Source of the DNA: Phycisphaerales bacterium | GTDB lineage: Bacteria; Planctomycetota; Phycisphaerae; UBA1845 | Direction: 5' to 3' | Length of the DNA: 64,000 bases | NCBI GenBank assembly: GCA_003597935.1 | Contig: QZJT01000059.1 | Span: 1-64,000, forward strand | Part shown: positions 1 through 64,000 of the stretch, piece after piece | Position numbering within the stretch: position 1 is the stretch's first letter | Layout: each line of letters begins with the position of its first letter | Notes under the pieces: generated by a model | The model's input: only the letters and a program-made list of their open reading frames with translations | Databases searched by the model: none | What the model was told of the DNA's origin: nothing | Made by a program: the position numbers and the translations under genes

Positions 1-1479
1 GTGCGCCTGACCTGCTTCGACAAGCGCGTCTGCATCGTCGAGCGTCATGAGCAGTTCGGCGGGCTGAACTCGTTTTATCGCCTCGACGGCCGGCAATTCG
101 ACGTCGGCCTGCACGCCCTGACCAACTACGTTCCCCCCGGCGTCCGTAGCGCTCCGCTGCCCAAGCTCTTGCGCCAGCTCCGCATCCCCCGCGATGAGTG
201 GGACCTGCACGAACAGACCTGGTCGGAGGTGCGCTTCCCGCACCATCGGCTGCGGTTCAGCAACGACGTTTCGTTGCTGGTGTCACAGGTGGCCGAGGTC
301 TTTCCCCGCCAGGCCGACGGATTCGTCCGGCTGGTCGAGTTCGCCCGCGGATACGACGACGTCTCGCTGCACGCGCCGTGGCGATCGACCCGGCAGGCAC
401 TGGCCGCCTTCCTGTCCGACCCGACCCTCATCGACATGATTCTGTGCCCGGTGATGTACTATGGCAGCGCCGAAGAGCACGACCTGGACCTCACCCACTT
501 CGTCACGATGTTCAAGAGCCTGTTCCTCCAGGGGCTGGCGCGCCCGCGCGGCGGCGTGCGCACGATCATCTCGTCGCTGGTGCGCAGGTTTCGCGCGCAG
601 GGCGGCCAGTTCCGGATGAAGTGCGGGGTCACGCGGCTGGTGGTGGACGACGGGCGGGTGCGGGCGGTGGCGCTGGAGACGGGAGAGGTGCTCACGGCGC
701 CGATCGTGTTCTCCTCGGCCGGCTACCACGAGACGATGGCGCTCTGCCCCGCCGGCGAGCCGCGGGCTTCAGCCCGCGCGGAGCCGCCGGCGCGCTGTGC
801 CAGCGAGCCGCGGGCTTCAGCCCGCGCGGAGCCGCCGGTCCGCACGGAGACCCCGTCGGCCGTCGAGGCTTCCACCGCACTCAGCGCTGGCACGCCGGGG
901 CAGCGGCAGGGCTCGGATGCCCCTCCCGACGTCCCCGGCGTACTCTCTTTCGTCGAATCCATCTGCGTGCTGAACTGCCTGCCGAAGACGCTCGGACACG
1001 AATCGACCATCACCTTCTTCAACCACGCGGATACGTTTGAGTACGCCTGCCCGGCCGAGCCGGTCGACGTTCGCAGCGGCGTCATCTGCTGCCCCAGCAA
1101 TTTCGAGCGCCATGACGACGTGGCGGAGGGCGTCATCCGGTTCACGTCGCTGGCGCGGGCGGACGCGTGGGAAAGCTTCCCCGAAGAGGAGTATCGCCGG
1201 CAGAAACAGGTCTGGCACGAGCGCGTCGTCGAGCAGGCGCTGCGGTACCTGCCGGACTTCCGCCCGCACGTGGTCTACACCGATACCTTTACACCCCGCA
1301 CGATCCGCCGCTACACCAGCCACCTCGGCGGCGCCGTCTACGGCGCCCCGCGGAAACGCCGCGACGGCCGCACGCCGATCGAGAACCTCTTCATCTGCGG
1401 GACGGACCAGGGGTTTCTCGGTATCATCGGAGCGTGCTTGAGTGGCATAACGGTGGCGAATCTGTATGGCTTGGAATAG
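1..1479 (+). CDS. FAD-dependent oxidoreductase, phytoene-desaturase (CrtI/COG1233)-like; 5' partial at window edge; carries an in-frame repeat-derived insert
   Basis: N-terminal FAD-binding region (CIVERHEQFGGLNSFYRLDGRQFDVGLH). C-terminal region is paralogous to the ORF at 2528-4003. Stop TAG at 1477-1479. Confidence 0.8.
   Translation: MRLTCFDKRVCIVERHEQFGGLNSFYRLDGRQFDVGLHALTNYVPPGVRSAPLPKLLRQLRIPRDEWDLHEQTWSEVRFPHHRLRFSNDVSLLVSQVAEVFPRQADGFVRLVEFARGYDDVSLHAPWRSTRQALAAFLSDPTLIDMILCPVMYYGSAEEHDLDLTHFVTMFKSLFLQGLARPRGGVRTIISSLVRRFRAQGGQFRMKCGVTRLVVDDGRVRAVALETGEVLTAPIVFSSAGYHETMALCPAGEPRASARAEPPARCASEPRASARAEPPVRTETPSAVEASTALSAGTPGQRQGSDAPPDVPGVLSFVESICVLNCLPKTLGHESTITFFNHADTFEYACPAEPVDVRSGVICCPSNFERHDDVAEGVIRFTSLARADAWESFPEEEYRRQKQVWHERVVEQALRYLPDFRPHVVYTDTFTPRTIRRYTSHLGGAVYGAPRKRRDGRTPIENLFICGTDQGFLGIIGACLSGITVANLYGLE
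757..838. repeat. Two tandem copies (48-bp period) of the GC-hairpin dispersed repeat, reverse orientation, inside the CDS. Translated in frame as [27 protein letters not shown].
   Basis: gagccgcgggcttcagcccgcgcggagccgccgg occurs at 757-790 and 805-838. The reading frame stays open. Oxidoreductase-like sequence resumes downstream. Confidence 0.8.
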
Positions 1480-1512
1480 CGAATAACGAACGTCGAATGT
1501 CGAATAACGGAT
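1480..1512. repeat. Heptamer-period array (GAATAGC GAATAAC GAACGTC GAATGTC GAATAAC) immediately 3' of the oxidoreductase stop
   Basis: Direct reading of the sequence; 7-nt periodicity GAANNNC. Confidence 0.6.
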
Positions 1513-1572
1513 GGAGGGCCGTCTGAGCGAGCCGCGTGGCTTTAGCCCGGGCGGAGTTTCAAGCGGGAGTGG

Positions 1573-2514
1573 ATGATCGAGAAAACGAGCATGACGGATC
1601 AACGGACACAGCATTCTGTGGCGGAACTCCCTCGACCGGACCACGGCGCGTCGAACGATGCACTCGCCCGCGCGCTGTCCATTACAATGCAGCGTCAATA
1701 TGACGTGGCGGCGCGATACATCGGCGCTGACGATGGACGCCGCCCCGGCGACGCATGGATCGAGGTCGATGGGCAGCGGATTCTCGTCGAGTTCTGTGCG
1801 TATGTTCAACAGGATGGTTTTCACGAGCTTGAGCGAGCCGACCGTGATGCGTTGGGCCACATTTCTCGAGCGTGCCTGGAGGCGAACTGCCCCATCATGG
1901 CACCACATATCAGCTGGCAATCGGAACCCAAGAAGATGTCGATCGGATTCTCCACGACCACGCCGCGGGTTCCGCGCGGCGCGGATCTCGAAGGTGTCTC
2001 GGTGGATTTCGTCAGACTCGCGAAGCGCGCAGCGGCGGACCCGCGGCTCCATGGTCATTCCATTAGCGTCTTCGACGAAGTACAAAGCGGCGCAGTCCGG
2101 GAATACCCCAACGGTGACGTGGGCCCTCCTGCATCCGTATACCCGCGCCTATCGCGATACTGTTTGGACGTTAGGCTCGATTCGTGGCAGCACACTGGCA
2201 GGCCAGCCTTCCGGAGCAACTTCAACTCCAGGATGCTGTACATAGATATGGAAGAACTGAATCGAAATGTCCAGTCCAAGGTTCACAAGATCGAGCAATA
2301 CCGAGCGAGCGCTGCCGGGTCAGCAGTTTGGCTTGTAGTTCATATGGACGGGTCACCCCCGTCGAGGAAATTGCCTGAGCCGCAACGCCCCAAGGCGATG
2401 GCATCAATTGCTTCCACAGCAGGAACACTCTTCGATCGCGTATTCTGGGCGGAGTGGTTGTTGAGCGAGGACGCAGCCCGCCTCTTCTGTGTCTTCGACC
2501 GCCGCGTGTGCTGA
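1573..2514 (+). CDS. Hypothetical protein (313 aa); noticeably lower GC than its neighbours; sits between two paralogous oxidoreductase genes
   Basis: Long ORF with ATG start and no recognisable motifs. Local GC is roughly 58-60% against about 68% in the flanks. Confidence 0.5.
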
Positions 2515-2527
2515 CGCAACGACGATC

Positions 2528-4003
2528 ATGATCGCCAACAACACCAAACTCCAACGCCGCCCCAACCGCCTTGACGGCTGCAGGGATTACTACGACGTCA
2601 TCGTCATCGGCAGCGGGCTGGCGGGGCTGACCGCCGCCAACTGCCTGGCCAAGTGCGACCGCAGCGTGCTGCTGGTCGAGCAGCACTACAACTTCGGCGG
2701 GATGGCCACCTGGTTCCGCCGGCCGGGCGGGTACATCTTCGACATCTCGCTGCACGGCTTTCCCGTCGGCATGATCAAAAGCTGCAAGCGCTACTGGACG
2801 CGCGAGATCGCCGACTCCATCCGCCAGCTCACGGGCATCCGTTTCGACAACCCGCAGTTCCAGCTCGACACCACGTTCGACCGCGATGACTTCACGCGCA
2901 TTCTCATAGAACGTTTCGGCATCACGGCGGAAACGGTCGAGTTCTTCTTCGAGACCGTCCGCAGGATGGACTTCTATGACGACCAGTCCATGACCACGCG
3001 CGAGCTGTTTCAACAGTTCTTCCCCGGACGGCTGGACGTGTGGCGGCTGCTGATGGAGCCGATCGCGTACGCCAACGGCTCGACCCTCGACGACCCGGCC
3101 ATCACCTACGGCATCGTGTTTTCCAACTTCATGAGCAAGGGCGTGTACATCTTCGGCGGCGGTACGGACAAGCTCATCCAGCAGATGAAGGAGGAGTTGA
3201 AACGCAACGGCGTCGATCTGCGGCGTCAGGTGGAGGTGGACGAGATCCTCATCGACCGCGGCCGCGCGGTCGGCGTCGTCGCCAACGGCCGGCGCATCCG
3301 CTGCGCGGCCGTACTGTCCAACGCGAACCTGAAGACGACCATCGAAAGAATGGTCGGCCCGCAGCACCTCGATCGCGAGTTCCTGGCCCAGGCCCGGGCG
3401 GTGCGCCTGAACAACAGCAGTTGTCAGGTCTATATCGGTATCCGCCCGGGCGAGTCGATCCCCTACGTCGGCGATCTGATCTTCAGCTCGACTCATCCGG
3501 TGTTCGATTCCGATGCCCTTTGCGCTAAGAACGTCACCAGCCGCACGTTTTCGATCTATTACCCCGACATGCGGCCGGAGCTGAACCGATACGCCGTGGT
3601 GTCATCTACGAACGCCAACTACCACGACTGGGCGGGGCTGTCGCGCGAGCAGTACGAACACGACAAGCAGGAGATGATCGAATCCACGCTAGCGGGGTTG
3701 GAGAAATACATCCCCGGCTGCCGCGACATCATCGACCACGTCGAGGCCGCCACGCCCGCGACCTTCGAGCACTACACCCGGCAGGCCGCCGGCGCCACCT
3801 TCGGCACCAAGTTCGAAGGCCTGCAAGTCAGCATGGACCTGCCCAGGCAGGTCCCCGGCCTCTTCCACGCAGGCTCCGTCGGCATCATCATGTCCGGCTG
3901 GCTGGGAGCGATCAATTACGGGGTCATTGTGTCGAACGAGGTGGACAGTTATCTGCTGTCCGAAGCGACGGCGAGAGCGGGGAGAATAGCGAACGGCGAA
4001 TAG
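2528..4003 (+). CDS. FAD-dependent oxidoreductase, phytoene-desaturase (CrtI/COG1233)-like; paralogue of the ORF at 1-1479
   Basis: [21 protein letters not shown] dinucleotide-binding motif. C-terminus [19 protein letters not shown] is like the CrtI family. The in-frame ATG at 2528 avoids overlap with the upstream gene; 2489 is an alternative start. Confidence 0.85.
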
Positions 4004-4017
4004 CGAATAACGAATGA
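3984..4017. repeat. Heptamer array (GAATAGC GAACGGC GAATAGC GAATAAC GAATGAA) that also encodes the last codons and the stop of the oxidoreductase
   Basis: Direct reading; same GAANNNC heptamer family as at 1480-1512. Confidence 0.6.
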
Positions 4018-4080
4018 AGAACACGGCGGTACTGTGAACGACAATCGGAGCCGCGACCGTGAGGGAGCGGCTTCTGTGAT

Positions 4081-4130
4081 CGAATGTCGAATGTCGAATG
4101 TCGAATGTCGAATGTCGAATGTCGAATGTC
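4081..4130. repeat. Perfect tandem heptamer array, (CGAATGT) x7
   Basis: cgaatgtcgaatgtcgaatgtcgaatgtcgaatgtcgaatgtcgaatgtcgaacgg. Confidence 0.9.
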
Positions 4131-4467
4131 GAACGGCGAGAGGTAACACGAATCCGCATCCGACGCCCCGGAGGGGCGCAGGAGTGTAGCCGCGGGTGGA
4201 GCGCAGCCGCCGACAGGCGGCGCAGCGGAACCCGTGGTAGCGATCTCCTTTCCCCCCCCGCCCCGGAGGGGCGGAGGCAGCGCACGGTAGCTGTACTGCG
4301 CACCGCGCGCCGCCTCGCACGCCGGGCGGAGGCGGCACGAGACGCGGATCGCGTCGCCGGCCCGAGCTGCGCACGAAACTCGGGGCCAGATGGACCCTGG
4401 GATTCACGGCGCTTCACGCCGTCGCAGCATCAGCGAGCCTCGCCCACACAGCCGCGTGCGCGACGCC

Positions 4468-5262
4468 TCACCCACACGTCACATTTACCGGCTCCACGCA
4501 CGCGTCCGGAGCGATCAGCGTCAACTCGACCGGCCCTTCCAGGCAGCAGGTGCGGTGCTTCGCCTTCCGCCCCGCGATCGACAGTTCGATCGGCTCGCCG
4601 TCGATGCCGATGGTCAACGTCCGGCCGTCGTGGTCGCGCGAACTCAACTTGACTTTCGCGGTGAGCTTTCCGGACGGACCGCAACGCCCTTTCAACCGCC
4701 GCACCGCCTCGCACGGCACGCCGCCGACCGTCACCACGCGGATGTTGTCGAAGTTGGCGCCGAACTTCTCCGGGATGACGTTGTTGCCCTCGTTGGCGGC
4801 GCTGAACGACAGCGAGACGATTTCGCCCAGCGGCTCGCCGGTGAGGCGCCCGGGCGTGTTCACGTCCGCCTCGAGGCGCGTGCGCTGCCCGATCTGTTCG
4901 GCCAGCAGCAGGGCGAAGTCGCCGCTGGCGGCCCGTACGATCACCGCGCTGGTGGGACGGTTGCCGACGAAGCCGCCCTCGAAGTCCTCGACATCCACCG
5001 ACACCGCGAAGACCTTGTCGCCTTCGGGAAGATCAAACGTGATCAGATCCGTGTTCGGCTCCAGGTGCAGTTTCCATTCGCCGTCCTCGTTGATGATCCG
5101 CCAGCAGCATTCCTTGAACTCCAGGTCGTGCCTGAAGAACGGGTTGGTGAACTCACCGCCGTCGAAGGTCTCCACCTGTTCGGCGCCCAGGGCCGCCGGC
5201 GCCAACCCCCACGTCAAAACGCACAGACACGTCACACGACTACGCACGGCCTCTCGGTACAC
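4468..5262 (-). CDS. Secreted hypothetical protein with a conserved 85-aa C-terminal domain ending in CG (shared with the 11230-12566 protein)
   Basis: GTG start at 5262 is preceded by AGGA. Signal peptide VRSRVTCLCVLTWGLAPAALGA. The C-terminal 85 aa align clearly with the C-terminus of the 11230-12566 protein. The plus-strand ORFs at 4390-5404 are antisense shadows. Confidence 0.6.
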   Translation of the reverse strand: MYREAVRSRVTCLCVLTWGLAPAALGAEQVETFDGGEFTNPFFRHDLEFKECCWRIINEDGEWKLHLEPNTDLITFDLPEGDKVFAVSVDVEDFEGGFVGNRPTSAVIVRAASGDFALLLAEQIGQRTRLEADVNTPGRLTGEPLGEIVSLSFSAANEGNNVIPEKFGANFDNIRVVTVGGVPCEAVRRLKGRCGPSGKLTAKVKLSSRDHDGRTLTIGIDGEPIELSIAGRKAKHRTCCLEGPVELTLIAPDACVEPVNVTCG

Positions 5263-5509
5263 GCTTTTTGTCCTCGACTCACAAGACTTCCCGGGACCGC
5301 GCCCCCGCGCGGTCCACCCGTCCACACCATGTCTCACGATACTTGAGTCCTTCCGCCATTGGCGCCTCGGCGAGCGTTTGGCGCTCGATGGCCACAAGTT
5401 CTGACAGTCGCCAGTATCCCGAGCGGTGAAGTGGCGTCCTTCACCACCGCCGTCGCTGACATAGAATCGGGCCGCGGAGACGGATCTGGCGCCGGGTCGC
5501 CCGGATCAG

Positions 5510-6445
5510 ATGACTATGAACGCTCCCACGGTCACTTTCATCCTCGGCTGCACCGGCGCCGGCAAGAGCGGGCTGGGGCTGGCGCTGGCTCAGCGGCTGG
5601 GGGGGGAAATTCTGTGCATCGATTCGATGACGGTGTACCGGCGCATGGACATCGGCACGGACAAGCCCGACGCGGCCGCGCGGGCACGGGTGCGGCATCA
5701 CCTGCTTGATTTGGTCGAGCCGTGGGAGGAATTCTCGGTGGCGCGGTTCGTGGAGGCCGCGGACGAGGCCATCGGCGGGATCGCCGGCCGCGGAAGGTCG
5801 ATCATCGCCGTCGGCGGCACGGCCCTCTACGTCAAGGCGCTGAGCGAAGGGCTGTTCGAAGGCCCCGGCGCCGACGCGGCGATCCGCAGGCGGCTGCACG
5901 ACGAGGCCGCGGCGGAAGGCTGGCCGGCGCTGCACGAGCGCCTCCGCCGGGCCGACCCCGCGGCCGCGGCTCGCATCCACGTCAACGACGCCCGCCGCAT
6001 CGTGCGGGCGCTGGAAGTGTACGAATTGACCGGCACGCCCATCACCGAGCTGCAGCAGCAGTGGGACCGCCAGCGCCGCCGCTACGATTGCCGCTTCATC
6101 GGCATCCACCGCCCGACGGAGGTCTTGAGCCGAAGGATCAACGCCCGGGTGCGGCGGATGTTCGACGCGGGCCTGGTTGATGAAGTCCGCGGCCTGCTCG
6201 CCCTCCAGCGGCCGTTGAGCGGCACCGCCTCTCGGGCGCTGGGGTACGCCGAGATTCTCGCCCATCTTGGTGGGCTGACGTCCCTCGACGACGCCATCGA
6301 GCAGATCAAGATCAACACCCGCCGCTTCGCGAAGGCCCAGCGCACCTGGTTCCGCCGGTTCCGAGACACCTGCTGGCTGGATGCGTCGGATGACACCTCG
6401 GCCGAGGCGCTGGCGGACGCAGCGCTGGCACGACTTCAGGTATGA
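5510..6445 (+). CDS. miaA: tRNA dimethylallyltransferase
   Basis: P-loop GCTGAGKSGLGLALA plus an IPP-transferase-like body (DSMTVYRRMDIGTDKP, KINTRRFAKAQRTWFRR). Confidence 0.95.
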   Translation: MTMNAPTVTFILGCTGAGKSGLGLALAQRLGGEILCIDSMTVYRRMDIGTDKPDAAARARVRHHLLDLVEPWEEFSVARFVEAADEAIGGIAGRGRSIIAVGGTALYVKALSEGLFEGPGADAAIRRRLHDEAAAEGWPALHERLRRADPAAAARIHVNDARRIVRALEVYELTGTPITELQQQWDRQRRRYDCRFIGIHRPTEVLSRRINARVRRMFDAGLVDEVRGLLALQRPLSGTASRALGYAEILAHLGGLTSLDDAIEQIKINTRRFAKAQRTWFRRFRDTCWLDASDDTSAEALADAALARLQV

Positions 6446-7298
6446 CGCGGCGCAGCGTGACAGCCGCGAATGCGGCGCAGGGCGGCGGCCGCGGATGCGC
6501 AGGGCCGTAGCCGCGGATGCGCAGGGCCGCAGCCGCGAATTCGGCCCAGTGGTGTAGCCGCGAACGCGGCGCAGGGCTGTAGCCGCGGGTGAGTCCGTCT
6601 TCGGACGAACCCGCGGACAGCCGGACCCCGAAGACCCCGGGGAGCCGCGAAGCGGCGAAGGAACTCGCGGGAGCTACGTCGCTCAGAGGATGAAACGGGC
6701 CTCCGCGTGCGCACCGAAGGAGAACGCGAGGTTTCGACCCATACGGATGGTGCGATCCGTGCTGCGGCGCCGCCTCGCGCGCCGACGCTTCCGTCGCCGC
6801 TGCGCGGCTCAGCGGATGGGGGGGGCCGCACGATCCGTGGGTTCGCCCGCAGACGGGCTTCACCCGCGGCTACAGCCCTTGGGCCGCGTCGCGGCCGCAG
6901 AGCGCAGCGGGCGTCCCGTACGCCCTGACTCGCGGATATCTCCAGTCGCTGACTCGCGGATCTCCCCAACCCCTGACATGCGGATATCTTCGATTCCTGT
7001 CTCCCGTGGGCAGGCTCGGGCGCCCTATGGACTCCATGGACTTGATGGACCTGCTGGGAGTAGCCCCAGGCACGCTGTGGAGATCATCTCGTCGACGGTG
7101 ATCGTCTCTGCGAAGGGAGTTCCGCGCGGGCTGAAGCCTCGCGGCTCGCTGGGCAACCGCGGGGATGGTGTCACGCGCCTTCTCATGCCCTCCTACGGGG
7201 CGTGATTCTGCCGCCGCCCCGCGGTATGGTATTCCGCCGGCAGGCGGCCGGCGAAATCACCGCACGCGCCGTCGTGCCACGCCCGGCGAGTAAGACGC
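6446..7298. repeat. Repeat-dense 850-bp non-coding region. It holds about 25-bp GCGCAGGGC-CGTAGCCGCGGAT tandem units, a CTGACTCGCGGATATCTCC x3 array, ATGGAC nonamers, one GC-hairpin repeat copy (7121-7151) and a long-range inverted repeat (about 6576-6592 against 6845-6885).
   Basis: Direct reading. No ORF with protein-like composition; ORF-track translations here are low-complexity R/A/P strings. Confidence 0.6.
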
Positions 7299-8276
7299 AT
7301 GGACCTGGCCGTAACCGAGATGACCAACTGGGCCGTCGACCTGATCGACGTGCGCAAGACCTACGGCCGCAGAATCCAGGCGCTGGGCGGCGTCAGCATT
7401 CAGGTGGGGCGCGGCGAGATCTTCGGCCTGCTGGGGCCGAACGGGGCGGGCAAGACGACGCTGGTGAAGATCATGATGTCGGTGGTGCGCCCGGACAGCG
7501 CCTATGGCACCGTGCTGGGCCGGCCGATCGGTCATCGCGGCAAGCTGGCCCGGATCGGCTACCTGCCCGAGAGCCACCGATTCCCGGGGTACCTGACCGG
7601 CGCCCAGGTGCTCGACTTCTACGCTGCGCTGGCCAAGGTGCCGAGGCAGAAACGGGCCGCCAACGTCGAGAAGTGGCTTCACCGCGTCGGCATGACGCAG
7701 TGGGCCTCCACGCGTATCCGCAAGTACTCCAAGGGCATGATGCAGCGGCTGGGGCTGGCCCAGGCGCTGATGAACGACCCGGAGATGGTGGTGCTGGACG
7801 AGCCGACCGACGGCGTGGATCCGGTCGGACGCCGCTCGATCCGCGAACTGCTCATCGAACTCAAGCGGGCGGGCACGACGGTGTTCCTGAACTCGCACAT
7901 GCTCAGCGAGCTGGAGATGGTCTGCGACCGGGTGGCGATCCTGGTGGGCGGCATGGTGGCCCGTCAGGGGACGCTGAAGGAGTTGACGGATCATACGCTC
8001 GAATATCAGATCCGCTGCGGCGGCGACGTGGCCGCCCTGACCGAAAAGATCCAAGGCCTGGGCGGGCGTTGCGAGGATGGCGCGGTCATTCTGGCCGGCC
8101 ACGATCCGCAGAAGCTCAATGCCCTGATCGACGTGCTGCGGGCCGGCAACGTGCTCATCGACTCGGTCGAGCCGCGGCGGTTCAGCCTGGAGGACATCCT
8201 GGTGGAAGCGATGGGCGCGGAGACCGGGGCGGGGGCGGCGGCCGCGCCGATCGGAATCGCACGGCACGCGACGTGA
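7299..8276 (+). CDS. ABC transporter ATP-binding protein (ABC-2 type)
   Basis: Walker A GPNGAGKTT, signature YSKGMMQRLGLAQAL, Walker B VVLDEPT. Confidence 0.9.
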   Translation: MDLAVTEMTNWAVDLIDVRKTYGRRIQALGGVSIQVGRGEIFGLLGPNGAGKTTLVKIMMSVVRPDSAYGTVLGRPIGHRGKLARIGYLPESHRFPGYLTGAQVLDFYAALAKVPRQKRAANVEKWLHRVGMTQWASTRIRKYSKGMMQRLGLAQALMNDPEMVVLDEPTDGVDPVGRRSIRELLIELKRAGTTVFLNSHMLSELEMVCDRVAILVGGMVARQGTLKELTDHTLEYQIRCGGDVAALTEKIQGLGGRCEDGAVILAGHDPQKLNALIDVLRAGNVLIDSVEPRRFSLEDILVEAMGAETGAGAAAAPIGIARHAT

Positions 8277-8332
8277 GCGAGCGCATGTCGAACGTGGACC
8301 GGAACCAACGAAGACACCGGAGTTAACGCCGA

Positions 8333-9274
8333 ATGCAGCTATGGGCGCTCATCGTAGACGGATTCCGCCAGGCCGTGGACAGCAAGATCTTCTGGGTGCT
8401 GGCGTGCGGCACCGTGGTGATCATGCTGGCGCTGCTGTCCATCGGTTTCGAAGAGGGCAAGGCGGTCTTTCTGTTCGGCGCGTTCGAGACGGAGAGCGGC
8501 GGTTACAACCCCATGTTCGAACTGGGCCGCAGCCGGCTGGTCGGCGTCATCATCTACTACGTGATGAGTCTGTTCCTCGGCTGGATCGGCGTGGTGCTGA
8601 TGATCATCGCCACCGCCGATCTGATTCCCGGCATGTTGCAGTCGGGGTCGGTGGAGGTCCTGGCGGCCAAGCCCATCAGCCGCTGGCGGCTGTTTCTCTA
8701 CCGGTATCTGTCCGGCCTGGTCTTCGTCTTCCTTCAGGCCGCGCTCTTCATCGGTTTGACCGTGCTGGTGATGGGATTTCGCTGGGGCGTGTGGCGGCCC
8801 GGGCTGCTGGCGTCGATTCCGCTGCTGGTGCTGATGTTCAGCTACCTCTACTGCGTCAGCGCCGCGGTGGCGGTGAAAACGCGCAGCGCCCTGGCGTGCG
8901 TGCTGATCACGATCGGCGCGTGGGTGGTTTTTGCCATGGTGTCGCAGGCGCCCATGCTGATGGAAGCCTTCCGGATGGAAAAGAGCAGCAGGCTGTATCG
9001 CGTGGTCTACGCCGTCAGTTGGGTCCCGCCGAAAACCGGCGACCTGCCCATCCTGGCGGCCCGGTTCGCCCATGCCGGAACCAGCAGCGACGTCCTGCCG
9101 GAGTCCGTCCTGCAAAGCGGCGGACCGCAGCAGCGCGAGGACTTTGAACTGGCCCGTGAGATTGAGGAGCGGCAATTGAAGCAGCCGCCCGTCTACTCGA
9201 TCGGCTCGTCGCTGCTGTTCGAGGCGGTCGTGCTGGGGTTCGCGATGCTGAGCTTCGCGCGGACGGATTTCTGA
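8333..9274 (+). CDS. ABC-2 family transporter permease
   Basis: Six or more hydrophobic helices. Directly downstream of the ATPase on the same strand. Confidence 0.8.
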   Translation: MQLWALIVDGFRQAVDSKIFWVLACGTVVIMLALLSIGFEEGKAVFLFGAFETESGGYNPMFELGRSRLVGVIIYYVMSLFLGWIGVVLMIIATADLIPGMLQSGSVEVLAAKPISRWRLFLYRYLSGLVFVFLQAALFIGLTVLVMGFRWGVWRPGLLASIPLLVLMFSYLYCVSAAVAVKTRSALACVLITIGAWVVFAMVSQAPMLMEAFRMEKSSRLYRVVYAVSWVPPKTGDLPILAARFAHAGTSSDVLPESVLQSGGPQQREDFELAREIEERQLKQPPVYSIGSSLLFEAVVLGFAMLSFARTDF

Positions 9275-9432
9275 ATCGCGAACGGACCCTGCGCGGATTG
9301 CGCCGGTGGTCGGCGAGCGCGAGCCGTCCCCGAACCGGCGTGGCCCGCGGCGCTACGGCGCAACAGCTCCTCCGCGCTGCGCCATCCACGACAGCGGTCG
9401 CACAGCCCGTTCCGGCGCCTACAATCCGGCTG

Positions 9433-9999
9433 ATGTTCGCTCGCCTGCTGCTTTTGTTCACCGTCGTTCCGTTGGTGGAGCTGATGATCCTGCTGCGGCT
9501 GGGCGAGTGGATGGGCTGGCAGTCCACGCTCGGCCTGGTGCTGCTGACCGGGGTGATCGGCGCGGCCCTGGCGCGGCGGGAGGGGTTTCGGACGCTGTCG
9601 CGGATTCGGGGGGAACTGTCGCGCGGGGCGACCCCGGCCGGTGAACTGGTGGACGCGGCCATGATCTTCGTAGCCGCCGCGCTGCTGGTCACGCCGGGCG
9701 TCCTGACGGACCTGGCCGGGTTCCTGCTCCTGATCCGGCCGTGCCGACGGGGTCTGCGGGCCTGGCTGGGGCGGCGCTTCGCAGAGCGAATCAGGATCGT
9801 ACACGAGAGCAGTGTCGCCCACAGCGGCGGGTACGGTAGCGGCGGGTTCGGCGACGGCGGCTACGGCAGCAGCGAGCACCACGGCGCTGGAGCGCATAGC
9901 GGCGAGCAACGCGCCGGCGGGCAGCAAGGGGGTAGGACGCCCCGCGTCGAGATCATCGATGTCGAGGCGACGTCAAATGGAGCAACGGACACCGGGTGA
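9433..9999 (+). CDS. fxsA: FxsA family cytoplasmic membrane protein
   Basis: MFARLLLLFTVVPLVELMILLRLGEWMGWQSTLGLVLLTGVIGAALARREG matches the FxsA N-terminal signature. Gly-rich C-terminal tail. Confidence 0.8.
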   Translation: MFARLLLLFTVVPLVELMILLRLGEWMGWQSTLGLVLLTGVIGAALARREGFRTLSRIRGELSRGATPAGELVDAAMIFVAAALLVTPGVLTDLAGFLLLIRPCRRGLRAWLGRRFAERIRIVHESSVAHSGGYGSGGFGDGGYGSSEHHGAGAHSGEQRAGGQQGGRTPRVEIIDVEATSNGATDTG

Positions 10000-10024
10000 A
10001 TGGCCAGCAGGGACCTAATGGACG

Positions 10025-10203
10025 GCATGGACTCTATGGACAGTATGGACTTCATGGACAATATGGACAATATGGACTTTATAGACTCAATGGACTGACT
10101 GGACGCCGTGACTCCTGTCCATCCTGTCCATCAAGTCCATACTGTCCATAGAGTCCATGCTGTCCACGAAGCTCATTCGGCCCATGCCGCCCATCACCCG
10201 GGC
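10025..10203. repeat. Nonamer array with an ATGGAC core: about 10 direct NNNATGGAC units followed by about 9 inverted NNNGTCCAT units, giving a 180-bp imperfect palindrome
   Basis: ggcatggactctatggacagtatggacttcatggacaatatggacaatatggac ... ctgtccatcctgtccatcaagtccatactgtccatagagtccatgctgtccac. Confidence 0.85.
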
Positions 10204-10627
10204 CACACTCACAGGAGCTACTGCTTTGCCCTGGTTGCGAACTGCCGCCGTCAATGGGTTTCTCGCCGTCGCGGGCGGGGCCTTTGCGGCCCACGGCCTC
10301 AAGAGCGCGCTCGACGCGGACATGCTGGCCATCTTCGAGACCGCCGCCCGCTACCAGATGTACCACGCCCTGGCGCTGCTGGCGGTGGCGTGGCTCGCGG
10401 CTGCCCGCCCCGGCGGGGCGATCGGCTGGTCGGGCCGCCTGTTCCTGGCGGGCATCGTGCTCTTCAGCGGCAGCCTGTACGCCCACGCCCTCACCGGCGC
10501 ACGCGTGCTCGCCCTCATCACTCCGATCGGCGGCGCGGCCTTACTGGCCGGATGGGTTTGCCTGTTCGCCGCCGCCCGTGGTACGTTTCAGTCCGGCGGG
10601 GCGCAGGGAACGCCGCCGGCGCTTTGA
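10193..10627 (+). CDS. DUF423 (YgdD/TMEM256-like) membrane protein
   Basis: AHGLKSALDADMLAIFETAARYQMYHALALLAVAW is a DUF423-like motif. Four TM helices. Start is uncertain; 10157 is an alternative that lies inside the array. Confidence 0.75.
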   Translation: MTRATLTGATALPWLRTAAVNGFLAVAGGAFAAHGLKSALDADMLAIFETAARYQMYHALALLAVAWLAAARPGGAIGWSGRLFLAGIVLFSGSLYAHALTGARVLALITPIGGAALLAGWVCLFAAARGTFQSGGAQGTPPAL

Positions 10628-10816
10628 GCCACCGGCGCGAACCCGGAAGGCAAGCCCGCGGCCCCTGAAAACGCCGCGCGCCCGGAGCAATAGCATGCGC
10701 CGTGTTCCCCTTCGGCGCGCTGTTGGAAAACGCCGCGCGCGCCCGGGGCGACCTGCATCGGCCGCCTGGGCGATTTGACCGACCACGGGAGGGCCGCGCG
10801 TGCGCTCGGAGCGACC

Positions 10817-11107
10817 ATGACCTTCGACGAACGGGAAGTACGGCGGGTGGCGGAACTGGCGGCGCTCACGCTGACGGAGGAAGAAGTGACGCTCTTCGCG
10901 GAGCAGATCGGCCGCATCCTGACCTACGTGCAGAAGCTGCAGGAGGTGGACACCACCGGCGTCGAGCCGACGCTGGAGGGCGGCGTGCCCATCGAGTCGC
11001 TGCGGCCGGACGAGGTGCGGCCGTCCCTGCCGCACGAGCAGGCACTTTGCAATGCGCCGGACGCGCAGGACGGGATGTTCCGCGTGCCAAAGGTGCTCGA
11101 CCAATAA
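10817..11107 (+). CDS. gatC: Asp-tRNA(Asn)/Glu-tRNA(Gln) amidotransferase subunit C
   Basis: 97 aa. MTFDEREVRRVAELAALTLTEEEV...FAEQIGRILTYVQKLQEVDTTGVEPT is GatC-like. Confidence 0.85.
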   Translation: MTFDEREVRRVAELAALTLTEEEVTLFAEQIGRILTYVQKLQEVDTTGVEPTLEGGVPIESLRPDEVRPSLPHEQALCNAPDAQDGMFRVPKVLDQ

Positions 11108-11229
11108 ACGAACGGGCGGCCTCGGAGGGCGCTCACGTCGGCTTGCGCGATTCGCAGTCTCCGCCAGAAGCAACCTCCGCGCGGCTTGGAGCCCGCGGCT
11201 TGCTCCCCGCCCATCATCGCGCAAGGCGT

Positions 11230-12566
11230 CTAACCGCAGTCCACCTCCACGCCCTCGACGCAGCCGGGCGGCTGGATGAGTTGGACGCGCCGGGCGCCGG
11301 ACTGGTTGTGGAAGACACGCTTCGCCTTGCGGCCGTCGATGACGATGTCCGCCGGCTGCCCGTTGACGGCGATCGTCACCGATTCTCCATCGTGCTCGCG
11401 CGTGTTCAGCCTCACCGTGACGGTAAGGCCGCCGCGCCGGCACCTGGCTTTCAGTTTCTTCACGTGGTCGCAGGGGATGCCCCCCTCCGGCGACGTGAAC
11501 CAGGGGCGGCTGAAGGGGGACTCCAGCATGAAGTCCAGCAGCAGGCGTCCGACCTTCTCGACGCCCGACGGCGACGGGTGCGTCCCGTCGTCGCGCAGGT
11601 CTTCGCACCGCCAGATCAAGCCGTCGGATCGCGGCTTCAGGCCGTCCGCCCACAGATAGGCGCCCCAGGCCATCCAGGGCGCGGCGGCGTTGTAGTCGAG
11701 GTCTCCGGCGATCGGGTCGATCCCCCCCCCGGCCATCTGGCGGATCTGGGCCTCGACCAGCCACTTGACGGTGAAGCCCGACTCGTACGCGTACGGCTCG
11801 GGATTGAGCGGGGTGGAGGCGTACCCGGCGTAAATGCGGCTGGAATGAAAAACCACCTGCACGTTCGGATACCGCTGGTTCAGCGCCCGCGCGATGCCGC
11901 CCATGTAGCCCAGCAGGCGGAACGCGTCGGCGTCCGGGGCGGGCAGCGACACGCGCGGCGCGGCGTTCGCCACCTTGACCCACACGGCCTGCACCTGTGC
12001 TTCCGTGACGCCTTCGCGGGCCAGCCGCGTGTCGCGGACGCGGTCATAGTTCGGATCGTCCGGCGAGTCCCACGTCTGCGCGGTCTGCCCCCCGGCCGCG
12101 CCGTCCACGATCATCAGGGTGGCGTGATTCACCCGCGGATCCGCGGTCGCCTGCGCCTCGAAGCTGCCGGGCTGGCACGGATTGCCGCCGCAGAACTCCT
12201 GCGTGGTGTTCGACATCCCGATGGAGAGCAGCACGATCTTCCCGGCCGGGTCCGGCCGGCCGTCGGCATCCAGCGGCTGGACGTTCAGAGCGCGGCGGAG
12301 ACCTTCGGCGGCGTGCGGCGTCGGCGGCTCGTTCAAGCCGTCGGGGTAGAGGCCGCCCGGGTAGCGGCCCAGGTAGAGGCCGCGGCCGAGGTCGTTGACG
12401 GGAGTCAGGCCCACCGACGTACGCTCGCAGTCCGAGGCGGCGCATGGGCGGGCCGGGCCTGAGCCCAAGAGCAGCGTTGCGAATAGCGCCGCCGCAGCCG
12501 GGCGACGCACACCGCAGTGCCATTTCACTTTGAGGCGGGCAGCACAAGCACAACGCGACGTGGGCA
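11230..12566 (-). CDS. Secreted protein, possibly esterase/SGNH-like (IVLLSIGMSNT), with the conserved 85-aa C-terminal CG domain
   Basis: Signal peptide (RPAAAALFATLLLGSGPARPCAA). The C-terminal 85 aa align with the 4468-5262 protein. Upstream ORF-track extension to 12882 translates the nonamer array and is rejected. Confidence 0.6.
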
Positions 12567-12647
12567 TGGTCTGTCTCCGTGTGATGGCGCCACTGTACCA
12601 ACTCGGCCGCGACGATGGGAGAGCGAGAGTCGGATCACGCACGCGCG

Positions 12648-12840
12648 GCATGGACGGCATGGACGGCATGGACGGCATGGACAGCATGGACAGCATGGAC
12701 AGCATGGACAGCAAGGACAGCATGGACTCCGGCCGCGCCGTGGATCGTCCGTGCATTCCGTGCGGTCCATTCAGTCCATCAAGTCTATTCAGTCCATCAA
12801 GTCCATTCAGTCCATCAAGTCCATTCAGTCCATCAAGTCC
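12648..12840. repeat. Nonamer array with an ATGGAC core: 10 direct units (GCATGGACG/GCATGGACA), a 35-bp spacer, then 8 inverted units (TCCATTCAG/TCCATCAAG)
   Basis: Direct reading. Same core and direct-then-inverted architecture as the 10025-10203 array. Confidence 0.85.
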
Positions 12841-12850
12841 GTCTAGCCCA

Positions 12851-15085
12851 TCAGTCCGGGCTCCCTCCCCCAGCGGGCGCATCGTCCGGCGCCGCCATGC
12901 CCAGTTCCGCCATCAGGAACGTCCATTTCATCGCGTCCTCGCGCAGGATGCCGCGGATCGGCTTGCTGGCGCCCAGGCCGGACCGGATCAGCGTGTGGCA
13001 CAGCGCCGTCGCGCCGGTCGACTTGCCCACCGCCTGCAAGCGGGCGGCCAGCTTCCAGGCGTGCAGCGTGCCGATCTGGTCGTCGGCCTGATCCGTCAGG
13101 ATCAGCGCCGACGGGTACTCTCGCCCATCCTTGACGTTGTGTGCCGGCGACAGCCGCGCCAGGCGCGAGGCGTCCGCCGGGTCCGACGGATCGCCCAGCA
13201 GGGCGTGCAGACGGCGGGCCGCCGGAACCTGGTCGAAGCGGAGCAGATCCGCCACCGGGCCGTCGAAGACCGCCGCCGCCGCCAGTTCGGGGCGGCGTGT
13301 CATCAGCGCCAGCGCCGGCAGCGACGATACGCCGGTCCCGCCAACCGCCAGCCTCTGCGGACGGGTGAACTTGTCTTCGATCAGCTTGCGGGCCGCGGCC
13401 TCGAAATCTGAGACCGACCGCTCGACCTTCGCCCCCAGTCCGGCACGGCGCCAGTCGCGATCGCCGGTGTTGTCGCCGCGCGTGCGGGCGATGGCGATGA
13501 CGCCGCCCCGCTGCACCCACGGGATCATGGACGCGTCGAAGGCGGGTGGATCGGTCGCCGGATCCTCCTTGTAGGGTCGCAGCAGCGTCGGGTTGTTACC
13601 GTCGCGCTGAAGGTCCTTGCGGTGCACCAGTCGGATGGGGATGACCGTGCCGTCGTCGGCCCTCGCTTCGATCTCGTAGTCGGCGTAAAGGCTGGTGTCG
13701 GCCTTCACCTCCCGCTGCCAGTAGCGCTCCAGCGCCCGGTCGCGGATGTTGTAGCGGTAGTTGGCGGGCGGCGTGTCGAACGCCTCGCAGGCGATGTACA
13801 CGTCCGGGTCGTTCCAGTGACCGTGCAGGTCGGTGACCACCAAACCCGGGGGAAGAGGGATCTCCAGGATGAACTCCCCGCCCAGGGTGTACACGTGCAG
13901 TTTCGAATAGCCGTCCTCGGTGTAGTGAAGCACCAGCTTGCGGTTGGCGATCAGGAGCGACCGCAGCACCCCGCTGCGCTGCGGAATCACCTCATTCCAG
14001 CGCGCCCGGTCCAGCTCGGTGGCCGGCGTCGAGAGCAACCGTCCGCGCGGCGCCTGATCATCGGTCAGAATGAAGACCCGCCCTTCGAAGACGTCGACCT
14101 CGAAGCGGGCGTCCACGCCCTTGACCAGCGGCACGAAGCCCTGCTCCGACGGGCACGGCCGCAGGAAGACGTCGTGGCTCAACTCGTCGCGCGACGCGCG
14201 GACGATGGTGTAGAGCGTGTCCGCGGAGGCGCTCACCTCCAGGCTGGTCCGCGGGTCGTCCGCCGTGAACACGACGCGATCGCGGCCGGCCGCCCCGCCG
14301 CTGCGGTGATAGACGACGTGCTGCAGTTGCAAGTCCGTCGTCTCGAGGTCGTCGCCTGCGTCGCCCGGGCGGGGCGGGGCGCCACGGCGCACGTAATGGT
14401 AGCCGCGCTGATCCGGGTCCCACGCCAGGTAGAACGTGGACGGGCGACCCGCGGTGACGTTCTCGAAGATCCGCGTGTGGTAGGGGTTGCACACCTGCCT
14501 GGAGAGATAGACCTCGGAGGCGTGATCCAGCCCGCTGGTCAGATCGCGGATCATGACGTTGCTGGCGTCGTCACCCCTCCGCGATGTCCCGTAGGCCACG
14601 GTGGCGCCGTCCCACGTGGGAAAGGCCCAGTCGATCGAGACCGACCCGTCGCGGCTGAGGACGTTCGGATCCAGCACCACGCGGTCTTCGCCCATCACGC
14701 CGCCGGCGCGCCGGATGTAGAGCGGCTGATCCTGCAGGCCGCGGCGCTTCCAGAGGAAATACTGGCTGCCGTAACGTTGCGGCGCCGACTCCGAGTCGCT
14801 GTCGAACAGCGCCTCCAGCTCGCTGAGGACCGCCGAATGAGTGGCGGCGTAGCGACCGAGAAACTGCCGCACCTCCGCGTTCTGTGCCGCCACCCACGTG
14901 ATGACTTCCGTCGTTCCGGCCTCTTCCAGCCATTGATAGGGGTCGGCGACGCGGGCCCGGCCGGCGTCGATCGTCGCGTCCACCACCCGGGTGGCAGGGG
15001 GGGCGGCCGCCGCCGGCGCGCCGATGAGCAACGCCGTCGCCAGCACGGTGCGGTATCCTCCGATGAACTCTTCTGCACTTCGCAT
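12851..15085 (-). CDS. Prolyl oligopeptidase (S9A) family homologue, secreted; catalytic triad apparently not conserved (probable pseudoenzyme)
   Basis: DPYQWLEE N-terminal hallmark, beta-propeller plus alpha/beta hydrolase body. Signal peptide after the ATG at 15085. Canonical GGSNGG reads GGTGVS and canonical KAGHGAG reads RSGLGAS. Confidence 0.8.
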   Translation of the reverse strand: MRSAEEFIGGYRTVLATALLIGAPAAAAPPATRVVDATIDAGRARVADPYQWLEEAGTTEVITWVAAQNAEVRQFLGRYAATHSAVLSELEALFDSDSESAPQRYGSQYFLWKRRGLQDQPLYIRRAGGVMGEDRVVLDPNVLSRDGSVSIDWAFPTWDGATVAYGTSRRGDDASNVMIRDLTSGLDHASEVYLSRQVCNPYHTRIFENVTAGRPSTFYLAWDPDQRGYHYVRRGAPPRPGDAGDDLETTDLQLQHVVYHRSGGAAGRDRVVFTADDPRTSLEVSASADTLYTIVRASRDELSHDVFLRPCPSEQGFVPLVKGVDARFEVDVFEGRVFILTDDQAPRGRLLSTPATELDRARWNEVIPQRSGVLRSLLIANRKLVLHYTEDGYSKLHVYTLGGEFILEIPLPPGLVVTDLHGHWNDPDVYIACEAFDTPPANYRYNIRDRALERYWQREVKADTSLYADYEIEARADDGTVIPIRLVHRKDLQRDGNNPTLLRPYKEDPATDPPAFDASMIPWVQRGGVIAIARTRGDNTGDRDWRRAGLGAKVERSVSDFEAAARKLIEDKFTRPQRLAVGGTGVSSLPALALMTRRPELAAAAVFDGPVADLLRFDQVPAARRLHALLGDPSDPADASRLARLSPAHNVKDGREYPSALILTDQADDQIGTLHAWKLAARLQAVGKSTGATALCHTLIRSGLGASKPIRGILREDAMKWTFLMAELGMAAPDDAPAGGGSPD

Positions 15086-15308
15086 GATGGTCTGTATTCT
15101 CCCGCGACGAGGCGAGCGGCCGCGCCGCGGCCGCCCTGTGGACCGCCCCGGCCTGCCCCGTCCGTCCGTCAGAGCATCGCCGGACTCCGGACGGACAAGT
15201 GTATCGCCGGCCCAGGTGTCCCTGAACCGCGGTATCGTCCAGCGCGGACCGTACCGCAGCATCGACCCTTCACGACCGTCGTCTTGACCGACTTTCCGGC
15301 CGCCCCTT

Positions 15309-16400
15309 ATGTTATCGCCCTGCATGGCTTTGACGATCGAGCACCTTCACGGCGCCGCCCTGATCACGGGCGCGACCGGGCTTCTGGGCAGCCATATCGC
15401 CGAGCAGCTCCGAAACCGCGGCGTCCCGGTGGTCGCCCTGACCCGACCGGACAGCGATACGTCATTCCTGAAAGAGATAGGCGTCCGATGCGCCCAAGGC
15501 GACCTGTCGGACCCGGCGTCGATCGCCCGGGCGATGAAGGGCATCGACACCGTCTACCACGCCGCCGCCCGCGTCGGCGATTGGGGACCGTGGGACGAGT
15601 TCGTCCGCTTTACGATCGATGGGACGCGCAACGTGCTCGACGCCGCCCGCGCGGCCGGCGTCCGGCGCTTCGTCCACGTCAGTTCGATCAGCGCCTACGG
15701 CCACGTCAACGAACCCGGGCGGGTGCTGGACGAGTCCGCGCCGCTGGGACGCAGTGTCGGCCGCTGGTCCTACTACACCCGTGCCAAGGTGGAGGCGGAA
15801 AGAATCGTCTGGCAGGCGCACGCTTCCGGCGGGCTGACCGTCTCGGTGATCCGTCCGAGCTGGCTCTACGGGCCGCGCGACCGGGCGACGCTCGCACGTC
15901 TCATCACCGCCATCCGGCGGCGGAAGGCGAAGCTGCTCGGTGACGGCGAGAACCGCCTGAACGTCGTCCACGCCGCCAACGTGGCCGAGGCGTGCATCCT
16001 GGCCGCCTGCTCCGAGCGCGCCGCGGGACAAGCCTACAACGTCTGTCACGACGGCGTGCTGACGCAGCGGCGGTACTTCAACGCCGTCGCGGCCGCGCTG
16101 GGCGAACCGCAGATCACGGCATCCGTGCCCTACGGCATCGCATATCGGGCCGCGTTCCTCATGGAGTGCGCGGGCCACCTGCTGAGATCCCGCAAGCCGC
16201 CGCTGGTCACCCGCTATTCGGTCTGGCTGATGGGCCGGCGCTGCTTCTTCGAGTGCCACAAGATCAAAGAGCAGCTCGGCTGGTCGTCGAGCATCGGCTA
16301 CGAAGAGGGCATCCCGGCCGCGGTCGAAGACTGTCTGTCGCGGATGGACGCGCCCGGAGCACGCGCGGAAAAACGCGCCCCCGCGGACGTGGCGGCGTAG
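15309..16400 (+). CDS. NAD-dependent epimerase/dehydratase (extended SDR) family protein
   Basis: ITGATGLLGSHIA Rossmann motif; YxxxK (YYTRAK). Confidence 0.85.
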   Translation: MLSPCMALTIEHLHGAALITGATGLLGSHIAEQLRNRGVPVVALTRPDSDTSFLKEIGVRCAQGDLSDPASIARAMKGIDTVYHAAARVGDWGPWDEFVRFTIDGTRNVLDAARAAGVRRFVHVSSISAYGHVNEPGRVLDESAPLGRSVGRWSYYTRAKVEAERIVWQAHASGGLTVSVIRPSWLYGPRDRATLARLITAIRRRKAKLLGDGENRLNVVHAANVAEACILAACSERAAGQAYNVCHDGVLTQRRYFNAVAAALGEPQITASVPYGIAYRAAFLMECAGHLLRSRKPPLVTRYSVWLMGRRCFFECHKIKEQLGWSSSIGYEEGIPAAVEDCLSRMDAPGARAEKRAPADVAA

Positions 16401-16404
16401 CGCG

Positions 16405-17763
16405 TCAGTGTCCATCGCCGCTCGACGGACTTGGCTTGGTCTGTGTGTGGCCAGCCGCTTCCCCGCCGTTCCCCGTGATGTTCGCGGCGATGGCTTTGGT
16501 CAGCGAACGCATGTCGATCCCCAGCACGCCCTCCAGCGTCGCCAGCGATTCGGACAGCATCCGCGCCCGGCTCAGCGCCGCGCCGGCGACCGCTTGGCCA
16601 CTGCCCCCGTCGATCACCGTCACGTTGCCCAGGTTGACGCCGCTGACCGTCTTGGTCAGTTCCCGCACGACGTCCGGCAGCATCTCTGCCAGCATGACCT
16701 TCAGGGCGTCCGGGTGCTGTTCGATGGCGCGGCCGATCTGTTCGATCGCCGCGGCGCGGGCCTTGCCCTCTTCCAGCACGGTCGCGGCCACCCCTTCCGC
16801 CTTCGCCTTGGCGACGTCGCGGGCGACGTTGGCCTGCTTGATCTGGGTGGCGACCAGACGGGCTTCCTCGGCCTCGGCCGCGGCCCGCTGCCACTCAGCT
16901 TCCTTCAGTTCCGCCTGGGCGGCCAGTTCCGCCTTGCGGATGCGCAACGCGTTGTCGGCGTCGGCGATGGCCTTTTCCGCCGCAAGGCGCGCCTCTTCGG
17001 ACTTCTGATGACCGGCCGCCTCGGAGGTGCGGGCTTCGGCCTCGCGCTCGGCCTGGGCCGTGCGGGCGTGGGCCTGAAATTCCGCCTCCTTGATGTCCGC
17101 CTCGGCCTTGCGCTCGGCCTCATACTTACGAGCGCTGGCGCGGACCTGGGCCGACGCCTTGCGGGCGATGGATTCGAGATACTGGTCCTCGTCGTGGACG
17201 TTCTGAATGTTGACGCTGTCGATGAGCATCCCCAGCTTGCGGAAGTCGTCGTTGACCTCGTTCATCACGGTGGCGACGAACTTGTCGCGGTCTTCGACGA
17301 TCTCTTCCGGCGTCATCTTGCCGATCACGGCCCGAAGGCCGCCTTCCAGGGTCTCACGGGCGACGAGCTGCATCGCGGTGGGCGGATGTCCGAGGAAGCG
17401 CTCGATGGCGTTGCCGCGGGTGTCCGGCTCTGAGGAGATCTTGACGTTGGCAACGCCGGTGACGGTGATCGGGATCATCGTTCCGCCGCCGGCCTGGGCC
17501 TTGACCTCCAGCCCGACCTGCATGTTGCGCAGGCTGAGGCGATCCACCTTCTCGATGACCGGGATGCGCAGCGTCCGCCCGCCGATGAGGGTGCGATAGC
17601 CGCGTCCTTCCGTCTTTTTGCCGCTGATCACCAGCAGTTCACTGGGGTTGCCCACCACGATGAACCGCGAAACCAACCAGATCACGAAGCACGCGACCGC
17701 CAGCAGTGCGATGGCCAGCCCCCAGACCCAGGGGGGAACCTGCCCGAGAATCAACGTAATCAT
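16405..17763 (-). CDS. Flotillin / SPFH (band-7) domain protein
   Basis: N-terminal TM helix, SPFH domain, then a long EA-rich coiled coil (KAEADIKEAEFQAHARTAQAEREAEAR). Confidence 0.9.
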   Translation of the reverse strand: MITLILGQVPPWVWGLAIALLAVACFVIWLVSRFIVVGNPSELLVISGKKTEGRGYRTLIGGRTLRIPVIEKVDRLSLRNMQVGLEVKAQAGGGTMIPITVTGVANVKISSEPDTRGNAIERFLGHPPTAMQLVARETLEGGLRAVIGKMTPEEIVEDRDKFVATVMNEVNDDFRKLGMLIDSVNIQNVHDEDQYLESIARKASAQVRASARKYEAERKAEADIKEAEFQAHARTAQAEREAEARTSEAAGHQKSEEARLAAEKAIADADNALRIRKAELAAQAELKEAEWQRAAAEAEEARLVATQIKQANVARDVAKAKAEGVAATVLEEGKARAAAIEQIGRAIEQHPDALKVMLAEMLPDVVRELTKTVSGVNLGNVTVIDGGSGQAVAGAALSRARMLSESLATLEGVLGIDMRSLTKAIAANITGNGGEAAGHTQTKPSPSSGDGH

Positions 17764-18527
17764 GCCTCACCTCCCGCTTCCCCTTCGTGGAGAAACTCGT
17801 ATTCCTTCCGCGAGACGACGGTGGCCGTACCCGCGTCGTACGCCGTGATGACGACCTGCTCGCCCACTTTGAACCCCTCCGCCTGGCGCTGGGCCCTGGC
17901 CGGCACGAACCGCTCTGAATCCGCGATCTCGACCGCCACTTCACCCATGCGGCCCGGCTCGATGGCCACCGTCACGCGGCCGACGCGGCGCAGATAGTCA
18001 TCGCGCCGCACCGACGAGTCGGGGCCGCGCTGCAGACGGCGGAAGAGCTGCTGCACGCCCTGGCCCACCACCAGCCCGGAAGCCACCGACGCGATGGCGG
18101 TAGTCACTGCGCCGACGTCCGACAGGTACGTCAGGATCGTCCCTACCGCGCCGAAGGTGGCCATGAAGAAGACCAGGAATCGCAGCGACAGCCAGTTGGA
18201 CAGCGCCAGCCACTCCGAGCCGTGGTGCAGTTCGCCGGCGTGTCCGTCAGCGGTGTGTGCCTCGGCAGCGCCGGCGTCGGCCGGCGCATCCGCGCCGACG
18301 CCCGCCGCATCCAGATCGAGGTCCCCGCCGCCGGCGTCGAAATCCATCCCACCGGCCGCGTCGAGATCGACGCCTGCGGCGTCGGACTGACCGCCGAACA
18401 CCACCGAAAAGAGCATGAATCCGCCGCCGACGATCAGGCAGAACAGATACGCGGACGCCCAGCCCGACGCCTCGGCCAGGATCGCAGGCGTCGCCAGCGA
18501 GAGCGTTGCCAATACGAACAGGTCCAT
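17760..18527 (-). CDS. NfeD family membrane protein (flotillin/stomatin operon partner)
   Basis: TM helices plus a C-terminal OB-like domain. Its 4-bp overlap with the flotillin start suggests translational coupling. Confidence 0.8.
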   Translation of the reverse strand: MDLFVLATLSLATPAILAEASGWASAYLFCLIVGGGFMLFSVVFGGQSDAAGVDLDAAGGMDFDAGGGDLDLDAAGVGADAPADAGAAEAHTADGHAGELHHGSEWLALSNWLSLRFLVFFMATFGAVGTILTYLSDVGAVTTAIASVASGLVVGQGVQQLFRRLQRGPDSSVRRDDYLRRVGRVTVAIEPGRMGEVAVEIADSERFVPARAQRQAEGFKVGEQVVITAYDAGTATVVSRKEYEFLHEGEAGGEA

Positions 18528-18783
18528 TCCGACGACCTCCCGCCCCGTTGCCCCCGGCCCGCGCGGACCACCGTCCACACCTTGCTCAAGTTTACACCGG
18601 GGGGCGCGGTGTGGCCATTACAAAGAACGGCCGGCGCGGATAACCATCGGAGGGAAAGGCCAGTGACAGCCGAGCGTCAGCCATAGGGCGCGCGTGTTCC
18701 CGCGCCGCCAGCGAGCCGCGGGTTTAACGCCCGCGCGGAAGTGCGGTCCGGGGCTCCGGCTGCCCGGTTCCCCGGCTGGCGGA

Positions 18784-19290
18784 CTAATCCCCCGACCGCC
18801 CGACGCATTCGTTCGGTTCATCGATGTACGGTTCCAGCCGCAGCTCGAGCACGATCTCGTCGTGGATTTCGATGCCGTCCCGCCCCACCAGCGGGATCTG
18901 CGGCTTGATCCGCCGGGCGTCATCGACCGCGCCGACGTTGATCAGGGTCATGCGGAACCCGAGCCGTTGATAGAAGCCCATGGCACGCAGGTTGTCGTTG
19001 GTGGTGGTCAGCCACAGCCGGCTGCACCTGCGACGCCGGGCCTCGTCCATCAGGGCGAGCATGAGCGAGCCGCCGATGCGCTGGCCTTCCAGGGTGGCGT
19101 TGAGCGTGAGGATCTCGATCCCGTCGCCGTCCAGCCGGTAGGTGAGCAGGCCGACGATCTGGCCGTCGCGCCGCTCGATGAAGGCTTCTTCCTCGTGCGG
19201 CCGGTAGGCCTTGCCCCGGCTCATAACGACGCGGCTGCCCCAGTGCTTTTCGATGAAGGCCGCGACCTCGTCGCGATCGCTCTCCTGCAT
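18784..19290 (-). CDS. GNAT family N-acetyltransferase
   Basis: QRIGGSLMLALMDEARRRRCSRLWLTTTNDNLRAMGFYQRLGF acetyl-CoA-binding motif. Confidence 0.8.
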   Translation of the reverse strand: MQESDRDEVAAFIEKHWGSRVVMSRGKAYRPHEEEAFIERRDGQIVGLLTYRLDGDGIEILTLNATLEGQRIGGSLMLALMDEARRRRCSRLWLTTTNDNLRAMGFYQRLGFRMTLINVGAVDDARRIKPQIPLVGRDGIEIHDEIVLELRLEPYIDEPNECVGRSGD

Positions 19291-19469
19291 GGGCCTGCGG
19301 TCCATCAGCCGGTGGCTCCTGCCGCCCGCAGCAGCGGGTTGCGCACACGTCCGGGGCGTTCCCCGGGCCGGCCGGCGCCCGCACCGAGCGGGTTGTCGCG
19401 GCCGCCCCCTGGGTCTATAACCCCACCGCGTGTCAAGGATAGTCGATTCGCCGGAAAGCTCAAAGCGAT

Positions 19470-20243
19470 ATGAAGGATGCCCCGCTGGACGTCGTGTTCA
19501 CCGCGCCCCACCCGGACGATCTGGAGATCGGCATGGGCGGCGCCATCGCCAAGCTCGTGGATCAGGGTTACCGCGTCGGCATGGTCCACATGACCAGCGG
19601 CGAGCCGACGCCCCGCGGCGACGAAGCGACCCGCGCCCGTGAATCGGCCGCCGCGGCGGAGGTGCTGGGCGTGGCCGTCTGCGAGACCATCGGCCTGCCC
19701 AATCGGGTACTGATGGACGGTCCGGAGGCCCGCTACGCCCTGGCGACGGCCTTTCGCCGTCATCGCCCGCGGGTGGTGGTGTCCATGGCGGGCCGCACCC
19801 CGTCCGCCTCGCCGGACCATTACCAGGCGCAGTTGCTGGCCGAGGCCGCCCGCTTCTATTCGCAGTTGACCAAGTGGAACGACCGCTTCGGCCACACCCA
19901 GCCCTTCCGCATCGATCACCTGGTCTACCGCCCGGTGCCGCTGTCGGCGGAGATCACGCACTGGCCCTGCCGGTTCGTGGTGGACATCACGGACACCATC
20001 GACCGCAAGGTCGAGGCGGTGCGCTGCTACAAGTCGCAGTTCGACGGCGAGCGGATGGAACGCCTCGAACACTACATCCGCAGCAATGCAGGCGCCGAAG
20101 GCGTCCACGCCGGTGTGATGTACGGCGAGTTGTACGCCTTGCCGCGGCCGATGGCCGTCCAGGACATGCTGGCGACCATCGGCGACTGGAAAGTCCCGCC
20201 CCCGTTCGCTACCGCCGCAGACGGCCGTACCGCCGCCGAATAG
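19470..20243 (+). CDS. PIG-L/LmbE family deacetylase
   Basis: VVFTAPHPDDLEIGMGGAIAKL (PHPDDE motif), HxDH-like region. Confidence 0.85.
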   Translation: MKDAPLDVVFTAPHPDDLEIGMGGAIAKLVDQGYRVGMVHMTSGEPTPRGDEATRARESAAAAEVLGVAVCETIGLPNRVLMDGPEARYALATAFRRHRPRVVVSMAGRTPSASPDHYQAQLLAEAARFYSQLTKWNDRFGHTQPFRIDHLVYRPVPLSAEITHWPCRFVVDITDTIDRKVEAVRCYKSQFDGERMERLEHYIRSNAGAEGVHAGVMYGELYALPRPMAVQDMLATIGDWKVPPPFATAADGRTAAE

Positions 20244-20432
20244 CACCCCCGGCCGCCCTTGACGGACCCGGCGGGGTGGCGAGAATAGGGCGAATTGGCC
20301 AGCTCGGTGCGGTCGGGGGCCGTCTTTCCGGCGGATCGATACGCGAATCCCGCTCCGCCCGGACGGTTGCCCATCTGCCCGAGTCCGAGTCGCAGGCAGG
20401 CCCCTCGCCACGCGGATGAAACGGACTAACCG

Positions 20433-21128
20433 ATGAACTCGAGACCCGATTCTGAGGGCGACGCCCACAAGGCGGAAAAGCCCATTTCCGTACTCATCAT
20501 CGACGATCACGCCCTGGTGCGGACCGCGCTGGCGCATCGTCTGGAGCAGGAGCCGGACATCCACGTCGCGGCGGTCGCCTCCACGGCCGACGAACTCGAG
20601 CGCCTGGTCGAGGCGCATCAGCCCACCATCGTGCTGCTGGACATCGACATGCCGGGGCTGGACTGTTTCGACGCTGCCCGCGGCGTTTCCTCGAAGTTTC
20701 CGGACGTCCACGTGGTCTTCCTCAGCGCCTTCTGCCACGACAGCTACATCGAGAATGCCCTGGCCGCCAAGGCCAAGGGCTACCTCACCAAGCGCGAGTC
20801 GCCCGAAGCGCTGATCGAGGCCCTGCGCGAGGTGGCCGGCGGCGGCGCCTGTTACTCCGAGGAGGTGCGGGCTCGGATCGTGGTCGACTCCCGCGGAACC
20901 AAGCTGGCGCCGGTGTCGAAGTCGCGGATATCGCTGCTGACCACCCGCGAGACGGAGATCCTGCGCTACGTCGCCAAGGGGATGTCGAAGAAGGAGATCG
21001 CGGGTGTGACGGGGCTGAGCGTCAAGACGGTCGACCGCCACTGCGCCAACCTGATGGGCAAGCTGGACATTCACGATCGCGTCGAGCTGGCCCGGTTCGC
21101 GATTCGCGAGGGGCTGGCCGAAGTCTGA
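20433..21128 (+). CDS. Response regulator, NarL/FixJ (LuxR-type HTH) family
   Basis: Receiver domain (LIIDDH...LLDIDMPGLD) plus C-terminal LuxR HTH (LTTRETEILRYVAKGMSKKEIAGVTGLSVKTVDRH). Confidence 0.9.
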   Translation: MNSRPDSEGDAHKAEKPISVLIIDDHALVRTALAHRLEQEPDIHVAAVASTADELERLVEAHQPTIVLLDIDMPGLDCFDAARGVSSKFPDVHVVFLSAFCHDSYIENALAAKAKGYLTKRESPEALIEALREVAGGGACYSEEVRARIVVDSRGTKLAPVSKSRISLLTTRETEILRYVAKGMSKKEIAGVTGLSVKTVDRHCANLMGKLDIHDRVELARFAIREGLAEV

Positions 21129-21191
21129 TCGCCCCGGCCCGGGCGATCCGGCTCGCTTTCGCCCGATCGGGCGCCGAAAGAAGTACACGCC

Positions 21192-21788
21192 ATGATCCGC
21201 GCCTGGATGACGATGGGGATGTTGCTGACGGCGCTGGCCGGTTGCCGCGCGGCCGGGGGCGGCGCCGCCGCGGAACGCGCCCCTCAGCCGGCGCTGTTTA
21301 CGATCGAAGACCCGGCCGCCAGCACGCGCCTGGCTTCGATCCGGCGGGAACTGGCCGGTCTTGACGACCACGCCTGGGCGGGCGTCTACCATCGCGGGGA
21401 TCCGGCCGGAGCGGTCGGGGACGATCTGATCCTGGCGCCGCAGTCCGGCTACGTCCTCCAGTTGCGCGGGCGGACGGGCGTGTGCCGATCGGGCTGCCCC
21501 AACTGCGCCGCCGGCAGGGCGAGCGTGGCGTCGGGGGCGATCGTTCCCGGCCCGCGGGACTCGTTGAAGCTGGCCATGGAATTGTCTCCCGGTGAGGTGA
21601 TCCTGGTGGAAGAACTCGTCCCGGCGCAGCGGGGCCGGCAGCACTACCTGGTACCCGTGAACGAACTCGACGCATTTCAAAGCGCCGTCCAGGCCGGGAC
21701 CGAACCGCGGGCCGAACTCAAGGATCGACTGTATCTGCGCGAGGCCGATCCGCTCCACCCCCCCCCGGCCGGCGCGCCCCCGCGATAG
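21192..21788 (+). CDS. Putative lipoprotein, hypothetical
   Basis: Signal peptide with lipobox LTALAGC; no recognisable domain. Confidence 0.5.
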   Translation: MIRAWMTMGMLLTALAGCRAAGGGAAAERAPQPALFTIEDPAASTRLASIRRELAGLDDHAWAGVYHRGDPAGAVGDDLILAPQSGYVLQLRGRTGVCRSGCPNCAAGRASVASGAIVPGPRDSLKLAMELSPGEVILVEELVPAQRGRQHYLVPVNELDAFQSAVQAGTEPRAELKDRLYLREADPLHPPPAGAPPR

Positions 21789-21838
21789 AATCGCTCACCG
21801 CGAAAGCGAAGATGGCGGCCCGGTAGCGCCCCGGGCGC

Positions 21839-22117
21839 TTATCCCAGAATGCGGAGGATCTGGTCCACCGTGCCCTCGATGCGCTCGGGCGTCTCGTAGG
21901 TGCCCTCTTCGATGGCGCGGCGGATCTCAAGGATGCGCGTGAACTCGGGCCGCGCCGGGATGCGCGACTGCGCCCGCGCCCGTCCCTCCTGCGAGATCTC
22001 GACGATGTCGACGCGGTCCGCGATGGGCGCGGCCGGGGGGGGGACGCTGGCCGGATGCACGGCGACGTATTTCAGGAAGGGACTGCTGATGCCATCCACG
22101 GGGTTCATCGATTCCAC
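21839..22117 (-). CDS. flgM: Anti-sigma-28 factor FlgM-like protein
   Basis: C-terminal ILEIRRAIEEGTYETPERIEGTVDQILRIL resembles the FlgM family signature. Confidence 0.55.
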   Translation of the reverse strand: MESMNPVDGISSPFLKYVAVHPASVPPPAAPIADRVDIVEISQEGRARAQSRIPARPEFTRILEIRRAIEEGTYETPERIEGTVDQILRILG

Positions 22118-22705
22118 TCCGAGCTTTTCCGGCCGCTGCGATCCGTCGGGGTCGCACTGCCGGGCCGTACCTGCCGGTTACCACCGGCGCGCACGCTGAC
22201 CATACCCAATACCGCCGCATTCCTCCGTGAATCGTCGCGGGGAGACCGAGGGAGTGATTCCAGGAACGACCGCGGACCGTCCCGTCCGCTGCAACCGTCG
22301 TACACTTCACGTCCGCTAATAGTATCGGCGCGCGGGTTGTGAAATCTTGATCGACTTCCTCAAAAAAAAGCGATTCGCCCTGCACCTGTACAACATCTTG
22401 CAACGTCGCCGCGACCGTTGCGCCACATCTTGCGTTTGTGCGGTTGCACCTGAACCCGCGGCGGCGGCGCCGCGACCGGCACTCGCCCCACCGGCCCGGA
22501 AAAGGCTGAAAAACGCTCCGGTCCCTGCGGCGTTGCGGCGAGCGATCGCGCACGGTGGGATGGGGGGCCACGGCGGGCCGCACGCCGCCGGCCCGCACTG
22601 CGGGGTTTACCGCCGGCCGAAAGTCGCCAGACTGCACCCCCTGGGCCGGCCGCGGCGGCGGCCGTTTCGCACGCCGGCGGCGTGCTCAGGGTGGTCGAGA
22701 CGTAC

Positions 22706-23887
22706 ATGGCGTCGGTGTCGCTCGAGAACGTGACGAAGACCTTCGGGCGCGGACGTGGGCGCGGGGCCGCGCTCGACCGGTTCAGCCTGCACGCGGAGCG
22801 CGAGTACGTCGCCGTCGTGGGGCCGTCGGGGTGCGGCAAGACGACGCTGCTGCGACTGGTGGCCGGGCTGGAGGTCCCCGATTCCGGCACGGTGCGCATC
22901 GGCGGGCAAGACATGCGCGATGTCCCTCCCCGACGCCGCGACGTGAGTATGGTGTTTCAGAGCGACGCGCTCTATCCGCACATGAGCGTCCGAAGCAACA
23001 TCGCGTTTCCGCTCCGCGTGCGCAAGGTGGGTCGCGCCGAGGTCGACGCACGGATCCACTGGATGGCCGGCCAGCTTGGCCTGGAGCACCTGCTCCAGCG
23101 CCGGCCGCGCGAGCTTTCCGGCGGGCAGCGCCAGCGGGTGGCGCTGGCACGAGCGATGATCCGCCGTCCGGCCGTGCTGCTGCTGGATGAACCTCTCGGA
23201 CACCTGGACTCGGGCGAGCGCCTCCGCGCCCGTGGGCTGATCCGGGCGCTCCATCGCGAGCTGGGAGGCACGACCCTGCACGTCACCCACGATCAGGAGG
23301 AAGCCATGGCGCTGGCCGATCGACTGGTGGTGATGCTCGATGGGCAGGTGCGTCAGTCGGGGCCGCCCTGGGAGCTGTATCGCCATCCGCGCGACCGGTT
23401 CGTCGCGCAGTTCCTGGGGTCAGCGCCGATGAACTTCGTCGAGGGGAGTCTGACCGCCGATGGGGAGGCGACGGCGTTCGATGGGGGCGGATTGCGCGTG
23501 GTCTTCAGTTCCGGACGTTTCCCGCCGTCGATGGCGCCGGCGGCCGCGATCCTGGGCATCCGCCCCGAAGACGTGGCGTTTCAAGCGGCCGAACGGGCCG
23601 AAACCGAGTGTGCGACCCGCGATGGCGCCGCCGGTCGTGCGGGCGGCGATCGGACGGTCGTCGAAGCCGTCGAGACGGTTGCCGGGCGCAGGCACGTCGT
23701 CATCCGGACCGGCGCCGGCGCGCGGCTGCTGGCCGAGGCGCGCGATCACGCGGTTCCCGGGCCGGGGGCGAGCGTGGACCTTCACCTTCCGCCGGATCGC
23801 GTCAGCGTGTTCTCCCCGGGCGAGCACGGACGAAACCTGGAGGTCGGAAGCGGCGGGACGGAACGCAGCGCCGGGACCGGGTTGTAA
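22706..23887 (+). CDS. ABC transporter ATP-binding protein, MalK/UgpC/PotA-like importer ATPase with a C-terminal TOBE-like domain
   Basis: Walker A GPSGCGKTT, LSGGQRQRVALARA, Walker B LLLDEPLGHLD; 390 aa. No permease gene adjacent. Confidence 0.85.
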   Translation: MASVSLENVTKTFGRGRGRGAALDRFSLHAEREYVAVVGPSGCGKTTLLRLVAGLEVPDSGTVRIGGQDMRDVPPRRRDVSMVFQSDALYPHMSVRSNIAFPLRVRKVGRAEVDARIHWMAGQLGLEHLLQRRPRELSGGQRQRVALARAMIRRPAVLLLDEPLGHLDSGERLRARGLIRALHRELGGTTLHVTHDQEEAMALADRLVVMLDGQVRQSGPPWELYRHPRDRFVAQFLGSAPMNFVEGSLTADGEATAFDGGGLRVVFSSGRFPPSMAPAAAILGIRPEDVAFQAAERAETECATRDGAAGRAGGDRTVVEAVETVAGRRHVVIRTGAGARLLAEARDHAVPGPGASVDLHLPPDRVSVFSPGEHGRNLEVGSGGTERSAGTGL

Positions 23888-24055
23888 CGTCCCGGCGTGC
23901 GGACCGTATTGCCGGTCAGGCCCCCGGTCGCGCCGGGAGCGTGACCGATGGAGTGCACGTCCCCGGAACCACCCGGATGGAACCCGCCGGGCTGGCAGCG
24001 AGCCGGGGGCTTGAATCCCGCGGCCCACTGCCAGCGGCGTGATCGCGTGCCGGAA

Positions 24056-25092
24056 CTAACTGCAGCTTTCGGCCTTACCCTTGAGCTTGCAGATGCCGTT
24101 GCCGTCCGGGCAAGCGATCGTCGTTTTGAGCTTCTTATTGCAGTCCTTCACGTCTTCACACTGGCCCTCGGTGCGATACGACGAGCCCTTGGGCGGGCAG
24201 GTCTCGCAGCCGCGCTTCGCCCTGCTCTTCTTGATGGTGTAGCGACACACCGGACCACCCGCCTCCAGGAAGTCCCAGCCGCGCACGTCGCTGTAACCGC
24301 CGGAGCCGACCAGTTCTTCGTCCGCGGTGACCGTGTCGATCCGATACATCTCGGACCGCCCGCCGTACAGCTTTCCATCCGGACCGCAGGAGATCGTCTG
24401 AATGCCGATCTGGGGAGAGGAGTTCTGATTGGGGTCGACGTCGGTGGTCTGGGCATTGTTGACGTCGACCGTTACCAGCCCCTGTCCGATCCCGTTACCC
24501 GGGCCGATGTCATAGGCGTAGAGGGTGTCGCCGCAGAAAGCCAGACCCTGCACGCCCGGAAGGCCCATGCTCCCGATGCGGACGCTGTTGCCCGACTGCG
24601 GATCGATGGCGTGCAACTCGTCTGGCTGCCCGAAGGCGATCTCATTGACCGCGAAGACCTTGCCGGAGGGTGACAGGGCCAGCCCCCGGACGTCAGCCAG
24701 CGTGATCCCTGCGGCAGCGCGGGCCAGACCGGTCGACGGATCGATGATCCACAACGTGCCGCCACGGCCCGCCATGTAGATCTCGCCATCGCCCGTCGGC
24801 GCAGATGCGTTGAGCGTCTGTGTTCCGGAAGGGCCGAGCACCCGTCCGACGCCGGTGCTGCTGTCGAATGCATAGGCCGTTCCCGCCCAGGCGCCGCCGG
24901 CCATGTCTTCCGCCGACACGCCCGGCGCCGGGTCGATGGTCAAATCGGACGGCACGCCGCCCGCAACGCCCGGCAGACCATCCCCATCCGGGTCGATTAT
25001 GACCCCCCCCCCCACGTTTGCCACCGCGGCGCCTGCCAGCGCGGCGATGCACCAGACGAACAGCACTGCAGAAAACCTGTGACTCATCATTC
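24056..25092 (-). CDS. Secreted beta-propeller-like (NHL/YVTN-type repeat) protein with a C-terminal 8-Cys basic module
   Basis: ATG at 25092 preceded by GGAGG. Signal peptide MMSHRFSAVLFVWCIAALAGAAVA. Repeats GLALSPSGKVFAVNE and VQGLAFCGDTLYAYD. The C-terminal 65 aa align with the C-terminus of the 60530-61507 protein. Confidence 0.7.
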
Positions 25093-25345
25093 TGCCTCCC
25101 CAAAAAGTGTGGCCCGGTCGGGGAACTGGGGGACGTGGAAAAACCCGTGCGCCCTCCGAGAGGAGTCTCCCCGGACCGGCGTGCAGATCCTGCGCCTGCG
25201 CCGGTGGCGCACAAACCACCCCCATTACTCCCACTCGACCGTTCCGGTTCCCGATGAACGCCCGCATTCTACCCTCGGGCGGGGTTCGGTTCAAGCAGGA
25301 AGCGCCACCCCTGCGCGTGGGGGTGTGTTGGGGATGCGGCGGGCG

Positions 25346-25451
25346 CCCCTGGGACTGCCAGGCTCCAGCCTGGCGGCGCGGGGAAAAGCGTCGGCGGCTT
25401 GAAAACGCATCAACCGGGAAGCTCCGCGCGGGCTTCAAGCCCGCTGGTCGC
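25346..25451. repeat. Composite MITE-like dispersed element (CCTGGGACTGCCAGGCTCCAGCCTGGCGGC ... CTCCGCGCGGGCTTCAAGCCCGCTGG)
   Basis: Same two-part architecture as the copies at 38841, 39787 and 44049. Confidence 0.6.
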
Positions 25452-25472
25452 TTAGTGGAGCCCGCGGTTCCG

Positions 25473-26201
25473 TCAGGCCCCCGGTCGCGCCGCCTTCGCA
25501 TGGGCGGCCCGGCCGTCGCTGCCGCGCAGTTCCTCCAGCGCCCTGCGGGCGGCTTCCTGCTCCGCCTCCTTCTTGCTGGGACCCCATGCGCTGGGAAAGC
25601 GGTGGCCATCGATGACGACGCAGACTTCGAAGCACTTCGCGTGGTCCGGGCCTTGTTCGTCCAGCGACTCGTAGTAGGGCGTGGCGGACATGTGGCGCTG
25701 GACGTATTGCTGCAGCGTGGACTTGTGATTGTCGCGATAGGCGGATTCCGCGGCCCGGTCGATGTGCGGACCGATCGCCTCCAGGACAAAGCGCCGCGCC
25801 GGGTCCAGCCCGCCGTCGACGTACAGCGCGCCGATCAGCGACTCGATGACCGCGGCCCGCAGCGACATGGGCATGCGCTGCCGGCCGCCCATCCCCTTGC
25901 CCAGGAACAGCAACTCCGTCAGCCCGAGCTGGTCGGCGACTTCGGCGCAGGTCTTCCGCGAGACGATGACGGACTTCACCTTGGTCAGGCCGCCCTCCAG
26001 TTCGTCACCGAACCGGTCATAGAGTTCGGCGCAGACGATCAGACCCAGGACGGCGTCGCCCAGGAATTCGAGCCGCTCGTTGGACTTGAGGCGGTGGTCC
26101 GCCACCGACGCGTGGGTCAGCGCCGTGACGGCGAGGTTCGGATCGCGAAAGCGATACCCCGTGATCTGCTCGGTGCGCGCGACGGCCTCGTCGGGAGTCA
26201 C
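25473..26201 (-). CDS. rnc: Ribonuclease III
   Basis: RNase III signature ERLEFLGDAVLGLIV plus C-terminal dsRBD (AWGPSKKEAEQEAARRALEEL). Confidence 0.95.
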   Translation of the reverse strand: MTPDEAVARTEQITGYRFRDPNLAVTALTHASVADHRLKSNERLEFLGDAVLGLIVCAELYDRFGDELEGGLTKVKSVIVSRKTCAEVADQLGLTELLFLGKGMGGRQRMPMSLRAAVIESLIGALYVDGGLDPARRFVLEAIGPHIDRAAESAYRDNHKSTLQQYVQRHMSATPYYESLDEQGPDHAKCFEVCVVIDGHRFPSAWGPSKKEAEQEAARRALEELRGSDGRAAHAKAARPGA

Positions 26202-26395
26202 GACCTCAACCCTTCAGGCCGAGAGCGGAAGCCGCGCGAGTTCCGTCGGCGGAGCGGGCGCGAGTTCCGTTATCGGCCGGTGGACTTGACAGGCGGGAGC
26301 CGCACGCCGAACCGAACCGCGACGCGCGCCTCCGATACCAAAGGATCCCCCGTTGGTATTGCTGATCTTATCTTCGGCGAGCCGCGGGGTCAATC

Positions 26396-28009
26396 TTGGT
26401 TCCGCGGATGTTGATGCGCCGTGGCAGCGGACCTACAGTGCCGCGCGTGCCCGAGCGCCCCTTCCTGCACCACACTCGAACCATCGCGCTGCTCACCCTG
26501 GTTTCACGGATTATGGGACTCGTGCGCGACGTGGTCTTCGCCAACTACTTCGGCGCCGGCTCCGTCATGGCCGCGTTCCGGGTGGCGTTCGTGGTGCCCA
26601 ATCTGTCACGCCGCGTGTTCGGCGAAGGCGCCCTGTCCGCGGCCCTGGTGCCGATCGTGACGCGCACCCGGCGGTCCGCGGGAGACGACGAGGCCCGGCG
26701 GCTGGCAGGCGCCGTGCTGGCCTGGCAGACGATCATCCTCGCAGCGATCACCCTGATCGTGGAGATCGGACTGTCGATTGCTCACGCCTGGGCGCCGTCG
26801 CCCGTTCTCGAGCTGACGCGACTGCTGCTGCCCTACATGGTGCTCATCTGCGCTGCTGCGGCCGCGGGCGGAATTCTCAACGCCTGCGGACGATTCGCGC
26901 TGCCCGCGCTGGCGCCGGTCATCCTGAACGTCGCGATCATCGCCGCGACCGCAGGCGGGGCCGTGCTGGGTGGGTTGACCGGCATGGGCCTGATGAGGGT
27001 GGTGTGCGTCGCCGTGCTCGTCTCGGGCGCGATTCAGTTCGGCGCGCAATGGGTGGGGCTGGGCCGGGCGGGATTGCTGCCTCGATGGAACCTGGGCTGG
27101 AAGGAGCGCGGCGTCGATCGCGTGGTCGCGTTCATGGCCCCGATGGTGCTGGGGCTGTCGGCGGTGCAGTTGAGCACGCTGCTCGATCACCTGATGGCGA
27201 TCAGCCTGGTGGTGGATGAGCAGGGCCGCCGTGTGGGGCCGGCCGTGCTTGCGTTCGCACAGAACCTGTATCAACTGCCGCTCGGGGTCTTCGGCATCGC
27301 CCTGGCGACCGCGGTGTTCCCGAAGATGGCGGCGCTGGGCGCGGCCCAGGATCGGGCCGCCCTGTCCTCGACGATGTCGCAAGGGCTGCGGCTGGCGTCG
27401 TTCGTGGCGGTGCCGGCCGCGGCGGGGCTGGTCCTGGTCTCCCATCCGCTCGTGCAGGCCCTCTTCGAGCGCAACGAGTTCCAGGCGCACGACTCGGTGC
27501 GCGTATCGGGGGCGCTGGTGTGCTACGCCCTGGGGCTGCCGGCGTACTTTGCCAACCACGTCCTGGTGCGGGCTTTTTACGCGCTCGGGGACAGCCGCAC
27601 GCCCGTGCGCATCGTGGGAGGCATGGTGGCGATCAACGTCGTGCTCGGGCTGGCGCTGGTCCTGTCGCCGCTGCAGGAGCGCGGGCTGGCCCTGGCGACG
27701 GCGATCTCCGCCTGGGCTCAGACGGCGCTGCTGGGCCGGCGCCTGCACCGCGTCCTGTCGTTACCGCCGGACGGCAAGCTGGCGTCAAGCCTGCAACGGA
27801 CCGCCGCGTGCGCGGCCGCGATGGCCGCCGCGGTCTGGATCGTTGATCGCCTCTGCACCGGCGTGGAATGGCTGGCGCAAGCCCCGACCGTGCGGACGGC
27901 GATGATGATCACCCTGGGCGCCGGCGTGTACGTGGCGGCGTGCCGCGCCACCCGGCACGGCGAGTTCTATGCCCTGCTCGGAGTTTCGCCGAAGCCTACG
28001 AGGGGCTGA
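26396..28009 (+). CDS. murJ: Lipid II flippase MurJ
   Basis: LTLVSRIMGLVRDVVFANYFGAGSVMAAFRVAFVVPNLSRRVFGEGALSAALVPIV is a MurJ/MviN N-terminal signature; 14 TM helices. Exact start uncertain (26396 or 26408). Confidence 0.85.
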   Translation: MVPRMLMRRGSGPTVPRVPERPFLHHTRTIALLTLVSRIMGLVRDVVFANYFGAGSVMAAFRVAFVVPNLSRRVFGEGALSAALVPIVTRTRRSAGDDEARRLAGAVLAWQTIILAAITLIVEIGLSIAHAWAPSPVLELTRLLLPYMVLICAAAAAGGILNACGRFALPALAPVILNVAIIAATAGGAVLGGLTGMGLMRVVCVAVLVSGAIQFGAQWVGLGRAGLLPRWNLGWKERGVDRVVAFMAPMVLGLSAVQLSTLLDHLMAISLVVDEQGRRVGPAVLAFAQNLYQLPLGVFGIALATAVFPKMAALGAAQDRAALSSTMSQGLRLASFVAVPAAAGLVLVSHPLVQALFERNEFQAHDSVRVSGALVCYALGLPAYFANHVLVRAFYALGDSRTPVRIVGGMVAINVVLGLALVLSPLQERGLALATAISAWAQTALLGRRLHRVLSLPPDGKLASSLQRTAACAAAMAAAVWIVDRLCTGVEWLAQAPTVRTAMMITLGAGVYVAACRATRHGEFYALLGVSPKPTRG

Positions 28010-29000
28010 TGAAGTGATGAAGCGCTCCCGCCTGCCGCAGCGCCTCGCTCTTCTGCGCCGCACGGGAGAGGATCTCGGCCGCCGGCGGAACACGTCGCGT
28101 GGACACCTCGAACACCTTGCCGGCGTCGCGCCACTGTGCGGTGATTCCGTCGAACGTTTGCTCGAACGACTCTCGGCCGACGCCGCAGGCCACCGCGTCG
28201 TCCATCAGGGCGTGCAGGTCGTCCGAGTCGATGACGGGGGCGACGATCAGCGTCGCCAACTGATTGGCGAACGCGAGCTTGCGGGTGATCTGCAGATACC
28301 GGCGCTGAGGCGGCTTCTGCGGCGCGTCGCCTTGGAGCGCCATGATCGGCATCCGGCTCAACTGAGCCGGAAGCCCCCAGTGCGCCAAGAGCCGGGCGGT
28401 CAACTCGTGTCGGGTGATGCCGAAGTGGTTGCGCTCCCGGCGCAGAAGGTCAGACTCGTCGGTAGCGGCGTCGATCAAGGGTGCGTACTCGTCGGGCGCC
28501 GCGTTCGCCAGGACCAGCGCCCCCATGTCGGAGAGCAGCCCCAGGGTAAAACCCTCCGGCGGCGACAGGTCGCGGCCGATGCAGCACAGCCGCTCCATCG
28601 CCACCGCCCGGGCGAGCGAGCGCGGCCAGAAGGCCCTATAGTTGAAGGAGCGGCAGGTTGCGCCGTGCTTGCGGTCGATGACGGAGATGCCCAGGGCGAT
28701 GACGGCCACGGTCCGGATGCCCAGCAGGATGGCGACCGTGCGCACGTCCAGGATCGGCCGCGACGTCCCCGAAAACGGCGAGTTGATGATGCGCAGCATT
28801 CGCTGCACCAGCGCCGGGTCCGTGCGGATGATCTCGACGAACTGGTCGACGGTGGCATCCTCCCGATCGGCCAGCGCCAGCACTTCCAGCGCTACGCCGG
28901 TGGGACTGGGCAGATTGGGGTGACCCAGGAATCGTGCAAACGGGTCGGGTTGACCACTCATCGGCATCTCCGCGCGATCGGACCTCCTGGATATCGGCAC
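27996..29000 (-). CDS. HDOD domain signalling protein
   Basis: HDOD-like region (VQRMLRIINSPFSGTSRPILDVRTVAILLGIRTV). Alternative start at 28967. Confidence 0.75.
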   Translation of the reverse strand: MPISRRSDRAEMPMSGQPDPFARFLGHPNLPSPTGVALEVLALADREDATVDQFVEIIRTDPALVQRMLRIINSPFSGTSRPILDVRTVAILLGIRTVAVIALGISVIDRKHGATCRSFNYRAFWPRSLARAVAMERLCCIGRDLSPPEGFTLGLLSDMGALVLANAAPDEYAPLIDAATDESDLLRRERNHFGITRHELTARLLAHWGLPAQLSRMPIMALQGDAPQKPPQRRYLQITRKLAFANQLATLIVAPVIDSDDLHALMDDAVACGVGRESFEQTFDGITAQWRDAGKVFEVSTRRVPPAAEILSRAAQKSEALRQAGALHHFISPS

Positions 29001-29091
29001 AAGCTGCGCCGCCTCTTAGGCGCATGAAGAAGGCACGGCGGCGCAAGCGGCCGGGCGTGCCTTCACTTCAAAAGACGTGCGGCGAGTTCCC

Positions 29092-31353
29092 CTATCCGCC
29101 GTAATAACCGCGGATGATCTCGCTGGCCTTGTTGTCCGCGAGGTTTATCGCCCCCAGCGCCTGGCTGGCGGCCGTGCGGATGGTCAGGTTCGGGTCCGAT
29201 TGGGCCATTCGCACCAGGGCCGAAACCTGACTTTCCTCGAGCAGATTGCCGTGATTCCGGGCGCACTCGGCCAGCGACCCGAAGGCCGACACCCGCAGCG
29301 ATTCGGTGTTGTTCGCGTCCAGGGCGACGTGGGCGATCGAGCGCTGCGCCGTCTCCGTCGGGGCCAGCGCCAGCACGGAGGCGCAGGCCGTCTGCAACTC
29401 CTCATTCGGGCTGCGCAGCCCGCCGATCAGCGCCGGTTCCGCTCCGCCGAAATCGAACACCGTGCGTCCGTTGGCGGCGATCGTCCGAAGCGTGCGCGCG
29501 GCCTCCAGCGCCATCGAGAGCGCCAGATCGGGATCCAGCGGCGTCTGACCGGTGTCGGCGTTGATCTCATCGAGGCGGGCCAGAAGCGCGGTGGCGTCGG
29601 CGGCGGCGGTCACGACACGGGCGAATGGATCGTCCCGGGTCGCCTCCTCGCTGATGTCCTGGTGCTGCCCCTTGCGCAGCACCACGACGGGCGTCTTGGC
29701 GAACGTGAACTCGGCCCGCAGGCGCACCATCGCCTCGGCTAGCGACGGGTCAGCGATGTCCGTGGAAACGTAGATGGCGCTGACGTTCTCGAACTCCTTG
29801 CGGGCCCGCGTCAGCGCCTGAAAGAAGTTGGTCTCGCCGATCACGTCGGTTTCACCGTCGCGGAGCGCGTCCATCACGCGGTTCAGATTGGCGGCGTCTG
29901 CGTCGACTACCACAATGCGCCGGCGGCCCGTCTGGGACAGCGCCTCTGACAGGACGGGCACGACCATCGGTGAGCCGACGAACTGCGAGGTGGGCAGCGC
30001 GTTGCCCAGCGCCAGGGCGGCGCGGATCCGCACGACGACGTCGGAGAACTGCAGGGCCTTGACCAGCGGCTGCTTGTACTCCTCGGTGCCGACCAGCGAC
30101 GCGGGGCCGGCCGTCAGACGCAGCGCCCGGATGGCGCCCAGCGCCACCGTGGTGTCCTGGTCCTCCACCGCCCGGTCGAGCACCAGATGGGCGTAGCGCG
30201 GTCCCGCGGCCTGCGAGAAGTGCAGCGCCCGGGGGAAGTTCGCCGGCCGCGTATCGTCGGTGACGCCCTGCTCAGCCGGAGCTCCGCTTTCGACGTTCAG
30301 GCCCAGCCGCCCTTCGCGACGGATGTTGGCGGCCAGCCACAGGGCGATGGCCTCGGACCGGTCCGGCGCCAGTTGCAGCACTTCGGAGGTGCAGCGCATC
30401 GCCATGACGGTACCGAATATCCGCGTCGGGACCGGCACCGCCCGCAGCGTCTGCTGGTCGTCGTTCCAGTACCAGACGTTGGCCGTCTCGAGCCGGGGAT
30501 CGGCGCGGACGGTCGGGTCTTCATCGTAGTAGCGCTCCGCCAGCGCCTGGAATTCCTCGGCCGCGGAGACGCCGAAGGTGCGGCCGCAGATGGACTCGAT
30601 CCTGCCGATGGCGGCGGCCGCGGCCGACCTGGTGCGGTCGGGCATGGCTGAATCGCCCATGAGCCGCCGCAGATAGGGCACGGCCTGCGGGTAGCCGATC
30701 TCGCCCAGGGCGAAGATCAGATTCAGCCGCACGCTCTCATCCCGCACGCGCAGAGCGATAACCAGCGGGTTGACCGCCCCTTTGCCGATCTTGGGAAGGG
30801 CGGTGCTGACGCGGGGCCAGAGGCGCTTGCGGGAATCGTCGAGCAGCGTCGAGACCATCGCGGGGATAGCGTACTCGCCGGAATCGCGCAGGTGGCGGGT
30901 GGCGTCGTACTCCTGCTGCGGGTCGCCGCCGAGCCGCTCGATGTTCGCCTGGATCCGGACCGGGTCCTTGCGCTTCTCGAACTGGCCTTTTTCGATCAGC
31001 TCCAGCACGCGGGCCGCGTTGTCGCCGACGGTCGAGTTCTTCACCAGGATCTGCAACGTGTCGATGCTGAGACGGTCCTTGTCGGACAGCTCCAGCACCT
31101 TCACGGGAGTGGCGTCCGGGTGGTCCAGCAGGGCGCGGGCGAAAGCATCCGCGGCGGTGAAGCGGCCGAGCTTGGCGTAGTGCAGGAACTCGGTGAAGAG
31201 GGTCTCCACCGACGAATCCTGGGGCACGTCGGTGCCGCCGATGCCGCGCTGAGCCAGGGCCATCGACGGAACCTGGGCCAGAGCCAACGCCGCGCCCGCC
31301 AGCCGTATGGCGGCCGCGCGGGACGAAACAGGTAGACGACCAACGCTGTGCAT
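29092..31353 (-). CDS. HEAT/PBS-lyase repeat protein, secreted or periplasmic
   Basis: ATG at 31353 preceded by GGAGAG. Signal peptide; multiple HEAT-like repeats (ESVRLNLIFALGEIGYPQAVPYLRRLM, RVSAFGSLAECARNHG). Confidence 0.75.
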   Translation of the reverse strand: MHSVGRLPVSSRAAAIRLAGAALALAQVPSMALAQRGIGGTDVPQDSSVETLFTEFLHYAKLGRFTAADAFARALLDHPDATPVKVLELSDKDRLSIDTLQILVKNSTVGDNAARVLELIEKGQFEKRKDPVRIQANIERLGGDPQQEYDATRHLRDSGEYAIPAMVSTLLDDSRKRLWPRVSTALPKIGKGAVNPLVIALRVRDESVRLNLIFALGEIGYPQAVPYLRRLMGDSAMPDRTRSAAAAAIGRIESICGRTFGVSAAEEFQALAERYYDEDPTVRADPRLETANVWYWNDDQQTLRAVPVPTRIFGTVMAMRCTSEVLQLAPDRSEAIALWLAANIRREGRLGLNVESGAPAEQGVTDDTRPANFPRALHFSQAAGPRYAHLVLDRAVEDQDTTVALGAIRALRLTAGPASLVGTEEYKQPLVKALQFSDVVVRIRAALALGNALPTSQFVGSPMVVPVLSEALSQTGRRRIVVVDADAANLNRVMDALRDGETDVIGETNFFQALTRARKEFENVSAIYVSTDIADPSLAEAMVRLRAEFTFAKTPVVVLRKGQHQDISEEATRDDPFARVVTAAADATALLARLDEINADTGQTPLDPDLALSMALEAARTLRTIAANGRTVFDFGGAEPALIGGLRSPNEELQTACASVLALAPTETAQRSIAHVALDANNTESLRVSAFGSLAECARNHGNLLEESQVSALVRMAQSDPNLTIRTAASQALGAINLADNKASEIIRGYYGG

Positions 31354-31876
31354 TTGTCTCTCCATCTTCGGTTTGCCATGCCGGCATGAATGCGCCGAGT
31401 CTGCGACCCTCTTCGGGGTATGTAGGGGATGATCCACGGTCTATTCGGGCCGCCGTCGGGCCGCGGGTATCGGCCGACGCCCTCCCCGCTCCCGCACGAT
31501 CCGCCTGTCAAACCCCCGGCAGCGCGTGCGCCCCCGGCGCACCTCACGGAGGGCGACACGGCGCGGCCAGTATAGGAACCTGTGGTTTTCGGTCAACCGG
31601 AATCCGGGGGCGGGCAGTCGTGCGAGTACTGCGGGTGAGCGATCCGTGGTGGATGGCTCCGCGCCGGTTCTCCGCCCGCCATGAATGGCGGGGCTGCGGG
31701 GGGGTGGGTCCGGATCACGAGGGCAGGTGGAACGCCGATTGCTGGACCATCCAGTGGCGGTTCCCACGAGGATCGCGGCTCCGGCCGGGGGGGCGGCGTC
31801 ACCAGCACCACAGAGTGGCCTTGCAGCAAACCCGACGGGTTTGCCAACCGCCCGGAAGACCGTTGGGAAGTGTGTC

Positions 31877-35482
<3,606 letters not shown>

Positions 35483-35522
35483 GGGGACCGGAAGTACTGG
35501 AGGGCTCGCGCGGAGCCAAGCT

Positions 35523-36512
35523 ATGGACTTGAGCACGAACTATCTGGGGTTCCACCTGAAGACGCCGCTGGTGGCCGCCGCGTCACCCATGTCGCGCGAC
35601 GCAGGAGCGGTGCGGGCGATGGAAGACGCCGGCATCGCGGCGGTGGTGATGTACTCGCTGTTCGAGGAGCAGATCGCCCAGGAGGCTTCCGCCCACGATC
35701 ACTTCGTCGAGTTCGGCGCGGAGAGCTTCGCCGAGTCGCTGACGTACGCCCCGCCGATCGAGGACTTTCCTCGCGGGCCGGTCGAGTACGTCGAGCACGT
35801 CCGGCGGCTGAAGGAGTCGGTCGACATCCCGATCATCGCCAGCCTGAACGGCGCCACGCCCGGGGGCTGGACGCGCTACGCCGCCGAACTGGAACAGGCC
35901 GGGGCCGACGCCATCGAGCTGAACGTCTACCTGCTGGCGACCGACCCGGAGACGACCGCCCAGCAGATCGAGCAGCGCCACCTGGAGATCCTGGCGGCGG
36001 TGAAGGAGTGCGTCCGCGTCCCGGTGGCGATGAAACTGGGGGCCCAGTTCACGGCGCTGGCGAACTTCGCCCGCCAGCTCGACCGGCACGGCGTGGACGG
36101 GCTGGTGCTGTTCAACCGCTTCTATCAGCCGGACGTCGACCTGGACAACCTGGAGGTGACGCCGCAGTTGGACTTCAGCGCCCGCCACGAGCTGCGCCTG
36201 CCGCTGCGCTGGATCGCCGTGCTGGATCCGATCGTGGAGGCGAGCCTGGCGGCCACCACCGGCGTGTACGACTACCAGGACGTACTCAAACTGATGATGG
36301 TGGGGGCGGACGCGGCCATGATGTGCGCCGCCCTGCTGACCGGCGGACCGCAAGTCGCGACGCGGGTGCTCAACAACATGCGCGAGTGGATGGAAGAGCA
36401 CGAGTACGAGAGCGTCAAGCAGATGCAGGGCAGCATGAACCTGGCGACCTGTCCCGACCCGGGGGCGTTCGAGCGGGCCAATTATATGAAAGCACTGGCG
36501 TCGTATGTGTGA
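35523..36512 (+). CDS. Dihydroorotate dehydrogenase-like (class 1 TIM-barrel) protein lacking the canonical active-site motif
   Basis: LKTPLVAAASPMS and GADAIELN match the DHOD fold. The expected ELNLSCPN reads ELNVYLLATD, so there is no catalytic Cys/Ser. Immediately downstream of PFOR. Confidence 0.75.
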   Translation: MDLSTNYLGFHLKTPLVAAASPMSRDAGAVRAMEDAGIAAVVMYSLFEEQIAQEASAHDHFVEFGAESFAESLTYAPPIEDFPRGPVEYVEHVRRLKESVDIPIIASLNGATPGGWTRYAAELEQAGADAIELNVYLLATDPETTAQQIEQRHLEILAAVKECVRVPVAMKLGAQFTALANFARQLDRHGVDGLVLFNRFYQPDVDLDNLEVTPQLDFSARHELRLPLRWIAVLDPIVEASLAATTGVYDYQDVLKLMMVGADAAMMCAALLTGGPQVATRVLNNMREWMEEHEYESVKQMQGSMNLATCPDPGAFERANYMKALASYV

Positions 36513-36517
36513 AAAGA

Positions 36518-36645
36518 GGTTGACGGTTGGAAGGTTGAAGGTTGCAAGGTTGAAGGTTGCAAGGTTGAAGGTTGTAAGGTTGAAGGTTGTAATGTTCTAA
36601 GGTTGTAAGGTTGAAGGTTTTGAGGTTGGAGGGTTGAAGGTCGAC
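36518..36645. repeat. Tandem array with a 15-bp period (GGTTGAAGGTTGYAA)
   Basis: aaggttgaaggttgcaaggttgaaggttgcaaggttgaaggttgtaaggttgaaggttgtaa... Confidence 0.8.
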
Positions 36646-36682
36646 GGGCGAATGATGGGTACGGAATGGACGGGGTGCAGGC

Positions 36683-37126
36683 GTGAACCACCTGGTGCCG
36701 AAAACGCGGGAAACGCTCGAAGTCGGTGATTCCGGCACGTTCACCAAGACCATCACGGAGGCCGACGTCCTGGCCTTCGCCGATGCCTCGGGCGATTTCA
36801 ACCCGCTGCACGTGGACGACGAGTACGCCCGCCGCAGCGCCTTCGGGCAGCGGGTCGCCCACGGGATCCTCACCGCGGCGCTCATCTCGGCCGTGCTGGG
36901 CGGCGAACTGCCCGGCGTCGGCACCATCCTGGTCAGCATCCACGTGCGCTTCCTGCGGCCGGTGTTCATCGGGGACGTGGTCACGGCCGAGGCGACCGTC
37001 ATGCAGATCATCAACCCGAAACGCGTCCGCATCCTGGTCGCCTGCCGCAATCAGGACGGCCGGGACGTGGCCATCGGCAACGCGGTCGTCATCCCGCCGG
37101 CGCAAACCCGGCTGATCGGGGAATGA
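36683..37126 (+). CDS. MaoC-like (R)-specific enoyl-CoA hydratase / hotdog-fold dehydratase
   Basis: DASGDFNPLHVDDEYARRSAFGQRVAHGIL hotdog hydratase motif. Confidence 0.85.
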   Translation: MNHLVPKTRETLEVGDSGTFTKTITEADVLAFADASGDFNPLHVDDEYARRSAFGQRVAHGILTAALISAVLGGELPGVGTILVSIHVRFLRPVFIGDVVTAEATVMQIINPKRVRILVACRNQDGRDVAIGNAVVIPPAQTRLIGE

Positions 37127-37170
37127 CCGGCCGCGGCGCGATCCCGCGCCGGCGGCGCGCTACACCCACG

Positions 37171-38730
37171 TCAGACTTTGACACACTGAGCGCACAGGAG
37201 GTCCCCCGCCTCGGTGGCGCCCAGGGCGAAGGTGTCGCGATCGCAGTGCGTGCAGGGCAGCGGCTCCAGTTGGCGCGTCAGCGGGTTGTAGGGGATCAGC
37301 AGCGTCCGCGACGCTTTGCGGCGCGTGAGCTGGACGGTACAGAGCATGATCGGCAGGCGCAGCCGGCGGAAGTCCAGGACGCTCACCGACACCGCCGTCG
37401 TGTGTTCAAGGGCGATCTGCCCGACGGTCTGGTCGAACGCCTGCACGCGCTGCGCCAGCGAGGCTCGAAGCTCCGCCAGCCGACGCTGAACTGCGCCCTC
37501 CGCGCCGGTCGGGCCCTCCGATCCGGTTGGGGCCTCCTTGCGCTTGTTGGTCGATGCCTGGGCAAATGCTTCCCAGTTGCGGCGGTGTTCCGCCTGCGCC
37601 GCGGTGAACGCGCGCTCCCAGTCCGACAGGGCGGTACGCAGATGAGGGCGCGTCTGTTCTTCGACGCGGGTGCGGGCTTTGAGCGCCGCTCGGCGCACGA
37701 GCGAGGCGAGCTGGGGTCCGGTCAGCGGTTTGAACGCGCCGGCCTCGGCCGGCCCGGCCGGCGACGCATCGTCGAGGCCGTGGGGTGGGAACGTCAGCAC
37801 GGCGCCGGTATCGACGTTGATCCAGGGCTCCAGCACGCCGTCTTCGCGCCCGGCGGCCTGGATTTCGTAAAAAAGCCCCACGCCCAGATACTCGCCCACG
37901 CTCTCGTGAACGCCCTTGAATTCCAGCTTGGTGTTGATCGCCTGGAACTCGGCGTGAAAGAGGGCCTCGATGCCGTCCTGCTTGACGTAGACGGGTGGCA
38001 GAACCACGCATGGGGCCCGCGCCGCGAGGGTGTCGCGGGACAGCGTGGAAAGCTCTTCCTCCACCGCGGCGGTGTCGACGTCCACGCGCAGCGGCGCCGG
38101 CGGCACGGCCGCGGTCGGCCACTCGGGCGGCTCCATCACCGTCGGCCTGGGCCGGTGAAGGGCGGCCTGCTCGGCCTCGGCCGCCCGCCGCGCCGCCAGC
38201 CGCTTTTCTTCTGCCCGGCGCGCCGCTTCCTCGCGGCGGCGGCGGTGCTCGGCCCGGTCATGGAAGTACCGCAGGATGGAGCGAATCCCCAGGCGGAAGC
38301 GGGCCCAGAACCGGGAAGTGGACAGCAGCTTCCGCACTTCCGGGTAGCGGACCGACTCGCCCGCATCGTGACGCCGGATTTCCTCCTCGCAGAATGCCAC
38401 CAGGGGCTTGAGCCGGTCGAGCTTGTTGTACGCCTGGATGAGAATGTGGAGGTGATCCCACCTGGGATCGAGTTCGTACGACTTGCGTCCCCACTTCAAC
38501 ACGCCTTCCCAGTCGTCGATCTTCTGGTGCGTCGATGCGAGGTGGTCGAGCACGCCCACGTCGTTCGGGCGGCGCATGTGATAGCGTCTGGCCAGCTCGA
38601 TGGCACGGGCGTGCTGGCCCGCGGCGGCCGCGTTGATGGACTGAATGCGCAGCTTGTCCAGGTTGCCGGGCGGGCCCCCGTCGTGGTGCCAGTTGTTACC
38701 GCGTCCGGGTGGACCGCGTCGCTTGCTCAT
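37171..38730 (-). CDS. Hypothetical protein (519 aa) with a C-terminal zinc-ribbon-like CxxC...CxxC
   Basis: Long ORF. Central charged coiled coil (RRREEAARRAEEKRLAARRAAEAEQ). C-terminus reads PCTHCDRDTFALGATEAGDLLCAQCVKV. Confidence 0.5.
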   Translation of the reverse strand: MSKRRGPPGRGNNWHHDGGPPGNLDKLRIQSINAAAAGQHARAIELARRYHMRRPNDVGVLDHLASTHQKIDDWEGVLKWGRKSYELDPRWDHLHILIQAYNKLDRLKPLVAFCEEEIRRHDAGESVRYPEVRKLLSTSRFWARFRLGIRSILRYFHDRAEHRRRREEAARRAEEKRLAARRAAEAEQAALHRPRPTVMEPPEWPTAAVPPAPLRVDVDTAAVEEELSTLSRDTLAARAPCVVLPPVYVKQDGIEALFHAEFQAINTKLEFKGVHESVGEYLGVGLFYEIQAAGREDGVLEPWINVDTGAVLTFPPHGLDDASPAGPAEAGAFKPLTGPQLASLVRRAALKARTRVEEQTRPHLRTALSDWERAFTAAQAEHRRNWEAFAQASTNKRKEAPTGSEGPTGAEGAVQRRLAELRASLAQRVQAFDQTVGQIALEHTTAVSVSVLDFRRLRLPIMLCTVQLTRRKASRTLLIPYNPLTRQLEPLPCTHCDRDTFALGATEAGDLLCAQCVKV

Positions 38731-38840
38731 CGCACTCGCCTCCGCCGGGGGCTGTCAGATTATCTGCGCGGCGAAGGGTCGAATCAAGCCGGGCGGGTCT
38801 ACCGGGGCAGATGGGAGTGCGTGAGCCTATGGGCGGACCA

Positions 38841-38948
38841 CCTGGGATCGCCAGGCTCCAGCCTGGCGGCCGCACCAACGCGGCACCCACTCAGAGAACG
38901 GCATTCGAATGGGAGATCCACGCGGGCTTCAGGCCACGCGGCTTGCTT
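38841..38948. repeat. Composite MITE-like element copy, 12 bp from the vapC stop
   Basis: cctgggatcgccaggctccagcctggcggc ... cgcgggcttcaggccacgcggcttgc. Confidence 0.6.
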
Positions 38949-38959
38949 TGCACGGGCGA

Positions 38960-39367
38960 TCACCTCGACCAGTCTTCGACAGCAAGTCCGGGGACGCGGC
39001 GGTAGTCGGCGTCGCGACTGACGACCGTAGCGCCAAGGTAACGTGCCGTGGCGGCGATCCACAGGTCGTTCTCGCCAAGCGAGGTGCCACGGCGTCGACA
39101 GACGGTCTTGGTCGCTGCGTAGAATTCACCGACGTCGGGAGCGATCTCCATACAGTGGAATCGCGACTTCACACGAGACGCTTTCTGCTCGAACGTGCTG
39201 CGTCTGGCGCCTTCGGGTAGTCGTTGAATGCCGAACAGAACTTCCCCCCACGCCACCGTGCAGGTAACGACGACGTCTTCCGGACCAAGGGACCTCAGTC
39301 GCGCGTCAAAGCTCGGATGCTCGCGCATCACATCGGAGAGTCCCGTCGTGTCGAGCATGTAAATCAT
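38960..39367 (-). CDS. vapC: PIN-domain toxin VapC
   Basis: MLDTTGLSDVMRE...ENDLWIAATARYLGATVVSRDADY gives the PIN acidic residues. Overlaps the upstream antitoxin ORF by 4 bp. Confidence 0.85.
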   Translation of the reverse strand: MIYMLDTTGLSDVMREHPSFDARLRSLGPEDVVVTCTVAWGEVLFGIQRLPEGARRSTFEQKASRVKSRFHCMEIAPDVGEFYAATKTVCRRRGTSLGENDLWIAATARYLGATVVSRDADYRRVPGLAVEDWSR

Positions 39368-39636
39368 CCCCCCTCCTCGTCCTGGAAGATGTCCTCTCGC
39401 CTCGACGGCAAGCGCGCGTCCTTGATGAGACGCTCAAGCAGATCGACGTCCGTGGGATCCAGATGTGGCGGCTCGTGCATAGCCTTCAGCAGCGCCTGCG
39501 GCGATCCGAACGGCGGTTCCGAGTCGTCGGTGGATTCGTCCGGGACGATCGAGACGTTCACCCGCTGCCCTTCGGCGAAGGGCAAGGGCCCCGATAGCTG
39601 GATCATGCCCCCTCTTATGGTTCCCTTGAAGGTCAT
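39364..39636 (-). CDS. Antitoxin (DUF104/AF2212-like fold, a VapB functional analogue)
   Basis: 90 aa; MTFKGTIRGGMIQLSGPLPFAEGQRVNVSIV resembles a swapped-hairpin antitoxin. ATGA overlap with vapC. Confidence 0.6.
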   Translation of the reverse strand: MTFKGTIRGGMIQLSGPLPFAEGQRVNVSIVPDESTDDSEPPFGSPQALLKAMHEPPHLDPTDVDLLERLIKDARLPSRREDIFQDEEGG

Positions 39637-39760
39637 CGGGTTTGTTCTCCGAGCTTACGCTTCAGCATCGACCGGCCATCGGGCGCGCCGAATCCCGGCA
39701 ACAGACTTTAGCCCGGGCGGCGGCCTGACTCAACGGCTGCGAAGCCAGCCCAGGAAGCCA

Positions 39761-39922
39761 GGGTGCGTGACACAATCGGCGGTCCCCCTGGGATCGCCAG
39801 GTTCCAGCCTGGCGGCTGCGGGACTGTCGCGTCCGCTCAGAAAGCGGTACCCAAGTCGGGACTCCGCGCGGGCTGAAGCCACGCGGCTCGCTCAGATGCC
39901 CCGCCGATTGTGTCACGCACCC
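39761..39922. repeat. Composite MITE-like element (39787-39897) bounded by a perfect 22-bp inverted repeat GGGTGCGTGACACAATCGGCGG (39761-39782) / CCGCCGATTGTGTCACGCACCC (39901-39922)
   Basis: Exact reverse-complement match of the two 22-mers, read directly from the sequence. Confidence 0.7.
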
Positions 39923-40190
39923 AGGAAGCCACGCGTGCCCGGGCGGCCGAAAATGCCGGACTGGCGCTGCGCGTGTCTGCCGGCCGGCGCATGAGGGTCG
40001 ATCGACCATGCGGCGGCGCGACGCTTCCGTAGCCGGAGTGCGGAGGCCAGCGGTTCCGGCTCGGCAGCGCGGACTGCAAGCCAAGCTGCCTTGTAGCTGA
40101 ATGACCGGGCGGGATGCATGAGCGGCTCTCCGTCTGCTGCGTGTCCGGCATGAGGAACGATCGGGGGAAACCGCGGCTACGGCTCGCCCA

Positions 40191-40529
40191 TCAAAGGTAC
40201 TCTACCTGCCCCGCCAGTTCGCCGGGAGTGAGTACTTCGTAAACGAGAATCAACTGCCGGATGATCTGACCGACCGTGCGGTCCGTCTTCTTGCAGAAGG
40301 CGATGCCGGGATGGTCAGTGCCCGAAATGTGCGGGTCGAGGAAGTCGACGTCGTGGGTTACGAGAACCCGTTGCTCATTGCGGGCAAACGCCAACTGGAC
40401 TTCGTCGGACGCGGTTCGCAATCCCGACGCGACGGTCGTCGAGACGTCAATCCCGTATCGGCGCAAACCGTGAGCCACATCAGGGTCCACGTTTTCGTCC
40501 AGCGGAAATCGGATTCGATCACTCACCAT
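40191..40529 (-). CDS. DUF5615 family PIN-like nuclease (putative toxin)
   Basis: MVSDRIRFPLDENVDPDVAHGLRRYGIDVSTT...VLVTHDVDF is a typical DUF5615 pattern; 112 aa. Confidence 0.75.
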   Translation of the reverse strand: MVSDRIRFPLDENVDPDVAHGLRRYGIDVSTTVASGLRTASDEVQLAFARNEQRVLVTHDVDFLDPHISGTDHPGIAFCKKTDRTVGQIIRQLILVYEVLTPGELAGQVEYL

Positions 40530-40838
40530 TCAGCGTCCGCAATCTGTCCCGCAGCAGCGAGGGGTTGCTGCGGGAAAACGCCTCGGCGACGGCCTCATCG
40601 CTGGCGATCCCGCGGTCGATCTCGTCGCGATGATCGAAGTAATAAGCCAGGGCTGCATGGAGGCTTGCCAGCGTGAGGTCAAACTTGCCGGCGATTTCTT
40701 CAAGCGACTGGCCCAGCCGCAGATGCATGAGGACGACGTCGGCGACCGTGATGCGCGTGCCAGCGATCCGCGGACGACCGCCACGCACGCCGGCGCTCTG
40801 CTCGATGTGCCGATCCAGTGCCAGATTCGAGACCGTCA
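40519..40838 (-). CDS. DUF433 domain protein (putative antitoxin partner of DUF5615)
   Basis: SAGVRGGRPRIAGTRITVADVVLMHLRLGQSLEEIAGKFDLTLASLHAALAYY is a DUF433-like signature. 11-bp overlap with the DUF5615 gene. Confidence 0.75.
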
Positions 40839-40977
40839 TGGCAAGCGTTCTCCCATTCAGCGACAGCATTTGTCCGGCGGGACTGACCAGATACGAACCA
40901 CTGCCACATCCGAACCGTGCAACTTCAGAGTCACAGCATTCATGCGGCGGCGCACCGGTGACAAACCGGTGCCACAC

Positions 40978-43194
<2,217 letters not shown>

Positions 43195-43198
43195 TCAG

Positions 43199-43402
43199 TG
43201 TGGCACCGGCTTCCAGCCGGTGGACCCCCGCACGAATGCGGGGGCACTGCATGTGGCACCGGCTTCCAGCCGGTGTCTTCGTGTGGCACCGGCTTCCAGC
43301 CGGCGTCCTCGTGTGGCACCGGCTTCCAGCCGGCGTCCTCGTGTGGCACCGGCTTCCAGCCGGCGTCCTCGTGTGGCACCGGCTTCCAGCCGGTGTCTTC
43401 GC
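43199..43402. repeat. Tandem array of a 23-nt hairpin repeat GTGGCACCGGCTTCCAGCCGGYG with 7-nt linkers (30-bp period, 6 copies) plus one 30-bp variant unit with a CCCCCGCACGAATGCGGGGG hairpin
   Basis: Direct reading. Each unit is self-complementary (CACCGGCT-TCC-AGCCGGTG). Lies in the leader between the TPP riboswitch and thiC. Confidence 0.9.
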
Positions 43403-43799
43403 CCTGAAGGGGCGGCGGCTCGTTGCCACGGGTGGAGCGAAGCGGGACCCGTGGAAAACGGCGCCCCCACGCCCTCCCGCCCCGAGGGGGCGGAGGAGGC
43501 CGCGCAGTATCGGTGTCGACGCCGTCAGGCATAGCTTCCGAAACACAGAGTGGCTGATGGCTGAACCATGCGCGGCGGACCGCTCCATCATGACCTGCGG
43601 GAACAAAAGCGGCGAGCGCCTCCTCCGCCCCATCCGGGGCGGCTGATTGCAATACCCGGCGATCCACGGGTTGCGCTTCGCTTCACCCGTGGCTACACTC
43701 CTCGGCCCCTTCGGGGCCCGCAGATTCGACACTCGGATTGAGCGGGAGACTCGAGCCGGCGCGGCGGCGACGCGCCGGCACGGGCAGGTGCGGCGAGGC

Positions 43800-43910
43800 G
43801 TCGCTTCCCTACGCAGGCTTCAGCGCCGCGGCCGCGCCGCGACGCCCTCCTGATCAGGTTCCAAGGCTCATCTCTCAGCCCGTCAACCCGGCGGGCACAC
43901 CTAGCGACAC
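43800..43910 (-). promoter_or_regulatory. TPP (THI-box) riboswitch aptamer upstream of thiC
   Basis: Minus-strand RNA reads ...GGUGUGCCCGCCGGGUUGACGGGCUGAGAGAUGAGCCUUGGAACCUGAUCAGG...CCUGCGUAGGGAAGCGA. It has the conserved GGGUGCCC-like, CUGAGA, ACCUGAUC and GCGUAGGGAA blocks in the right order, with an extended GC-rich P5 insert. Confidence 0.8.
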
Positions 43911-44048
43911 CCTTGTCTTAGCGCGGCGGCCTGCTTTCGTCAAGCGCCTACGCAGACGCCCGATCCGTCAATCGGCGGCCGGGATCGTCGCTGCGCATCG
44001 GCGGGCTTCCGAGACGCGGTAACCGTGCGGTGTATGTGTTCCGGCGCG

Positions 44049-44162
44049 CCCCTGGGACCGTCAGGCTCCAGCCTGGCTGCCGGCGAGCAAACCGCCGCGA
44101 TGGAGATCTCACGAAACGCACGCGGCGAACACAGCGCGGGGAGGGGCGACGCGGCTCGCAGA
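44049..44162. repeat. Composite MITE-like element copy (variant)
   Basis: cctgggaccgtcaggctccagcctggctgccggc ... gacgcggctcgca. Confidence 0.5.
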
Positions 44163-44216
44163 GAGTTGCCGCCGATGGTGTCAGGCGGGCTTTCCGTTGA
44201 GTTTGCTTCCCTCTAA

Positions 44217-44762
44217 TCACGCGGAGTCCGACCCATCCGCGTCCGCGCCGTTGTCGGCGTCCATCGGTTTGCGGTTCAGGGAATCCAGCGGCGGCCAGTC
44301 GAACGGCGTCCCGCACTCGGGGCACCTCGGCACGGTCAAGCCGCGGAGTGAATAGCCGCATTTGCGACACAGGCCGACCTTCACCTCGATCCGTCGCTGC
44401 CAGTCGTAGCTGATCGCCGCCAAAACACGGCACGCCAGCCCCGCGAACACGACCATCACGATGCAGGACACGGTGACCCACCAGTCGTCCGCGCGGTCGC
44501 GAGGATACTGCAGAAAGGCGCCGCCTCGCTCTCGGACGAGAAGCGGTATGAACACCAGCCCGCCGATGCATCCGTAGATGAAGAACAACGGGCGGCAGTC
44601 ACAGGCGGCGCCGACCCGCCACGCGCCTCCGAGCAGGATCGCGACAGCCGCCGCCGCCAGGAACGGACCGACGGGCTCTCGCGACAGGTTCGGAACGGCG
44701 AGAGACACAGCCATGCAGACGGCGACGAGCAGGAGTGCCAGGTACGCGATCGCTCGCTTCAT
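44217..44762 (-). CDS. Membrane protein with CxC-RPLFFIYGC motif and C-terminal zinc ribbon (paralogue A)
   Basis: Three TM helices; ACDCRPLFFIYGC; CRKCGYSLRGLTVPRCPECGTPFD. Tandem paralogue of the 44783-45301 protein. Confidence 0.6.
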   Translation of the reverse strand: MKRAIAYLALLLVAVCMAVSLAVPNLSREPVGPFLAAAAVAILLGGAWRVGAACDCRPLFFIYGCIGGLVFIPLLVRERGGAFLQYPRDRADDWWVTVSCIVMVVFAGLACRVLAAISYDWQRRIEVKVGLCRKCGYSLRGLTVPRCPECGTPFDWPPLDSLNRKPMDADNGADADGSDSA

Positions 44763-44782
44763 TGTCGGACTCGTCTGACGAA

Positions 44783-45301
44783 TCAGGTTCCGCCGCCGCG
44801 GCGTGCTGGGCGTGTTGATCCGATGGCTTCCGGCGGGGCCGGCTCCGTCTGTCGATCGAACGCCCTCCCGCACTCCGGACACCGCGGCACGGTCAAGCCG
44901 TACAGCAGATAACCGCACCCGAGGCACCGATCGGGCGCCGAGGCGTGCGGGCCGTGCCGCTCGTAGCTGTACATCGCCAGTTCCCGGCAGAACACGGCCG
45001 ACAGCAGCAATGCCCCGACGCGCGAGCCGATCAGCCAGCAGTCTTCCAGCGTGTTCGCGCAATATCCGCGCGGGAGGGTCAAGCGCAGGAAGAAAAAGCC
45101 GCAGAGGCAGCCATAGATGAAGAAGAGGGGGCGGCAGTTGCAGCGGGCGCCGGCGAACCAGGCTCCGGCAATGACGAAGCCGAAGGCCAGGAAGGTCGCG
45201 GTCCGGTCGACGCGGCCGGGATGCAGGGAGGGCAATGCCGCAAGCACCGCGATGATTTCGGCGAACAAGCAGAGCCCGAGAATGTTGATCGCGCGTGCCA
45301 T
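44783..45301 (-). CDS. Membrane protein with CxC-RPLFFIYGC motif and C-terminal zinc ribbon (paralogue B)
   Basis: ARCNCRPLFFIYGC; CLGCGYLLYGLTVPRCPECGRAFD. Confidence 0.6.
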   Translation of the reverse strand: MARAINILGLCLFAEIIAVLAALPSLHPGRVDRTATFLAFGFVIAGAWFAGARCNCRPLFFIYGCLCGFFFLRLTLPRGYCANTLEDCWLIGSRVGALLLSAVFCRELAMYSYERHGPHASAPDRCLGCGYLLYGLTVPRCPECGRAFDRQTEPAPPEAIGSTRPARRGGGT

Positions 45302-45493
45302 CGGATGTTCACCGCCGTACGTTGCCGCCTGCCCGCGGGGTCAGCGCTGACGACTCATCCCACAGGATTATTCGCTTCACGCCCGGCCGGGACAATCGCA
45401 GCGGCCGCAATGCTCACGAGCAGTGGCACTTTACTGGCACTCGGGGGGCACTGCCGAATCTGGGACGGACGCCTTCCAGCGGCCATAGGTACA

Positions 45494-46402
45494 ATGATGG
45501 CCATCATGACCGAGGCAGGACAGCCGGTGTCGGGGCCGGACGGCGTGGCGGCCCAACAGGGGCGCGACGGTTCGCCCGCGCAGGTTGCAGCGCTGGACGC
45601 ATCGCCCGGTGCAGCGCCGGATGCAGCGGCCGCTGCGGTGCCGGGGCGCCGAGTGTTCGCCGCCCACGAATCCGCCCCGCCCGATCTCGCGAACATTCGG
45701 CGGGTGCATGAGGGCGAGGCGTCGGCGCCGTCGGATGCCGCGCTGGTCCACCGCGTCCTAACGGGCGAGCAGAACGCCTTCGCCGTTCTGTACGACCGAT
45801 ACGCCCGGCTGGTTCGGGCGATCTGTTTCGGCGCCACGCGGGATTTCCACGCCGCCGCGGACCTGACCCAGGAGGTCTTCCTGCGTGCCTACCGGAACCT
45901 CGCCCGGCTGGACGATGGCGAGCAGTTCGGCCTGTGGCTGACCGGCATCGCCCGGCGGGCGTGCAGCGAATGGCGGCGCGGCCGGGTGCGGGATGCTCGC
46001 AGGATCGCCGGCCTTATCCGCCGAAAGGCAGGCGAAGACGCGCGGCATCATGGGATGTCCGATGGTGCGAATTACGAGCGTCCGTGGGGAGACGGCGCGG
46101 ACAGCGCGGCGCGGGATGACGGCGGCGCGCAGAGGCGCCGCGGCGATTCCGGTGCCGGCATGCACGATGACGGCGACCCACCGTCGGCGCCTGCCGAAGC
46201 GAATGAAACCCGGGAACAGTTGCTCCGCCGCGTGGCGGAGCTTCCCGAGAACGAGCGCCTGGCGACGCACGCCTTTTACCTGATGGGCATGAACGCGACA
46301 GACGCCGGACGAGTGACGGGGCTGAGCCGCTCCGCCCTGTACCGCGTGCTGGCGGCGGCGAGACAACGGTTGCGACAGGCGTTGCGCGACAACGGCGTCT
46401 GA
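45494..46402 (+). CDS. ECF (group IV) sigma-70 factor with an N-terminal extension and a long acidic linker between regions 2 and 4
   Basis: Region 2 (LVHRVLTGEQNAFAVLYDRYARLVRAICFGATRDFHAAADLTQEVFLRAY) and region 4 (LPENERLATHAFYLMGMNATDAGRVTGLSRSALYRVLAAARQRLR). Start uncertain. Confidence 0.8.
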   Translation: MMAIMTEAGQPVSGPDGVAAQQGRDGSPAQVAALDASPGAAPDAAAAAVPGRRVFAAHESAPPDLANIRRVHEGEASAPSDAALVHRVLTGEQNAFAVLYDRYARLVRAICFGATRDFHAAADLTQEVFLRAYRNLARLDDGEQFGLWLTGIARRACSEWRRGRVRDARRIAGLIRRKAGEDARHHGMSDGANYERPWGDGADSAARDDGGAQRRRGDSGAGMHDDGDPPSAPAEANETREQLLRRVAELPENERLATHAFYLMGMNATDAGRVTGLSRSALYRVLAAARQRLRQALRDNGV

Positions 46403-46541
46403 ACACGCTGGATCACCGTGCTCCACGTGCAGCCGCGTCGAAACCAGAGAATCCGCGCGGGCTGAAGCCCGCGGCTCGCTGGCGGCGCCGGATGGCGGTC
46501 AGTGACTTGGAAGTGACGAGCGGAATCGACGAGGTGGTTCC

Positions 46542-48137
46542 ATGAAGTGTCCGGACACTCAACAGTGGATCCTGCTGACGATGGGCGCGTTCAACGACCG
46601 TCGGACCGCGGAGCTGGAAGCCCATGCGCAGGGCTGCCCTGCGTGCCGGCGCGAGCTTGAACTCGCCCGCCGTGAGCACGCCGACCTCGAAGCCGCGCAT
46701 CGTCTGTTCGAGCGCCGCCACGACGCCGGCCGCGAGCGGTTGATGGCAAAGTTGGCGGACGCAGTCGTGATGGACACTGCATCGCAGTCGTCAGGCACGT
46801 CCGCGCCGCCGGTTCGCCGAATTCCCTTTTTCAACAACCTCAAGATTGGAGATTTCCTCATGAACCTTTCTGTAAGACGTCCCGGCCGGATCGCGGTGAT
46901 TCTCGCCCCGGCCGCGTGCATTATCGCAGCGATCGCGGTGTACAGCGGGATGGGCGACGGCCGCGCGTTCGCCGACGCCATCGCCCGGCTGCGTGAGGCC
47001 GACACCGTCGCCTGCCACGTGCGGATGACGATGCACGCGCTGCTGGAGCCGGCGGCGGGGGCCGATGTGAACCAGCCCGGCGCGGCGCAGATCACGGAGA
47101 AACACGAGCAGACGCTCGTTCGCGACGAACAACTCTACCTCAGTGCCGCCGGCGGGGTCCGCCGCGACGCGTTCGAGAACGACAAACCCGCCACCACCGT
47201 GTACGTCGCGCCGAACGCCGTACGTACGTGGATCATCAATCATGTCGACTCGACGTGGCAGGAGTTCGGCGATGAGGCGACGGCGGCGATGCCGGAGGAA
47301 CTGAAGGACGCCATGCGAGATCTGGTCGCCGACCGCCCGATGGTCGAACTGCACTTCGGTGGCGCGCTGGATGACACGGCGCAGTTGATCGAGGGGCTGC
47401 GCACCCTGGCGGGCGACGCCGATCGCCCGCTGGGCGAGCGCCGGATCGACGGCGTATCCGCCACGGGCTACGAAATCGACGGTGCTCGCGTCGGCTTCGG
47501 CCCGCCGCTCTACAGCGAGTCGGACGACAACCGGGCGGAGGTCTGGATCGATTTGCGTCAGGACCTGCCCGTGCTGATCGTGCTGCACTTCGTGTCGCGC
47601 GTGAACGCCGTGGCCGGCATGCCGATCAACGCGACCTACACCGTCACCACCGAGTACAGCCATTTCCAGATCGACCCGCCGCTGGCCGCCGACTGGTTCG
47701 ACCCGGTGATCCCCGTCGGTTACTCGCAGAAGCAGGATCAGGTGGTGAAGATAGCAGGCAGCCTCAATGAAGTGGCCTTTCTGGAAGCCCTGCGCGCGTT
47801 CGGCGAGCAGGCAGGGCGATACCCCAAAAGCCTGGAGACGATGGACGTAATGTACGAGGTCAGCTACCTGATCGGCTCGATGCAGGCCCGGCGACTGGCG
47901 GCCACCAGCAAGGGCGAACCGACCGACAATCTGCCCGACCACCGCGCCGTCGGCCAGGCGGTGCAGGGGCTGGCGTATTACACCGTGCTCGAAGCCGCCG
48001 GCCGCCGGCCGGAGTATTTCGGCACAAGCGTCACCCCCGGCGACACCGCAGCGCTGCTGCTGCGCTGGACCCTGGAAGACGGCCGCACCCGCGTGGTCTA
48101 CGGCGACCTGCGGGTGGATGACGTGGACGCCGGCTGA
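46542..48137 (+). CDS. Anti-sigma factor (zinc-finger ZAS-like N-terminus, single TM, large periplasmic domain)
   Basis: HAQGCPACRRELE motif, TM helix IAVILAPAACIIAAIAVY. Directly downstream of the ECF sigma gene. Confidence 0.7.
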   Translation: MKCPDTQQWILLTMGAFNDRRTAELEAHAQGCPACRRELELARREHADLEAAHRLFERRHDAGRERLMAKLADAVVMDTASQSSGTSAPPVRRIPFFNNLKIGDFLMNLSVRRPGRIAVILAPAACIIAAIAVYSGMGDGRAFADAIARLREADTVACHVRMTMHALLEPAAGADVNQPGAAQITEKHEQTLVRDEQLYLSAAGGVRRDAFENDKPATTVYVAPNAVRTWIINHVDSTWQEFGDEATAAMPEELKDAMRDLVADRPMVELHFGGALDDTAQLIEGLRTLAGDADRPLGERRIDGVSATGYEIDGARVGFGPPLYSESDDNRAEVWIDLRQDLPVLIVLHFVSRVNAVAGMPINATYTVTTEYSHFQIDPPLAADWFDPVIPVGYSQKQDQVVKIAGSLNEVAFLEALRAFGEQAGRYPKSLETMDVMYEVSYLIGSMQARRLAATSKGEPTDNLPDHRAVGQAVQGLAYYTVLEAAGRRPEYFGTSVTPGDTAALLLRWTLEDGRTRVVYGDLRVDDVDAG

Positions 48138-48495
48138 CGACCTCCGGACGCGCTCCAGCGGGGTCAATACGTCACGAAGTCACGCGGCGAGATACTGCGT
48201 GACCGCGGGATGGCGGCCTCCCGCGTTCCGGCGGGCCCGTCGGCGGGCAGGGGGCCTGTTCGGTCCAAGCCGGGCTCCGACTCCGCCGAGGCGACGAATT
48301 CTCCGAGGTCTTCAATCCCGGGTGCCTGCGGATTCCACGAATCCGGCGCGCTGCCGTCCGAAGACGCGCAATGGGGCTAATTGTCCAATGATGCGAGATC
48401 ATCGAGGGTTTGGACGCATGGGGCCTTGCGGGCATTCACGGGCGCTCGCCTTTGGTCGCGTTAACTTCTCTTGCAAAATGCAGTACAATTGCAGC

Positions 48496-49218
48496 ATGAC
48501 TACGGTGGCGAGGACGCAGATCAGTCGGCCGCTTCAGGTGCGGGTTTCCGAGGCCCAATACGCACTCTTCAAGCGCGCGGCGGAGCGAGACGGGCGAACG
48601 CTCTCGGGTTGGGCGCGTCACCGGCTGTGTCGACTGGCGGCGGCGGAGTTGAGTGTTGATACCTCGTGTATGACTGCCGGCACGGACGGTGCCAGCGAAG
48701 TACAGGTCATCAGATACCAGGTTGCGGGACCCACCGAAAGATTCCAGGCTGAAGGTTCCGCCGAACCGCTCCGTAGCGGAATGCCGTCGCAAGATTATTG
48801 CCCGGGACGCGGGTGCAGAATGACGGTGATCCAGGATCCCTACGCTTTGGCATTGGTCGTTGCCGATCATGTCCATCGTGACTCCGGGACAGGTAAGATG
48901 TCCATCTTGGGGACCTTTTCGGTCATCTGGGCGAAAGGCTTCCCGGCGGCGCATGGTCCGATTTTCGTTTATTTCGTGCTCACGGACGGACGTGAGAAGT
49001 GAAACTGTGAGCTGAGCCTGGTTACGGTCGATGAGGATCTGACGCTTGCCCAGATGAGTGCGGAAATCGAGTTTCCTGACCCTCACGCGGTAGTGGAGGG
49101 GGTAGTCGAGATTCGAGGCGTTGTTTTCCCCGCGCCCGGAGAGTATCGGCTGCAGTTGTCTGCAGGTGGTACGCCCTTGTTGGAAAGACGGATTCTCGTC
49201 AAACAGGTGTCTGAATGA
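48496..49218 (+). pseudogene. ORF with an N-terminal ribbon-helix-helix-like segment, interrupted by a single in-frame TGA (49000-49002), after which the same frame stays open for 72 more codons
   Basis: MTTVARTQISRPLQVRVSEAQYALFKRAAERDGRTLSGWARHRL is a CopG/Arc-like RHH. Frame 1 reads ...FVYFVLTDGREK-TGA-NCELSLVTVDEDLTLAQMSAEIEFP...LLERRILVKQVSE-TGA. The region has lower GC (about 58%). Confidence 0.45.
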
Positions 49219-49437
49219 CTCCCATGAAGACGAAGACAGCACCAGACAGGACGCTGACCGCCACGCTTGGCGGTCCGAAGGCGTCGGGAGCCGTACCGAC
49301 CGTTGGAACGGCCTCCGCCCCGTTCGACGGGATTCGCGACGTGATCAGCGACAAGCCCCTGCGGCGGCCCAACCGGAACAAGCCTTGTGCCCCCCGCTGA
49401 CTGCCCGGGGATCGTGGGTCTGTCGCCTGGCTCGAAC

Positions 49438-49521
49438 TGCCGGAGGAGGGACTCGAACCCTCACTGAGTTGCCCCAACGGGATTTTGAATCCCGCGCGTC
49501 TGCCAATTCCGCCACTCCGGC
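49438..49521 (-). tRNA. tRNA-Leu (anticodon CAA), type II with long variable arm
   Basis: GCCGGAGTGGCGGAATTGGCAGACGCGCGGGATTCAAAATCCCGTTGGGGCAACTCAGTGAGGGTTCGAGTCCCTCCTCCGGCA. It has a 7-bp acceptor stem, a GTTCGAGTCC T-loop, anticodon loop TTCAAAA and a Leu-type D-arm TGGCGGAATTGG. No encoded CCA. Confidence 0.9.
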
Positions 49522-49685
49522 GCGGCGCTACCGCGAGACGATTCAGGGGCGACCCGCGGTCGCGGCGACATGATAACGGCGCATCCGCCGGACTCCAATC
49601 CCGCCCGGTTGTCTGACAGCGCAACCGCAGAGGGCGCAGCGCGGGCAGTGCCCGCGCTGTGCCTAAAGCGACGTTCACCGGGAGA

Positions 49686-49784
49686 CGCCGCGCGGGCTTC
49701 AAGCCCGCCGCTCGCTGCTGCTGCGAACCGTACGCCCGTCTCAGGCGGAGCGTCCGCGCGGGGCTGAAGCCCGCGGCTCGCTGG
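49686..49784. repeat. Two copies of the GC-hairpin dispersed repeat (49686-49717 and 49752-49784)
   Basis: cgccgcgcgggcttcaagcccgccgctcgctg; gtccgcgcggggctgaagcccgcggctcgctgg. Confidence 0.8.
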
Positions 49785-49821
49785 CGCGGCGGCTCGCTGC
49801 TGGCATCTTCAGTCGTCATAC

Positions 49822-49905
49822 GCCATTCGACCTTCGACCTTCGACCCTCGACCCTCGACCTTCGACCTTCGACCCTCGACCTTCGCATTCGCCATTCGCC
49901 ATTCC
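49822..49905. repeat. Heptamer array (TTCGACC/CTCGACC x8, then CGCCATT x2)
   Basis: ccattcgaccttcgaccttcgaccctcgaccctcgaccttcgaccttcgaccctcgaccttcgcattcgccattcgccattc. Confidence 0.85.
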
Positions 49906-49941
49906 CACCGTCTACGCCGTTGGGGTAGACTGTCGCCCGCG

Positions 49942-50694
49942 ATGACCGTCACCGTGCTCTATTTCGGTCCGTCGGCCGGCTGGATCGGCGCGGAATCCGA
50001 GTCGATCGACCTGCCGGCCGGTGCGACGCTGGCGGCGCTGATCGACGCGTTGCGGCGGCGGCACTCCGCGGCCGACCTCGTCCGCGCGGGCGTGCGGTTC
50101 GCCGTCAACGAGCGGTTCGCCCCGCCGGACGCCGTGCTCAACGACGGCGACGAGGTGGCGGTCATCCCGCCGGTCTCCGGCGGACAGGATGATCCGGCCC
50201 CGCGCCGCGAGCCTATCTGGGTCGAACTCGCTCACTCCGCCATCCCGGTTCACGAGGTCCGCGCCTGGGTCGGCGGCGACGCCCGGTTCGGAGGGATCGT
50301 GACGTTCGACGGCGTGACTCGGGCGGAAAGCGACGCCGAGCACGGTCGACTCCTCCATCTGGAGTACTCGGCTTACGAGGGCATGGCGCTGCGGCAGATG
50401 CGCGAGCTGGCCCGCCGGGCGGCGGTGGACTTCCAGGCGGGCAGGGTGGCGATCGTCCACCGGCTGGGCGAAGTCGTGCTCGCCGACGTGTCCGTGAGCA
50501 TCGCGGTGGCCGCGGCCCACCGGGCGGACGCGTTCGAAGCGTGCCGCTGGCTGATCGACGCGCTGAAGAGCGACGTTCCCATCTGGAAGCGGGACGTCTT
50601 CGAGGACGGCTTCCAGCGATGGGTCGAACCGGCCGCCGTGCCGGATGACGTGAACCAACCGGCCGCCGTGCCGAATGACGTGAACCGAACATGA
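49942..50694 (+). CDS. moaDE: Molybdopterin synthase MoaD-MoaE fusion protein (MoaX-like)
   Basis: N-terminal 85 aa are MoaD-like, ending with the diglycine VIPPVSGG. They are followed directly by a MoaE-like domain (FGGIVTFDGVTR...HLEYSAYEGMA). Confidence 0.85.
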   Translation: MTVTVLYFGPSAGWIGAESESIDLPAGATLAALIDALRRRHSAADLVRAGVRFAVNERFAPPDAVLNDGDEVAVIPPVSGGQDDPAPRREPIWVELAHSAIPVHEVRAWVGGDARFGGIVTFDGVTRAESDAEHGRLLHLEYSAYEGMALRQMRELARRAAVDFQAGRVAIVHRLGEVVLADVSVSIAVAAAHRADAFEACRWLIDALKSDVPIWKRDVFEDGFQRWVEPAAVPDDVNQPAAVPNDVNRT

Positions 50695-51671
50695 GCAAGA
50701 AGAGATCGGCCCGCAAACCCGTCCGTAAGGCGAAAAAGCAAAGCCGCGTCCGTTCCGCGTCGTCTGACAAGAAGGCGAACCGTCGTGCCGGCACCGGCCG
50801 CGCCGGCGGTAAAACCGCCAGGTCCAAAAGGTCGACCCACGCGAAGAAGTCCGCGGTCCGATCCGCCGGCGCCGCGCCAAGCGGCCGTTCGACCGCCACT
50901 GCCACCAAGCCCCTCGGGGGGGGTCTGAAGCCGGTCCGAGCGAAGCCGGGCGGTCGCGCCCCGGCTGCGGGCGGCGTGGCGCTGGCCACCGATTCAACGC
51001 TCGCCGCCTCGGAGTCGCCCCAGGCCCGCAAGGCCAGGGCGGGCAGGATCATCGCCGGACTGCACCGCCTCTATCCCGACGCCGACTGCGCTCTCGATCA
51101 CGTCAGCGCGTTCGAGCTGCTGGTGGCGACGATCCTCTCCGCTCAGTCCACCGACGATACGGTCAACAAGGTGACGCCCATCCTCTTCGAGCGTTACCCC
51201 ACCCCGGCCGCGATGGCGGAGGCACAGCCCGCGGACGTGGAGAAGATCGTCCATTCGACCGGCTTCTTCCGGCAGAAGACGAAGAGCATCATCGGCATGG
51301 CGAAGAAGGTTGTCGAGTCGTTCGACGGCCGGATCCCCGACCGGATGGAGGACCTGGTCACGCTGCCAGGCGTGGCCCGCAAGACGGCCAACGTTGTCCT
51401 GGGGACGCACTTCCGCAAGAACGAAGGCGTCGTCGTAGATACACACGTCGGCCGGCTGGCCCACCGTCTGGCATTGACCTGGACGAGCAAGAACGACAAG
51501 GACGCGGTCAAGATCGAAAACGATCTGATGGAAGTCCTGCCGCGCCCCGAGTGGACGTTCGTCGGGCACGCGCTGATCTGGCACGGCCGGCGCGTCTGCT
51601 CGGCCCGCAAGCCCGACTGCAAGGCCTGCACGCTCAGCCCGCACTGCCCGTCGGCGGGCAGGTTTGAGTGA
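50691..51671 (+). CDS. nth: Endonuclease III (Nth) with a roughly 100-aa Lys/Arg/Ala-rich N-terminal tail
   Basis: HhH-GPD domain (LVTLPGVARKTANVV), FeS cluster CSARKPDCKACTLSPHC. Tail MSKKRSARKPVRKAKKQSRVRSA... ATGA overlap with the moaDE stop. Confidence 0.85.
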   Translation: MSKKRSARKPVRKAKKQSRVRSASSDKKANRRAGTGRAGGKTARSKRSTHAKKSAVRSAGAAPSGRSTATATKPLGGGLKPVRAKPGGRAPAAGGVALATDSTLAASESPQARKARAGRIIAGLHRLYPDADCALDHVSAFELLVATILSAQSTDDTVNKVTPILFERYPTPAAMAEAQPADVEKIVHSTGFFRQKTKSIIGMAKKVVESFDGRIPDRMEDLVTLPGVARKTANVVLGTHFRKNEGVVVDTHVGRLAHRLALTWTSKNDKDAVKIENDLMEVLPRPEWTFVGHALIWHGRRVCSARKPDCKACTLSPHCPSAGRFE

Positions 51672-51677
51672 TGGGTT

Positions 51678-52000
51678 TTGCGACGAGGATTGACCATGAC
51701 GCCTCAGAGCATCCGACTTGACGACAGGGATTACGTGGTCATCGAACGCGCGGAATACGATCGGCTGCGGACGCTCGCCAAGATACAGACGCTTCCCGCC
51801 ATGCCGGATCTGCCGGGTGTGGGTGCGGACGGCAACTATCCGCGATCGAGTACGCCCGCGCTTCCCTCGCCCGCAAGATCATCAGGGGACGTGCTGAAGC
51901 CGGGCTGACGCACCAGGAGCTTGCGGCCGCGGTCACGCTGACGGAGCCGGGGCTTCCGCGCCTGCGGAGGCTGGCGACCGATCGCCCAGATTGTATTTTT
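51678..52000 (+). pseudogene. Frameshifted remnant of an XRE/HigA-like antitoxin
   Basis: Frame A reads MTPQSIRLDDRDYVVIERAEYDRLRTLAKIQ...DGNYP. Frame +2 continues AIEYARASLARKIIRGRAEAGLTHQELAAAVTL. The junction ccgcgatcgag looks like a 1-bp loss relative to an expected ccgGcgatcgag; downstream HTH helix 3 is not recognisable. Confidence 0.45.
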
Positions 52001-52138
52001 TTGTCGCACTGCACCGGTCTGCGCTGCTATGATCGAGTGGAGGGTGTACGCCGCCGCCCGCCGGTGCAGTGACGACAGCGTCCTGGGCGGTGCGGCCGGC
52101 TCCGGCAGGAAGCCCTGGACTCGTTCGACAGGTATCGG

Positions 52139-52708
52139 TTGAGCAGCACGCTGGATACGTCGATTCCCGAACCCGCGGACCTCACGCAATCGCTGATCGG
52201 AAGGCTGCGCGCCGGCGACGATGAGGCCGGCCGGCTGCTGGACGACCTCTATCGCGACACGGTCTTCCAGTTCTGCTGGAGCTACCTGAACAACCGCGAG
52301 GATGCCGAGGACGCGGTGCAGGAGGTCTTCTGCCGCGTGCTGCGGGCGGACTTCGTGCCGGACAACTTCCGCGCCTGGATGCTGCGGATCGCGCGCAACC
52401 TGTGCTATGACATGGGGCGGCGGCGTGCCCGGCGTGGTGGGGAGGCCGAGTTGCCGGCCGAATCGCAACTCGGCGGCTCGTGGACGGGGAGCCTGACGCG
52501 CCTGGTGCGGGTGGAGACCCGCTCCCGCATCAAGCAGATCCTCGCCACGCTCCCGGAATCGCAGCAGGAGATCCTCCGCCTGCGCTATGCGGTCGGCCTG
52601 TCGCGGGCGGAGATCGCCGAGGTGCTCGACCTGAAAGAGTCGATCGTCAAGTCGCGTTTGTTCGAGGGGCTGAAGAAACTGCGCCAGCACGACTCGCTGC
52701 TGGATTGA
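52139..52708 (+). CDS. ECF (group IV) sigma-70 factor
   Basis: Region 2 (LDDLYRDTVFQFCWSYLNNREDAEDAVQEVFCRVLRA) and region 4 (LPESQQEILRLRYAVGLSRAEIAEVLDLKESIVKSRL). Confidence 0.85.
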   Translation: MSSTLDTSIPEPADLTQSLIGRLRAGDDEAGRLLDDLYRDTVFQFCWSYLNNREDAEDAVQEVFCRVLRADFVPDNFRAWMLRIARNLCYDMGRRRARRGGEAELPAESQLGGSWTGSLTRLVRVETRSRIKQILATLPESQQEILRLRYAVGLSRAEIAEVLDLKESIVKSRLFEGLKKLRQHDSLLD

Positions 52709-52773
52709 GCGCGGGGATCGGATTGCCAACCGGTGGTTGGGTGGCGCCGGTTTGTAACGGGTGTCCACGGAAT

Positions 52774-53120
52774 TCCCGGCTTGAAGGGCGGGGATCGGAG
52801 GGGGGGGGTGTACACCCGTCCTCAGAGCCCCGGCATTCATGCCGGGAGTTCCGGCGGCGTGTGATCACACGTTTCCGCTCGGGACGCGATTCTCCGAGCA
52901 ACTCCCGCCTTGAAAGGCGGGGCTCTGGGGGACAGCGCACACGCTCGCGACGATCCGCCCGCCTTGAAAGGCGGGGCTCGGGGGGACAGCGCGCACGCTC
53001 GCGAGGAGTTGGGCGCGGTGAATGGCGGGGCGCGGAGCCGGGCGGGATAACGGCGAGCCGGGCGGGATAACGGCGAGCCGGGCGGGATAACGGCGAGCCG
53101 GGCGGGATAACGGCGAGCCG
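52774..53120. repeat. Two arrays: about 45-bp units with a CCCGCCTTGAAAGGCGGG hairpin (52774-53010), then a perfect (GGCGGGATAACGGCGAGCCG) x4 array (53041-53120) that ends 20 bp before the MATE start codon
   Basis: Direct reading of the sequence. Confidence 0.85.
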
Positions 53121-53139
53121 GCCGCTACAATCTCCGCCC

Positions 53140-54516
53140 ATGCTCGTGGCCCAGACCTTTCAGCCGGTGGTGACGACCGGGAGCGTCAGGCGGATGCTCT
53201 TCGTGCTGGCGGTGCCGGTGCTGACCGAGCAGCTTCTGAATGCCCTGGTCGGGATCGGCGATACGTTCTGGGCGGGGCGGGTCAGCGCAGTCGCGACCAA
53301 CGCCATCGGACTGGCTGCGTACGTCGCCTGGCTGGCCTCGATGCTCTTCGCGATGGTCGGCACCGGCACCACGGCCCTGGTCTCGCGGTTCTGGGGAGCG
53401 CGGCAGCCGGAGGAGGCCAACGACATCGCCCACCAGGCGATCCTGCTGGCGGCCGCGATCGGGGTGGCCACCTCGGCGGCGCTGATGGCCCTGGCCCCGG
53501 TCTTCGCCCGGATGCAGGGCATGAGCGGCGAGAGCGGCCGGATCGCGGTCACGTATCTGCGGCTGAACGCCATCAGCGCCCCGATGCTGAGCGTGACCCT
53601 GGCCGGCAGCGCCGCGCTCCGCGGCGCCGGCGACATGCGCACGCCGATGGCGATCCAGGCGGCCATCAACGTGGTCAACATGATCGTCTCGCCCTGCCTG
53701 CTGTACGGCCTGGGACCGCTGCCGGCGCTGGGCGTGGACGGGATCGCCCTGGGAACCGTGACCGCTGAGACGCTGGGCGCCGCGATCATGATCGTGCTGC
53801 TGGTCCGCGGCCGCGCCGGGCTGCGGCTGCGCCCGTCGCGCTTCCGCCCGGAGGCCGCCCGCATCGGCCGCATCATGCGGATCGGCATCCCGGCCGGGGC
53901 GGACGGCGTCATCATGTGGAGCGGGCACTTCGTTTTCCTGATCATCATCGCTTACCTGGCCACCGGGGCCATCGGCGACGCCTACTATGCCGCCCACATC
54001 GTGGCGGTGCGCACGGAGGCGTTCACGTACCTGCCGGCCATCGCCTGGGGCACGGCCGCCGCGACCATGATCGGCCAGGCGCTGGGCGCCGGCGACGCGA
54101 AACGCGCCATTCGTGCCGGGCACGAGGCCGTCCTGCAATGCGGCCTGCTGAACTGCGTCGTGGCGGTGCTCTTCTACGCCGGGGCGGAACAGATCTACGC
54201 CATCATGCACACTGACGCCCTGGTCCGCGCGGCGGGGGTGACGCCGTTCCGTATCCTGGCGCTGTTGCAGCCGGTGCTGGGCATGTCGATCGTCTACATC
54301 CACGGCATGCGCGGGGCGGGGGACACGCGGTTTCCCATGCTGATCACGCTGATCGGCATCATCGTGGTGCGCCTTCCGATCGGTTACGTGTGCGGCACGC
54401 TGCTGTCCGGCGGCCTGCTGGGGGCGTGGATGGGCATGTGCGCCGATATCATCTGGCGGGCGCTGGCGGCGCTGATCCGCTACCGCGGACATCGCTGGGT
54501 CCATACCCGAGTGTGA
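53140..54516 (+). CDS. MATE family efflux transporter
   Basis: 12 TM helices; MATE-like segments (LTEQLLNALVGIGDTFWAGR, GAGDMRTPMAIQA). Confidence 0.9.
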   Translation: MLVAQTFQPVVTTGSVRRMLFVLAVPVLTEQLLNALVGIGDTFWAGRVSAVATNAIGLAAYVAWLASMLFAMVGTGTTALVSRFWGARQPEEANDIAHQAILLAAAIGVATSAALMALAPVFARMQGMSGESGRIAVTYLRLNAISAPMLSVTLAGSAALRGAGDMRTPMAIQAAINVVNMIVSPCLLYGLGPLPALGVDGIALGTVTAETLGAAIMIVLLVRGRAGLRLRPSRFRPEAARIGRIMRIGIPAGADGVIMWSGHFVFLIIIAYLATGAIGDAYYAAHIVAVRTEAFTYLPAIAWGTAAATMIGQALGAGDAKRAIRAGHEAVLQCGLLNCVVAVLFYAGAEQIYAIMHTDALVRAAGVTPFRILALLQPVLGMSIVYIHGMRGAGDTRFPMLITLIGIIVVRLPIGYVCGTLLSGGLLGAWMGMCADIIWRALAALIRYRGHRWVHTRV

Positions 54517-54528
54517 AGGGAGACCGCG

Positions 54529-56286
54529 ATGAACCCCGACGCCCTGGCTGACGAGCGCCCGTCGGCGCAGACGCCCGAGCGGCGCGACAGCGACGCGAGG
54601 ACGGCGCTGGTGATCCTGCTGGTGGCCGCGGTTCTCTTTATCGCGCTGCGGGCGCGGATGATATCGGTTCCCTTCGAGCGCGATGAAGGCGAGTACGCCT
54701 ACGTCGCCCAGCGGCTTGCCCACGGGGACGCGCCTTACCGAGACGCCTTCCTGCAAAAGACCCCCGCGGCGGCGTTCGTCTACGCCGCCGCGTTCGCCAT
54801 CGCAGACGAGGGCATCGAGTCGGTCCACCTGATGCTCTATGCCTTCACGGCCGCCACGGCGCTGCTGCTCTATCGGCTCATCGCCGCCGCCGCAGGACGC
54901 GTCGCGGGGGCGGTGGCGGTGCTGGCCTTCAGCCTCACCTCGATCGAACCCCGCCTGCTCGCTTCCGCGGCCAATACCGAGCAATTCGCCCTGCTCCCAC
55001 TGACCGCCGGGATCGCGGCGGCCCTGCTGGCGCGACAACGGCACTCGTGGAGGTGGAGCGCCGCGTCCGGCGCGTGCTGTCTGGCGGCATTCTGGTTCAA
55101 ACAGGTGGCGCTGGCGCCGGCGATGGTCGCGCCGCTGATCCTGCTGGGCGGGCGGGGGCACAGGCCATTCCCCGACGGCCACGATCGGCCCCGCGACGCA
55201 ACGCCGGCGCGATTGGCAGCCTGGTTGGCGGGTGGAACCGTCGTCTCGACGATCGCGGTGGCGTACATCGCGCTTTCCGACGCCTGGGCGGCGTTCGTCG
55301 ACTGTGCCTTCGCGCACAACTGGGCATACGCGCAGCGGGTCTCGCCGTCAGACGGCTGGACGGCGCTGGTGGCACGGCTCGCGGAGCAGTGGCCATCCAT
55401 GTTCGGAGTATGGCTGCTGGCGGCGATCGTCCTGGCATGGCCGAGGGGCGCGGTTGAGACGGCGCTCGCGGACGCGGCGGGAGACGCGCGACCGTCGTCC
55501 GCGGCGATCCGCCCTCGAGAGTTGGGCCTCTGGCTCATCCTGTCGTTCATCGCGGTGGCGGCGCCGATGAACTTCTACCATCACTACTTCGTCTGGCTCC
55601 TGCCGCCGCTGTGCGGGCTGGCCGGGATCGGCGCCGGGCGTCTGCTGCAGGCCGTCGGGCGAACCGGCCCCGCGGCCGTACGGGGAAAGGCTCTCGTGCG
55701 TCGGGCTATGCCCACCGCCGTCGCGGTCGGTGTGACCGCGTTGATCGCCCTGCCGACGCTGGTGGCCAACCGCGCGATCTGGCTGGCGGCAGGTCCGCGG
55801 GCGGTTTCCTCGCTCCTGTATCGCCAGAACGCCTTCTGGGAGTCCGTCGAGATCGGCCGGTTCATCCGCAGCGCCGGCGAGCCGTCCGACTCGGTCTTCA
55901 TCCTCGGCTCCGAGCCGCAGATCCTTTTTTATGCCAACCGGCGCAGCGCCTCGCGGTATACGATCATGTACCCGCTGTTCGGACCGTATGCGGACGCGGA
56001 GGGTCGGCAGGAGGAGGTCCTGGAGGAGATCGCTCGCGACCGGCCGCGCTGGATCCTGGACGTCCGCCTGGAAAACTCGCTGACGCCGGACAAGGACGCG
56101 CCGACCCTGCTGCTGGAGAGCGTCAGCGCCATGCTACTGCCCGGGCAGGGCTATCGGCTGTCCGGCCTGGTGGTGGCCAAGGTGCAACAGCGGAGGTTTG
56201 TGACGCTGTTCGGAGAGGAAGCGCGTCGCCATGCCGATCTATATGGGCTGCCGGAGGTGGGCATTCTGATCTTCGAGCGGCGGTGA
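54529..56286 (+). CDS. GT-C fold membrane glycosyltransferase (ArnT/PMT, family 39/83-like)
   Basis: N-terminal multi-TM region with the first-loop acidic motif FERDEGEYAY, plus a C-terminal soluble domain. Confidence 0.65.
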   Translation: MNPDALADERPSAQTPERRDSDARTALVILLVAAVLFIALRARMISVPFERDEGEYAYVAQRLAHGDAPYRDAFLQKTPAAAFVYAAAFAIADEGIESVHLMLYAFTAATALLLYRLIAAAAGRVAGAVAVLAFSLTSIEPRLLASAANTEQFALLPLTAGIAAALLARQRHSWRWSAASGACCLAAFWFKQVALAPAMVAPLILLGGRGHRPFPDGHDRPRDATPARLAAWLAGGTVVSTIAVAYIALSDAWAAFVDCAFAHNWAYAQRVSPSDGWTALVARLAEQWPSMFGVWLLAAIVLAWPRGAVETALADAAGDARPSSAAIRPRELGLWLILSFIAVAAPMNFYHHYFVWLLPPLCGLAGIGAGRLLQAVGRTGPAAVRGKALVRRAMPTAVAVGVTALIALPTLVANRAIWLAAGPRAVSSLLYRQNAFWESVEIGRFIRSAGEPSDSVFILGSEPQILFYANRRSASRYTIMYPLFGPYADAEGRQEEVLEEIARDRPRWILDVRLENSLTPDKDAPTLLLESVSAMLLPGQGYRLSGLVVAKVQQRRFVTLFGEEARRHADLYGLPEVGILIFERR

Positions 56287-56377
56287 ACGCCGCCGTCCGG
56301 TAAACCCGCACCGCCGGCGCGAAGGCTCCAAACTTGAAATCGCCCGCCGGTTCGGACAAGATGGTTCGAGGGAAAGA

Positions 56378-58408
56378 ATGAGCGCCACGACCCTGTCACC
56401 ATCTCGGGACGGCGATGCGATGGCGGGATTGGTCCCCGGCCGTCGCTTCGATCGTTTCTGGCTGTACATTCTGCTGGTTCCGCCGCTGCTGATCTTTCCC
56501 AACATGGGTGCGTCGATCCTGTGGCAGGATGAGGCGGAGACGGCGCTGCTCGCACGTCGCATCGCCCAGTACGGCTATCCGCTGGCGGACGACGGTCGTC
56601 CCCCGACCGACCCGATGGGGCGTTCCGTCTACGCCGTCACCGATCAGAAGGACTTCGTCGACCTCAACGAGGACGGGATCTGGATCTGGACGTCGTGGCT
56701 GGGCAACTACGTGGCGGCCGCCTCCTTTCTGGTGTTCGACCGCCTGGGGTTGCCGCAGAGCACGCTGGCGGCCCGCCTGCCGTTCGCCCTGGTCGGCTGG
56801 GCGGTGTTCGCGGTGATGTACGCCGGCCTGCGGGACGTGACCGGCGACCGGCGCCTCGCCCGCCTGGCGGTGGTCCTGCTGTCCGTGTCGGTGCCGTATC
56901 TGCTGTTCACCCGTCAGTGCCGGAATTATACCTTGCTCGCCCTGTTCACGTTTCTGCAGACGTGGGGCTACATCCGCCTCCTGCGCGGGCGGCAGCGGGG
57001 CCTTATGATGTTCGTGGTCGGGGGGGTCGGGTCCTACTACGCGTTCTTCGTGCAGATGGTGGGCGCGACCGCAGGGATGGGGTTGCACCTGCTCCTGCGC
57101 CACCCGCGCTGGCGATTGATCGCGCGTTTCGTGGCAGGATGCGTGCTGATCGCCCTGTTTACGCTCCCGTTCTTCGTCTACACCCGGTCCTGGGACCGCG
57201 ACTACGACGGCAGCGGTTTTCCGGCCGAGAACGTCTGGCGCTTCGCCGCTTCGCTGCGGGCCTACGTGCTTCAGATCCAACTGTACGCCTGGCCCTTCGC
57301 CCTGCTCGTGCCGCTGATCCTGTGGAAGTGGGCGGTGGGGGGCGGCCTGCGCCGCCGCGGCGCCGCCGCCGCGGGCACGGCCGGGGTGGCGGCGTTGCTG
57401 TGGTCGATGGTGCGCGGGGCCGGCCCCGTCAGCTTCAGCGTTTTCCTGGGGCTGGTAGGTGTAGTGGGGCTGGCGGCGCTGGTCCGCATGGCGGCCACGC
57501 CCGGGCGATTCGCACCGAGCGGGGAAAGCGGCGAACGGCCCAACTGGCTCTATGCCGTCGGCATGATGGCGGCATTCGCCGTCCTGACCATCGCCTCGCT
57601 GGCGAACTATCCTTTCTTCCGCTATCTGGTGGGACTGGCGCCGTGGTTTGCGGCCATCACGGCCCTGTGCCTGCTGCACCTGGCCGCCGACAAGCGCTGG
57701 CTGCTGGCGCCGGCTGTGGTCGTGCTGGCGGCCACCGAGTTCGTACAATACGCACCTGTGTTCGCCGCCCGTCAGGCGGTGCTGGAGCCGCAGCGCCTGG
57801 CCCTGGCGGTGAAGCTCGGCACCGAGGCCCGGCCGAACCACGATCTGGCCTACTATCGACTCAACGAGTTCGGACACCTCCAGACCAACGGCAACGTGTG
57901 GACGATTCTCTACAAGGACGCCCGCGGAGGGCGCATCGAGGGTTTCCCCGAGATCGAGTTCCCGTTGTATGAGTACATCTACGAGTTGACGCACGACTAC
58001 GACGGCCCCATTGAGGCGGTGGTCGCGTATCTCAATGAGCACGCCCAGCCTGGTGACACCGTCGTCACGGTCTATGAGCATTTTCCGTTGAAGTTCTATA
58101 CGACGCTGCCGGTCTTCCGTCCCTGGGAGACGTACACGCGGTTGTGGGACCTGCCGGACTGGATCGTGCGGCAGCACCAGGGCTACCCTGGCGGGCTGCA
58201 CCCGCGCGTGCGCGAAGAGCGCTACGAGATGATCGAGGACCTGCCCGGCGACCCGCGCCTGCTCCAGTGGGACAACATCCCCGAACCGATGTACCACCAG
58301 TTCCGCACCCTCACCGACCGGGACGAGTTGAAGCTGTGGCGGCTGAAGGACCAGTACAAGGCCCATCCGGCCACCCGGCAGATCCCCTCCACGCTGACGC
58401 TTCCTTAA
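56378..58408 (+). CDS. GT-C fold membrane glycosyltransferase-like protein (second tandem ArnT/PMT-like gene)
   Basis: Multi-TM N-terminus with LWQDEAETAL motif, then a C-terminal soluble domain of about 250 aa. Confidence 0.55.
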   Translation: MSATTLSPSRDGDAMAGLVPGRRFDRFWLYILLVPPLLIFPNMGASILWQDEAETALLARRIAQYGYPLADDGRPPTDPMGRSVYAVTDQKDFVDLNEDGIWIWTSWLGNYVAAASFLVFDRLGLPQSTLAARLPFALVGWAVFAVMYAGLRDVTGDRRLARLAVVLLSVSVPYLLFTRQCRNYTLLALFTFLQTWGYIRLLRGRQRGLMMFVVGGVGSYYAFFVQMVGATAGMGLHLLLRHPRWRLIARFVAGCVLIALFTLPFFVYTRSWDRDYDGSGFPAENVWRFAASLRAYVLQIQLYAWPFALLVPLILWKWAVGGGLRRRGAAAAGTAGVAALLWSMVRGAGPVSFSVFLGLVGVVGLAALVRMAATPGRFAPSGESGERPNWLYAVGMMAAFAVLTIASLANYPFFRYLVGLAPWFAAITALCLLHLAADKRWLLAPAVVVLAATEFVQYAPVFAARQAVLEPQRLALAVKLGTEARPNHDLAYYRLNEFGHLQTNGNVWTILYKDARGGRIEGFPEIEFPLYEYIYELTHDYDGPIEAVVAYLNEHAQPGDTVVTVYEHFPLKFYTTLPVFRPWETYTRLWDLPDWIVRQHQGYPGGLHPRVREERYEMIEDLPGDPRLLQWDNIPEPMYHQFRTLTDRDELKLWRLKDQYKAHPATRQIPSTLTLP

Positions 58409-58420
58409 AGGGAGATTCTG

Positions 58421-60499
58421 ATGGTTCGTTGCTCTTCAACGCGCGCGGGCGGTGCGGCAGGCCTCGAAGCGCCCAAGATCCCGCAGCGATCGTCAGCGGT
58501 GCGGCGCCGGAGGAGGCGGCCAACCGGCATTTTTGACGCGGCCGCTGTGCTCGCGGCGCTGATCGTCGTCGGTTGCACCACGGCCCGCTTGGATCGTAGC
58601 GTCGACCGCTCCCCGGCGCTTGCCTCGGCCGGGGACGCCGTCCGAAGCGAGACGGCCGAGTCCACGGCGCAGTCTACCCCCGCGCCGGACTCGGAAGCGT
58701 ATATCGCCGCGCACTACACCAAGCGCGAGGTCCGCATCCCCATGCGCGACGGCATGCACCTCTTTACGGCCATTTACGAGCCGCGCGACCGCACCCGCCC
58801 CCACCCGATCATGCTTTTCCGCACGCCTTACAGCGTGCGGCCGTACGGCGATGACCAGTATCCCTCCGGGCTGGGACCGTATCCGCTGGCGCCGCAGGCC
58901 GGCTACATCTTCGTCAACCAGGACGTGCGCGGCTGCTACATGTCGGAGGGGCAATTCACCAACATGACGCCGCACGTCGACGACAAACAGAGCCACACCG
59001 ACGTCGATGAAAGCTCGGATACGTATGACACCATCGAGTGGCTGATCCGCAACCTGGAGAACCACAACGGCCGCGTGGGCATGTGGGGGATATCCTACCC
59101 CGGGTTCTACGCCGCGGCAGGGATGATCGACGCTCATCCGGCGCTGGTGGCCGTGTCTCCGCAGGCGCCCATCGCCGACTGGTTTTTCGACGACTTCCAT
59201 CACCACGGGGCGTTCTTCCTGCCCCACTGCTTCAACTTCATGGCGTCGTTCGGCCGGCCGCGGCCGGACCCGACCCAGTCGCGCTCCGGAGGCCGCTTCC
59301 GCCACGGCACGCCCGACGGATACCAGTTCTTTCTGGATCTGGGACCGCTCAAGAACGCCAACGAGCGCTATCTGCACGGCGAAATCGAGGCGTGGAACGA
59401 GATCGTCGCCCATCCCAACTATGATGAGTACTGGCAGCGGCGGAACATCCTCCCTCATCTGCACCGCGTTGCACCGGCGGTGATGACCGTGGGCGGCTGG
59501 TTCGACGCCGAAGATCTGTACGGGCCGCTCAAGATCTATCGCGCCGTAGAACGCGGAAACCCTGACGTGTTCAACGTCCTGGTGATGGGTCCATGGCCGC
59601 ACGGCGGGTGGCGCGGCGAGGGAGAGCGGCTGGGAAACATCGACTTCGGCGCCAAGACCGGCAGGTTCTACCACGAGATCGTCATCGCGCCGTTCTTCGA
59701 ATACTATCTGTTGGATGCTGCGCGTCCTGATCTGCCCGAAGCCTGCGTCTTCCAGACCGGCGTCAACCGCTGGCGCACGTTTGACGCCTGGCCGCCGCGG
59801 CAGACGCGGGCGCAGTCGATATACGTCGCGCCCGCAGCGGCGCTGTCGTTCGAGCCGCCTCCCGCTGACGGCCGCCTCTACGACGAATTCATCAGCGATC
59901 CCGCTCACCCGGTGCCCTACACCCAGCAGATCACCACCGGCATGACGCGGTCCTACATGACGGAGGACCAACGTTTCGCCTCCCGTCGTCCGGACGTGCT
60001 GACCTATCAGACGAACGCGCTTGACACCGATGTCACGTTCGCCGGACCGATCCAGGCCAACCTATGGGTCTCCACGTCCGCGACGGCCTCAGACTGGGTG
60101 GTCAAAGTCATCGACGTGTTCCCGCCGGACGCTCCCACGCCGGAGGACGCGGCCGAAGGCGTGAAGATGGGCGGCTACCAGATGATGGTCCGCAGCGAGG
60201 TCATCCGCGGGCGTTTTCGCAACAGCTATGAACGGCCGGAACCGTTCATGCCTGACCAGCCCACGCTGGTGCCGCTGGAGTTGCTGGACGTTTTGCACAC
60301 GTTCCAGAAAGGCCACCGCGTGATGGTCCAGATTCAGTGTACGTGGTTTCCGCTGGTGGACCGCAACCCGCATCGCTACGTGGACAACGTGTTCCTGGCG
60401 GATGAATCGGACTTCATTCCAGCGGTGCAGCGCGTCTACCACTCGCCGGAGCACCCGACGCACCTGGTTGTGGGAGTCCTCCCTGAGAGCGGTCCGTAG
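58421..60499 (+). CDS. CocE/NonD family hydrolase (S15 Xaa-Pro dipeptidyl-peptidase-like), probable lipoprotein
   Basis: GxSYxG nucleophile motif MWGISYPGFYAA, plus a C-terminal beta-sandwich domain. N-terminal LAALIVVGC lipobox-like. Confidence 0.85.
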   Translation: MVRCSSTRAGGAAGLEAPKIPQRSSAVRRRRRRPTGIFDAAAVLAALIVVGCTTARLDRSVDRSPALASAGDAVRSETAESTAQSTPAPDSEAYIAAHYTKREVRIPMRDGMHLFTAIYEPRDRTRPHPIMLFRTPYSVRPYGDDQYPSGLGPYPLAPQAGYIFVNQDVRGCYMSEGQFTNMTPHVDDKQSHTDVDESSDTYDTIEWLIRNLENHNGRVGMWGISYPGFYAAAGMIDAHPALVAVSPQAPIADWFFDDFHHHGAFFLPHCFNFMASFGRPRPDPTQSRSGGRFRHGTPDGYQFFLDLGPLKNANERYLHGEIEAWNEIVAHPNYDEYWQRRNILPHLHRVAPAVMTVGGWFDAEDLYGPLKIYRAVERGNPDVFNVLVMGPWPHGGWRGEGERLGNIDFGAKTGRFYHEIVIAPFFEYYLLDAARPDLPEACVFQTGVNRWRTFDAWPPRQTRAQSIYVAPAAALSFEPPPADGRLYDEFISDPAHPVPYTQQITTGMTRSYMTEDQRFASRRPDVLTYQTNALDTDVTFAGPIQANLWVSTSATASDWVVKVIDVFPPDAPTPEDAAEGVKMGGYQMMVRSEVIRGRFRNSYERPEPFMPDQPTLVPLELLDVLHTFQKGHRVMVQIQCTWFPLVDRNPHRYVDNVFLADESDFIPAVQRVYHSPEHPTHLVVGVLPESGP

Positions 60500-60529
60500 C
60501 GCTTCACACAAGCGGCGGGCGCAAGCTGA

Positions 60530-61507
60530 TTACTCGGCGCACGAATCTCGCTCGCCTTTGACTTTGCAGCTTCCCTTGCCGCCCTCGGGACAATCGAACG
60601 TCCCTTTGTAGCGACGGCGGCAATCGTCCGCCGCGTCGCACCCTTCCCCGCTGGACACGAGTTCGCCGGGCTGAGGACACGCGCGGCAGCCGTGCCGCGC
60701 CCTGGACCTGCCCACCGCGTATTGGCAGGACGCGCCGCGGACGGCGTACTCGATGTGAAAGTGCCACGGCTCCAGGAAGCCGTAGGGCGCCGGCAGCCCG
60801 GGCGGCGCCTTCTGGCCCCGCTCCTCGAAATGTTTGAAGATCGCGTAGGGAATGGTGATCCGCACCGACAGGGACGTCGTCCCGCCGCCCGCCACCTCGA
60901 TCTTGCCCGATTCCAGCAGCGTCCCCAGCCGGTAGTTGGGAGGCGAGTCTGAAAAAACGTTCGGGAAGAAGGCGTCGAGGTCTCGAAACGCCCGGGAGGC
61001 GGTGTCGTGGTTGTAGAACTGGATGTACGGGTCCGGCAACTGGTCCATCTGGTCGATGTCCCAGAGCTTGTGCATCATGAAGGTGTCCATCTGGAACTCG
61101 ACCCGTCGGTCGAACTTGATGTCACGCACCTCGACGGTGATCGCGGAGCCTGCCTTGATGTCCGCGAAGTAGTCCTTCAAGCGCCGGGTTTCCAGAGTCT
61201 CCTTGAAGAACGAATGCGAGATCAGAGATTCATTGTCGTAGAGCGCGCCGATGGCCAGCAGCCGCCGGCCGAAGGCGTTGTACGAGTTCATATAATGGAT
61301 ATTCTCATCGTCCGGGGAAAGCTGCACGGCGTCCCGCGGCCCCCGGCCGTTGAAGTCCACTTCGCCGGTCAGAACGCGTGGCCCGGAATGGGTCATATAA
61401 GTCAGGGTCGTTCGGGCCGTGCCGATCGGCGTCGGCCGCTCTCCGCGGGCGGCCGCCGGCGCCGCCAGCACAGCCGCAATCAGGAGGAATGTCGCACTTC
61501 GATTCAT
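60530..61507 (-). CDS. Secreted hypothetical protein with a C-terminal 8-Cys basic module (shared with the 24056-25092 protein)
   Basis: Signal peptide MNRSATFLLIAAVLAAPAAA. C-terminal GASCQYAVGRSRARHGCRACPQPGELVSSGEGCDAADDCRRRYKGTFDCPEGGKGSCKVKGERDSCAE. Confidence 0.65.
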   Translation of the reverse strand: MNRSATFLLIAAVLAAPAAARGERPTPIGTARTTLTYMTHSGPRVLTGEVDFNGRGPRDAVQLSPDDENIHYMNSYNAFGRRLLAIGALYDNESLISHSFFKETLETRRLKDYFADIKAGSAITVEVRDIKFDRRVEFQMDTFMMHKLWDIDQMDQLPDPYIQFYNHDTASRAFRDLDAFFPNVFSDSPPNYRLGTLLESGKIEVAGGGTTSLSVRITIPYAIFKHFEERGQKAPPGLPAPYGFLEPWHFHIEYAVRGASCQYAVGRSRARHGCRACPQPGELVSSGEGCDAADDCRRRYKGTFDCPEGGKGSCKVKGERDSCAE

Positions 61508-61619
61508 TGTCTATCCCTTCATCAAAGAAAACACGCGGGTCGCCCGCTCCATGCGGCCTCGGCCGGACGCCCGCTCCGGCCTCTGAGCATCAAAGAAAAG
61601 CGGCCTGAGCCGCCGGACT

Positions 61620-63455
61620 CTATTGCGGATCGGTGAAGCGCACCATGAAACGGCCGAAGTCGGCCAGATCCACGTCGTCGTCGGCGTCCAGATCGGCGGG
61701 CCGGCACTGCGGCTCCACCGGCCCGGCGCCCGGCCCCTTCAGACACGCGGCCCATCGGCCGTAGTCCTCCAGGTCGACCCGGTGATCGCCATTGAAATCC
61801 CCGTGAGAGAACGGCGCCAGGGGGATGGTTTCGGCGGCCATTTCGACCGGACGCGATTTTCCGGTCCTGGACCATTGTTCATAGAGGATGCGTCCCGCGT
61901 CGTTGGTGCGGTTCTCGTCGCGCAGGAACTCGATGTACTCCTTGCTGGCGGTTTGATAGTAGACGCGAACGGTCATCCTGGCCGCGTCGATCGGCAGCAC
62001 GAACAAAGCGTCGTCCCAGTACTGGCCGTCGCTGTAGCCCGCCCCGACGACCGGCGACTGGACCCGCCTGAACCCTTCGTTGGTGAAGCCGCGGGGGGGG
62101 ATGCGATTGTCCTTGTGAATGGCGTTGGCGAGCACGACGTGGTACGTGGGCCCGGGCGGCAGCCCCACCTTGCCCGCCACCAGCCCATCCACGCCCAGAA
62201 CGATCTCATACACCACGGTATCATCCTGCGTAAGTTCCGCCGTCTCGAAATCGTACGCCCCGCACTCGGCGATCACCTCGCCGTCGTCGTTCGTGAACAC
62301 CACGTTGATCCACGCCCGGCGGCCGTCGGGCATGCCGGTGGGCAGCTTGTGGCCTCCCTCGTTGATGACGCGGACCCTGGCGGTATCGCCCGACTGCTCC
62401 ACCTGGAGCGTGACCGTGCGTTTGAGCAGGTCCTCCGCCCGCGCCATGGCCTTGTTCAGTTGGTCGACGTCAACCTCGTCGGGGTAGAGGTTGGCGATCA
62501 TCTTGCCGGTGAACGTGTTGCCGCCCACGGCGCCATGGGCGGCCATGTCGTCGCGCATCGGTCCGAAGGAGGCGGACCGCGAGGTGGTGTCCGGCATGTG
62601 GCAGTCCTGGCAGGTGCTGACCACCCGCTTGTTGCCGCCGAACCGCCCGCCCATGTCCACGCCGTGCCGGGCGAATTCACTTTCTTTCCATTCGCTCGAC
62701 GCCCGCTCCAGCGGAAACATGTCGTACTTGTTCCCGGTTGGATGGGGTTTGCCCATTTCATTCAGGATGTACGTGTCATCCGGCTGGCGGTCATAGAGCG
62801 GGCTGCTGACGTCGTGGCACGTTTCGCAGAGGGCGGGGTCTTCATGGAAAGGAGAAAGAAGCATGGAATGGGGGTTGGGCTCGCCGCGGGGGCCGCGGCG
62901 GCGGTCGTAGGGATCGGTGACGTAGTTGGCGCTGTCGAAGTCGACGGGCCTGTCGCCGAGCTGGTCGAGAATCTGCTTGTCTTCCAGCGGGCTGACGCCT
63001 TCCTGGTAGAAGGGATCCACCATGCGGTGGCAGAAGTGGCAGTTAATGCTGTCCCGGTCTGACCGGTTGATCCTCGACCCGTCCGTGGGGAATCCGCGCC
63101 CTGAAAGCCAGGCCCGTGGCACGTGACAGCGGATGCACATGTCTCCGATGAACGGCGTGTCTTGCTCGGAGATCGCCAGGCAGGCGTACCACATCGGGTC
63201 CCGCCCCGACTGGGCGTGCATGCTGCCCGACCAGGGCTTGTTAATGTGTATGCGCTCGTCATCCCCCCCGTGACACATGCCGCAGTTGGCGCTGGAGAGG
63301 AACTGCTCGTAGGGGTCGCCCCACTGGGTGCCCGCGCGGTAGAAGTCCTCGAGCGTGGTGGAGGCGGCTGTGGGGGGTCCAACCGGCGCTCGTCCCCGAG
63401 CGAACTGGACCACCACCACGCAGCAGCAAAGGACACAGAGTTTCGCGGTTCGCAT
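61620..63455 (-). CDS. Secreted pentahaem c-type cytochrome with a C-terminal dockerin-like double Ca-binding repeat
   Basis: ATG at 63455 with GGAG upstream. Signal peptide MRTAKLCVLCCCVVVVQFA. Five CxxCH motifs (CGMCH, CIRCH, CHFCH, CETCH, CQDCH). C-terminal DFNGDHRVDLED and DLDADDDVDLAD repeats. Confidence 0.8.
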   Translation of the reverse strand: MRTAKLCVLCCCVVVVQFARGRAPVGPPTAASTTLEDFYRAGTQWGDPYEQFLSSANCGMCHGGDDERIHINKPWSGSMHAQSGRDPMWYACLAISEQDTPFIGDMCIRCHVPRAWLSGRGFPTDGSRINRSDRDSINCHFCHRMVDPFYQEGVSPLEDKQILDQLGDRPVDFDSANYVTDPYDRRRGPRGEPNPHSMLLSPFHEDPALCETCHDVSSPLYDRQPDDTYILNEMGKPHPTGNKYDMFPLERASSEWKESEFARHGVDMGGRFGGNKRVVSTCQDCHMPDTTSRSASFGPMRDDMAAHGAVGGNTFTGKMIANLYPDEVDVDQLNKAMARAEDLLKRTVTLQVEQSGDTARVRVINEGGHKLPTGMPDGRRAWINVVFTNDDGEVIAECGAYDFETAELTQDDTVVYEIVLGVDGLVAGKVGLPPGPTYHVVLANAIHKDNRIPPRGFTNEGFRRVQSPVVGAGYSDGQYWDDALFVLPIDAARMTVRVYYQTASKEYIEFLRDENRTNDAGRILYEQWSRTGKSRPVEMAAETIPLAPFSHGDFNGDHRVDLEDYGRWAACLKGPGAGPVEPQCRPADLDADDDVDLADFGRFMVRFTDPQ

Positions 63456-63834
63456 CGGCTCGGCTCCAAACGCACGTCCACGAGACACGCACCCCGGCGG
63501 GGCACGTGCATCCCTCACCGTGGCGTCGGCACGCCGACTCCACGGTGAACGCTGTTCTGGCTCCGGCCCGATGCACAATCCAAACGGCTCACGGCCTCGC
63601 GCATCAAGCGATGCTTCGCCTGCCGCGAGGCGCCCGTTCGGATCGTACTCTGGCAAAACGCGCGCGACAGTCACGACCACCGTGGTGGCCCCGGCCCGTC
63701 GCGTGTTCCGATACGTCCACTCTACCGGGTTGCACGAGGGAATGCAAGGCCGGGAATTCGCCCATCCCACCCCGCGCAACGTCTGCGGCCGGCAGCGCCG
63801 CCGAGTCGGGCGCACGGTGCTCATTCCACGATCG

Positions 63835-64000
63835 TCGAAGGCGGCAGGTCGCTGCGATGGGGGCCGATGCTGAAGGGTTCGACGACGATCAGGCGCGGAC
63901 CGGCGGGCGACGCCCACGTCTCGACGCCGACCACTTCGAACATCGTGGCCGGAGGGGGGACGGGTTTGCCCACGCGAAGATGAATGGTCGCGAAGCGGGC
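63835..64000 (-). CDS. 3' end of a hypothetical gene that continues beyond the window
   Basis: Open frame reading ...MFEVVGVETWASPAGPRLIVVEPFSIGPHRSDLPPSTIVE-stop. Only the C-terminal 55 codons are visible. Confidence 0.3.

What the first reader, a model, noticed from the sequence alone, without database searches (positions are those of the whole stretch)
757..49784. Dispersed GC-hairpin repeat family (REP-like), at least 10 copies in 64 kb
The motif TCCGCGCGGGCTGAAGCCCGCGGCTCGCTGG has a 7-10-bp GC stem (CGCGGGC/GCCCGCG) and a TGAA loop. It recurs at 757-790, 805-838, 7121-7151, 18708-18738 (variant), 25422-25451, 38921-38948, 39862-39895, 42417-42475, 46453-46483, 49686-49717 and 49752-49784, in both orientations. 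Most copies are intergenic. This density is typical of REP/BIME-type elements but the consensus is unlike the enterobacterial REP. It may mark a lineage-specific mobile or structural RNA element (terminator, mRNA stabiliser or recombination site).
Basis: seen in the sequence. Interest (0 to 1): 0.6.

Follow-up and report, generated by a model that had tools for sequence, protein, structure and literature searches.

The report
REP-like hairpin repeats invading genes
A roughly 40-base GC-rich hairpin is scattered through this Phycisphaerales (planctomycete) genome like the REP/REPIN mini-transposons of other bacteria, and several copies sit in frame inside working genes such as thiC, adding extra protein loops, which is unusual but already described in other bacteria.

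Summary
The window holds 13 full copies and one half copy of a ~37-45-nt unit, GGnGAnTCCGCGCGGGCTGAAGCCCGCGGCTCGCTGG. Flanks are unrelated, so this is not a segmental duplication.

The exact 31-mer occurs in 29 places in four Phycisphaerae/Planctomycetota MAGs. The 24-nt core occurs in at least 120 metagenome contigs.

In related genomes, adjacent copies are overwhelmingly inverted doublets (23 of 33). Intergenic copies lie mostly downstream of genes and avoid divergent promoter regions. These are REP/REPIN/BIME hallmarks.

One gene is thiC and the other an FAD oxidoreductase. Both insertions are absent from the closest homologues. dnaE and a transporter carry similar inserts in a sister MAG.

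The family has no GTAG or CGTC tag, and no RAYT gene was found beside any copy. No copy has a T-tract terminator, and none matches an Rfam family.

Verdict: a new, untagged member of the REP/REPIN kind that also inserts inside genes, as Rickettsia RPEs do. The mobilising enzyme is inferred, not shown.

The parts
745..789 (-). REP-like copy 1, inside the FAD/amine-oxidase-type oxidoreductase gene (window 1-1479, +), in frame; encodes [10 protein letters not shown]
   Evidence: nhmmer E=4.5e-9; translation and GC3 frame plot; insert absent from homologues
794..837 (-). REP-like copy 2, in tandem with copy 1 (48-nt period), same gene and frame; encodes [10 protein letters not shown]
   Evidence: nhmmer E=4e-11
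1518..1564 (-).
   Evidence: nhmmer E=8e-10; no copy at the orthologous intergenic site of MAG CAZYLK01 (L151)
7113..7155 (+). REP-like copy upstream of the ABC-transporter ATPase gene (start about 7202-7230); followed by a GGTGTCACGC box
   Evidence: nhmmer E=1e-10
11167..11206 (+).
   Evidence: nhmmer E=1e-7; gene map
18702..18746 (-). REP-like copy (loop variant GTTAA), 37 nt after the stop codon of a GNAT acetyltransferase gene
   Evidence: nhmmer E=8e-10
25415..25461 (+). REP-like copy (loop TTCAA), 11 nt after the stop codon of the RNase III gene (25473-26201, -); part of a composite with a second hairpin at 25346-25384
   Evidence: nhmmer E=2e-9
38909..38954 (+). Diverged REP-like copy (loop TTCA) in a composite with hairpin 38839-38877, next to a PIN-domain toxin gene
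   Evidence: nhmmer E=5e-8
39856..39897 (+). REP-like copy inside a 181-nt composite (39741-39921) bounded by perfect 22-bp inverted repeats
   Evidence: nhmmer E=5e-10; inverted repeats; DNA fold z=-7.6
42413..42480 (+). REP-like copy plus tandem half copy, inside thiC (40978-43161, -), in frame; encodes [17 protein letters not shown] within an insertion of about 45-53 aa
   Evidence: nhmmer E=3e-12; translation; insertion absent from PDB ThiC 3EPM and from the 15 closest homologues
46444..46489 (+). REP-like copy 52 nt upstream of the ATG of gene 46542-48137
   Evidence: nhmmer E=6.5e-12
49680..49724 (+). REP-like copy (loop TTCAA) between tRNA-Leu (49438-49521, -) and the moaD/moaE fusion gene
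   Evidence: nhmmer E=2.5e-8
49746..49790 (+). REP-like copy, in tandem with the previous one (66-nt period)
   Evidence: nhmmer E=6.5e-9

Best explanation
This is a lineage-specific family of REP/REPIN-type miniature palindromic elements of Phycisphaerae (phylum Planctomycetota).

**The unit.** It is about 37-45 nt long. It has a semi-conserved 5' foot (GGnGAn), then TCC, a 7-bp GC stem (CGCGGGC / GCCCGCG), a TGAA loop and a GCTCGCTGG tail.

**How it most likely works (inferred).** It is non-autonomous DNA that spreads within genomes. By analogy with REPs and REPINs, it probably moves as a single-stranded hairpin handled in trans by a Y1 HUH tyrosine transposase. This step is inferred, not shown.

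**Where copies end up (shown).**
- Copies accumulate where they are tolerated: mainly a few tens of bases downstream of stop codons, singly, in tandem, or as inverted doublets.
- Copies that land in surface loops or linkers of proteins survive only when they keep the reading frame. They are then translated as short hydrophilic peptides ([30 protein letters not shown]). This has lengthened ThiC and an FAD oxidoreductase in this genome, and DnaE and an APC transporter in a sister MAG.

**Possible secondary effect (inferred).** Transcribed copies must form a stable GC hairpin that could protect mRNA 3' ends. That would be a by-product of the element, not its reason for existing.
For: **Repeat family**
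- 13 copies plus a half copy in 64 kb, against about 1 expected.
- Information content falls to background outside positions -10 to +29, so flanks are unrelated.

**Lineage distribution**
- The exact 31-mer occurs 29 times in 4 Phycisphaerae/Planctomycetota MAGs out of 185,579 species genomes.
- In all, 213 copies were found in 984 kb of held DNA.

**REPIN-like doublets**
- Of 33 adjacent pairs, 23 are (-,+), 1 is (+,-) and 9 are tandem.
- One spacer class is 25-35 nt with partly conserved sequence. Two pairs directly abut or slightly overlap.

**Position relative to genes**
- 32 tandem, 24 convergent and 5 divergent intergenic sites. Expectation by intergenic length is 53%, 24% and 23%.
- The median distance from the nearest stop codon is 49 nt.

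**Mobility, shown by presence/absence at orthologous sites**
- The thiC insertion is absent from the 15 closest homologues and from 3EPM.
- A different ThiC carries the same 24-nt core at another site.
- The oxidoreductase loop holds this family in the window but a different hairpin family in the CAZYLK orthologue. That orthologous locus also has no copy at the site matching 1518-1564.
- The DnaE insert is absent from 12 homologues.
- The APC-transporter insert is about 65 aa longer than solved homologues.

**Translation through the copies**
- The same frame and high GC3 continue on both sides, with no stop codons.

**Precedent**
- Intragenic REPs and REP dimers, including dimers whose spacers have similar length but different sequence, are described for Opitutus terrae, Rickettsia conorii and others (PMC3733652).
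Against: - No RAYT or other transposase gene lies beside any of the 213 copies in 984 kb. The only Y1 transposase seen (L005 19-483) passes the IS200 model (59.2 bits, cut-off 55). It fails the RAYT model (23.9 bits, cut-off 80), and it is not flanked by this repeat.
- The unit lacks the GTAG or CGTC tag that defines the two described REP superfamilies (PMC3733652).
- No transposition event, target-site rule or excision product has been observed.
- The window itself has only single and tandem copies, no inverted doublets.
- In MAG CAZYLK01 many doublets have spacers of 103-114 nt with unrelated sequences. The simple REPIN model does not explain this.
- Single intragenic copies are all in one orientation, 12 of 12. 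Neutral insertion followed by frame filtering does not predict this.
Confidence: 0.75

Rival explanations
1. The hairpins are primarily functional RNA elements, either factor-independent terminators or 3'-end mRNA stabilisers. On this view they are kept at gene ends by selection and are not mobile DNA.
For: - 56 of 61 classifiable intergenic copies have a gene end on at least one side.
- The median distance from a stop codon is 49 nt.
- In the window, five copies lie 11-59 nt after stop codons.
- The hairpin is stable (-15 kcal/mol).
Against: - No T-tract follows the stem, and none of the copies in the scanned region (window 38000-50500) is called terminator-like.
- Copies occur in both orientations and also upstream of genes (7113, 46444, 49746).
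- Copies occur inside thiC, dnaE and other coding sequences.
- Near-identical sequence in hundreds of unrelated contexts, together with presence/absence at orthologous sites, points to copying rather than convergence.
- No Rfam family matches.
Confidence: 0.12
2. The copies are binding sites for a chromosomal protein, for example gyrase, a nucleoid protein or a recombinase, as proposed for enterobacterial BIMEs. On this view they are maintained for chromosome structure.
For: - The core is strongly conserved, with a 24-nt stretch identical in genomes of 58-71% GC.
- The doublet geometry is regular.
Against: - No protein partner is known or testable here.
- Uneven presence among related genomes and at orthologous sites argues against a general chromosomal role.
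- The same argument is made for REPs in PMC3733652.
Confidence: 0.06
3. The repeat is really a protein-coding module, a short peptide repeat such as [10 protein letters not shown], and the non-coding copies are decayed gene fragments.
For: Intragenic copies are read in a strongly preferred orientation and frame: 8 as SEPRASARA, 4 as RAAGFSPRG, and 0 in the third open antisense frame or in the sense orientation.
Against: - About 77-93% of copies are outside coding sequence.
- Identity is at the DNA level, including third codon positions and the palindromic symmetry.
- Host proteins are unrelated: ThiC, DnaE, an oxidoreductase, a transporter and a cytochrome c.
- The inserts fall in loops that are short in homologues.
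Confidence: 0.03
4. The pattern is an assembly or binning artefact of metagenome-assembled genomes, for example chimeric joins at repeats.
For: All sequences involved come from MAGs or metagenome contigs.
Against: - The same unit appears in independent assemblies from many studies and assemblers.
- Copies are embedded in continuous, in-frame genes whose flanks align with homologues on both sides.
Confidence: 0.02

Closest known systems
REP / REPIN / BIME elements of Proteobacteria and other phyla (GTAG- and CGTC-tagged REPs; Di Nocera et al. 2013, PMC3733652; REPINs of Bertels and Rainey 2011, cited in PMC6006769)
   Same: - A 20-40-nt imperfect GC palindrome with unpaired ends.
- Hundreds of dispersed copies with unrelated flanks.
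- Single, tandem and especially inverted-doublet arrangements.
- Enrichment downstream of genes and between convergent genes.
- Occasional intragenic copies, including in DNA replication genes.
- Several families coexisting in one genome.
   Different: - No GTAG or CGTC tag. The unpaired ends are TCC with a GGnGA foot on one side and GCTCGCTGG on the other.
- No RAYT gene (REPtron) was found next to any copy.
- The host is class Phycisphaerae. I found no description of REPs for this class in the searchable library.
- One genome has doublets with spacers of about 105 nt and unrelated sequence.
Rickettsia palindromic elements (RPE), including RPE-4 and RPE-6, which PMC3733652 equates with CGTC-type REPs
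   Same: - Palindromic repeats are found in frame inside genes for functional, even essential, proteins. They are translated as extra loops.
- The same elements also occur between genes.
- The reading frame used is strongly preferred.
   Different: - The sequence is unrelated, and the host is not an obligate intracellular alpha-proteobacterium but an environmental, GC-rich lineage known only from MAGs and metagenome contigs.
- RPE-1 is longer (about 100-150 nt).
- Here 5 of the 6 frames are open, so the frame bias cannot be explained by stop codons.
Hairpin repeats flanking class 3 Y1 HUH transposase genes of Planctomycetes and Acidobacteria (Quentin et al. 2018, PMC6006769)
   Same: - Reported principally in Planctomycetes, along with Acidobacteria and Proteobacteria.
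- High-copy hairpins with a 5' four-base foot (CnGA there, GnGA-like here).
- A proposed REPtron-like relationship.
   Different: - No class 3 gene was found in the DNA held here.
- The foot differs from CnGA and is only 64-82% conserved.
- The link is a lead from the literature, not a test.
MITEs (for example Correia/NEMIS, ERIC, RUP)
   Same: They are small and non-autonomous, can be transcribed, and sometimes sit inside genes. One window copy lies within a 181-nt composite bounded by 22-bp terminal inverted repeats (39741-39921).
   Different: The basic unit is only about 40 nt. It has no terminal inverted repeats beyond its own hairpin and no recognisable target-site duplication. MITEs are 70-300 nt and derive from insertion-sequence ends.

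Membership tests
REP / REPIN | Short (20-40 nt) imperfect palindrome able to form a stem-loop | tested here: met
   7-bp GC stem and 4-nt loop, -15 kcal/mol. The stem is paired in 96% of cells over 33 distinct copies.
REP / REPIN | High copy number, dispersed, with unrelated flanks | tested here: met
   13 copies in 64 kb. The flank information content is about 0. The exact 31-mer occurs 29 times in 4 MAGs, and the core occurs in at least 120 metagenome contigs. The whole-genome copy number of the window's own organism could not be counted.
REP / REPIN | Predominantly extragenic, enriched downstream of genes and between convergent genes | tested here: met
   10 of 13 window copies are intergenic. 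The counts are 32 tandem, 24 convergent and 5 divergent, against a length expectation of 53%, 24% and 23%.
REP / REPIN | Inverted doublets (REPINs) as a frequent unit | tested here: met
   23 of 33 adjacent pairs are (-,+). A class with 25-35-nt spacers has partly conserved spacer sequence. None of these doublets is in the window itself.
REP / REPIN | Conserved GTAG (or CGTC) tetranucleotide tag at one end | tested here: not met
   The consensus GGnGAnTCCGCGCGGGCTGAAGCCCGCGGCTCGCTGG has neither tag on either strand. A separate GTAG-type family does exist in the window, at 6447-6591.
REP / REPIN | A cognate RAYT (Y1 HUH transposase) gene flanked by copies of the repeat (REPtron) | tested here: inconclusive
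   tblastn over 984 kb around 213 copies found only one Y1 gene (L005). It is of IS200 type and is not flanked by this repeat.
Rickettsia palindromic elements (RPE) | In-frame insertion in genes for functional proteins, absent from orthologues | tested here: met
   thiC, oxidoreductase, dnaE and an APC transporter.
Rickettsia palindromic elements (RPE) | Sequence homology to RPE families, in a Rickettsia host | tested here: not met
   The host is Phycisphaerales. The consensus lacks the CGTC tag of RPE-4 and RPE-6 (PMC3733652).
MITE | 70-300 nt with 15-30-bp terminal inverted repeats and a target-site duplication | tested here: not met
   The unit is about 40 nt with sharp ends and no separate inverted repeats. 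No target duplication was recognisable. Only the composite at 39741-39921 has 22-bp inverted repeats.
Intrinsic (Rho-independent) terminator | GC hairpin followed by a T/U tract, oriented with the upstream gene | tested here: not met
   The tail is GCTCGCTGG. No copy in the scanned region (window 38000-50500) is among the terminator-like sites. Copies occur in both orientations and inside genes.
Known structured RNA families (Rfam 15) | A match to a curated covariance model | tested here: not met
   Only a tRNA and a sub-threshold TPP riboswitch were found. No copy matched any model.

The most novel reading that the evidence does not exclude
This may be a third, untagged REP superfamily, widespread in environmental Phycisphaerae. 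On this reading it is mobilised by an enzyme other than the canonical RAYT, perhaps the planctomycete class 3 Y1 protein or something unknown. It would also act as a regular source of new protein loops, inserting in one preferred orientation and frame, even in essential enzymes (ThiC, DnaE). In one lineage it would travel as an inverted pair carrying about 105 nt of arbitrary 'cargo' sequence. That would make it a free-living counterpart of the Rickettsia RPE phenomenon, with a new mechanism.
Probability: 0.2. Interest if true: 0.6.

Novelty: new member of a known kind. Interest (0 to 1): 0.4.

Why it matters
REP/REPIN elements are best known from Proteobacteria. Here a clear, abundant family appears in Phycisphaerae, a class known mostly from metagenomes.

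The family lacks the tags used to classify REPs and has no transposase in view. It therefore widens the range of this element type and gives a concrete sequence with which to hunt for its mobiliser.

The in-frame copies in thiC, dnaE and other genes are natural insertion experiments. They show which protein loops tolerate 10-100 extra residues.

They also matter for annotation. They inflate protein lengths, break pairwise alignments, and can seed spurious ORFs and contig breaks in MAG assemblies.

None of this overturns current understanding, because intragenic REPs have been described before.

Tried and rejected
- **Segmental duplication.** Rejected: flank information content is about 0.
- **Covariation support for the hairpin.** Not obtainable. 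The copies are too similar, with one compensatory change, and the shuffle controls are not exceeded.
- **Decayed partner copies beside the window's intragenic copies.** I looked for these to test whether the copies are remnants of doublets. No convincing remnant was found.
- **Homology or structure in the 103-114-nt doublet spacers.** Smith-Waterman scores match those of shuffled sequences, and fold z-scores are near 0.
- **REPtron search.**
  - The gene between the inverted copies in L016 is a cytochrome c, not a transposase.
  - The L009 copies follow tandemly duplicated genes.
  - The L005 protein is an IS200-type Y1 transposase, below the RAYT cut-off.
- **Pfam scan of poorly called window regions for a transposase.** It found a PIN toxin, a DUF5615 PIN-like protein and zinc-ribbon-like ORFs, but no transposase.
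- **Rfam.** Searches at the gathering threshold and at E<=1 gave no match at any copy.
- **Terminator scan.** None of the copies in the scanned region (window 38000-50500) was called.
- **Replication-strand explanation for the orientation bias of intragenic copies.** Not supported cleanly. Copies after stop codons are 48:25 antisense, but the doublet geometry contributes to that ratio.

Full report

Yes. The 18-nt core with up to 3 mismatches gives 11 strand-matches at 7 loci, against 0.89 expected, and none of 100 shuffles reached 11.

A profile built from the window copies finds 13 full copies with E-values from 3e-12 to 1e-7:
- 745-789(-), 794-837(-), 1518-1564(-), 7113-7155(+), 11167-11206(+)
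- 18702-18746(-), 25415-25461(+), 38909-38954(+), 39856-39897(+)
- 42413-42458(+), 46444-46489(+), 49680-49724(+), 49746-49790(+)

There is also a tandem half copy at 42456-42480.

An information-content profile over 61 anchored copies from the window and related genomes defines the unit as GGnGAnTCCGCGCGGGCTGAAGCCCGCGGCTCGCTGG(cgg). The left edge is sharp and the right edge fades. The flanks carry no information. The copies are therefore not pieces of one duplicated segment.

The 7-bp stem with a TGAA loop folds at about -15 kcal/mol. It is paired in 96% of cells across 33 distinct copies. There is too little variation for covariation statistics, with only one compensatory G-C to A-T change. 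Three window copies have a flipped or extended loop (TTCA or TTCAA) while their flanks keep the same orientation.

**2. Which organism, and how widespread is the family?**

The window is about 68% GC. Its ThiC protein is identical to a protein annotated in a Phycisphaerales MAG, on a 134-kb contig.

- The exact 31-mer occurs in 29 stretches of the 185,579-species genome collection. All of them are in four Phycisphaerae/Planctomycetota MAGs, and 24 are in one Phycisphaeraceae MAG, CAZYLK01.
These contigs have 58-71% GC.

**3. Arrangement**

Of 33 adjacent pairs less than 600 nt apart, 23 are in the (-,+) orientation, with the TCC ends facing inward. One is (+,-) and nine are tandem.

Spacers fall into two classes:
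- **25-35 nt**, with partly conserved sequence, found on metagenome contigs. This is a typical REPIN-like unit of about 90 nt. Two further pairs directly abut or slightly overlap.
- **103-114 nt**, found in MAG CAZYLK01. [quoted passage not shown]

The window itself has only single and tandem copies.

I called genes with a simple GC3-based method. Classifiable intergenic copies lie at 32 tandem, 24 convergent and 5 divergent sites. Intergenic length predicts 53%, 24% and 23%. The median distance to the nearest stop codon is 49 nt.

In the window, five copies lie 11-59 nt after stop codons and three lie upstream of genes. No copy is followed by a T-tract, and none in the scanned region (38000-50500) is called terminator-like. 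None matches an Rfam family.

**4.

*In the window:*
- **Oxidoreductase gene.** Copies 745-789 and 794-837 lie inside the + strand gene 1-1479, an amine-oxidase-type FAD oxidoreductase. The frame and high GC3 continue on both sides. The product reads ...[29 protein letters not shown]....
- **thiC.** Copy 42413-42480 lies inside thiC on the - strand. It reads ...[17 protein letters not shown]....
  - Against Caulobacter ThiC (PDB 3EPM), window residues 218-278 replace chain residues 158-165.
  - The insertion is absent from the 15 closest homologues, which are 74-83% identical.
  - Another Phycisphaerae ThiC (P0037, from a 58% GC genome) carries the same 24-nt core at a different site.
- **A hotspot loop.** The oxidoreductase loop is short in most homologues. 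In several Phycisphaerales proteins it is expanded by different repeat-derived peptides.
  - In the CAZYLK01 orthologue, the loop holds two copies of another hairpin family. That family forms a six-unit tandem array at window 43198-43431 and encodes CGTGFQPV.
  - The CAZYLK01 locus also has no copy at the site orthologous to 1518-1564.

*In CAZYLK01:*
- **dnaE** carries an insertion of about 100 aa, absent from 12 homologues that are 67-77% identical. It consists of an inverted doublet with a 109-nt spacer plus a third hairpin.
- **An APC transporter** carries an insert of about 65 aa that is also an inverted doublet.

*How common this is:*
- A strict test required open, coding-like flanks of 150 nt on both sides. 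By this test, 12 of 183 evaluable copies are single intragenic copies. A lenient count gives 50 of 213.
- All 12 strict cases are antisense to the consensus as written. Eight are read as SEPRASARA and four as RAAGFSPRG, although five of the six frames are stop-free. I cannot explain this bias.
- Copies after stop codons are also 48:25 antisense. The doublet geometry contributes to that ratio.

**5. Most likely mechanism**

*Shown here:*
- It is a dispersed, near-identical palindromic repeat.
- Orthologous sites differ in presence or absence.
- It forms REPIN-like doublets.
- It is enriched at gene ends.
- Intragenic copies are in frame and stop-free, with coding-like composition continuing on both sides.

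*Inferred:*
- The family is a non-autonomous mobile element.
- It is copied through a single-stranded hairpin intermediate by a Y1 HUH transposase acting in trans, as for REPs and RAYTs.
- Insertions survive where they are harmless: in 3' untranslated regions, and in protein loops when the frame is kept.

I did not find the enzyme. In 984 kb, the only Y1 gene is L005 19-483. It passes the IS200 model (59.2 bits, cut-off 55) but not the RAYT model (23.9 bits, cut-off 80). It is preceded by other small hairpins, not by this repeat. Since such genes are usually present once per genome and only fragments were available, this test is inconclusive.

Quentin et al. (PMC6006769) describe class 3 Y1 genes, mainly in Planctomycetes, flanked by high-copy hairpins with a CnGA foot. 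The semi-conserved GGnGA foot here may be a counterpart. That is a lead from the literature, not a test.

**6. Comparison with what is known**

Di Nocera et al. (PMC3733652) sort REPs into GTAG- and CGTC-tagged superfamilies. They report:
- predominance of one doublet type;
- spacers of 20-100 bp that are sometimes 'different in sequence but similar in length';
- location between unidirectional and convergent genes;
- intragenic REPs, including dimers, in replication and repair genes, most often in Opitutus terrae and Rickettsia conorii.

This family shares all of those behaviours. It lacks either tag, and no REPtron was found. It behaves like Rickettsia RPEs inside genes but is unrelated to them in sequence and host.

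I found no description of REP-type repeats for Phycisphaerae in the searchable library. I therefore file it as a new member of a known kind, not as a member of the GTAG or CGTC superfamilies.

**7. Verdict**

The terminator idea is unsupported as the primary role. The main addition is the set of in-frame intragenic copies and the wide environmental distribution.

Interest is moderate (0.4). This is a clean, previously undescribed REP-type family in a poorly studied class. Three features remain unexplained:
- the orientation and frame bias of intragenic copies;
- the doublets with about 105-nt spacers of unrelated sequence;
- the missing mobiliser.

The general phenomenon, however, is already known.

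Noticed in passing
window 43198-43431 (and L151 about 1030-1100): Six tandem 30-nt hairpin units (GTGTGGCACCGGCTTCCAGCCGGTG) lie in the leader of thiC. The same family sits in frame, encoding CGTGFQPV twice, in the CAZYLK01 orthologue of the window's oxidoreductase. It occupies the very loop where the window carries the REP-like copies.
   Followed up: partly
window 43789-43912 (-): A full-length but sub-threshold TPP riboswitch match (45.7 bits against a gathering score of 54.3, E=1.7e-6). It lies about 630 nt upstream of the thiC start, with the hairpin array between aptamer and gene.
   Followed up: no
window 39741-39921; also 38817-38960, 25346-25481, 44049-44189, 7121-7179: A composite element of about 180 nt. 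Perfect 22-bp inverted repeats (GGGTGCGTGACACAATCGGCGG) enclose a second hairpin family (CGCCAGGyTCCAGCCTGGCG) and one REP-like copy. The DNA fold z-score is -7.6. Two such composites bracket a PIN-toxin/antitoxin pair (38960-39654).
   Followed up: partly
window 6447-6591, 6860-6895, 4165-4207, 43675-43717: A separate repeat family with a GTAG motif next to a short hairpin (TGTAGCCGCGAAyGCGGCGCAGGGC). It occurs in tandem arrays and as inverted partners, and looks like a canonical GTAG-tagged REP.
   Followed up: no
window 9999-10194 and 12648-12857: Arrays of a 9-nt unit (ATGGACAGC) are each followed by arrays of its complement (GTCCAT...). They form long imperfect palindromes (70-nt arms, 81% complementary) on both sides of the genes at 10112-12756.
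   Followed up: no
window 1474-1513, 3977-4135, 36517-36641, 49826-49885, 52904-53121; L151 1664-1866: Many short tandem arrays lie at gene boundaries: heptamers GAATGTC/GAATAGC, AGGTTGA and TTCGACC, a 20-mer repeated 4.3 times, and a 54-mer. The GAATAGC-type arrays are kept at the orthologous intergenic site in MAG CAZYLK01.
   Followed up: no
window 44217-45340 (-): Two adjacent, diverged copies (75-81% identity over the repeated stretches) of an ORF with a weak double-zinc-ribbon match. They lie in a region of atypical codon-position composition.
   Followed up: no
L005 19-483 (-) and 540-780: An IS200-type Y1 transposase gene in MAG CAZYLK01, preceded by five different small hairpins with TGAA/TTCA-type loops. 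It is a possible source of hairpin-processing activity in this lineage.
   Followed up: partly
proteins P0042, P0171, P0188, P0197: Other Phycisphaerae ThiC and oxidoreductase homologues carry different duplicated peptide motifs in variable loops and linkers (SEPGACRAG, SRRLKPAA, DRFLTGAAR). This suggests that further hairpin-repeat families are translated in these genomes.
   Followed up: no

Follow-up and report, generated by a model that had tools for sequence, protein, structure and literature searches.

A REP-like hairpin repeat of Phycisphaerae read in frame within permissive protein loops

How does a palindromic repeat come to lie, in frame, inside two unrelated and intact protein-coding genes of one planctomycete contig? 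A preliminary description of the 64,000-nucleotide stretch analysed here (the window) had reported such a hairpin repeat as a tandem pair in a CrtI-like oxidoreductase gene and again in thiC, and an exact search bears this out. The 27-nt core of the repeat, GAGCCGCGGGCTTCAGCCCGCGCGGAG, occurs without mismatch at 757-783 and 805-831 on the forward strand and at 42421-42447 on the reverse strand, and with one mismatch at 46451-46477 (reverse strand), while no copies are expected by chance (100 shuffles). The repeat has a consensus of ~30 nt, (A)GC-GAGC-CGCGGGC-TTCA-GCCCGCG-CGGA, and with its flanks, from 107 copies, reads c..a.C-GAGCCGCGGGCTTCAGCCCGCGCGGA-c.c.Cg. Folding prediction gives a central 7-bp stem and a 4-nt loop, so that the element has the form by which REPs are recognized, a short (20-40 bp) imperfect palindrome capable of forming a stem-loop. 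Among 67 variants, pairing survives 46 double changes in the stem and is lost in 9, and the loop and the flanks, (C)GAGC...CGGA, are conserved while the stem covaries. This covariation indicates that the hairpin is under constraint. A search for a longer element found cross-genome conservation confined to ~27-31 nt and ending at the hairpin flanks, and neither strand of the 107-copy consensus carries a terminal GTAG or CGTC tag.

The window holds about 14-16 copies of the repeat, about a dozen of which are looser and intergenic. Four lie in sense shortly past stop codons: 1526-1557 (forward), 47 nt past the stop codon of the oxidoreductase gene; 25423-25452 (reverse), ~20 nt past a stop codon; 38916-38947 (reverse), 13 nt past the stop of a PIN-domain gene; and 39861-39892 (reverse), ~21 nt past a stop, the last two each forming part of the same ~110-nt composite repeat. 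The intergenic copy most similar to that of thiC (46451-46482, reverse; 89-91% over 54-55 nt including flanks) lies in the interval that separates a sigma-70 gene from its neighbor. Others are located at 7120-7152 (reverse; one 1-nt insertion in the stem), at 11174-11204 (reverse; diverged, between convergent genes), at 18708-18740 (forward), and at 49687-49716 and 49753-49784 (both reverse), which both precede one tRNA gene. A scan of the window genes for other perfect hairpins returned ordinary GC-rich palindromes only, none from repeat families. Beyond the window, an exact 26-mer of the repeat is present in no fewer than 98 stretches, which represent at least 33 species genomes of Phycisphaerae/Planctomycetota, and within 200 nt past stop codons sense copies outnumber antisense copies 30 to 12, at a median distance of 33 nt. 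The repeat is typical of Phycisphaerae (Planctomycetota), its usual home being intergenic, in sense, just past stop codons, and it shows the high-copy, dispersed, chiefly intergenic distribution downstream of ORFs that characterizes REPs.

The first host gene, ORF1, occupies 1-1479 on the forward strand; the window edge removes its N-terminus (~44 aa, with the dinucleotide-binding motif). Its homologues (E down to 1e-242), a Pfam match to Amino_oxidase, a profile search returning CrtI 4DGK (E 1e-16) and CrtD 4REP (E 1e-15), and an AF2 model (pLDDT 87.9) whose best Foldseek matches are 4DGK and 4REP (E ~5e-19) identify the product as a CrtI/phytoene-desaturase-like NAD(P)/FAD-dependent oxidoreductase by fold and sequence, with substrate and function putative. 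Copy 1 of the repeat (754-783, forward) reads GGC GAG CCG CGG GCT TCA GCC CGC GCG GAG, and copy 2 (802-831, forward; AGC GAG ... GAG) follows 48 nt, or 16 codons, later. The two have 39 nt in common with one mismatch (752-790 versus 800-838) and share the 3' flank GCCGCCGG, which makes a local tandem duplication the probable origin of the pair. Both copies fall within an expanded loop (748-942, forward; aa 250-314), in which ~50-55 aa are foreign; of 120 homologues, 80 have an equivalent loop of 10-14 aa, and across the whole set its length is hypervariable. It is the sole low-confidence segment of the model, with pLDDT of 35-58 inside and above 90 on either side, and is predicted to be disordered. 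Positions 839-942 match no other sampled sequence. All residues invariant in the 120-sequence alignment are present and the ORF is uninterrupted. Related proteins carry other insertions in this same loop: a 74%-identical orthologue has two family-2 hairpins there, another has the same hairpin superfamily in the opposite orientation, and in locus L106 the loop contains an inverted dimer, read in another frame.

The second host gene, thiC (40978-43161, reverse), is intact and encodes a phosphomethylpyrimidine synthase of 727 aa. The ThiC_Rad_SAM domain spans aa 192-688 (E 2e-186), with the insert inside the span; the protein matches Caulobacter ThiC (3EPM) with E 7e-280; the C-terminal CX2CX4C cluster motif is present, and every residue invariant in a 120-sequence alignment is retained. 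The full repeat copy (42421-42452, reverse) reads CC AGC GAG CCG CGG GCT TCA GCC CGC GCG GAG. A partial left-arm copy (42456-42478, reverse; CCAGCGAGCCGCGAGGTTCCG, 21 nt or seven codons, SEPRGSA) lies directly upstream of it, and this 21-nt partial-copy arrangement recurs in the AlaRS gene of locus L031. Positions 42402-42485 form an extended element that recurs at 46432-46498, and the part of the insert at 42361-42401 matched none of the sampled sequences. The whole lineage-specific insert covers 42361-42492 (reverse; R224-G267, 44 aa, 132 nt), and none of 119 homologues has it at this site. The segment in which it lies is 64 aa long in the window protein versus 11-28 aa in homologues, and alignment to the solved Caulobacter ThiC places 59 residues against 6 (Caulobacter residues 159-164). 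This comparison corrects the initial view that the insert replaces a short linker, as the element was added within the linker. Surface exposure of the site is argued from the Caulobacter alignment and the length variation of the homologues; the AF2 model (16-sequence alignment, mean pLDDT 45.8) is useless for this purpose.

The two genes agree in how the repeat is oriented on the coding strand and in the frame in which it is read, (S)EPRASARAE, with no stop or frameshift, and alignments show conserved sequence resuming on both sides of a lineage-specific insert. The core of the preliminary description, a later in-frame insertion of a dispersed hairpin into two genuine genes that tolerate it, is supported. 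Its account of the extent holds for the repeat itself and falls short for the foreign segments, which are larger, the recognizable repeat making up about half of each. Each site is a linker that naturally varies in length and is rich in P, A, S, R and E. Derivation of the inserts from an intein or intron was considered and rejected, as they span only ~130-165 nt, contain no such motifs and have no Rfam match. The nearest database relatives (73-83% identical for ThiC, 74-79% for the oxidoreductase) include no empty-site allele, and we therefore infer both the mobility and the recency of the inserts.

Insertion into genes extends well beyond this contig, as 19 of 168 repeat copies (~10%) are intragenic. 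Pfam-confirmed hosts include an IleRS-type aminoacyl-tRNA synthetase, AlaRS, CysRS, SelB, GcvP, oxoprolinase, an ArsP permease and UbiE, among others. ThiC itself is found again among these hosts with the repeat at another site: in two other genomes the identical DNA element lies elsewhere along thiC. Among 12 independent intragenic events, 11 have the repeat in sense orientation and 10 read it in the EPRASARA frame; since this is one of five open frames of the repeat, such a bias has P ~2e-5 under equal use of open frames. Local arrangements of tandem, partial or inverted copies are common, with periods of 48, 42 and 21 nt.

Several other readings of these data have to be weighed. The length variation and the P, A, S, R and E content of both sites, along with the portion of each insert that matches no repeat, would suit ancestral or convergent low-complexity linkers whose likeness to the intergenic repeat is coincidental. 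We consider this the least credible of the explanations, given that genic and intergenic copies share exact 27-nt DNA identity, that the insert is missing at the ThiC site in all 119 homologues, and that identical DNA sits elsewhere in other ThiCs. The possibility of an ancestral peptide had been raised from the start, and the displaced ThiC copies, together with the other hairpins and other frames found in the loop of oxidoreductase orthologues, support insertion. Also very improbable is an assembly or binning artefact, or that both genes are pseudogenes. The sequence does come from a metagenome-assembled contig, and assemblers can be misled by short repeats; yet the ~30-nt element is shorter than reads and k-mers, and comparable in-frame inserts recur in many assemblies that different studies produced independently. 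Both ORFs are unbroken with all invariant residues kept, and the NCBI annotation likewise has the 727-aa ThiC intact.

More weight attaches to two readings that accept insertion and differ on why copies are retained or how they spread. The frame bias, together with an exact 26-mer conserved across many species, exceeds what simple neutral junk would produce and leaves room for a functional role. The repeat might be a selected, domesticated module, its in-frame sense copies being kept either for a useful flexible linker or tag peptide, (S)EPRASARA(E/D), or for an intragenic RNA or DNA hairpin signal. The hairpin might pause ribosomes, bind an RNase or a protein, or signal topology, each of these being a doubtful regulatory role. 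The stem covariation, which shows the structure itself to be constrained, would fit such a module, as would the preference of intergenic copies for the sense strand near stop codons and the enrichment of translation-related hosts (three aminoacyl-tRNA synthetases and SelB). We nevertheless think it unlikely, as the hosts are functionally unrelated, insert positions differ between orthologues, most orthologues have no insert at all, and the same oxidoreductase loop takes unrelated hairpin families and other frames. A simpler cause of the frame bias is suggested by the six translations, among which the frame-0 peptide alone appears to lack bulky hydrophobics and to have zero net charge. An insertion mechanism sensitive to codon phase or to the direction of transcription and translation would be an equally improbable source of the bias. 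The other reading retains the same elements and the same selective filter and dispenses with a transposase: spread would occur by template switching that the hairpin promotes, by microhomology-mediated repair or by gene conversion between repeats already present, and loops that already hold a repeat would attract more. A heuristic six-frame scan for HUH and Y..NP motifs in the window and ~100 loci (~8 kb each, ~0.8 Mb) gave no RAYT/Y1 match, and a Pfam search found no Y1_Tnp in ten window ORFs. Moreover, 14 intragenic junctions showed no consistent target-site duplication, with one possible case (L014). These results favor transposase-free spread, as do the missing GTAG/CGTC tag, the frequent tandem, partial and inverted arrangements, including the L106 dimer, and the repeated entry of different families into one oxidoreductase loop. 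This reading has perhaps one chance in a few, since the dispersal of near-identical, sharp-ended copies of 26-30 nt over hundreds of unrelated positions across many species is what one would expect from an enzyme recognizing the GAGC...CGGA flanks and the hairpin, and the transposase search took in a small part of any genome.

The data presented above have led us to propose a model, which we hold to be quite probable as a whole, whereby a REP-like hairpin of Phycisphaerae occasionally lands in genes, is tolerated in permissive loops and grows there by slippage. A copy of the repeat would occasionally be inserted into a coding sequence, and only those insertions would survive selection that have a length divisible by three, are free of stop codons and are located in a surface loop or linker able to accept them. 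The inserted repeat would then be read as (S)EPRASARA(E/D), judging from its sequence a short, polar, net-neutral and disordered peptide, and the enzyme would stay working. The thiC and oxidoreductase inserts of the window would be two events of this kind, later enlarged by local slippage: in thiC by partial duplication of 21 nt, in the oxidoreductase gene by tandem duplication of 48 nt. The repeat appears to be mobile, and it may spread as single-stranded hairpin DNA transposed by an enzyme that acts in trans, of the RAYT or IS200-IS605 type, which would leave no target duplication. The inserts are presumably neutral, and the preference for a single frame would reflect selection on the encoded peptide.

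These observations indicate that palindromic repeats decorate essential enzymes in frame outside Rickettsia as well, and commonly so in a free-living, GC-rich phylum, in which the same 10-residue cassette is found in ThiC, three aminoacyl-tRNA synthetases, SelB and GcvP. In planctomycete annotations such inserts lengthen proteins and introduce spurious regions of low complexity; they also flag permissive loops usable for protein engineering, and the family amounts to a natural experiment on how well proteins tolerate peptides inserted at random. Whether selection or mechanism shapes such insertions can be tested through the one-frame bias and the repeatedly targeted oxidoreductase loop.

Comparison with known systems places the repeat close to two of them. 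The preliminary description had likened these inserts to the RPEs of Rickettsia and held that such insertion has rarely been described outside Rickettsiales. The mode of tolerated insertion is upheld, and the claim of rarity was overstated: intragenic REPs have been catalogued in Opitutus terrae, a member of the Verrucomicrobia in the same PVC superphylum, as well as in Thauera, Stenotrophomonas and others (Di Nocera et al. 2013, PMC3733652), and a review (PMC10969869) covers ERIC and MITE elements located inside genes. Like REPs (PMC3733652), the repeat is a GC-rich imperfect palindrome of 20-40 nt with hundreds of dispersed copies, mostly just 3' of genes, occurring as singles, tandems and inverted dimers; as with intragenic REPs in that survey, a minority lies wholly inside conserved ORFs, adding ~10-30 residues, with tRNA synthetases among the hosts. 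Unlike REPs, it has the conserved flank (C)GAGC...CGGA in place of a terminal GTAG or CGTC, and no RAYT was found in the window and the sampled flanks. The planctomycete cases in PMC3733652 are the R. baltica GTAG-20/21 elements inside short hypothetical ORFs; the present family and its Phycisphaerae hosts are absent from that survey, and we found no report in the literature of a one-frame bias for REPs. As far as PMC10969869 and PMC3733652 relate the work of Ogata et al. (2000), RPEs share with the repeat a palindrome in frame in unrelated housekeeping genes that encodes a recurrent peptide, with host proteins presumed functional and inserts compatible with the fold; accordingly, the repeat shows the in-frame position in conserved ORFs and the recurrent peptide by which RPEs are known. 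In the same accounts coding RPE-1 measures ~100-150 bp (~30-50 aa), compared with ~30 nt and ~10 aa here, and the RPE host has a reduced, AT-rich intracellular genome, whereas the host of the repeat is a free-living GC-rich planctomycete. Most copies of the repeat, unlike RPEs, are intergenic, and its length and Phycisphaerales host set it apart from RPE-1 to RPE-10, to which it is probably unrelated in sequence. The intragenic ERIC and MITE fusions of Delihas (2007), as presented in PMC10969869, are similar in that a small non-autonomous repeat occurs inside genes as well as between them and can be read through in open frames, but MITEs as presented there are 70-300 bp long with terminal inverted repeats and target-site duplications, and the repeat shows neither terminal inverted repeats beyond its hairpin nor consistent duplications, which places it outside that class. 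The repeat is REP-like and is tolerated where protein loops are permissive; it works in the manner of RPEs and intragenic REPs, yet belongs to neither family; in-frame repeat insertion, known from Rickettsia and from REPs, is new for Phycisphaerae.

In the window (67% G+C), the 27-mer GAGCCGCGGGCTTCAGCCCGCGCGGAG occurs in exact copies at 757-783(+), 805-831(+) and 42421-42447(-) and with one mismatch at 46451-46477(-), with none expected by chance in 100 dinucleotide-preserving shuffles of the window. The core of this element folds into a 7-bp G+C stem with a TTCA loop, to which the first copy in ORF1 adds an outer stem, and a looser pattern (AGCGAGCCGCG followed by the hairpin) finds ~14-16 family members in the 64 kb. 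The exact copies lie within ORF1 (1-1479(+)) and the thiC ORF (40978-43161(-)). Both are translated through the repeats without stop or frameshift, and in both the element lies on the coding strand in the identical reading frame, bearing out the preliminary description of an in-frame repeat of matching orientation in the two genes.

Both hosts are genuine, intact genes. The product of the minus-strand ORF shares 100% identity with a 727-aa protein annotated by NCBI as ThiC of a Phycisphaerales MAG, matches Pfam ThiC_Rad_SAM (E 2e-186) and the solved Caulobacter ThiC 3EPM (E 7e-280), and keeps all invariant columns of a 120-sequence alignment. Its IRENQ-to-GESFGA segment measures 64 aa, where the other 119 ThiCs have 11-28 aa (mostly 14); the additional 44 aa (R224-G267, nt 42361-42492) are found in the window protein only. 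The insert had been described as replacing a short linker; the segment lengths and the alignment to Caulobacter ThiC, in which window residues 219-277 occupy the place of residues 159-164, indicate instead that the element was inserted into that linker. The thiC copy shares ~54-64 nt with the intergenic copy at 46432-46498 (89-91% identity) and has its left arm partly duplicated (21 nt), an arrangement also present in the AlaRS gene of L031, a stretch from another genome. These are independent occurrences (L031:1355-1416; window 42421-42478), each with a partial left arm and the full element 21 nt later, and L081:4293-4366, another sampled stretch, is 85% identical to the thiC arrangement across 76 nt; either a subfamily that propagates or recurrent slippage could have produced the arrangement. 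A second lineage-specific expansion of ThiC, proline/alanine-rich (aa 76-108; 42838-42936(-)), brings its segment to 41 aa, where most homologues have 15-21 aa; no repeat could be recognised within it. Upstream, a candidate TPP riboswitch aptamer lies at 43789-43912(-), ~630 nt from the thiC start codon; it carries 30 inserted nt in its P3 region and scores 45.7 bits, under the Rfam gathering score of 54.3 (E 1.5e-7). Between it and the start codon the leader (within 43162-43912(-)) is packed with repeats: six tandem units of 30 nt of the hairpin CACCGGCTTCCAGCCGGTG (43198-43431), and one hairpin of GTAG type (43675-43717).

ORF1, whose N-terminal ~44 residues lie beyond the window edge, encodes an NAD(P)/FAD oxidoreductase whose family profile matches CrtI (4DGK) and CrtD (4REP); these are also the best Foldseek matches of its AlphaFold2 model (pLDDT 87.9, pTM 0.87). 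The loop following AGYxETMxLC is 65 aa long, compared with 10-14 aa in 80 of 120 homologues, and residues ~250-310 are the sole low-confidence stretch of the model (pLDDT 35-58, >90 on both flanks). As the preliminary description had supposed, comparison with orthologues shows that the inserts in both proteins are lineage-specific, and they are located in permissive places. The copies within ORF1 are spaced 48 nt apart and have 39 nt in common, part of it a 3' flank private to these two; this suggests a local duplication. About half of each insert (839-942; 42361-42401) has no match in any other sampled sequence. Tandem arrays of 7/14-nt units (GAATGTC / GAATAGC; 1474-1513, 3977-4030, 4068-4135) immediately follow the stop codon of each of the two paralogous oxidoreductase genes. 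Between these paralogues is a 313-aa ORF (1573-2514(+)) with no Pfam match and a GC3 of 0.66 versus ~0.87 in its neighbours; in the related contig L002 the paralogues are directly adjacent without it, and it may be an acquired gene.

That the peptide is ancestral protein sequence is ruled out by independent insertions in other orthologues. The ThiCs P0037 and P0064 carry an identical DNA core (24/24 and 26/26 nt), also read EPRASARA, at a different site in the protein; the recurrence of the peptide thus follows from that of the DNA element, consistent with the insertion originally proposed. A third ThiC, P0042, has yet another hairpin-bearing insert. In P0122, the closest oxidoreductase orthologue (74% identity, GCA_964648365.1), the same loop holds two tandem copies of another hairpin, TGTGGCACCGGyTTnCAnCCGGTG, a family that within the window is exclusively intergenic (43198-43431). 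The loop of P0171 holds two copies of CGCGCAGGCTAAAGCCTGCGGCTC, of the same superfamily as the element, in opposite orientation and with a compensated G:C to A:T stem change, while P0205 and two relatives hold an inverted dimer read in another frame (QRAAGFS...). With some insert in ~40 of 120 homologues, the oxidoreductase loop is a recurrent landing site. Many homologues (e.g. P0128, P0144, P0214; alignment A3) have SPSPRPSPWEGEG / PSPLKGEG-type peptides there, apparently the translated form of a further widespread hairpin repeat.

In a scan of one genome per species, the exact 26-mer was located in at least 98 stretches; these represent at least 33 assemblies, nearly all labelled Phycisphaerae, Phycisphaerales or Planctomycetota among the matches listed. 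Conservation across 107 copies is confined to C-GAGCCGCGGGCTTCAGCCCGCGCGGA and a weak 3' c.c.Cg, and their consensus carries neither a GTAG nor a CGTC tag. A set of 67 distinct variants shows conserved flanks (GAGC/CGGA), a conserved loop and a covarying stem, in which 46 double changes keep the pair versus 9 that lose it, so the hairpin is under constraint. Most copies, in the window and in other genomes, are intergenic. Those in the window comprise seven sense copies 13-110 nt past a stop codon, three antisense copies and two upstream of a tRNA gene; in other genomes, 30 sense versus 12 antisense copies lie within 200 nt past a stop codon (median 33 nt), the same distribution as that of REP elements (PMC3733652). 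A separate family (..TGTAGCCGCGnnnGCGGC..; 6448-6591, 6860-6895, 4165-4207) bears the classical GTAG signature of REPs, so this genome has hairpin families both with and without the tag. A composite repeat of ~110 nt (38817-38928, 39763-39874, also near 25346 and 44049), made up of GTGACACnATCGGCGG, the EPRASARA-type hairpin and another hairpin, CGCCAGGCTCCAGCCTGGCG, follows small genes of toxin-antitoxin-like character (PIN, DUF433/DUF5615) on their downstream side. Other window repeats are two tandem arrays of 9-nt units (ATGGACnnn; 9989-10203, 12630-12869), inverted relative to each other ~2.4 kb apart and bracketing a DUF423 gene, gatC and a 560-aa ORF without clear family; five 20-nt units of GAGCCGGGCGGGATAACGGC (53015-53134); and 8/15-nt AAGGTTG units (36508-36655).

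Intragenic copies are a regular minority: 19 of 168 (up to 4 mismatches) by a local test that called for an uninterrupted frame of 60 or more codons on either side and a GC3>GC1>GC2 signature in both flanks. Hosts confirmed by Pfam were an IleRS-type class I synthetase, AlaRS, CysRS (three tandem copies), SelB, glycine-cleavage P protein, hydantoinase/oxoprolinase, ArsP permease, UbiE methyltransferase, a TPR membrane protein (two copies) and an Fe-S protein. With each tandem array taken as one event, and the window and the two alignment-found ThiCs (P0037, P0064) set aside, 12 independent events remain, of which 10 read sense EPRASARA, one another sense frame and one antisense. The core is open in five of its six frames, and by our calculation the bias has P ~2e-5 under equal use. 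Selection at the peptide level would be its simplest cause, as frame 0 is the sole core translation without L, F or W and with zero net charge. The sense bias of intragenic copies parallels that of intergenic copies.

No consistent target-site duplication was found at 14 intragenic junctions; a direct repeat is present at one, in L014. There, in an ArsP-family permease (L014:581-680), GCCGG(C/T)TCGTGCTGC flanks the element, giving the peptide AGSCC on each side, which is either a target duplication of 15 nt or a Cys motif that the protein natively repeats. The sharp ends, the conserved flanks with a covarying stem and the lack of target duplications would be consistent with a trans-acting HUH-type enzyme that mobilises the element as a single-stranded hairpin; template switching driven by the hairpin, or gene conversion, is a serious alternative. 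No RAYT/Y1 transposase was found in the window or the sampled flanks, a small sample. The element may be mobile and its insertion recent; the nearest homologues of the two host proteins are ~74-83% identical, and no close insert-free relative was found.

In-frame palindromic inserts are classic for the RPEs of Rickettsia and were later extended to REPs of Opitutus terrae, Thauera, Stenotrophomonas and others, with tRNA synthetases among the hosts (PMC3733652; review PMC10969869). The Phycisphaerae family resembles RPEs and intragenic REPs in its mode of action, but it is assigned to neither, as it lacks the GTAG/CGTC tag of REPs and is far shorter than RPE-1. We found no description of this family or its frame bias in the searchable literature. 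In-frame hairpin insertion is a solid finding, wider than the preliminary description realised, yet it does not constitute a new category.

Follow-up and report, generated by a model that had tools for sequence, protein, structure and literature searches.

Two secreted proteins of a Phycisphaerales bacterium end in the same module of about 85 residues. The question raised by this locus is whether the shared C-terminal domain (CTD) is a dedicated sorting or secretion-recognition signal, of which the preliminary description saw the hallmark in a common module at the extreme C-terminus of different exported proteins, or an accessory domain of another kind. The window, i.e., the whole 64-kb stretch of DNA that was analysed, has a G+C content of 62–70% and contains the following features of the two genes.

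4468–5262, reverse strand: gene A (from the list of open reading frames), encoding a 264-residue secreted protein with an orphan N-terminal domain of about 150 residues, followed by the CTD.
4468–4470, reverse strand: stop codon TGA of gene A.
4471–4725, reverse strand: CTD copy A, 85 residues, GGVPCEAV...VNVTCG, delimited by BLASTP, tblastn, the family HMM and AlphaFold2.
5182–5262, reverse strand: predicted signal peptide of protein A, residues 1–27, VYREAVRSRVTCLCVLTWGLAPAALGA, with an approximate cleavage site.
11230–12567, reverse strand: gene B (from the list of open reading frames), encoding a 445-residue secreted protein with an SGNH/GDSL-like esterase-fold domain, followed by the CTD.
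11233–11484, reverse strand: CTD copy B, 84 residues, GGIPCDHV...VEVDCG, with the four family cysteines and without a vicinal pair.
11485–12435, reverse strand: SGNH-like esterase domain of protein B, from invariant columns and fold matches.
12436–12567, reverse strand: predicted signal peptide of protein B, residues 1–44, with the mature end near A-A|S-D-C-E-R-T-S.

The most likely start codon of gene A is the GTG at 5262, with AGGA upstream at a spacer of 8 nt; the protein P0121 corresponds to protein A called 19 residues shorter (245 aa). The leader of protein A consists of a basic n-region and a hydrophobic core (Kyte–Doolittle 2.04 over 10 residues), and residues 1–27 are, as far as the sequence allows, a putative signal peptide. 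The start codon of gene B is the ATG at 12567, which lies behind a GGAG and a spacer of 7 nt; the gene therefore reaches 12567 and not the 12566 given earlier. In protein B, the leader likewise begins with a basic segment and contains the hydrophobic core AAALFATLLL (Kyte–Doolittle 2.45 over 10 residues), and residues 1–22 have a pLDDT below 50 in the AlphaFold2 model. The B orthologues P0014, P0020, P0023 and P0053 possess short classical leaders that end immediately ahead of a conserved D-C-x-R-T-S. The signal peptides proposed for both proteins are thus retained as predictions, each resting on a hydrophobic N-terminal segment. No relative of the N-terminal 150 or so residues of protein A was found in Pfam, NCBIfam, the PDB sequences or about 300 fetched proteins; this part (4726–5181, reverse strand) also has a Cys-Cys pair.

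Between and around genes A and B, the genes annotated in the locus L001 encode an ABC ATPase, FxsA, a DUF423 protein, gatC and a prolyl oligopeptidase, and the unannotated 313-aa product adjoining the ABC ATPase is taken to be a permease. In addition, miaA and a phytoene-desaturase-like oxidoreductase were recognised by eye from the translations of the open reading frames. Short-period intergenic tandem arrays lie on the flanks of both genes. A perfect 7-bp array (TCGAATG x 7.7) at 4080–4133 is located just downstream of gene A. Paired inverted 9-bp arrays, with ATGGAC and its reverse complement GTCCAT, occupy 9999–10096 and 10113–10166 as well as 12648–12727 and 12765–12857, the latter pair directly upstream of gene B. 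Other high-scoring arrays of the window are situated at 36517–36641 (15 bp x 8.3), 43252–43401 (30 bp x 5, 96% matches), 49826–49885 (7-bp TTCGACC x 8.6) and 53035–53121 (20 bp x 4.3, perfect).

In the BLASTP comparison, segment 225–309 of A and segment 362–445 of B share 39 identical residues of 85 (46%) and 65% positives, with one single-residue gap and E = 2e-20. Every other segment between A and B gives E > 2 (best E = 2.3), so the N-terminal parts of the two proteins are unrelated, as had been proposed. The similarity of the last 85 residues reported in the preliminary description is confirmed, but the alignment is not gap-free, since a one-residue gap follows RC. Four shared cysteines are found where three had been counted, the terminal one included, and copy A has two more, adjacent to each other (4537–4542). 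Exactly two CTD copies exist in the 64 kb according to tblastn and the family HMM in six frames (copy A, E = 1.6e-31; copy B, E = 6.6e-31). Both show the definition of the family, i.e., about 85 residues with cysteines at profile columns 8, 18, 79 and 87, together with P76, G37, G67 and A58. The similarity of the two copies is far beyond chance, because a profile built from them alone pulls out a whole family.

This two-copy profile, in an exhaustive search of 1.84 billion representative proteins, retrieves 253 clusters at E <= 1e-3, 64 at E <= 1e-10 and 3 at E <= 1e-30. Local HMM re-scoring covered 152 proteins, i.e., 149 of the 150 listed matches and the orthologues P0020, P0002 and P0014. 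A full-length CTD is present in 138 of these 152 proteins, drawn from the matches listed. The remaining 14, caught by many weak partial matches, are long proteins of the tandem Big_9/cadherin-like type. A word-indexed search with the 87-aa domain returned no candidates, and the same type of search with a 68-sequence profile returned only 23 short fragments. The locus search with a tighter alignment yielded one genome locus, on the contig of P0002 from an uncultured Phycisphaeraceae MAG, and four short metagenome loci. The CTD falls outside all models of Pfam-A and NCBIfam, whether in the two proteins, in the isolated domains or in 68 diverse members scanned singly, in agreement with the earlier statement that it belongs to no recognised family. 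Three isolated hits in these scans were set aside: Ntox28 (18.8 bits, below the cutoff of 25, in 1 of 68 members) and DnaJ (E about 0.02) as noise, and an NCBIfam PEP-CTERM match (1 of 68 members, E = 0.12) as chance. The PDB contains no sequence relative, the best match having E = 0.0016 over 20 residues, and no description of the CTD was found in the searched literature on the "GC-type dockerin" or on C-terminal and dockerin domains of Phycisphaerae.

The signature of the family is dominated by cysteines. Cysteine occupies columns 8, 18, 79 and 87 in 136, 138, 134 and 138 of the 138 listed domains, respectively. The other near-invariant positions, on the same count, are P76 (136), G67 (134), G37 (129), A58 (127) and L73 (125), and H35, D36 and K/R57 occur in 92, 84 and 95 domains. 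The GRKAK motif noted earlier is indeed common to both window copies, but its family-wide form, G-[RK]-K-A-[KR], and the H-D-G motif to which H35 and D36 belong are only moderately conserved (60–70% or less). A vicinal Cys-Cys at columns 63–64, at the end of strand 5, is found in 49 of the 138 listed domains (about a third), including copy A and excluding copy B; cysteines at columns 63 and 64 co-occur in 49 of 50 cases. Exactly six cysteines are contained in 29 of these 49 domains, which leaves the vicinal pair without another partner; the pair could form a vicinal disulfide, two free thiols or a metal site. Following the last cysteine, the proteins end in CP (35), CG (10), CN (10), CD (9), CR, CK or CQ (5 each) or a bare C (3) among the 138 listed, and the closest orthologue of B terminates in a bare C. 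The terminal CG that had been taken as a shared mark is therefore no motif of the family, and the protein end merely coincides with the last structural cysteine, as the residues beyond it vary. The net charge of the CTDs has a median of 0 and a range of −6 to +6, and thus a general electrostatic anchoring was rejected; the two window copies are basic (pI 8.6 and 9.4).

The AlphaFold2 model of copy A, based on the 68-sequence alignment, comprises seven strands with a mean pLDDT of 93.8 and a pTM of 0.82, and a short N-terminal turn bears the first cysteine. In the full-length model of B, residues 369–443 likewise form seven strands with block-mean pLDDT values of 89–97. The β-sandwich that had been proposed from the alternating hydrophobicity is accordingly predicted in both copies. 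Of the four cysteines, the first lies just ahead of strand 1 and the second at its end; the third is in the loop that leads into the final strand and the fourth closes that strand, a placement owing to which the polypeptide usually stops one or two residues past the last cysteine. Two disulfides are probably formed by these four near-invariant residues. P0258, alone among the 138 listed domains, lacks both Cys 1 and Cys 3, a hint of 1–3/2–4 pairing. In the predicted models, the CTD has an ordinary Ig/FN3-like sandwich fold, and the cysteine clamp is what is specific to the family.

Structural neighbours of this fold include the FN3-like X modules (3pe9), accessory domains of GH enzymes, and CBM56/CBM31, at sequence identities of 5–20% and with no Foldseek match at E <= 1e-3. 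Big_9 (PF17963), Cadherin_4/5, BiPBP_C (PF06832) and Big_3_5 (PF16640) resemble the CTD in fold class and size. Among the 68 scanned members, sub-threshold matches to Ig-like models were obtained for BiPBP_C (8), Ig_like_ice (4), Big_3_5 (3) and Ca_tandemer (3), and no member reaches any Pfam gathering score, nor is there a Pfam hit to the Big_9/cadherin-like models (PF17963, PF17803). The hhalign comparison of the CTD with Big_9 repeats gives a probability of 35.6% and E = 3.9e-4 over 58 columns with strands B–F in register, and the family HMM scores Big_9 proteins at 1e-4 to 1e-2 per repeat. However, the Big_9 repeats aligned here lack the four-cysteine clamp and form long tandem arrays, compared with a single terminal CTD. 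Owing to the sub-threshold Ig-like matches and the hhalign probability of 36%, a remote kinship of the CTD to bacterial Ig-like domains is possible but unproven. An Ig-like accessory module on a secreted bacterial enzyme is thoroughly familiar, both as a fold and as a general kind of domain. What appears to be new is the sequence family with its four-cysteine (or six-cysteine) signature and its exchange with dockerins, described below, for which no description was found in Pfam-A, NCBIfam, the PDB or the literature searched.

The carriers of the CTD are diverse. In 95 scanned members, the partner domains comprise Peptidase_S8 (7), reprolysin-like M12B (6), GSDH (5), Beta_helix (3), Kelch (3), M14 (2), M28 (2) and WD40-type propellers (2), and at least 10 unrelated catalytic folds bear the domain. 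Names given by JGI are "HAF family extracellular repeat" for some fragments, "photosystem II stability/assembly factor-like" for two proteins and "choice-of-anchor B domain-containing protein" for one cluster member. Export was assessed in the 84 full-length members with a Met start and at least 120 residues before the CTD. A hydrophobic N-terminal leader is present in 70 of them, compared with 10 of 84 control windows, and the members without a leader look like truncated gene calls. The preliminary description had proposed to see whether all carriers have signal peptides and whether any are cytoplasmic: a leader is usual rather than universal, and there is no sign of cytoplasmic carriers. The module shared by otherwise unrelated exported proteins is genuine. 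P0193 and P0196 contain a repeated D-C-N-x-N-G-x-P-D-x-C-D upstream of the CTD; the dockerin regular expression matched these repeats, but they were rejected as dockerins, being short, cysteine-rich repeats of a different type.

Protein B shows how the CTD alternates with other tails on a single enzyme family. It is 100% identical to P0001 from JGI 3300007352 (134-kb contig Ga0104756_1000044), and its nearest genome-derived relative, with 82% identity over the whole protein, comes from an uncultured Phycisphaeraceae MAG; its named homologues are almost all from Phycisphaerae or Planctomycetota. The family of its N-terminal 315 or so residues is very large (7,226 matches among the scored candidates); JGI names some of the members "lysophospholipase L1-like esterase", and no Pfam model matches this domain. 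The full-length AlphaFold2 model has a pLDDT of 88.1. Foldseek matches it at probability 1.00 to CE2, sialate O-acetylesterase, GDSL-like lipases and polyvinyl-alcohol esterase, with TM-scores of only 0.25–0.31 (by query length). In a 50-sequence alignment, the invariant residues are S115, G117-M-S119-N-T and D327-G-T-H330-P. The G-M-S-N-T and D-G-T-H-P segments agree with what is typical of blocks I and V in SGNH enzymes and would probably contribute the catalytic residues.

Dockerin-like EF-loop tails of 50–65 residues, with one or two D-x-N-x-D-G loops, are carried by 60 of the 120 listed homologues of the B esterase; 32 have no extension, 4 have the CTD and 1 has a hydrophobic-plus-basic tail. 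The NCBI name of the homologue P0053 is "GC-type dockerin domain-anchored protein". Taken over the family, the tails are dockerin-like, CTD, hydrophobic-plus-basic, a tandem second copy or none, which resembles a "choice-of-anchor" pattern. P0003–P0009 are long, often two-copy B homologues without an extension that end in V/D-C-G or V-C-Q like the window CTDs; P0007 among them derives from a Chloroflexi MAG, and the CTD-like endings may be coincidence. The dockerin is a calcium-binding EF-hand helix pair. Like the CTD, the type I dockerin (PF00404) takes the C-terminal slot on the esterase family of B and on reported peptidase classes. In the sampled proteins, the two domains are mutually exclusive, as the two-loop dockerin is absent from all 138 listed CTD proteins. 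The window proteins have no type I dockerin profile match in Pfam or NCBIfam, and no D-x-N-x-D-G loop occurs in any frame of the window. In contrast to the dockerin, the CTD is predicted to be all-β, with no sequence similarity to it, no D-x-N-x-D-G loops and no known cohesin-like partner. In freshwater Phycisphaerae, M12B and M14 peptidases that carry dockerins have been suggested to assemble into a surface complex (PMC6461901). The M12B and M14 classes also bear the CTD, which would link the CTD to that complex by analogy, in a suggestive and not an evidential manner.

That the CTD acts as a dedicated C-terminal sorting or secretion-recognition domain, recognised by a specific outer-membrane or surface machinery that would possibly cleave it and attach the cargo, in the style of the T9SS CTD, PEP-CTERM/exosortase or LPXTG/sortase, is the least supported of the readings and is considered improbable. 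Its appeal lies in position, for the CTD ends at most six residues from the protein end in 120 of the 138 listed members, its carriers are diverse exported proteins, and on B homologues it replaces dockerin-like and hydrophobic-plus-basic tails. The T9SS CTD is likewise a β-sandwich of about 80 residues at the extreme C-terminus of diverse secreted hydrolases, and the T9SS sorting domain (PF18962/TIGR04183) is like the CTD in size, sandwich fold and terminal position. However, at least 10 CTD members carry a T9SS sorting domain beyond the CTD, joined by a linker (Pfam Por_Secre_tail in 10 of 95 scanned), with the signature N-P-F-N-P ... G-[IV]-Y-[FIM]-Y-R-[LM] visible by eye; in these members the CTD is cargo and not signal, since the sorting domain sits downstream of it. 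The T9SS tails seen here lack the cysteine signature of the CTD and the CTD lacks a PF18962/TIGR04183 profile match, and the window proteins match neither Por_Secre_tail nor TIGR04183. The terminal placement reported earlier is therefore usual and not obligatory, as internal and duplicated copies also exist. Six proteins (P0122, P0123, P0124, P0126, P0204 and the L004 protein) contain two CTDs, separated in some of them by an InlB-B-repeat-like module, and P0177 continues for 270 residues after the CTD. In P0182, P0191 and P0231, the CTD is followed by a conserved, unannotated tail of about 85 residues with about 11–12 cysteines and no Pfam match, which may be another uncatalogued extracellular module.

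The genomic evidence also speaks against a sorting signal. A processing enzyme or transporter gene beside the CTD, suggested earlier as a telling companion, recurs in none of the four loci (the window, L001, L002 and L003), and the loci of P0002 and P0137 have no neighbour in common. A sorting domain of a known type usually labels dozens of proteins in one genome, whereas the CTD is a small family, with 253 clusters among 1.84 billion representatives and two copies in 64 kb. The window CTDs show no PEP-CTERM features, i.e., no P-E-P motif, transmembrane helix or basic cluster at the C-terminus. With T9SS tails downstream, second copies, a variable terminal dipeptide and no recurrent neighbour, the sorting role that the preliminary description inferred from the shared terminal module is not supported. 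A carbohydrate-binding module that directs the enzymes to a polysaccharide is similarly improbable. CBM56/CBM31 are structural neighbours, but hundreds of FN3/Ig domains match the fold at least as well. The CTD has no CBM56/CBM31 sequence-family match and no conserved Trp/Tyr platform, column 35 (H/Y/F) being the only semi-conserved position of aromatic type, and many of the carriers are peptidases.

A purely structural role, in which the CTD would be a stabilising cap, spacer or folding aid like PPC, P-domains or FN3-like X modules and would bind nothing, is a serious rival, although on balance it is judged unlikely. The conserved positions belong only to the scaffold (Cys, Gly, Pro and buried Leu/Ala/Ile), the charge of the domain varies, the CTD forms a spacer before the T9SS CTD in T9SS cargo, and the FN3-like X modules and GH-enzyme accessory domains are its fold neighbours. 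PPC (PF04151) is a small β-sandwich with which secreted peptidases, S8 and M28 among them, end, and the CTD is likewise a small β-sandwich appended to secreted peptidases. PPC is not known to have a four-cysteine signature, and neither the two window copies nor the 68 diverse members match PPC at E <= 1. Against a purely structural role, the CTD occurs on at least 10 unrelated catalytic folds, which makes a specific intramolecular chaperone unlikely, and 32 of the 120 listed B esterase homologues manage without any extension, so the catalytic domain of B does not need the CTD. Furthermore, the CTD and dockerin-like tails replace each other and do not occur together in the sampled proteins, which suggests a targeting role.

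The CTD is thus probably a new family of mobile, disulfide-stabilised Ig-like accessory modules for binding or retention, and not a sorting signal. Beyond the observed family, cysteine signature, fold, partner domains and positions, we infer that the CTD has a binding or retention role and is not cleaved. An autonomous extracellular domain of about 85 residues, a seven-stranded Ig/FN3-like sandwich with two disulfides, would have been shuffled onto the C-termini of many Sec-exported enzymes of Phycisphaerae and other uncultured bacteria. Following export and oxidative folding, it would stay attached to the enzyme as a non-catalytic binding or retention module and would keep that enzyme in place, either on a cell-surface partner or on a polymeric substrate. 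It would thereby do the same architectural job as the dockerin-like tails in the same slot of homologous enzymes, and no dedicated machinery would read it as a secretion or sorting signal. Anchoring or tethering is the favoured role, by analogy, because dockerin-like tails fill the same slot in the B homologues. Outside the Cys/Gly/Pro scaffold, no strongly conserved surface patch is found in the 138 listed domains. Together with the variable charge, this gives no sign of one ligand common to the family, and a structural role fits equally well. In a more specific and rather doubtful form of the tethering idea, the CTD would be a β-sandwich counterpart of the dockerin that binds a specific protein partner on a cell-surface scaffold of the "planctosome" type, with the clamped terminal strand at the interface.

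The curated libraries lack this real, mobile, extracellular and cysteine-clamped Ig-like family, and cataloguing it would supply a domain boundary and a fold for several hundred tails, now called "hypothetical", of peptidases and esterases secreted by Phycisphaerae and other uncultured bacteria. If the CTD were only a stabilising Ig-like cap, this would amount to routine domain-family bookkeeping. Meanwhile, the exchange of dockerin and CTD on one esterase family offers a testable handle on the retention of exoenzymes at the planctomycete cell surface, a subject on which hardly any experimental data exist. If the CTD does dock onto a specific partner, it would belong to an undescribed surface-assembly system in Phycisphaerae that takes in secreted peptidases and esterases.

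Follow-up and report, generated by a model that had tools for sequence, protein, structure and literature searches.

A 64,000-nucleotide stretch of DNA from a Phycisphaerales MAG, referred to below as the window, encodes two exported and otherwise unrelated proteins, protA and protB, which end in the same basic module with eight cysteines. The module is a C-terminal domain not catalogued before, and the members named so far all stem from Phycisphaerales MAGs. Its sequence relationships argue for a probable role in directing proteins to, or tethering them at, the cell envelope. Below we describe the two proteins and the family to which their tails belong, the exchange of this domain with PEP-CTERM at fixed junctions, and the explanations that may account for it.

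Two exported proteins with a common C-terminal domain

Both ORFs are encoded on the minus strand, as described in a first-pass annotation of the window, and the two peptide strings which that annotation quoted are exact. The start of the propeller ORF had been placed at 25092, which is out of frame; the ATG lies at 25090, where GGAGG precedes it by 6 nt (25087 being the alternative). The features of the two genes are the following:

24056..25090, minus strand: protA gene, 344 aa, exported beta-propeller with 8-Cys tail, stop codon 24056-24058, assigned from ORF and frame
25019..25090, minus strand: predicted Sec signal peptide of protA, MMSHRFSAVLFVWCIAALAGAAVA, recognised by eye (basic n-region, hydrophobic core, AVA cleavage-type motif)
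24269..25018, minus strand: protA passenger, DUF4394/tachylectin-like beta-propeller, acidic (net charge -19), with the conserved junction GSGGYSDVRGWDF at its end
24059..24268, minus strand: protA tail, a Gly-containing linker followed by the basic 8-Cys domain
24062-24247, minus strand: core of the protA tail from Cys1 to Cys8, 62 aa, net charge +8, 11 K and 4 R, with one residue after Cys8
60530..61507, minus strand: protB gene, 325 aa, exported protein of unknown fold with 8-Cys tail, stop codon 60530-60532
61448..61507, minus strand: predicted Sec signal peptide of protB, MNRSATFLLIAAVLAAPAAA, read by eye from the sequence
60746..61447, minus strand: protB passenger, net charge -5, with the conserved junction FLEPWHFHIEY at its end
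60533..60745, minus strand: protB tail, an Arg-rich variant of the 8-Cys domain
60539-60727, minus strand: core of the protB tail from Cys1 to Cys8, 63 aa, net charge +3, 4 K and 8 R, with two residues after Cys8

The homology of the two tails is real. Approximately 67 C-terminal residues align with 39% identity and 58% positives and a single 1-residue gap (BLASTP E 1e-16), and the Smith-Waterman score of 155 compares with 31.6 ± 6.4 in 5000 shuffles, in which the maximum was 77 and 0/5000 reached 155. The eight Cys follow a conserved spacing, as had been noted, and occupy positions 5, 18, 21, 34, 40, 50, 57 and 66 in one tail and 4, 17, 20, 33, 39, 49, 57 and 66 in the other. The N-terminal domains are unrelated, as was also claimed (best E 4.8 between the passengers of protA and protB), and the tag common to these unrelated exported proteins is a genuine, autonomous module. 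The signal peptides attributed to both proteins were likewise recognised, by Sec-type features read by eye and with no twin-arginine motif. The description of both proteins as K/R-rich applies to the tails (net charges of the cores, +8 and +3) but not to the whole proteins, the passengers of which are acidic (-19 and -5).

ProtA is 100% identical to P0111, the NCBI hypothetical protein C4547_06240 from a Phycisphaerales MAG. Pfam domains DUF4394, DUF6923 and tachylectin are present in its homologues, and its orthologues P0001, P0023 and P0024 possess the same tail. For protB there were zero Pfam or NCBIfam matches; its orthologue P0033 is 52% identical and ends in the same tail. A full-length structure model of protB, derived from a two-sequence alignment, was discarded (pLDDT 44). 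Both genes have housekeeping genes as neighbours: for protA these encode RNase III, MurJ and an ABC ATPase, and for protB an S15 peptidase and a multihaem-cytochrome-like protein. The window as a whole is contained in JGI metagenome contig Ga0104756_1000044.

Another C-terminal domain, Domain 1, is common to ORFs (-)4471-5505 and (-)11233-12912 (E 4e-22). The proposal that the 8-Cys module represents a second, independent tag system in the window holds, since Domain 1 is a separate family with no HMM signal between the two; a distant relationship of Domain 1 to the 8-Cys module was considered and rejected, as the family HMM gives no signal. Six-frame searches of the window with the two-sequence HMM and the family HMM revealed no copies of the 8-Cys domain beyond those of protA and protB, which scored 89.3 bits (E 1e-26) and 80.7 bits (E 4.7e-24), respectively, with the family HMM.

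Distribution and architecture of the family

An exhaustive HMMER scan was needed because the word-indexed homology search with the tail alignments gave nothing, or three short proteins only. The two-sequence profile, run against 1.84 billion representative proteins, retrieved 107 proteins at E<=1e-3, 71 of them at E<=1e-10, and together with protA and protB these 107 database matches make up the family set (n=109). The first-pass annotation had considered that the module might turn out to belong to a known Cys-rich family, or to have no further members. Neither was the case: Pfam, NCBIfam and PDB sequences gave no match to such a family, and there are 107 representatives in the database and at least 30 ORFs in one MAG.

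The domain is almost invariably terminal. In 104/109 family proteins the last Cys is followed by five residues or fewer, most commonly by exactly one. A shared terminal motif, such as '-CG', was rejected because different residues follow Cys8 (Gly in 50/134 sequences, then E, S, R and D). Rare exceptions to the terminal position are P0041, P0084 and P0090, where the domain is internal or near the N-terminus, and P0083 contains a second, degenerate copy. Upstream, the passengers split into at least 42 unrelated BLAST clusters, in which Pfam detected only scattered DUF4394, DUF6923 and WD40 matches. P0087 and P0088 contain hardly anything besides a signal peptide, a brief linker and the tail, an indication that the domain functions on its own. 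By a crude count of hydrophobic runs, 73 of the 99 family proteins that start with Met have an N-terminal hydrophobic, signal-like segment.

Few members have names, and all those named in their source are 'hypothetical protein' entries of Phycisphaerales MAGs. The MAG from which the window comes contributes at least five of them (protA/C4547_06240, protB, C4547_05215, C4547_03125 and C4547_04310). Each GTDB species was represented by one genome in a pattern scan, which used the tighter alignment A3 and narrow peptide patterns and yielded 23 loci, all in one uncultured Phycisphaeraceae MAG (GCA_964648365.1); with patterns as narrow as these, the taxonomic range obtained is a lower bound. A six-frame HMM search of these loci found at least 30 distinct tail-bearing ORFs, eight of them in same-strand tandem pairs, and every tail ends 0-1 residues before the stop codon. 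The first scan of metagenome contigs gave zero confirmed relatives. Around the approximately 30 tail genes of the MAG we found no recurrent neighbour gene, only alternative-frame shadows of the tails themselves, and gene context therefore decides between none of the explanations discussed below. Likewise, neither immunity genes nor processing sites were found near the tail genes.

Conserved cysteines, charge pattern and predicted fold

The Cys spacing of the family is C-x12-13-C-x2-C-x12-C-x5-C-x9-C-x6-7-C-x8-C, with which protA and protB both agree, and the family consensus reads C-x-Y-x-[LVI]-KKSKAKGGC-xx-CP-x-KG-...-CE-x-V-x-DC-x-KK-[LVI]-K-x-TI-x-CP-x-GG-x-G-x-CK-[ILV]-KGKR-xx-C. Of 140 sequences, effectively all retain the eight Cys. 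Only P0053 is a true exception: both Cys1 and Cys7 are missing from it, and this joint loss hints that the two form a disulfide pair.

In the median, the core is 63 aa long and carries a net charge of +7. The passengers are acidic, with a median net charge of -13 and negative values in 99%, and Gly makes up 26% of the eight linker residues before Cys1. Twelve columns of the model (13, 14, 16, 18, 27, 45, 46, 48, 61, 63, 65 and 66 in model numbering) are basic in at least 70% of sequences; protA is basic at 11/12 of these (Ala at 66), and protB has G at 13, P at 27 and E at 65 in place of basic residues. The choice between the two basic residues is specific to the position, with K at 61, 63 and 65 and R at 66. 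The tails show a specific preference for Lys: K/(K+R) amounts to 0.76 in the tails versus 0.30 in the passengers, and the GC content of the window is 67%; in protA, the tail has 11 K and 4 R, whereas its passenger has 2 K and 9 R. Tails rich in Arg occur as well, in protB, P0032, P0033 and P0039 among others.

A confident AlphaFold2 model of the tail, built on an 80-sequence alignment (pLDDT 89), predicts strands at 7-18, 30-36, 46-52 and 59-69 and one helical turn. The strands alternate basic and hydrophobic residues (KKLKTTI, CKLKGKR, KKSKAK), for which reason a ladder of lysines along one face is suggested; both this lysine-lined face and the pairing of the disulfides are suggested by the strand periodicity alone. 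The module had initially been likened to a disulfide-rich knot of the knottin kind. The model lends this no support: a four-stranded sheet is predicted, and its comparison with PDB structures returned neither a knottin nor a defensin neighbour. No structural neighbour of any kind exceeded noise in the PDB, and the predicted tail fold is without a neighbour among solved structures.

Exchange with PEP-CTERM at conserved junctions

The homologues of the protA passenger, i.e. DUF4394/tachylectin-like propellers, have in common the junction GSGGYxDVRG-x-[ED]-F, and differ in what follows it. The 8-Cys tail is found after this junction in 4 proteins, and a tail that is PEP-CTERM-like by motif in 7 (P0115, P0118, P0120, P0122, P0124, P0126 and P0127), with scores above the curated TIGR02595 cutoff in 3/7 (P0115, P0118 and P0127). 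Other homologues of the protA passenger continue after the junction into uncharacterised extensions of 110-160 residues.

For protB, the sole passenger homologue found is a metagenomic ORF (L027 2890-3813), the end of which, ...FLEPWHFHLEY-LVVPEPAALTLLAGGAGLMLLRRRR, is a PEP-CTERM signal (TIGR02595, 21.7 bits with a cutoff of 16). At the same point protB reads WHFHIEY-AVRGAS-C..., that is, it continues into the 8-Cys tail instead. As homologues bear PEP-CTERM at the same junction, the passenger families of both protA and protB are PEP-CTERM cargo elsewhere.

According to Haft and colleagues, PEP-CTERM is a sorting signal associated with the surface or with exopolysaccharide, and exosortase is the enzyme that processes it. 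That the two tails replace each other speaks for a role of the 8-Cys domain, too, in setting extracytoplasmic localisation, by a mechanism that must differ from that of PEP-CTERM, since the tail is without a hydrophobic helix.

Comparison with catalogued families

Searches against Pfam-A (2025 copy) and NCBIfam 20.0 gave nothing above threshold, either for the protA and protB tails or for 80 isolated tails; the sole recurrent Pfam signal was a sub-threshold one to Zn_ribbon_6, in 14/80 tails. The family profile matched nothing among PDB sequences at E<=1, and literature searches found nothing on an 8-Cys C-terminal domain. In its behaviour the module has counterparts among known C-terminal localisation modules, namely PEP-CTERM, the T9SS domain, dockerins and cationic anchors that bind non-covalently. 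We rate it as a new folded, disulfide-rich, helix-free C-terminal tag because it lacks the defining features of each known family that could be tested.

The tail resembles PEP-CTERM (TIGR02595, PF07589), which is likewise located at the extreme C-terminus, has many paralogues per genome and is attached to unrelated exported passengers; in other bacteria, both the DUF4394-type propellers and the family of protB carry PEP-CTERM at an identical junction. In contrast to PEP-CTERM, the 8-Cys tail has no PEP motif, hydrophobic helix or terminal Arg cluster, in place of which there is a folded, disulfide-rich domain of approximately 63 residues. Neither protA nor protB gave any NCBIfam match, or any Pfam PEP-CTERM match at E<=1, nor does either tail contain a hydrophobic run; no PEP-CTERM-like ORF was found in the window.

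The C-terminal domain of the type IX secretion system (T9SS; Por_Secre_tail) of Bacteroidota is also folded, beta-rich, of similar size and present on many unrelated secreted proteins of one lineage. It is an Ig-like beta-sandwich that is not known to have conserved Cys, and it is recognised and cleaved by PorU. The 8-Cys tail, found in another phylum, differs in its four strands, eight Cys and strongly basic surface, and was not matched by the T9SS C-terminal domain models (Por_Secre_tail and type B) in the sequence-family search. Type I dockerins (PF00404) are small C-terminal modules that localise diverse extracellular passengers, as the 8-Cys tail may do, but they are built of acidic Ca-binding repeats and have no conserved disulfides, as opposed to the basic tail with its eight Cys; PF00404 gave no match to the tails at E<=1.

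The YfgJ-type double zinc ribbon (Zn_ribbon_6, PF07191) resembles the tail in its length of approximately 65-70 residues and its eight Cys. PF07191 proteins are cytoplasmic and have four CxxC knuckles; the 8-Cys tail differs in being exported and having a single CxxC, and scores under the gathering threshold. As for mechanism, alternating basic and hydrophobic residues bind anionic envelope polymers electrostatically in the GW modules of Listeria, which are cationic wall anchors of the non-covalent kind, and in the LPS-binding hairpins, stabilised by disulfides, of Limulus anti-LPS factor and tachyplesin. The same mechanism may, by analogy, operate in the 8-Cys tail, although there is no similarity of sequence or fold and these are Gram-positive anchors or host-defence peptides.

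Possible functions of the 8-Cys domain

The explanation we prefer, and which we regard as about equally likely to be right or wrong, is that the tail is a new C-terminal localisation or anchoring domain of Sec-exported proteins, a cationic sheet that holds its passenger on an anionic polymer of the envelope. We observe a modular and terminal domain, its charge pattern, its many copies and its exchange with PEP-CTERM; electrostatic retention on the polymer is what we infer. After Sec export the eight Cys would form four disulfides, stapling a small and rigid four-stranded sheet, the cationic face of which would attach, without covalent bonds, to an anionic component of the envelope; candidates for the latter include LPS/lipid A, acidic exopolysaccharide and peptidoglycan. 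A flexible Gly linker would join the tail to an acidic, often lectin-like passenger (propellers and beta-sandwiches), which would thus be retained on the cell surface or in the matrix, and the module would in this way do the anchoring job of PEP-CTERM and exosortase without a membrane helix. Some observations fit less well with this explanation: the position-specific choice of K versus R looks more like recognition of a specific partner than like generic electrostatics, the core of protB has a net charge of only +3, and a few members (P0041, P0084 and P0090) have the domain internally or near the N-terminus.

Alternatively, a dedicated machine for export or attachment might recognise the tail as its signal, as PorU/PorV do with the T9SS C-terminal domain or exosortase with PEP-CTERM; the tail would be bound by a specific receptor and, after passage of the outer membrane, removed or covalently transferred. 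Confinement to the C-terminus, numerous paralogues in one genome and passengers unrelated to each other are what classically marks a sorting signal, the tail replaces PEP-CTERM at the same junction, and the near-invariant choice of K versus R, together with the motifs GC-x-x-CP and CP-x-GG-x-G-x-C, fits recognition by a protein. We nevertheless hold this to be rather unlikely, given that neither candidate machinery nor a conserved neighbour was found around the approximately 30 tail genes, that NCBIfam and Pfam gave zero matches to catalogued sorting domains, that internal copies of the domain exist and that nothing suggests a cleavage site. Recognition by a partner could also take the form of docking, with the tail plugging, in the manner of a dockerin, into an acidic receptor or scaffold protein or into an S-layer-like lattice on the surface. 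The modular architecture with a Gly linker and the strong and specific conservation of surface positions are in line with this, and one protein of the window has a sub-threshold dockerin-like C-terminus, so that docking-type tails may be used in this organism; but no acidic repeat or cohesin-like partner emerged as a candidate, the tail is unlike dockerins in both sequence and fold, and we consider docking distinctly unlikely.

The two remaining explanations concern the chemistry of the tail, and both appear to us improbable, the latter even more so. Coordination of two metal ions by the eight Cys, as in a zinc ribbon, in place of disulfides, which would make the tail a structural or binding domain dependent on metal, is what the sub-threshold matches of 14/80 tails to the Pfam model Zn_ribbon_6, a double zinc ribbon of approximately 67 residues, would imply (best E 0.0026 and 17.3 bits, with a cutoff of 25). 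A single CxxC pair is present, though, the family profile matches no PDB sequence at E<=1, the signal peptides are of Sec type (by eye) with no twin-arginine motif, and the paired loss of Cys1 and Cys7 in one sequence fits a disulfide; exported Cys would face an oxidising periplasm. Metal binding is therefore very unlikely. That the tail is a defensin-like antimicrobial or membrane-active peptide, freed by proteolysis from diverse pro-domains, would agree with its cationic, disulfide-rich, beta-sheet character and with the existence of small proteins made of signal peptide and tail. The combination of a constant tail with a variable, large and folded passenger is, however, the opposite of the logic of pro-peptides and polymorphic toxins, homologues use PEP-CTERM in place of the tail, no defensin or knottin fold was matched, and processing sites and immunity genes are absent from the vicinity; we regard this explanation as extremely improbable.

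In a bolder form, which we put forward tentatively and think unlikely to apply in full, the module would represent an undescribed surface-sorting or attachment system of Phycisphaerales, with the tail as its address label, its own receptor or processing machinery and a fold unseen among solved structures, that in this lineage took over cargo families which PEP-CTERM and exosortase serve in other bacteria.

Implications

To our knowledge, the placement of proteins on the surface of Planctomycetota, and of Phycisphaerae in particular, is poorly understood. The 8-Cys domain marks a set of probable surface or matrix proteins that are now annotated as 'hypothetical', at least 30 of them in one genome, and a profile made from alignment A2 would annotate them at once. 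The family, with its putative function and a lineage known from MAGs only, is of concern to specialists in bacterial protein sorting, and as a small, autonomous, disulfide-stapled cationic tag the domain could serve as a handle for surface display or polyanion affinity. For the biology of these bacteria, its exchange with PEP-CTERM at a fixed junction leads to a testable claim, namely that the tail takes the place of exosortase-dependent anchoring without a helix and probably without a covalent bond.

Copy number and placement of the eight-cysteine domain

Eight tandem pairs of genes encoding the eight-cysteine tail, the members of each pair lying on the same strand, were found in the metagenome-assembled genome GCA_964648365.1 (loci L004, L006–L010, L014 and L015), indicating that tail-bearing genes have been duplicated locally. 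The terminal position is not obligatory for the domain, since in a few rare members (database proteins P0041, P0084 and P0090) it lies inside the protein or close to the N-terminus, with long repeat-rich regions after it; a further exception, P0083, possesses a degenerate second copy.

Other C-terminal modules in the window

The following features were considered alongside the eight-cysteine tail:

4471–5505 and 11233–12912, both minus strand: ORFs sharing a C-terminal domain of approximately 85 aa (Domain 1)
12648–12727: 9-bp tandem repeat array, GCATGGACA, 8.9 copies
12765–12857: 9-bp tandem repeat array of the GTCCATCAA type, 10.4 copies, with superperiods of 18 and 36 bp
61620–63917, minus strand: multihaem-cytochrome-like ORF with weak matches of the MtrC/NrfH type

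Domain 1, named in the first-pass annotation, was confirmed in the two ORFs, the copies being 46% identical (E-value 4e-22). Each is preceded by GG, is basic, contains several cysteines and ends in CG. Domain 1 had no match in Pfam or NCBIfam, no HMM relation to the eight-cysteine tail was found, and it occurs in none of the 109 proteins with that tail. As judged from these comparisons, it is a second C-terminal domain, unrelated to the eight-cysteine tail. The two 9-bp arrays lie at the 5′ end of ORF 11233–12912 or upstream of it and, read in its frame, give GLDGLN and SMLSMP repeats.

The cytochrome-like ORF terminates in a D-rich, dockerin-like double repeat, which scored below the cutoff against Dockerin_1 (E-value 0.015; 15.9 bits, cutoff 22.9). 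This C-terminus may represent a third kind of localisation module in the window.

The beta-propeller protein and its homologues

25066–25090, minus strand: alternative starts at the 5′ end of the beta-propeller gene

NCBI annotates the identical protein (P0111) with 336 aa and a start at MLFVWC, 8 codons downstream of the ATG at 25090, which leaves the signal peptide without its charged n-region. A start at that ATG, which has a GGAGG Shine–Dalgarno motif 6 nt before it, is more plausible.

In seven homologues of the propeller passenger (P0112, P0113, P0114, P0116, P0117, P0119 and P0121), the conserved GSGGYxDVRG junction is followed by other, uncharacterised C-terminal extensions of 110–160 aa, some of them containing cysteines; a Pfam/NCBIfam scan of two (P0113 and P0114) gave nothing significant. 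Judging from such sequences, this family of passengers is apparently a hotspot of tail exchange. A further homologue, P0118, has a PEP-CTERM end and weakly matched, over nearly its full length, the NCBIfam model floc_PepA (37.5 bits, cutoff 80), which describes a flocculation-associated PEP-CTERM protein. This resemblance hints at a role of the propeller family in cell aggregation or matrix binding.
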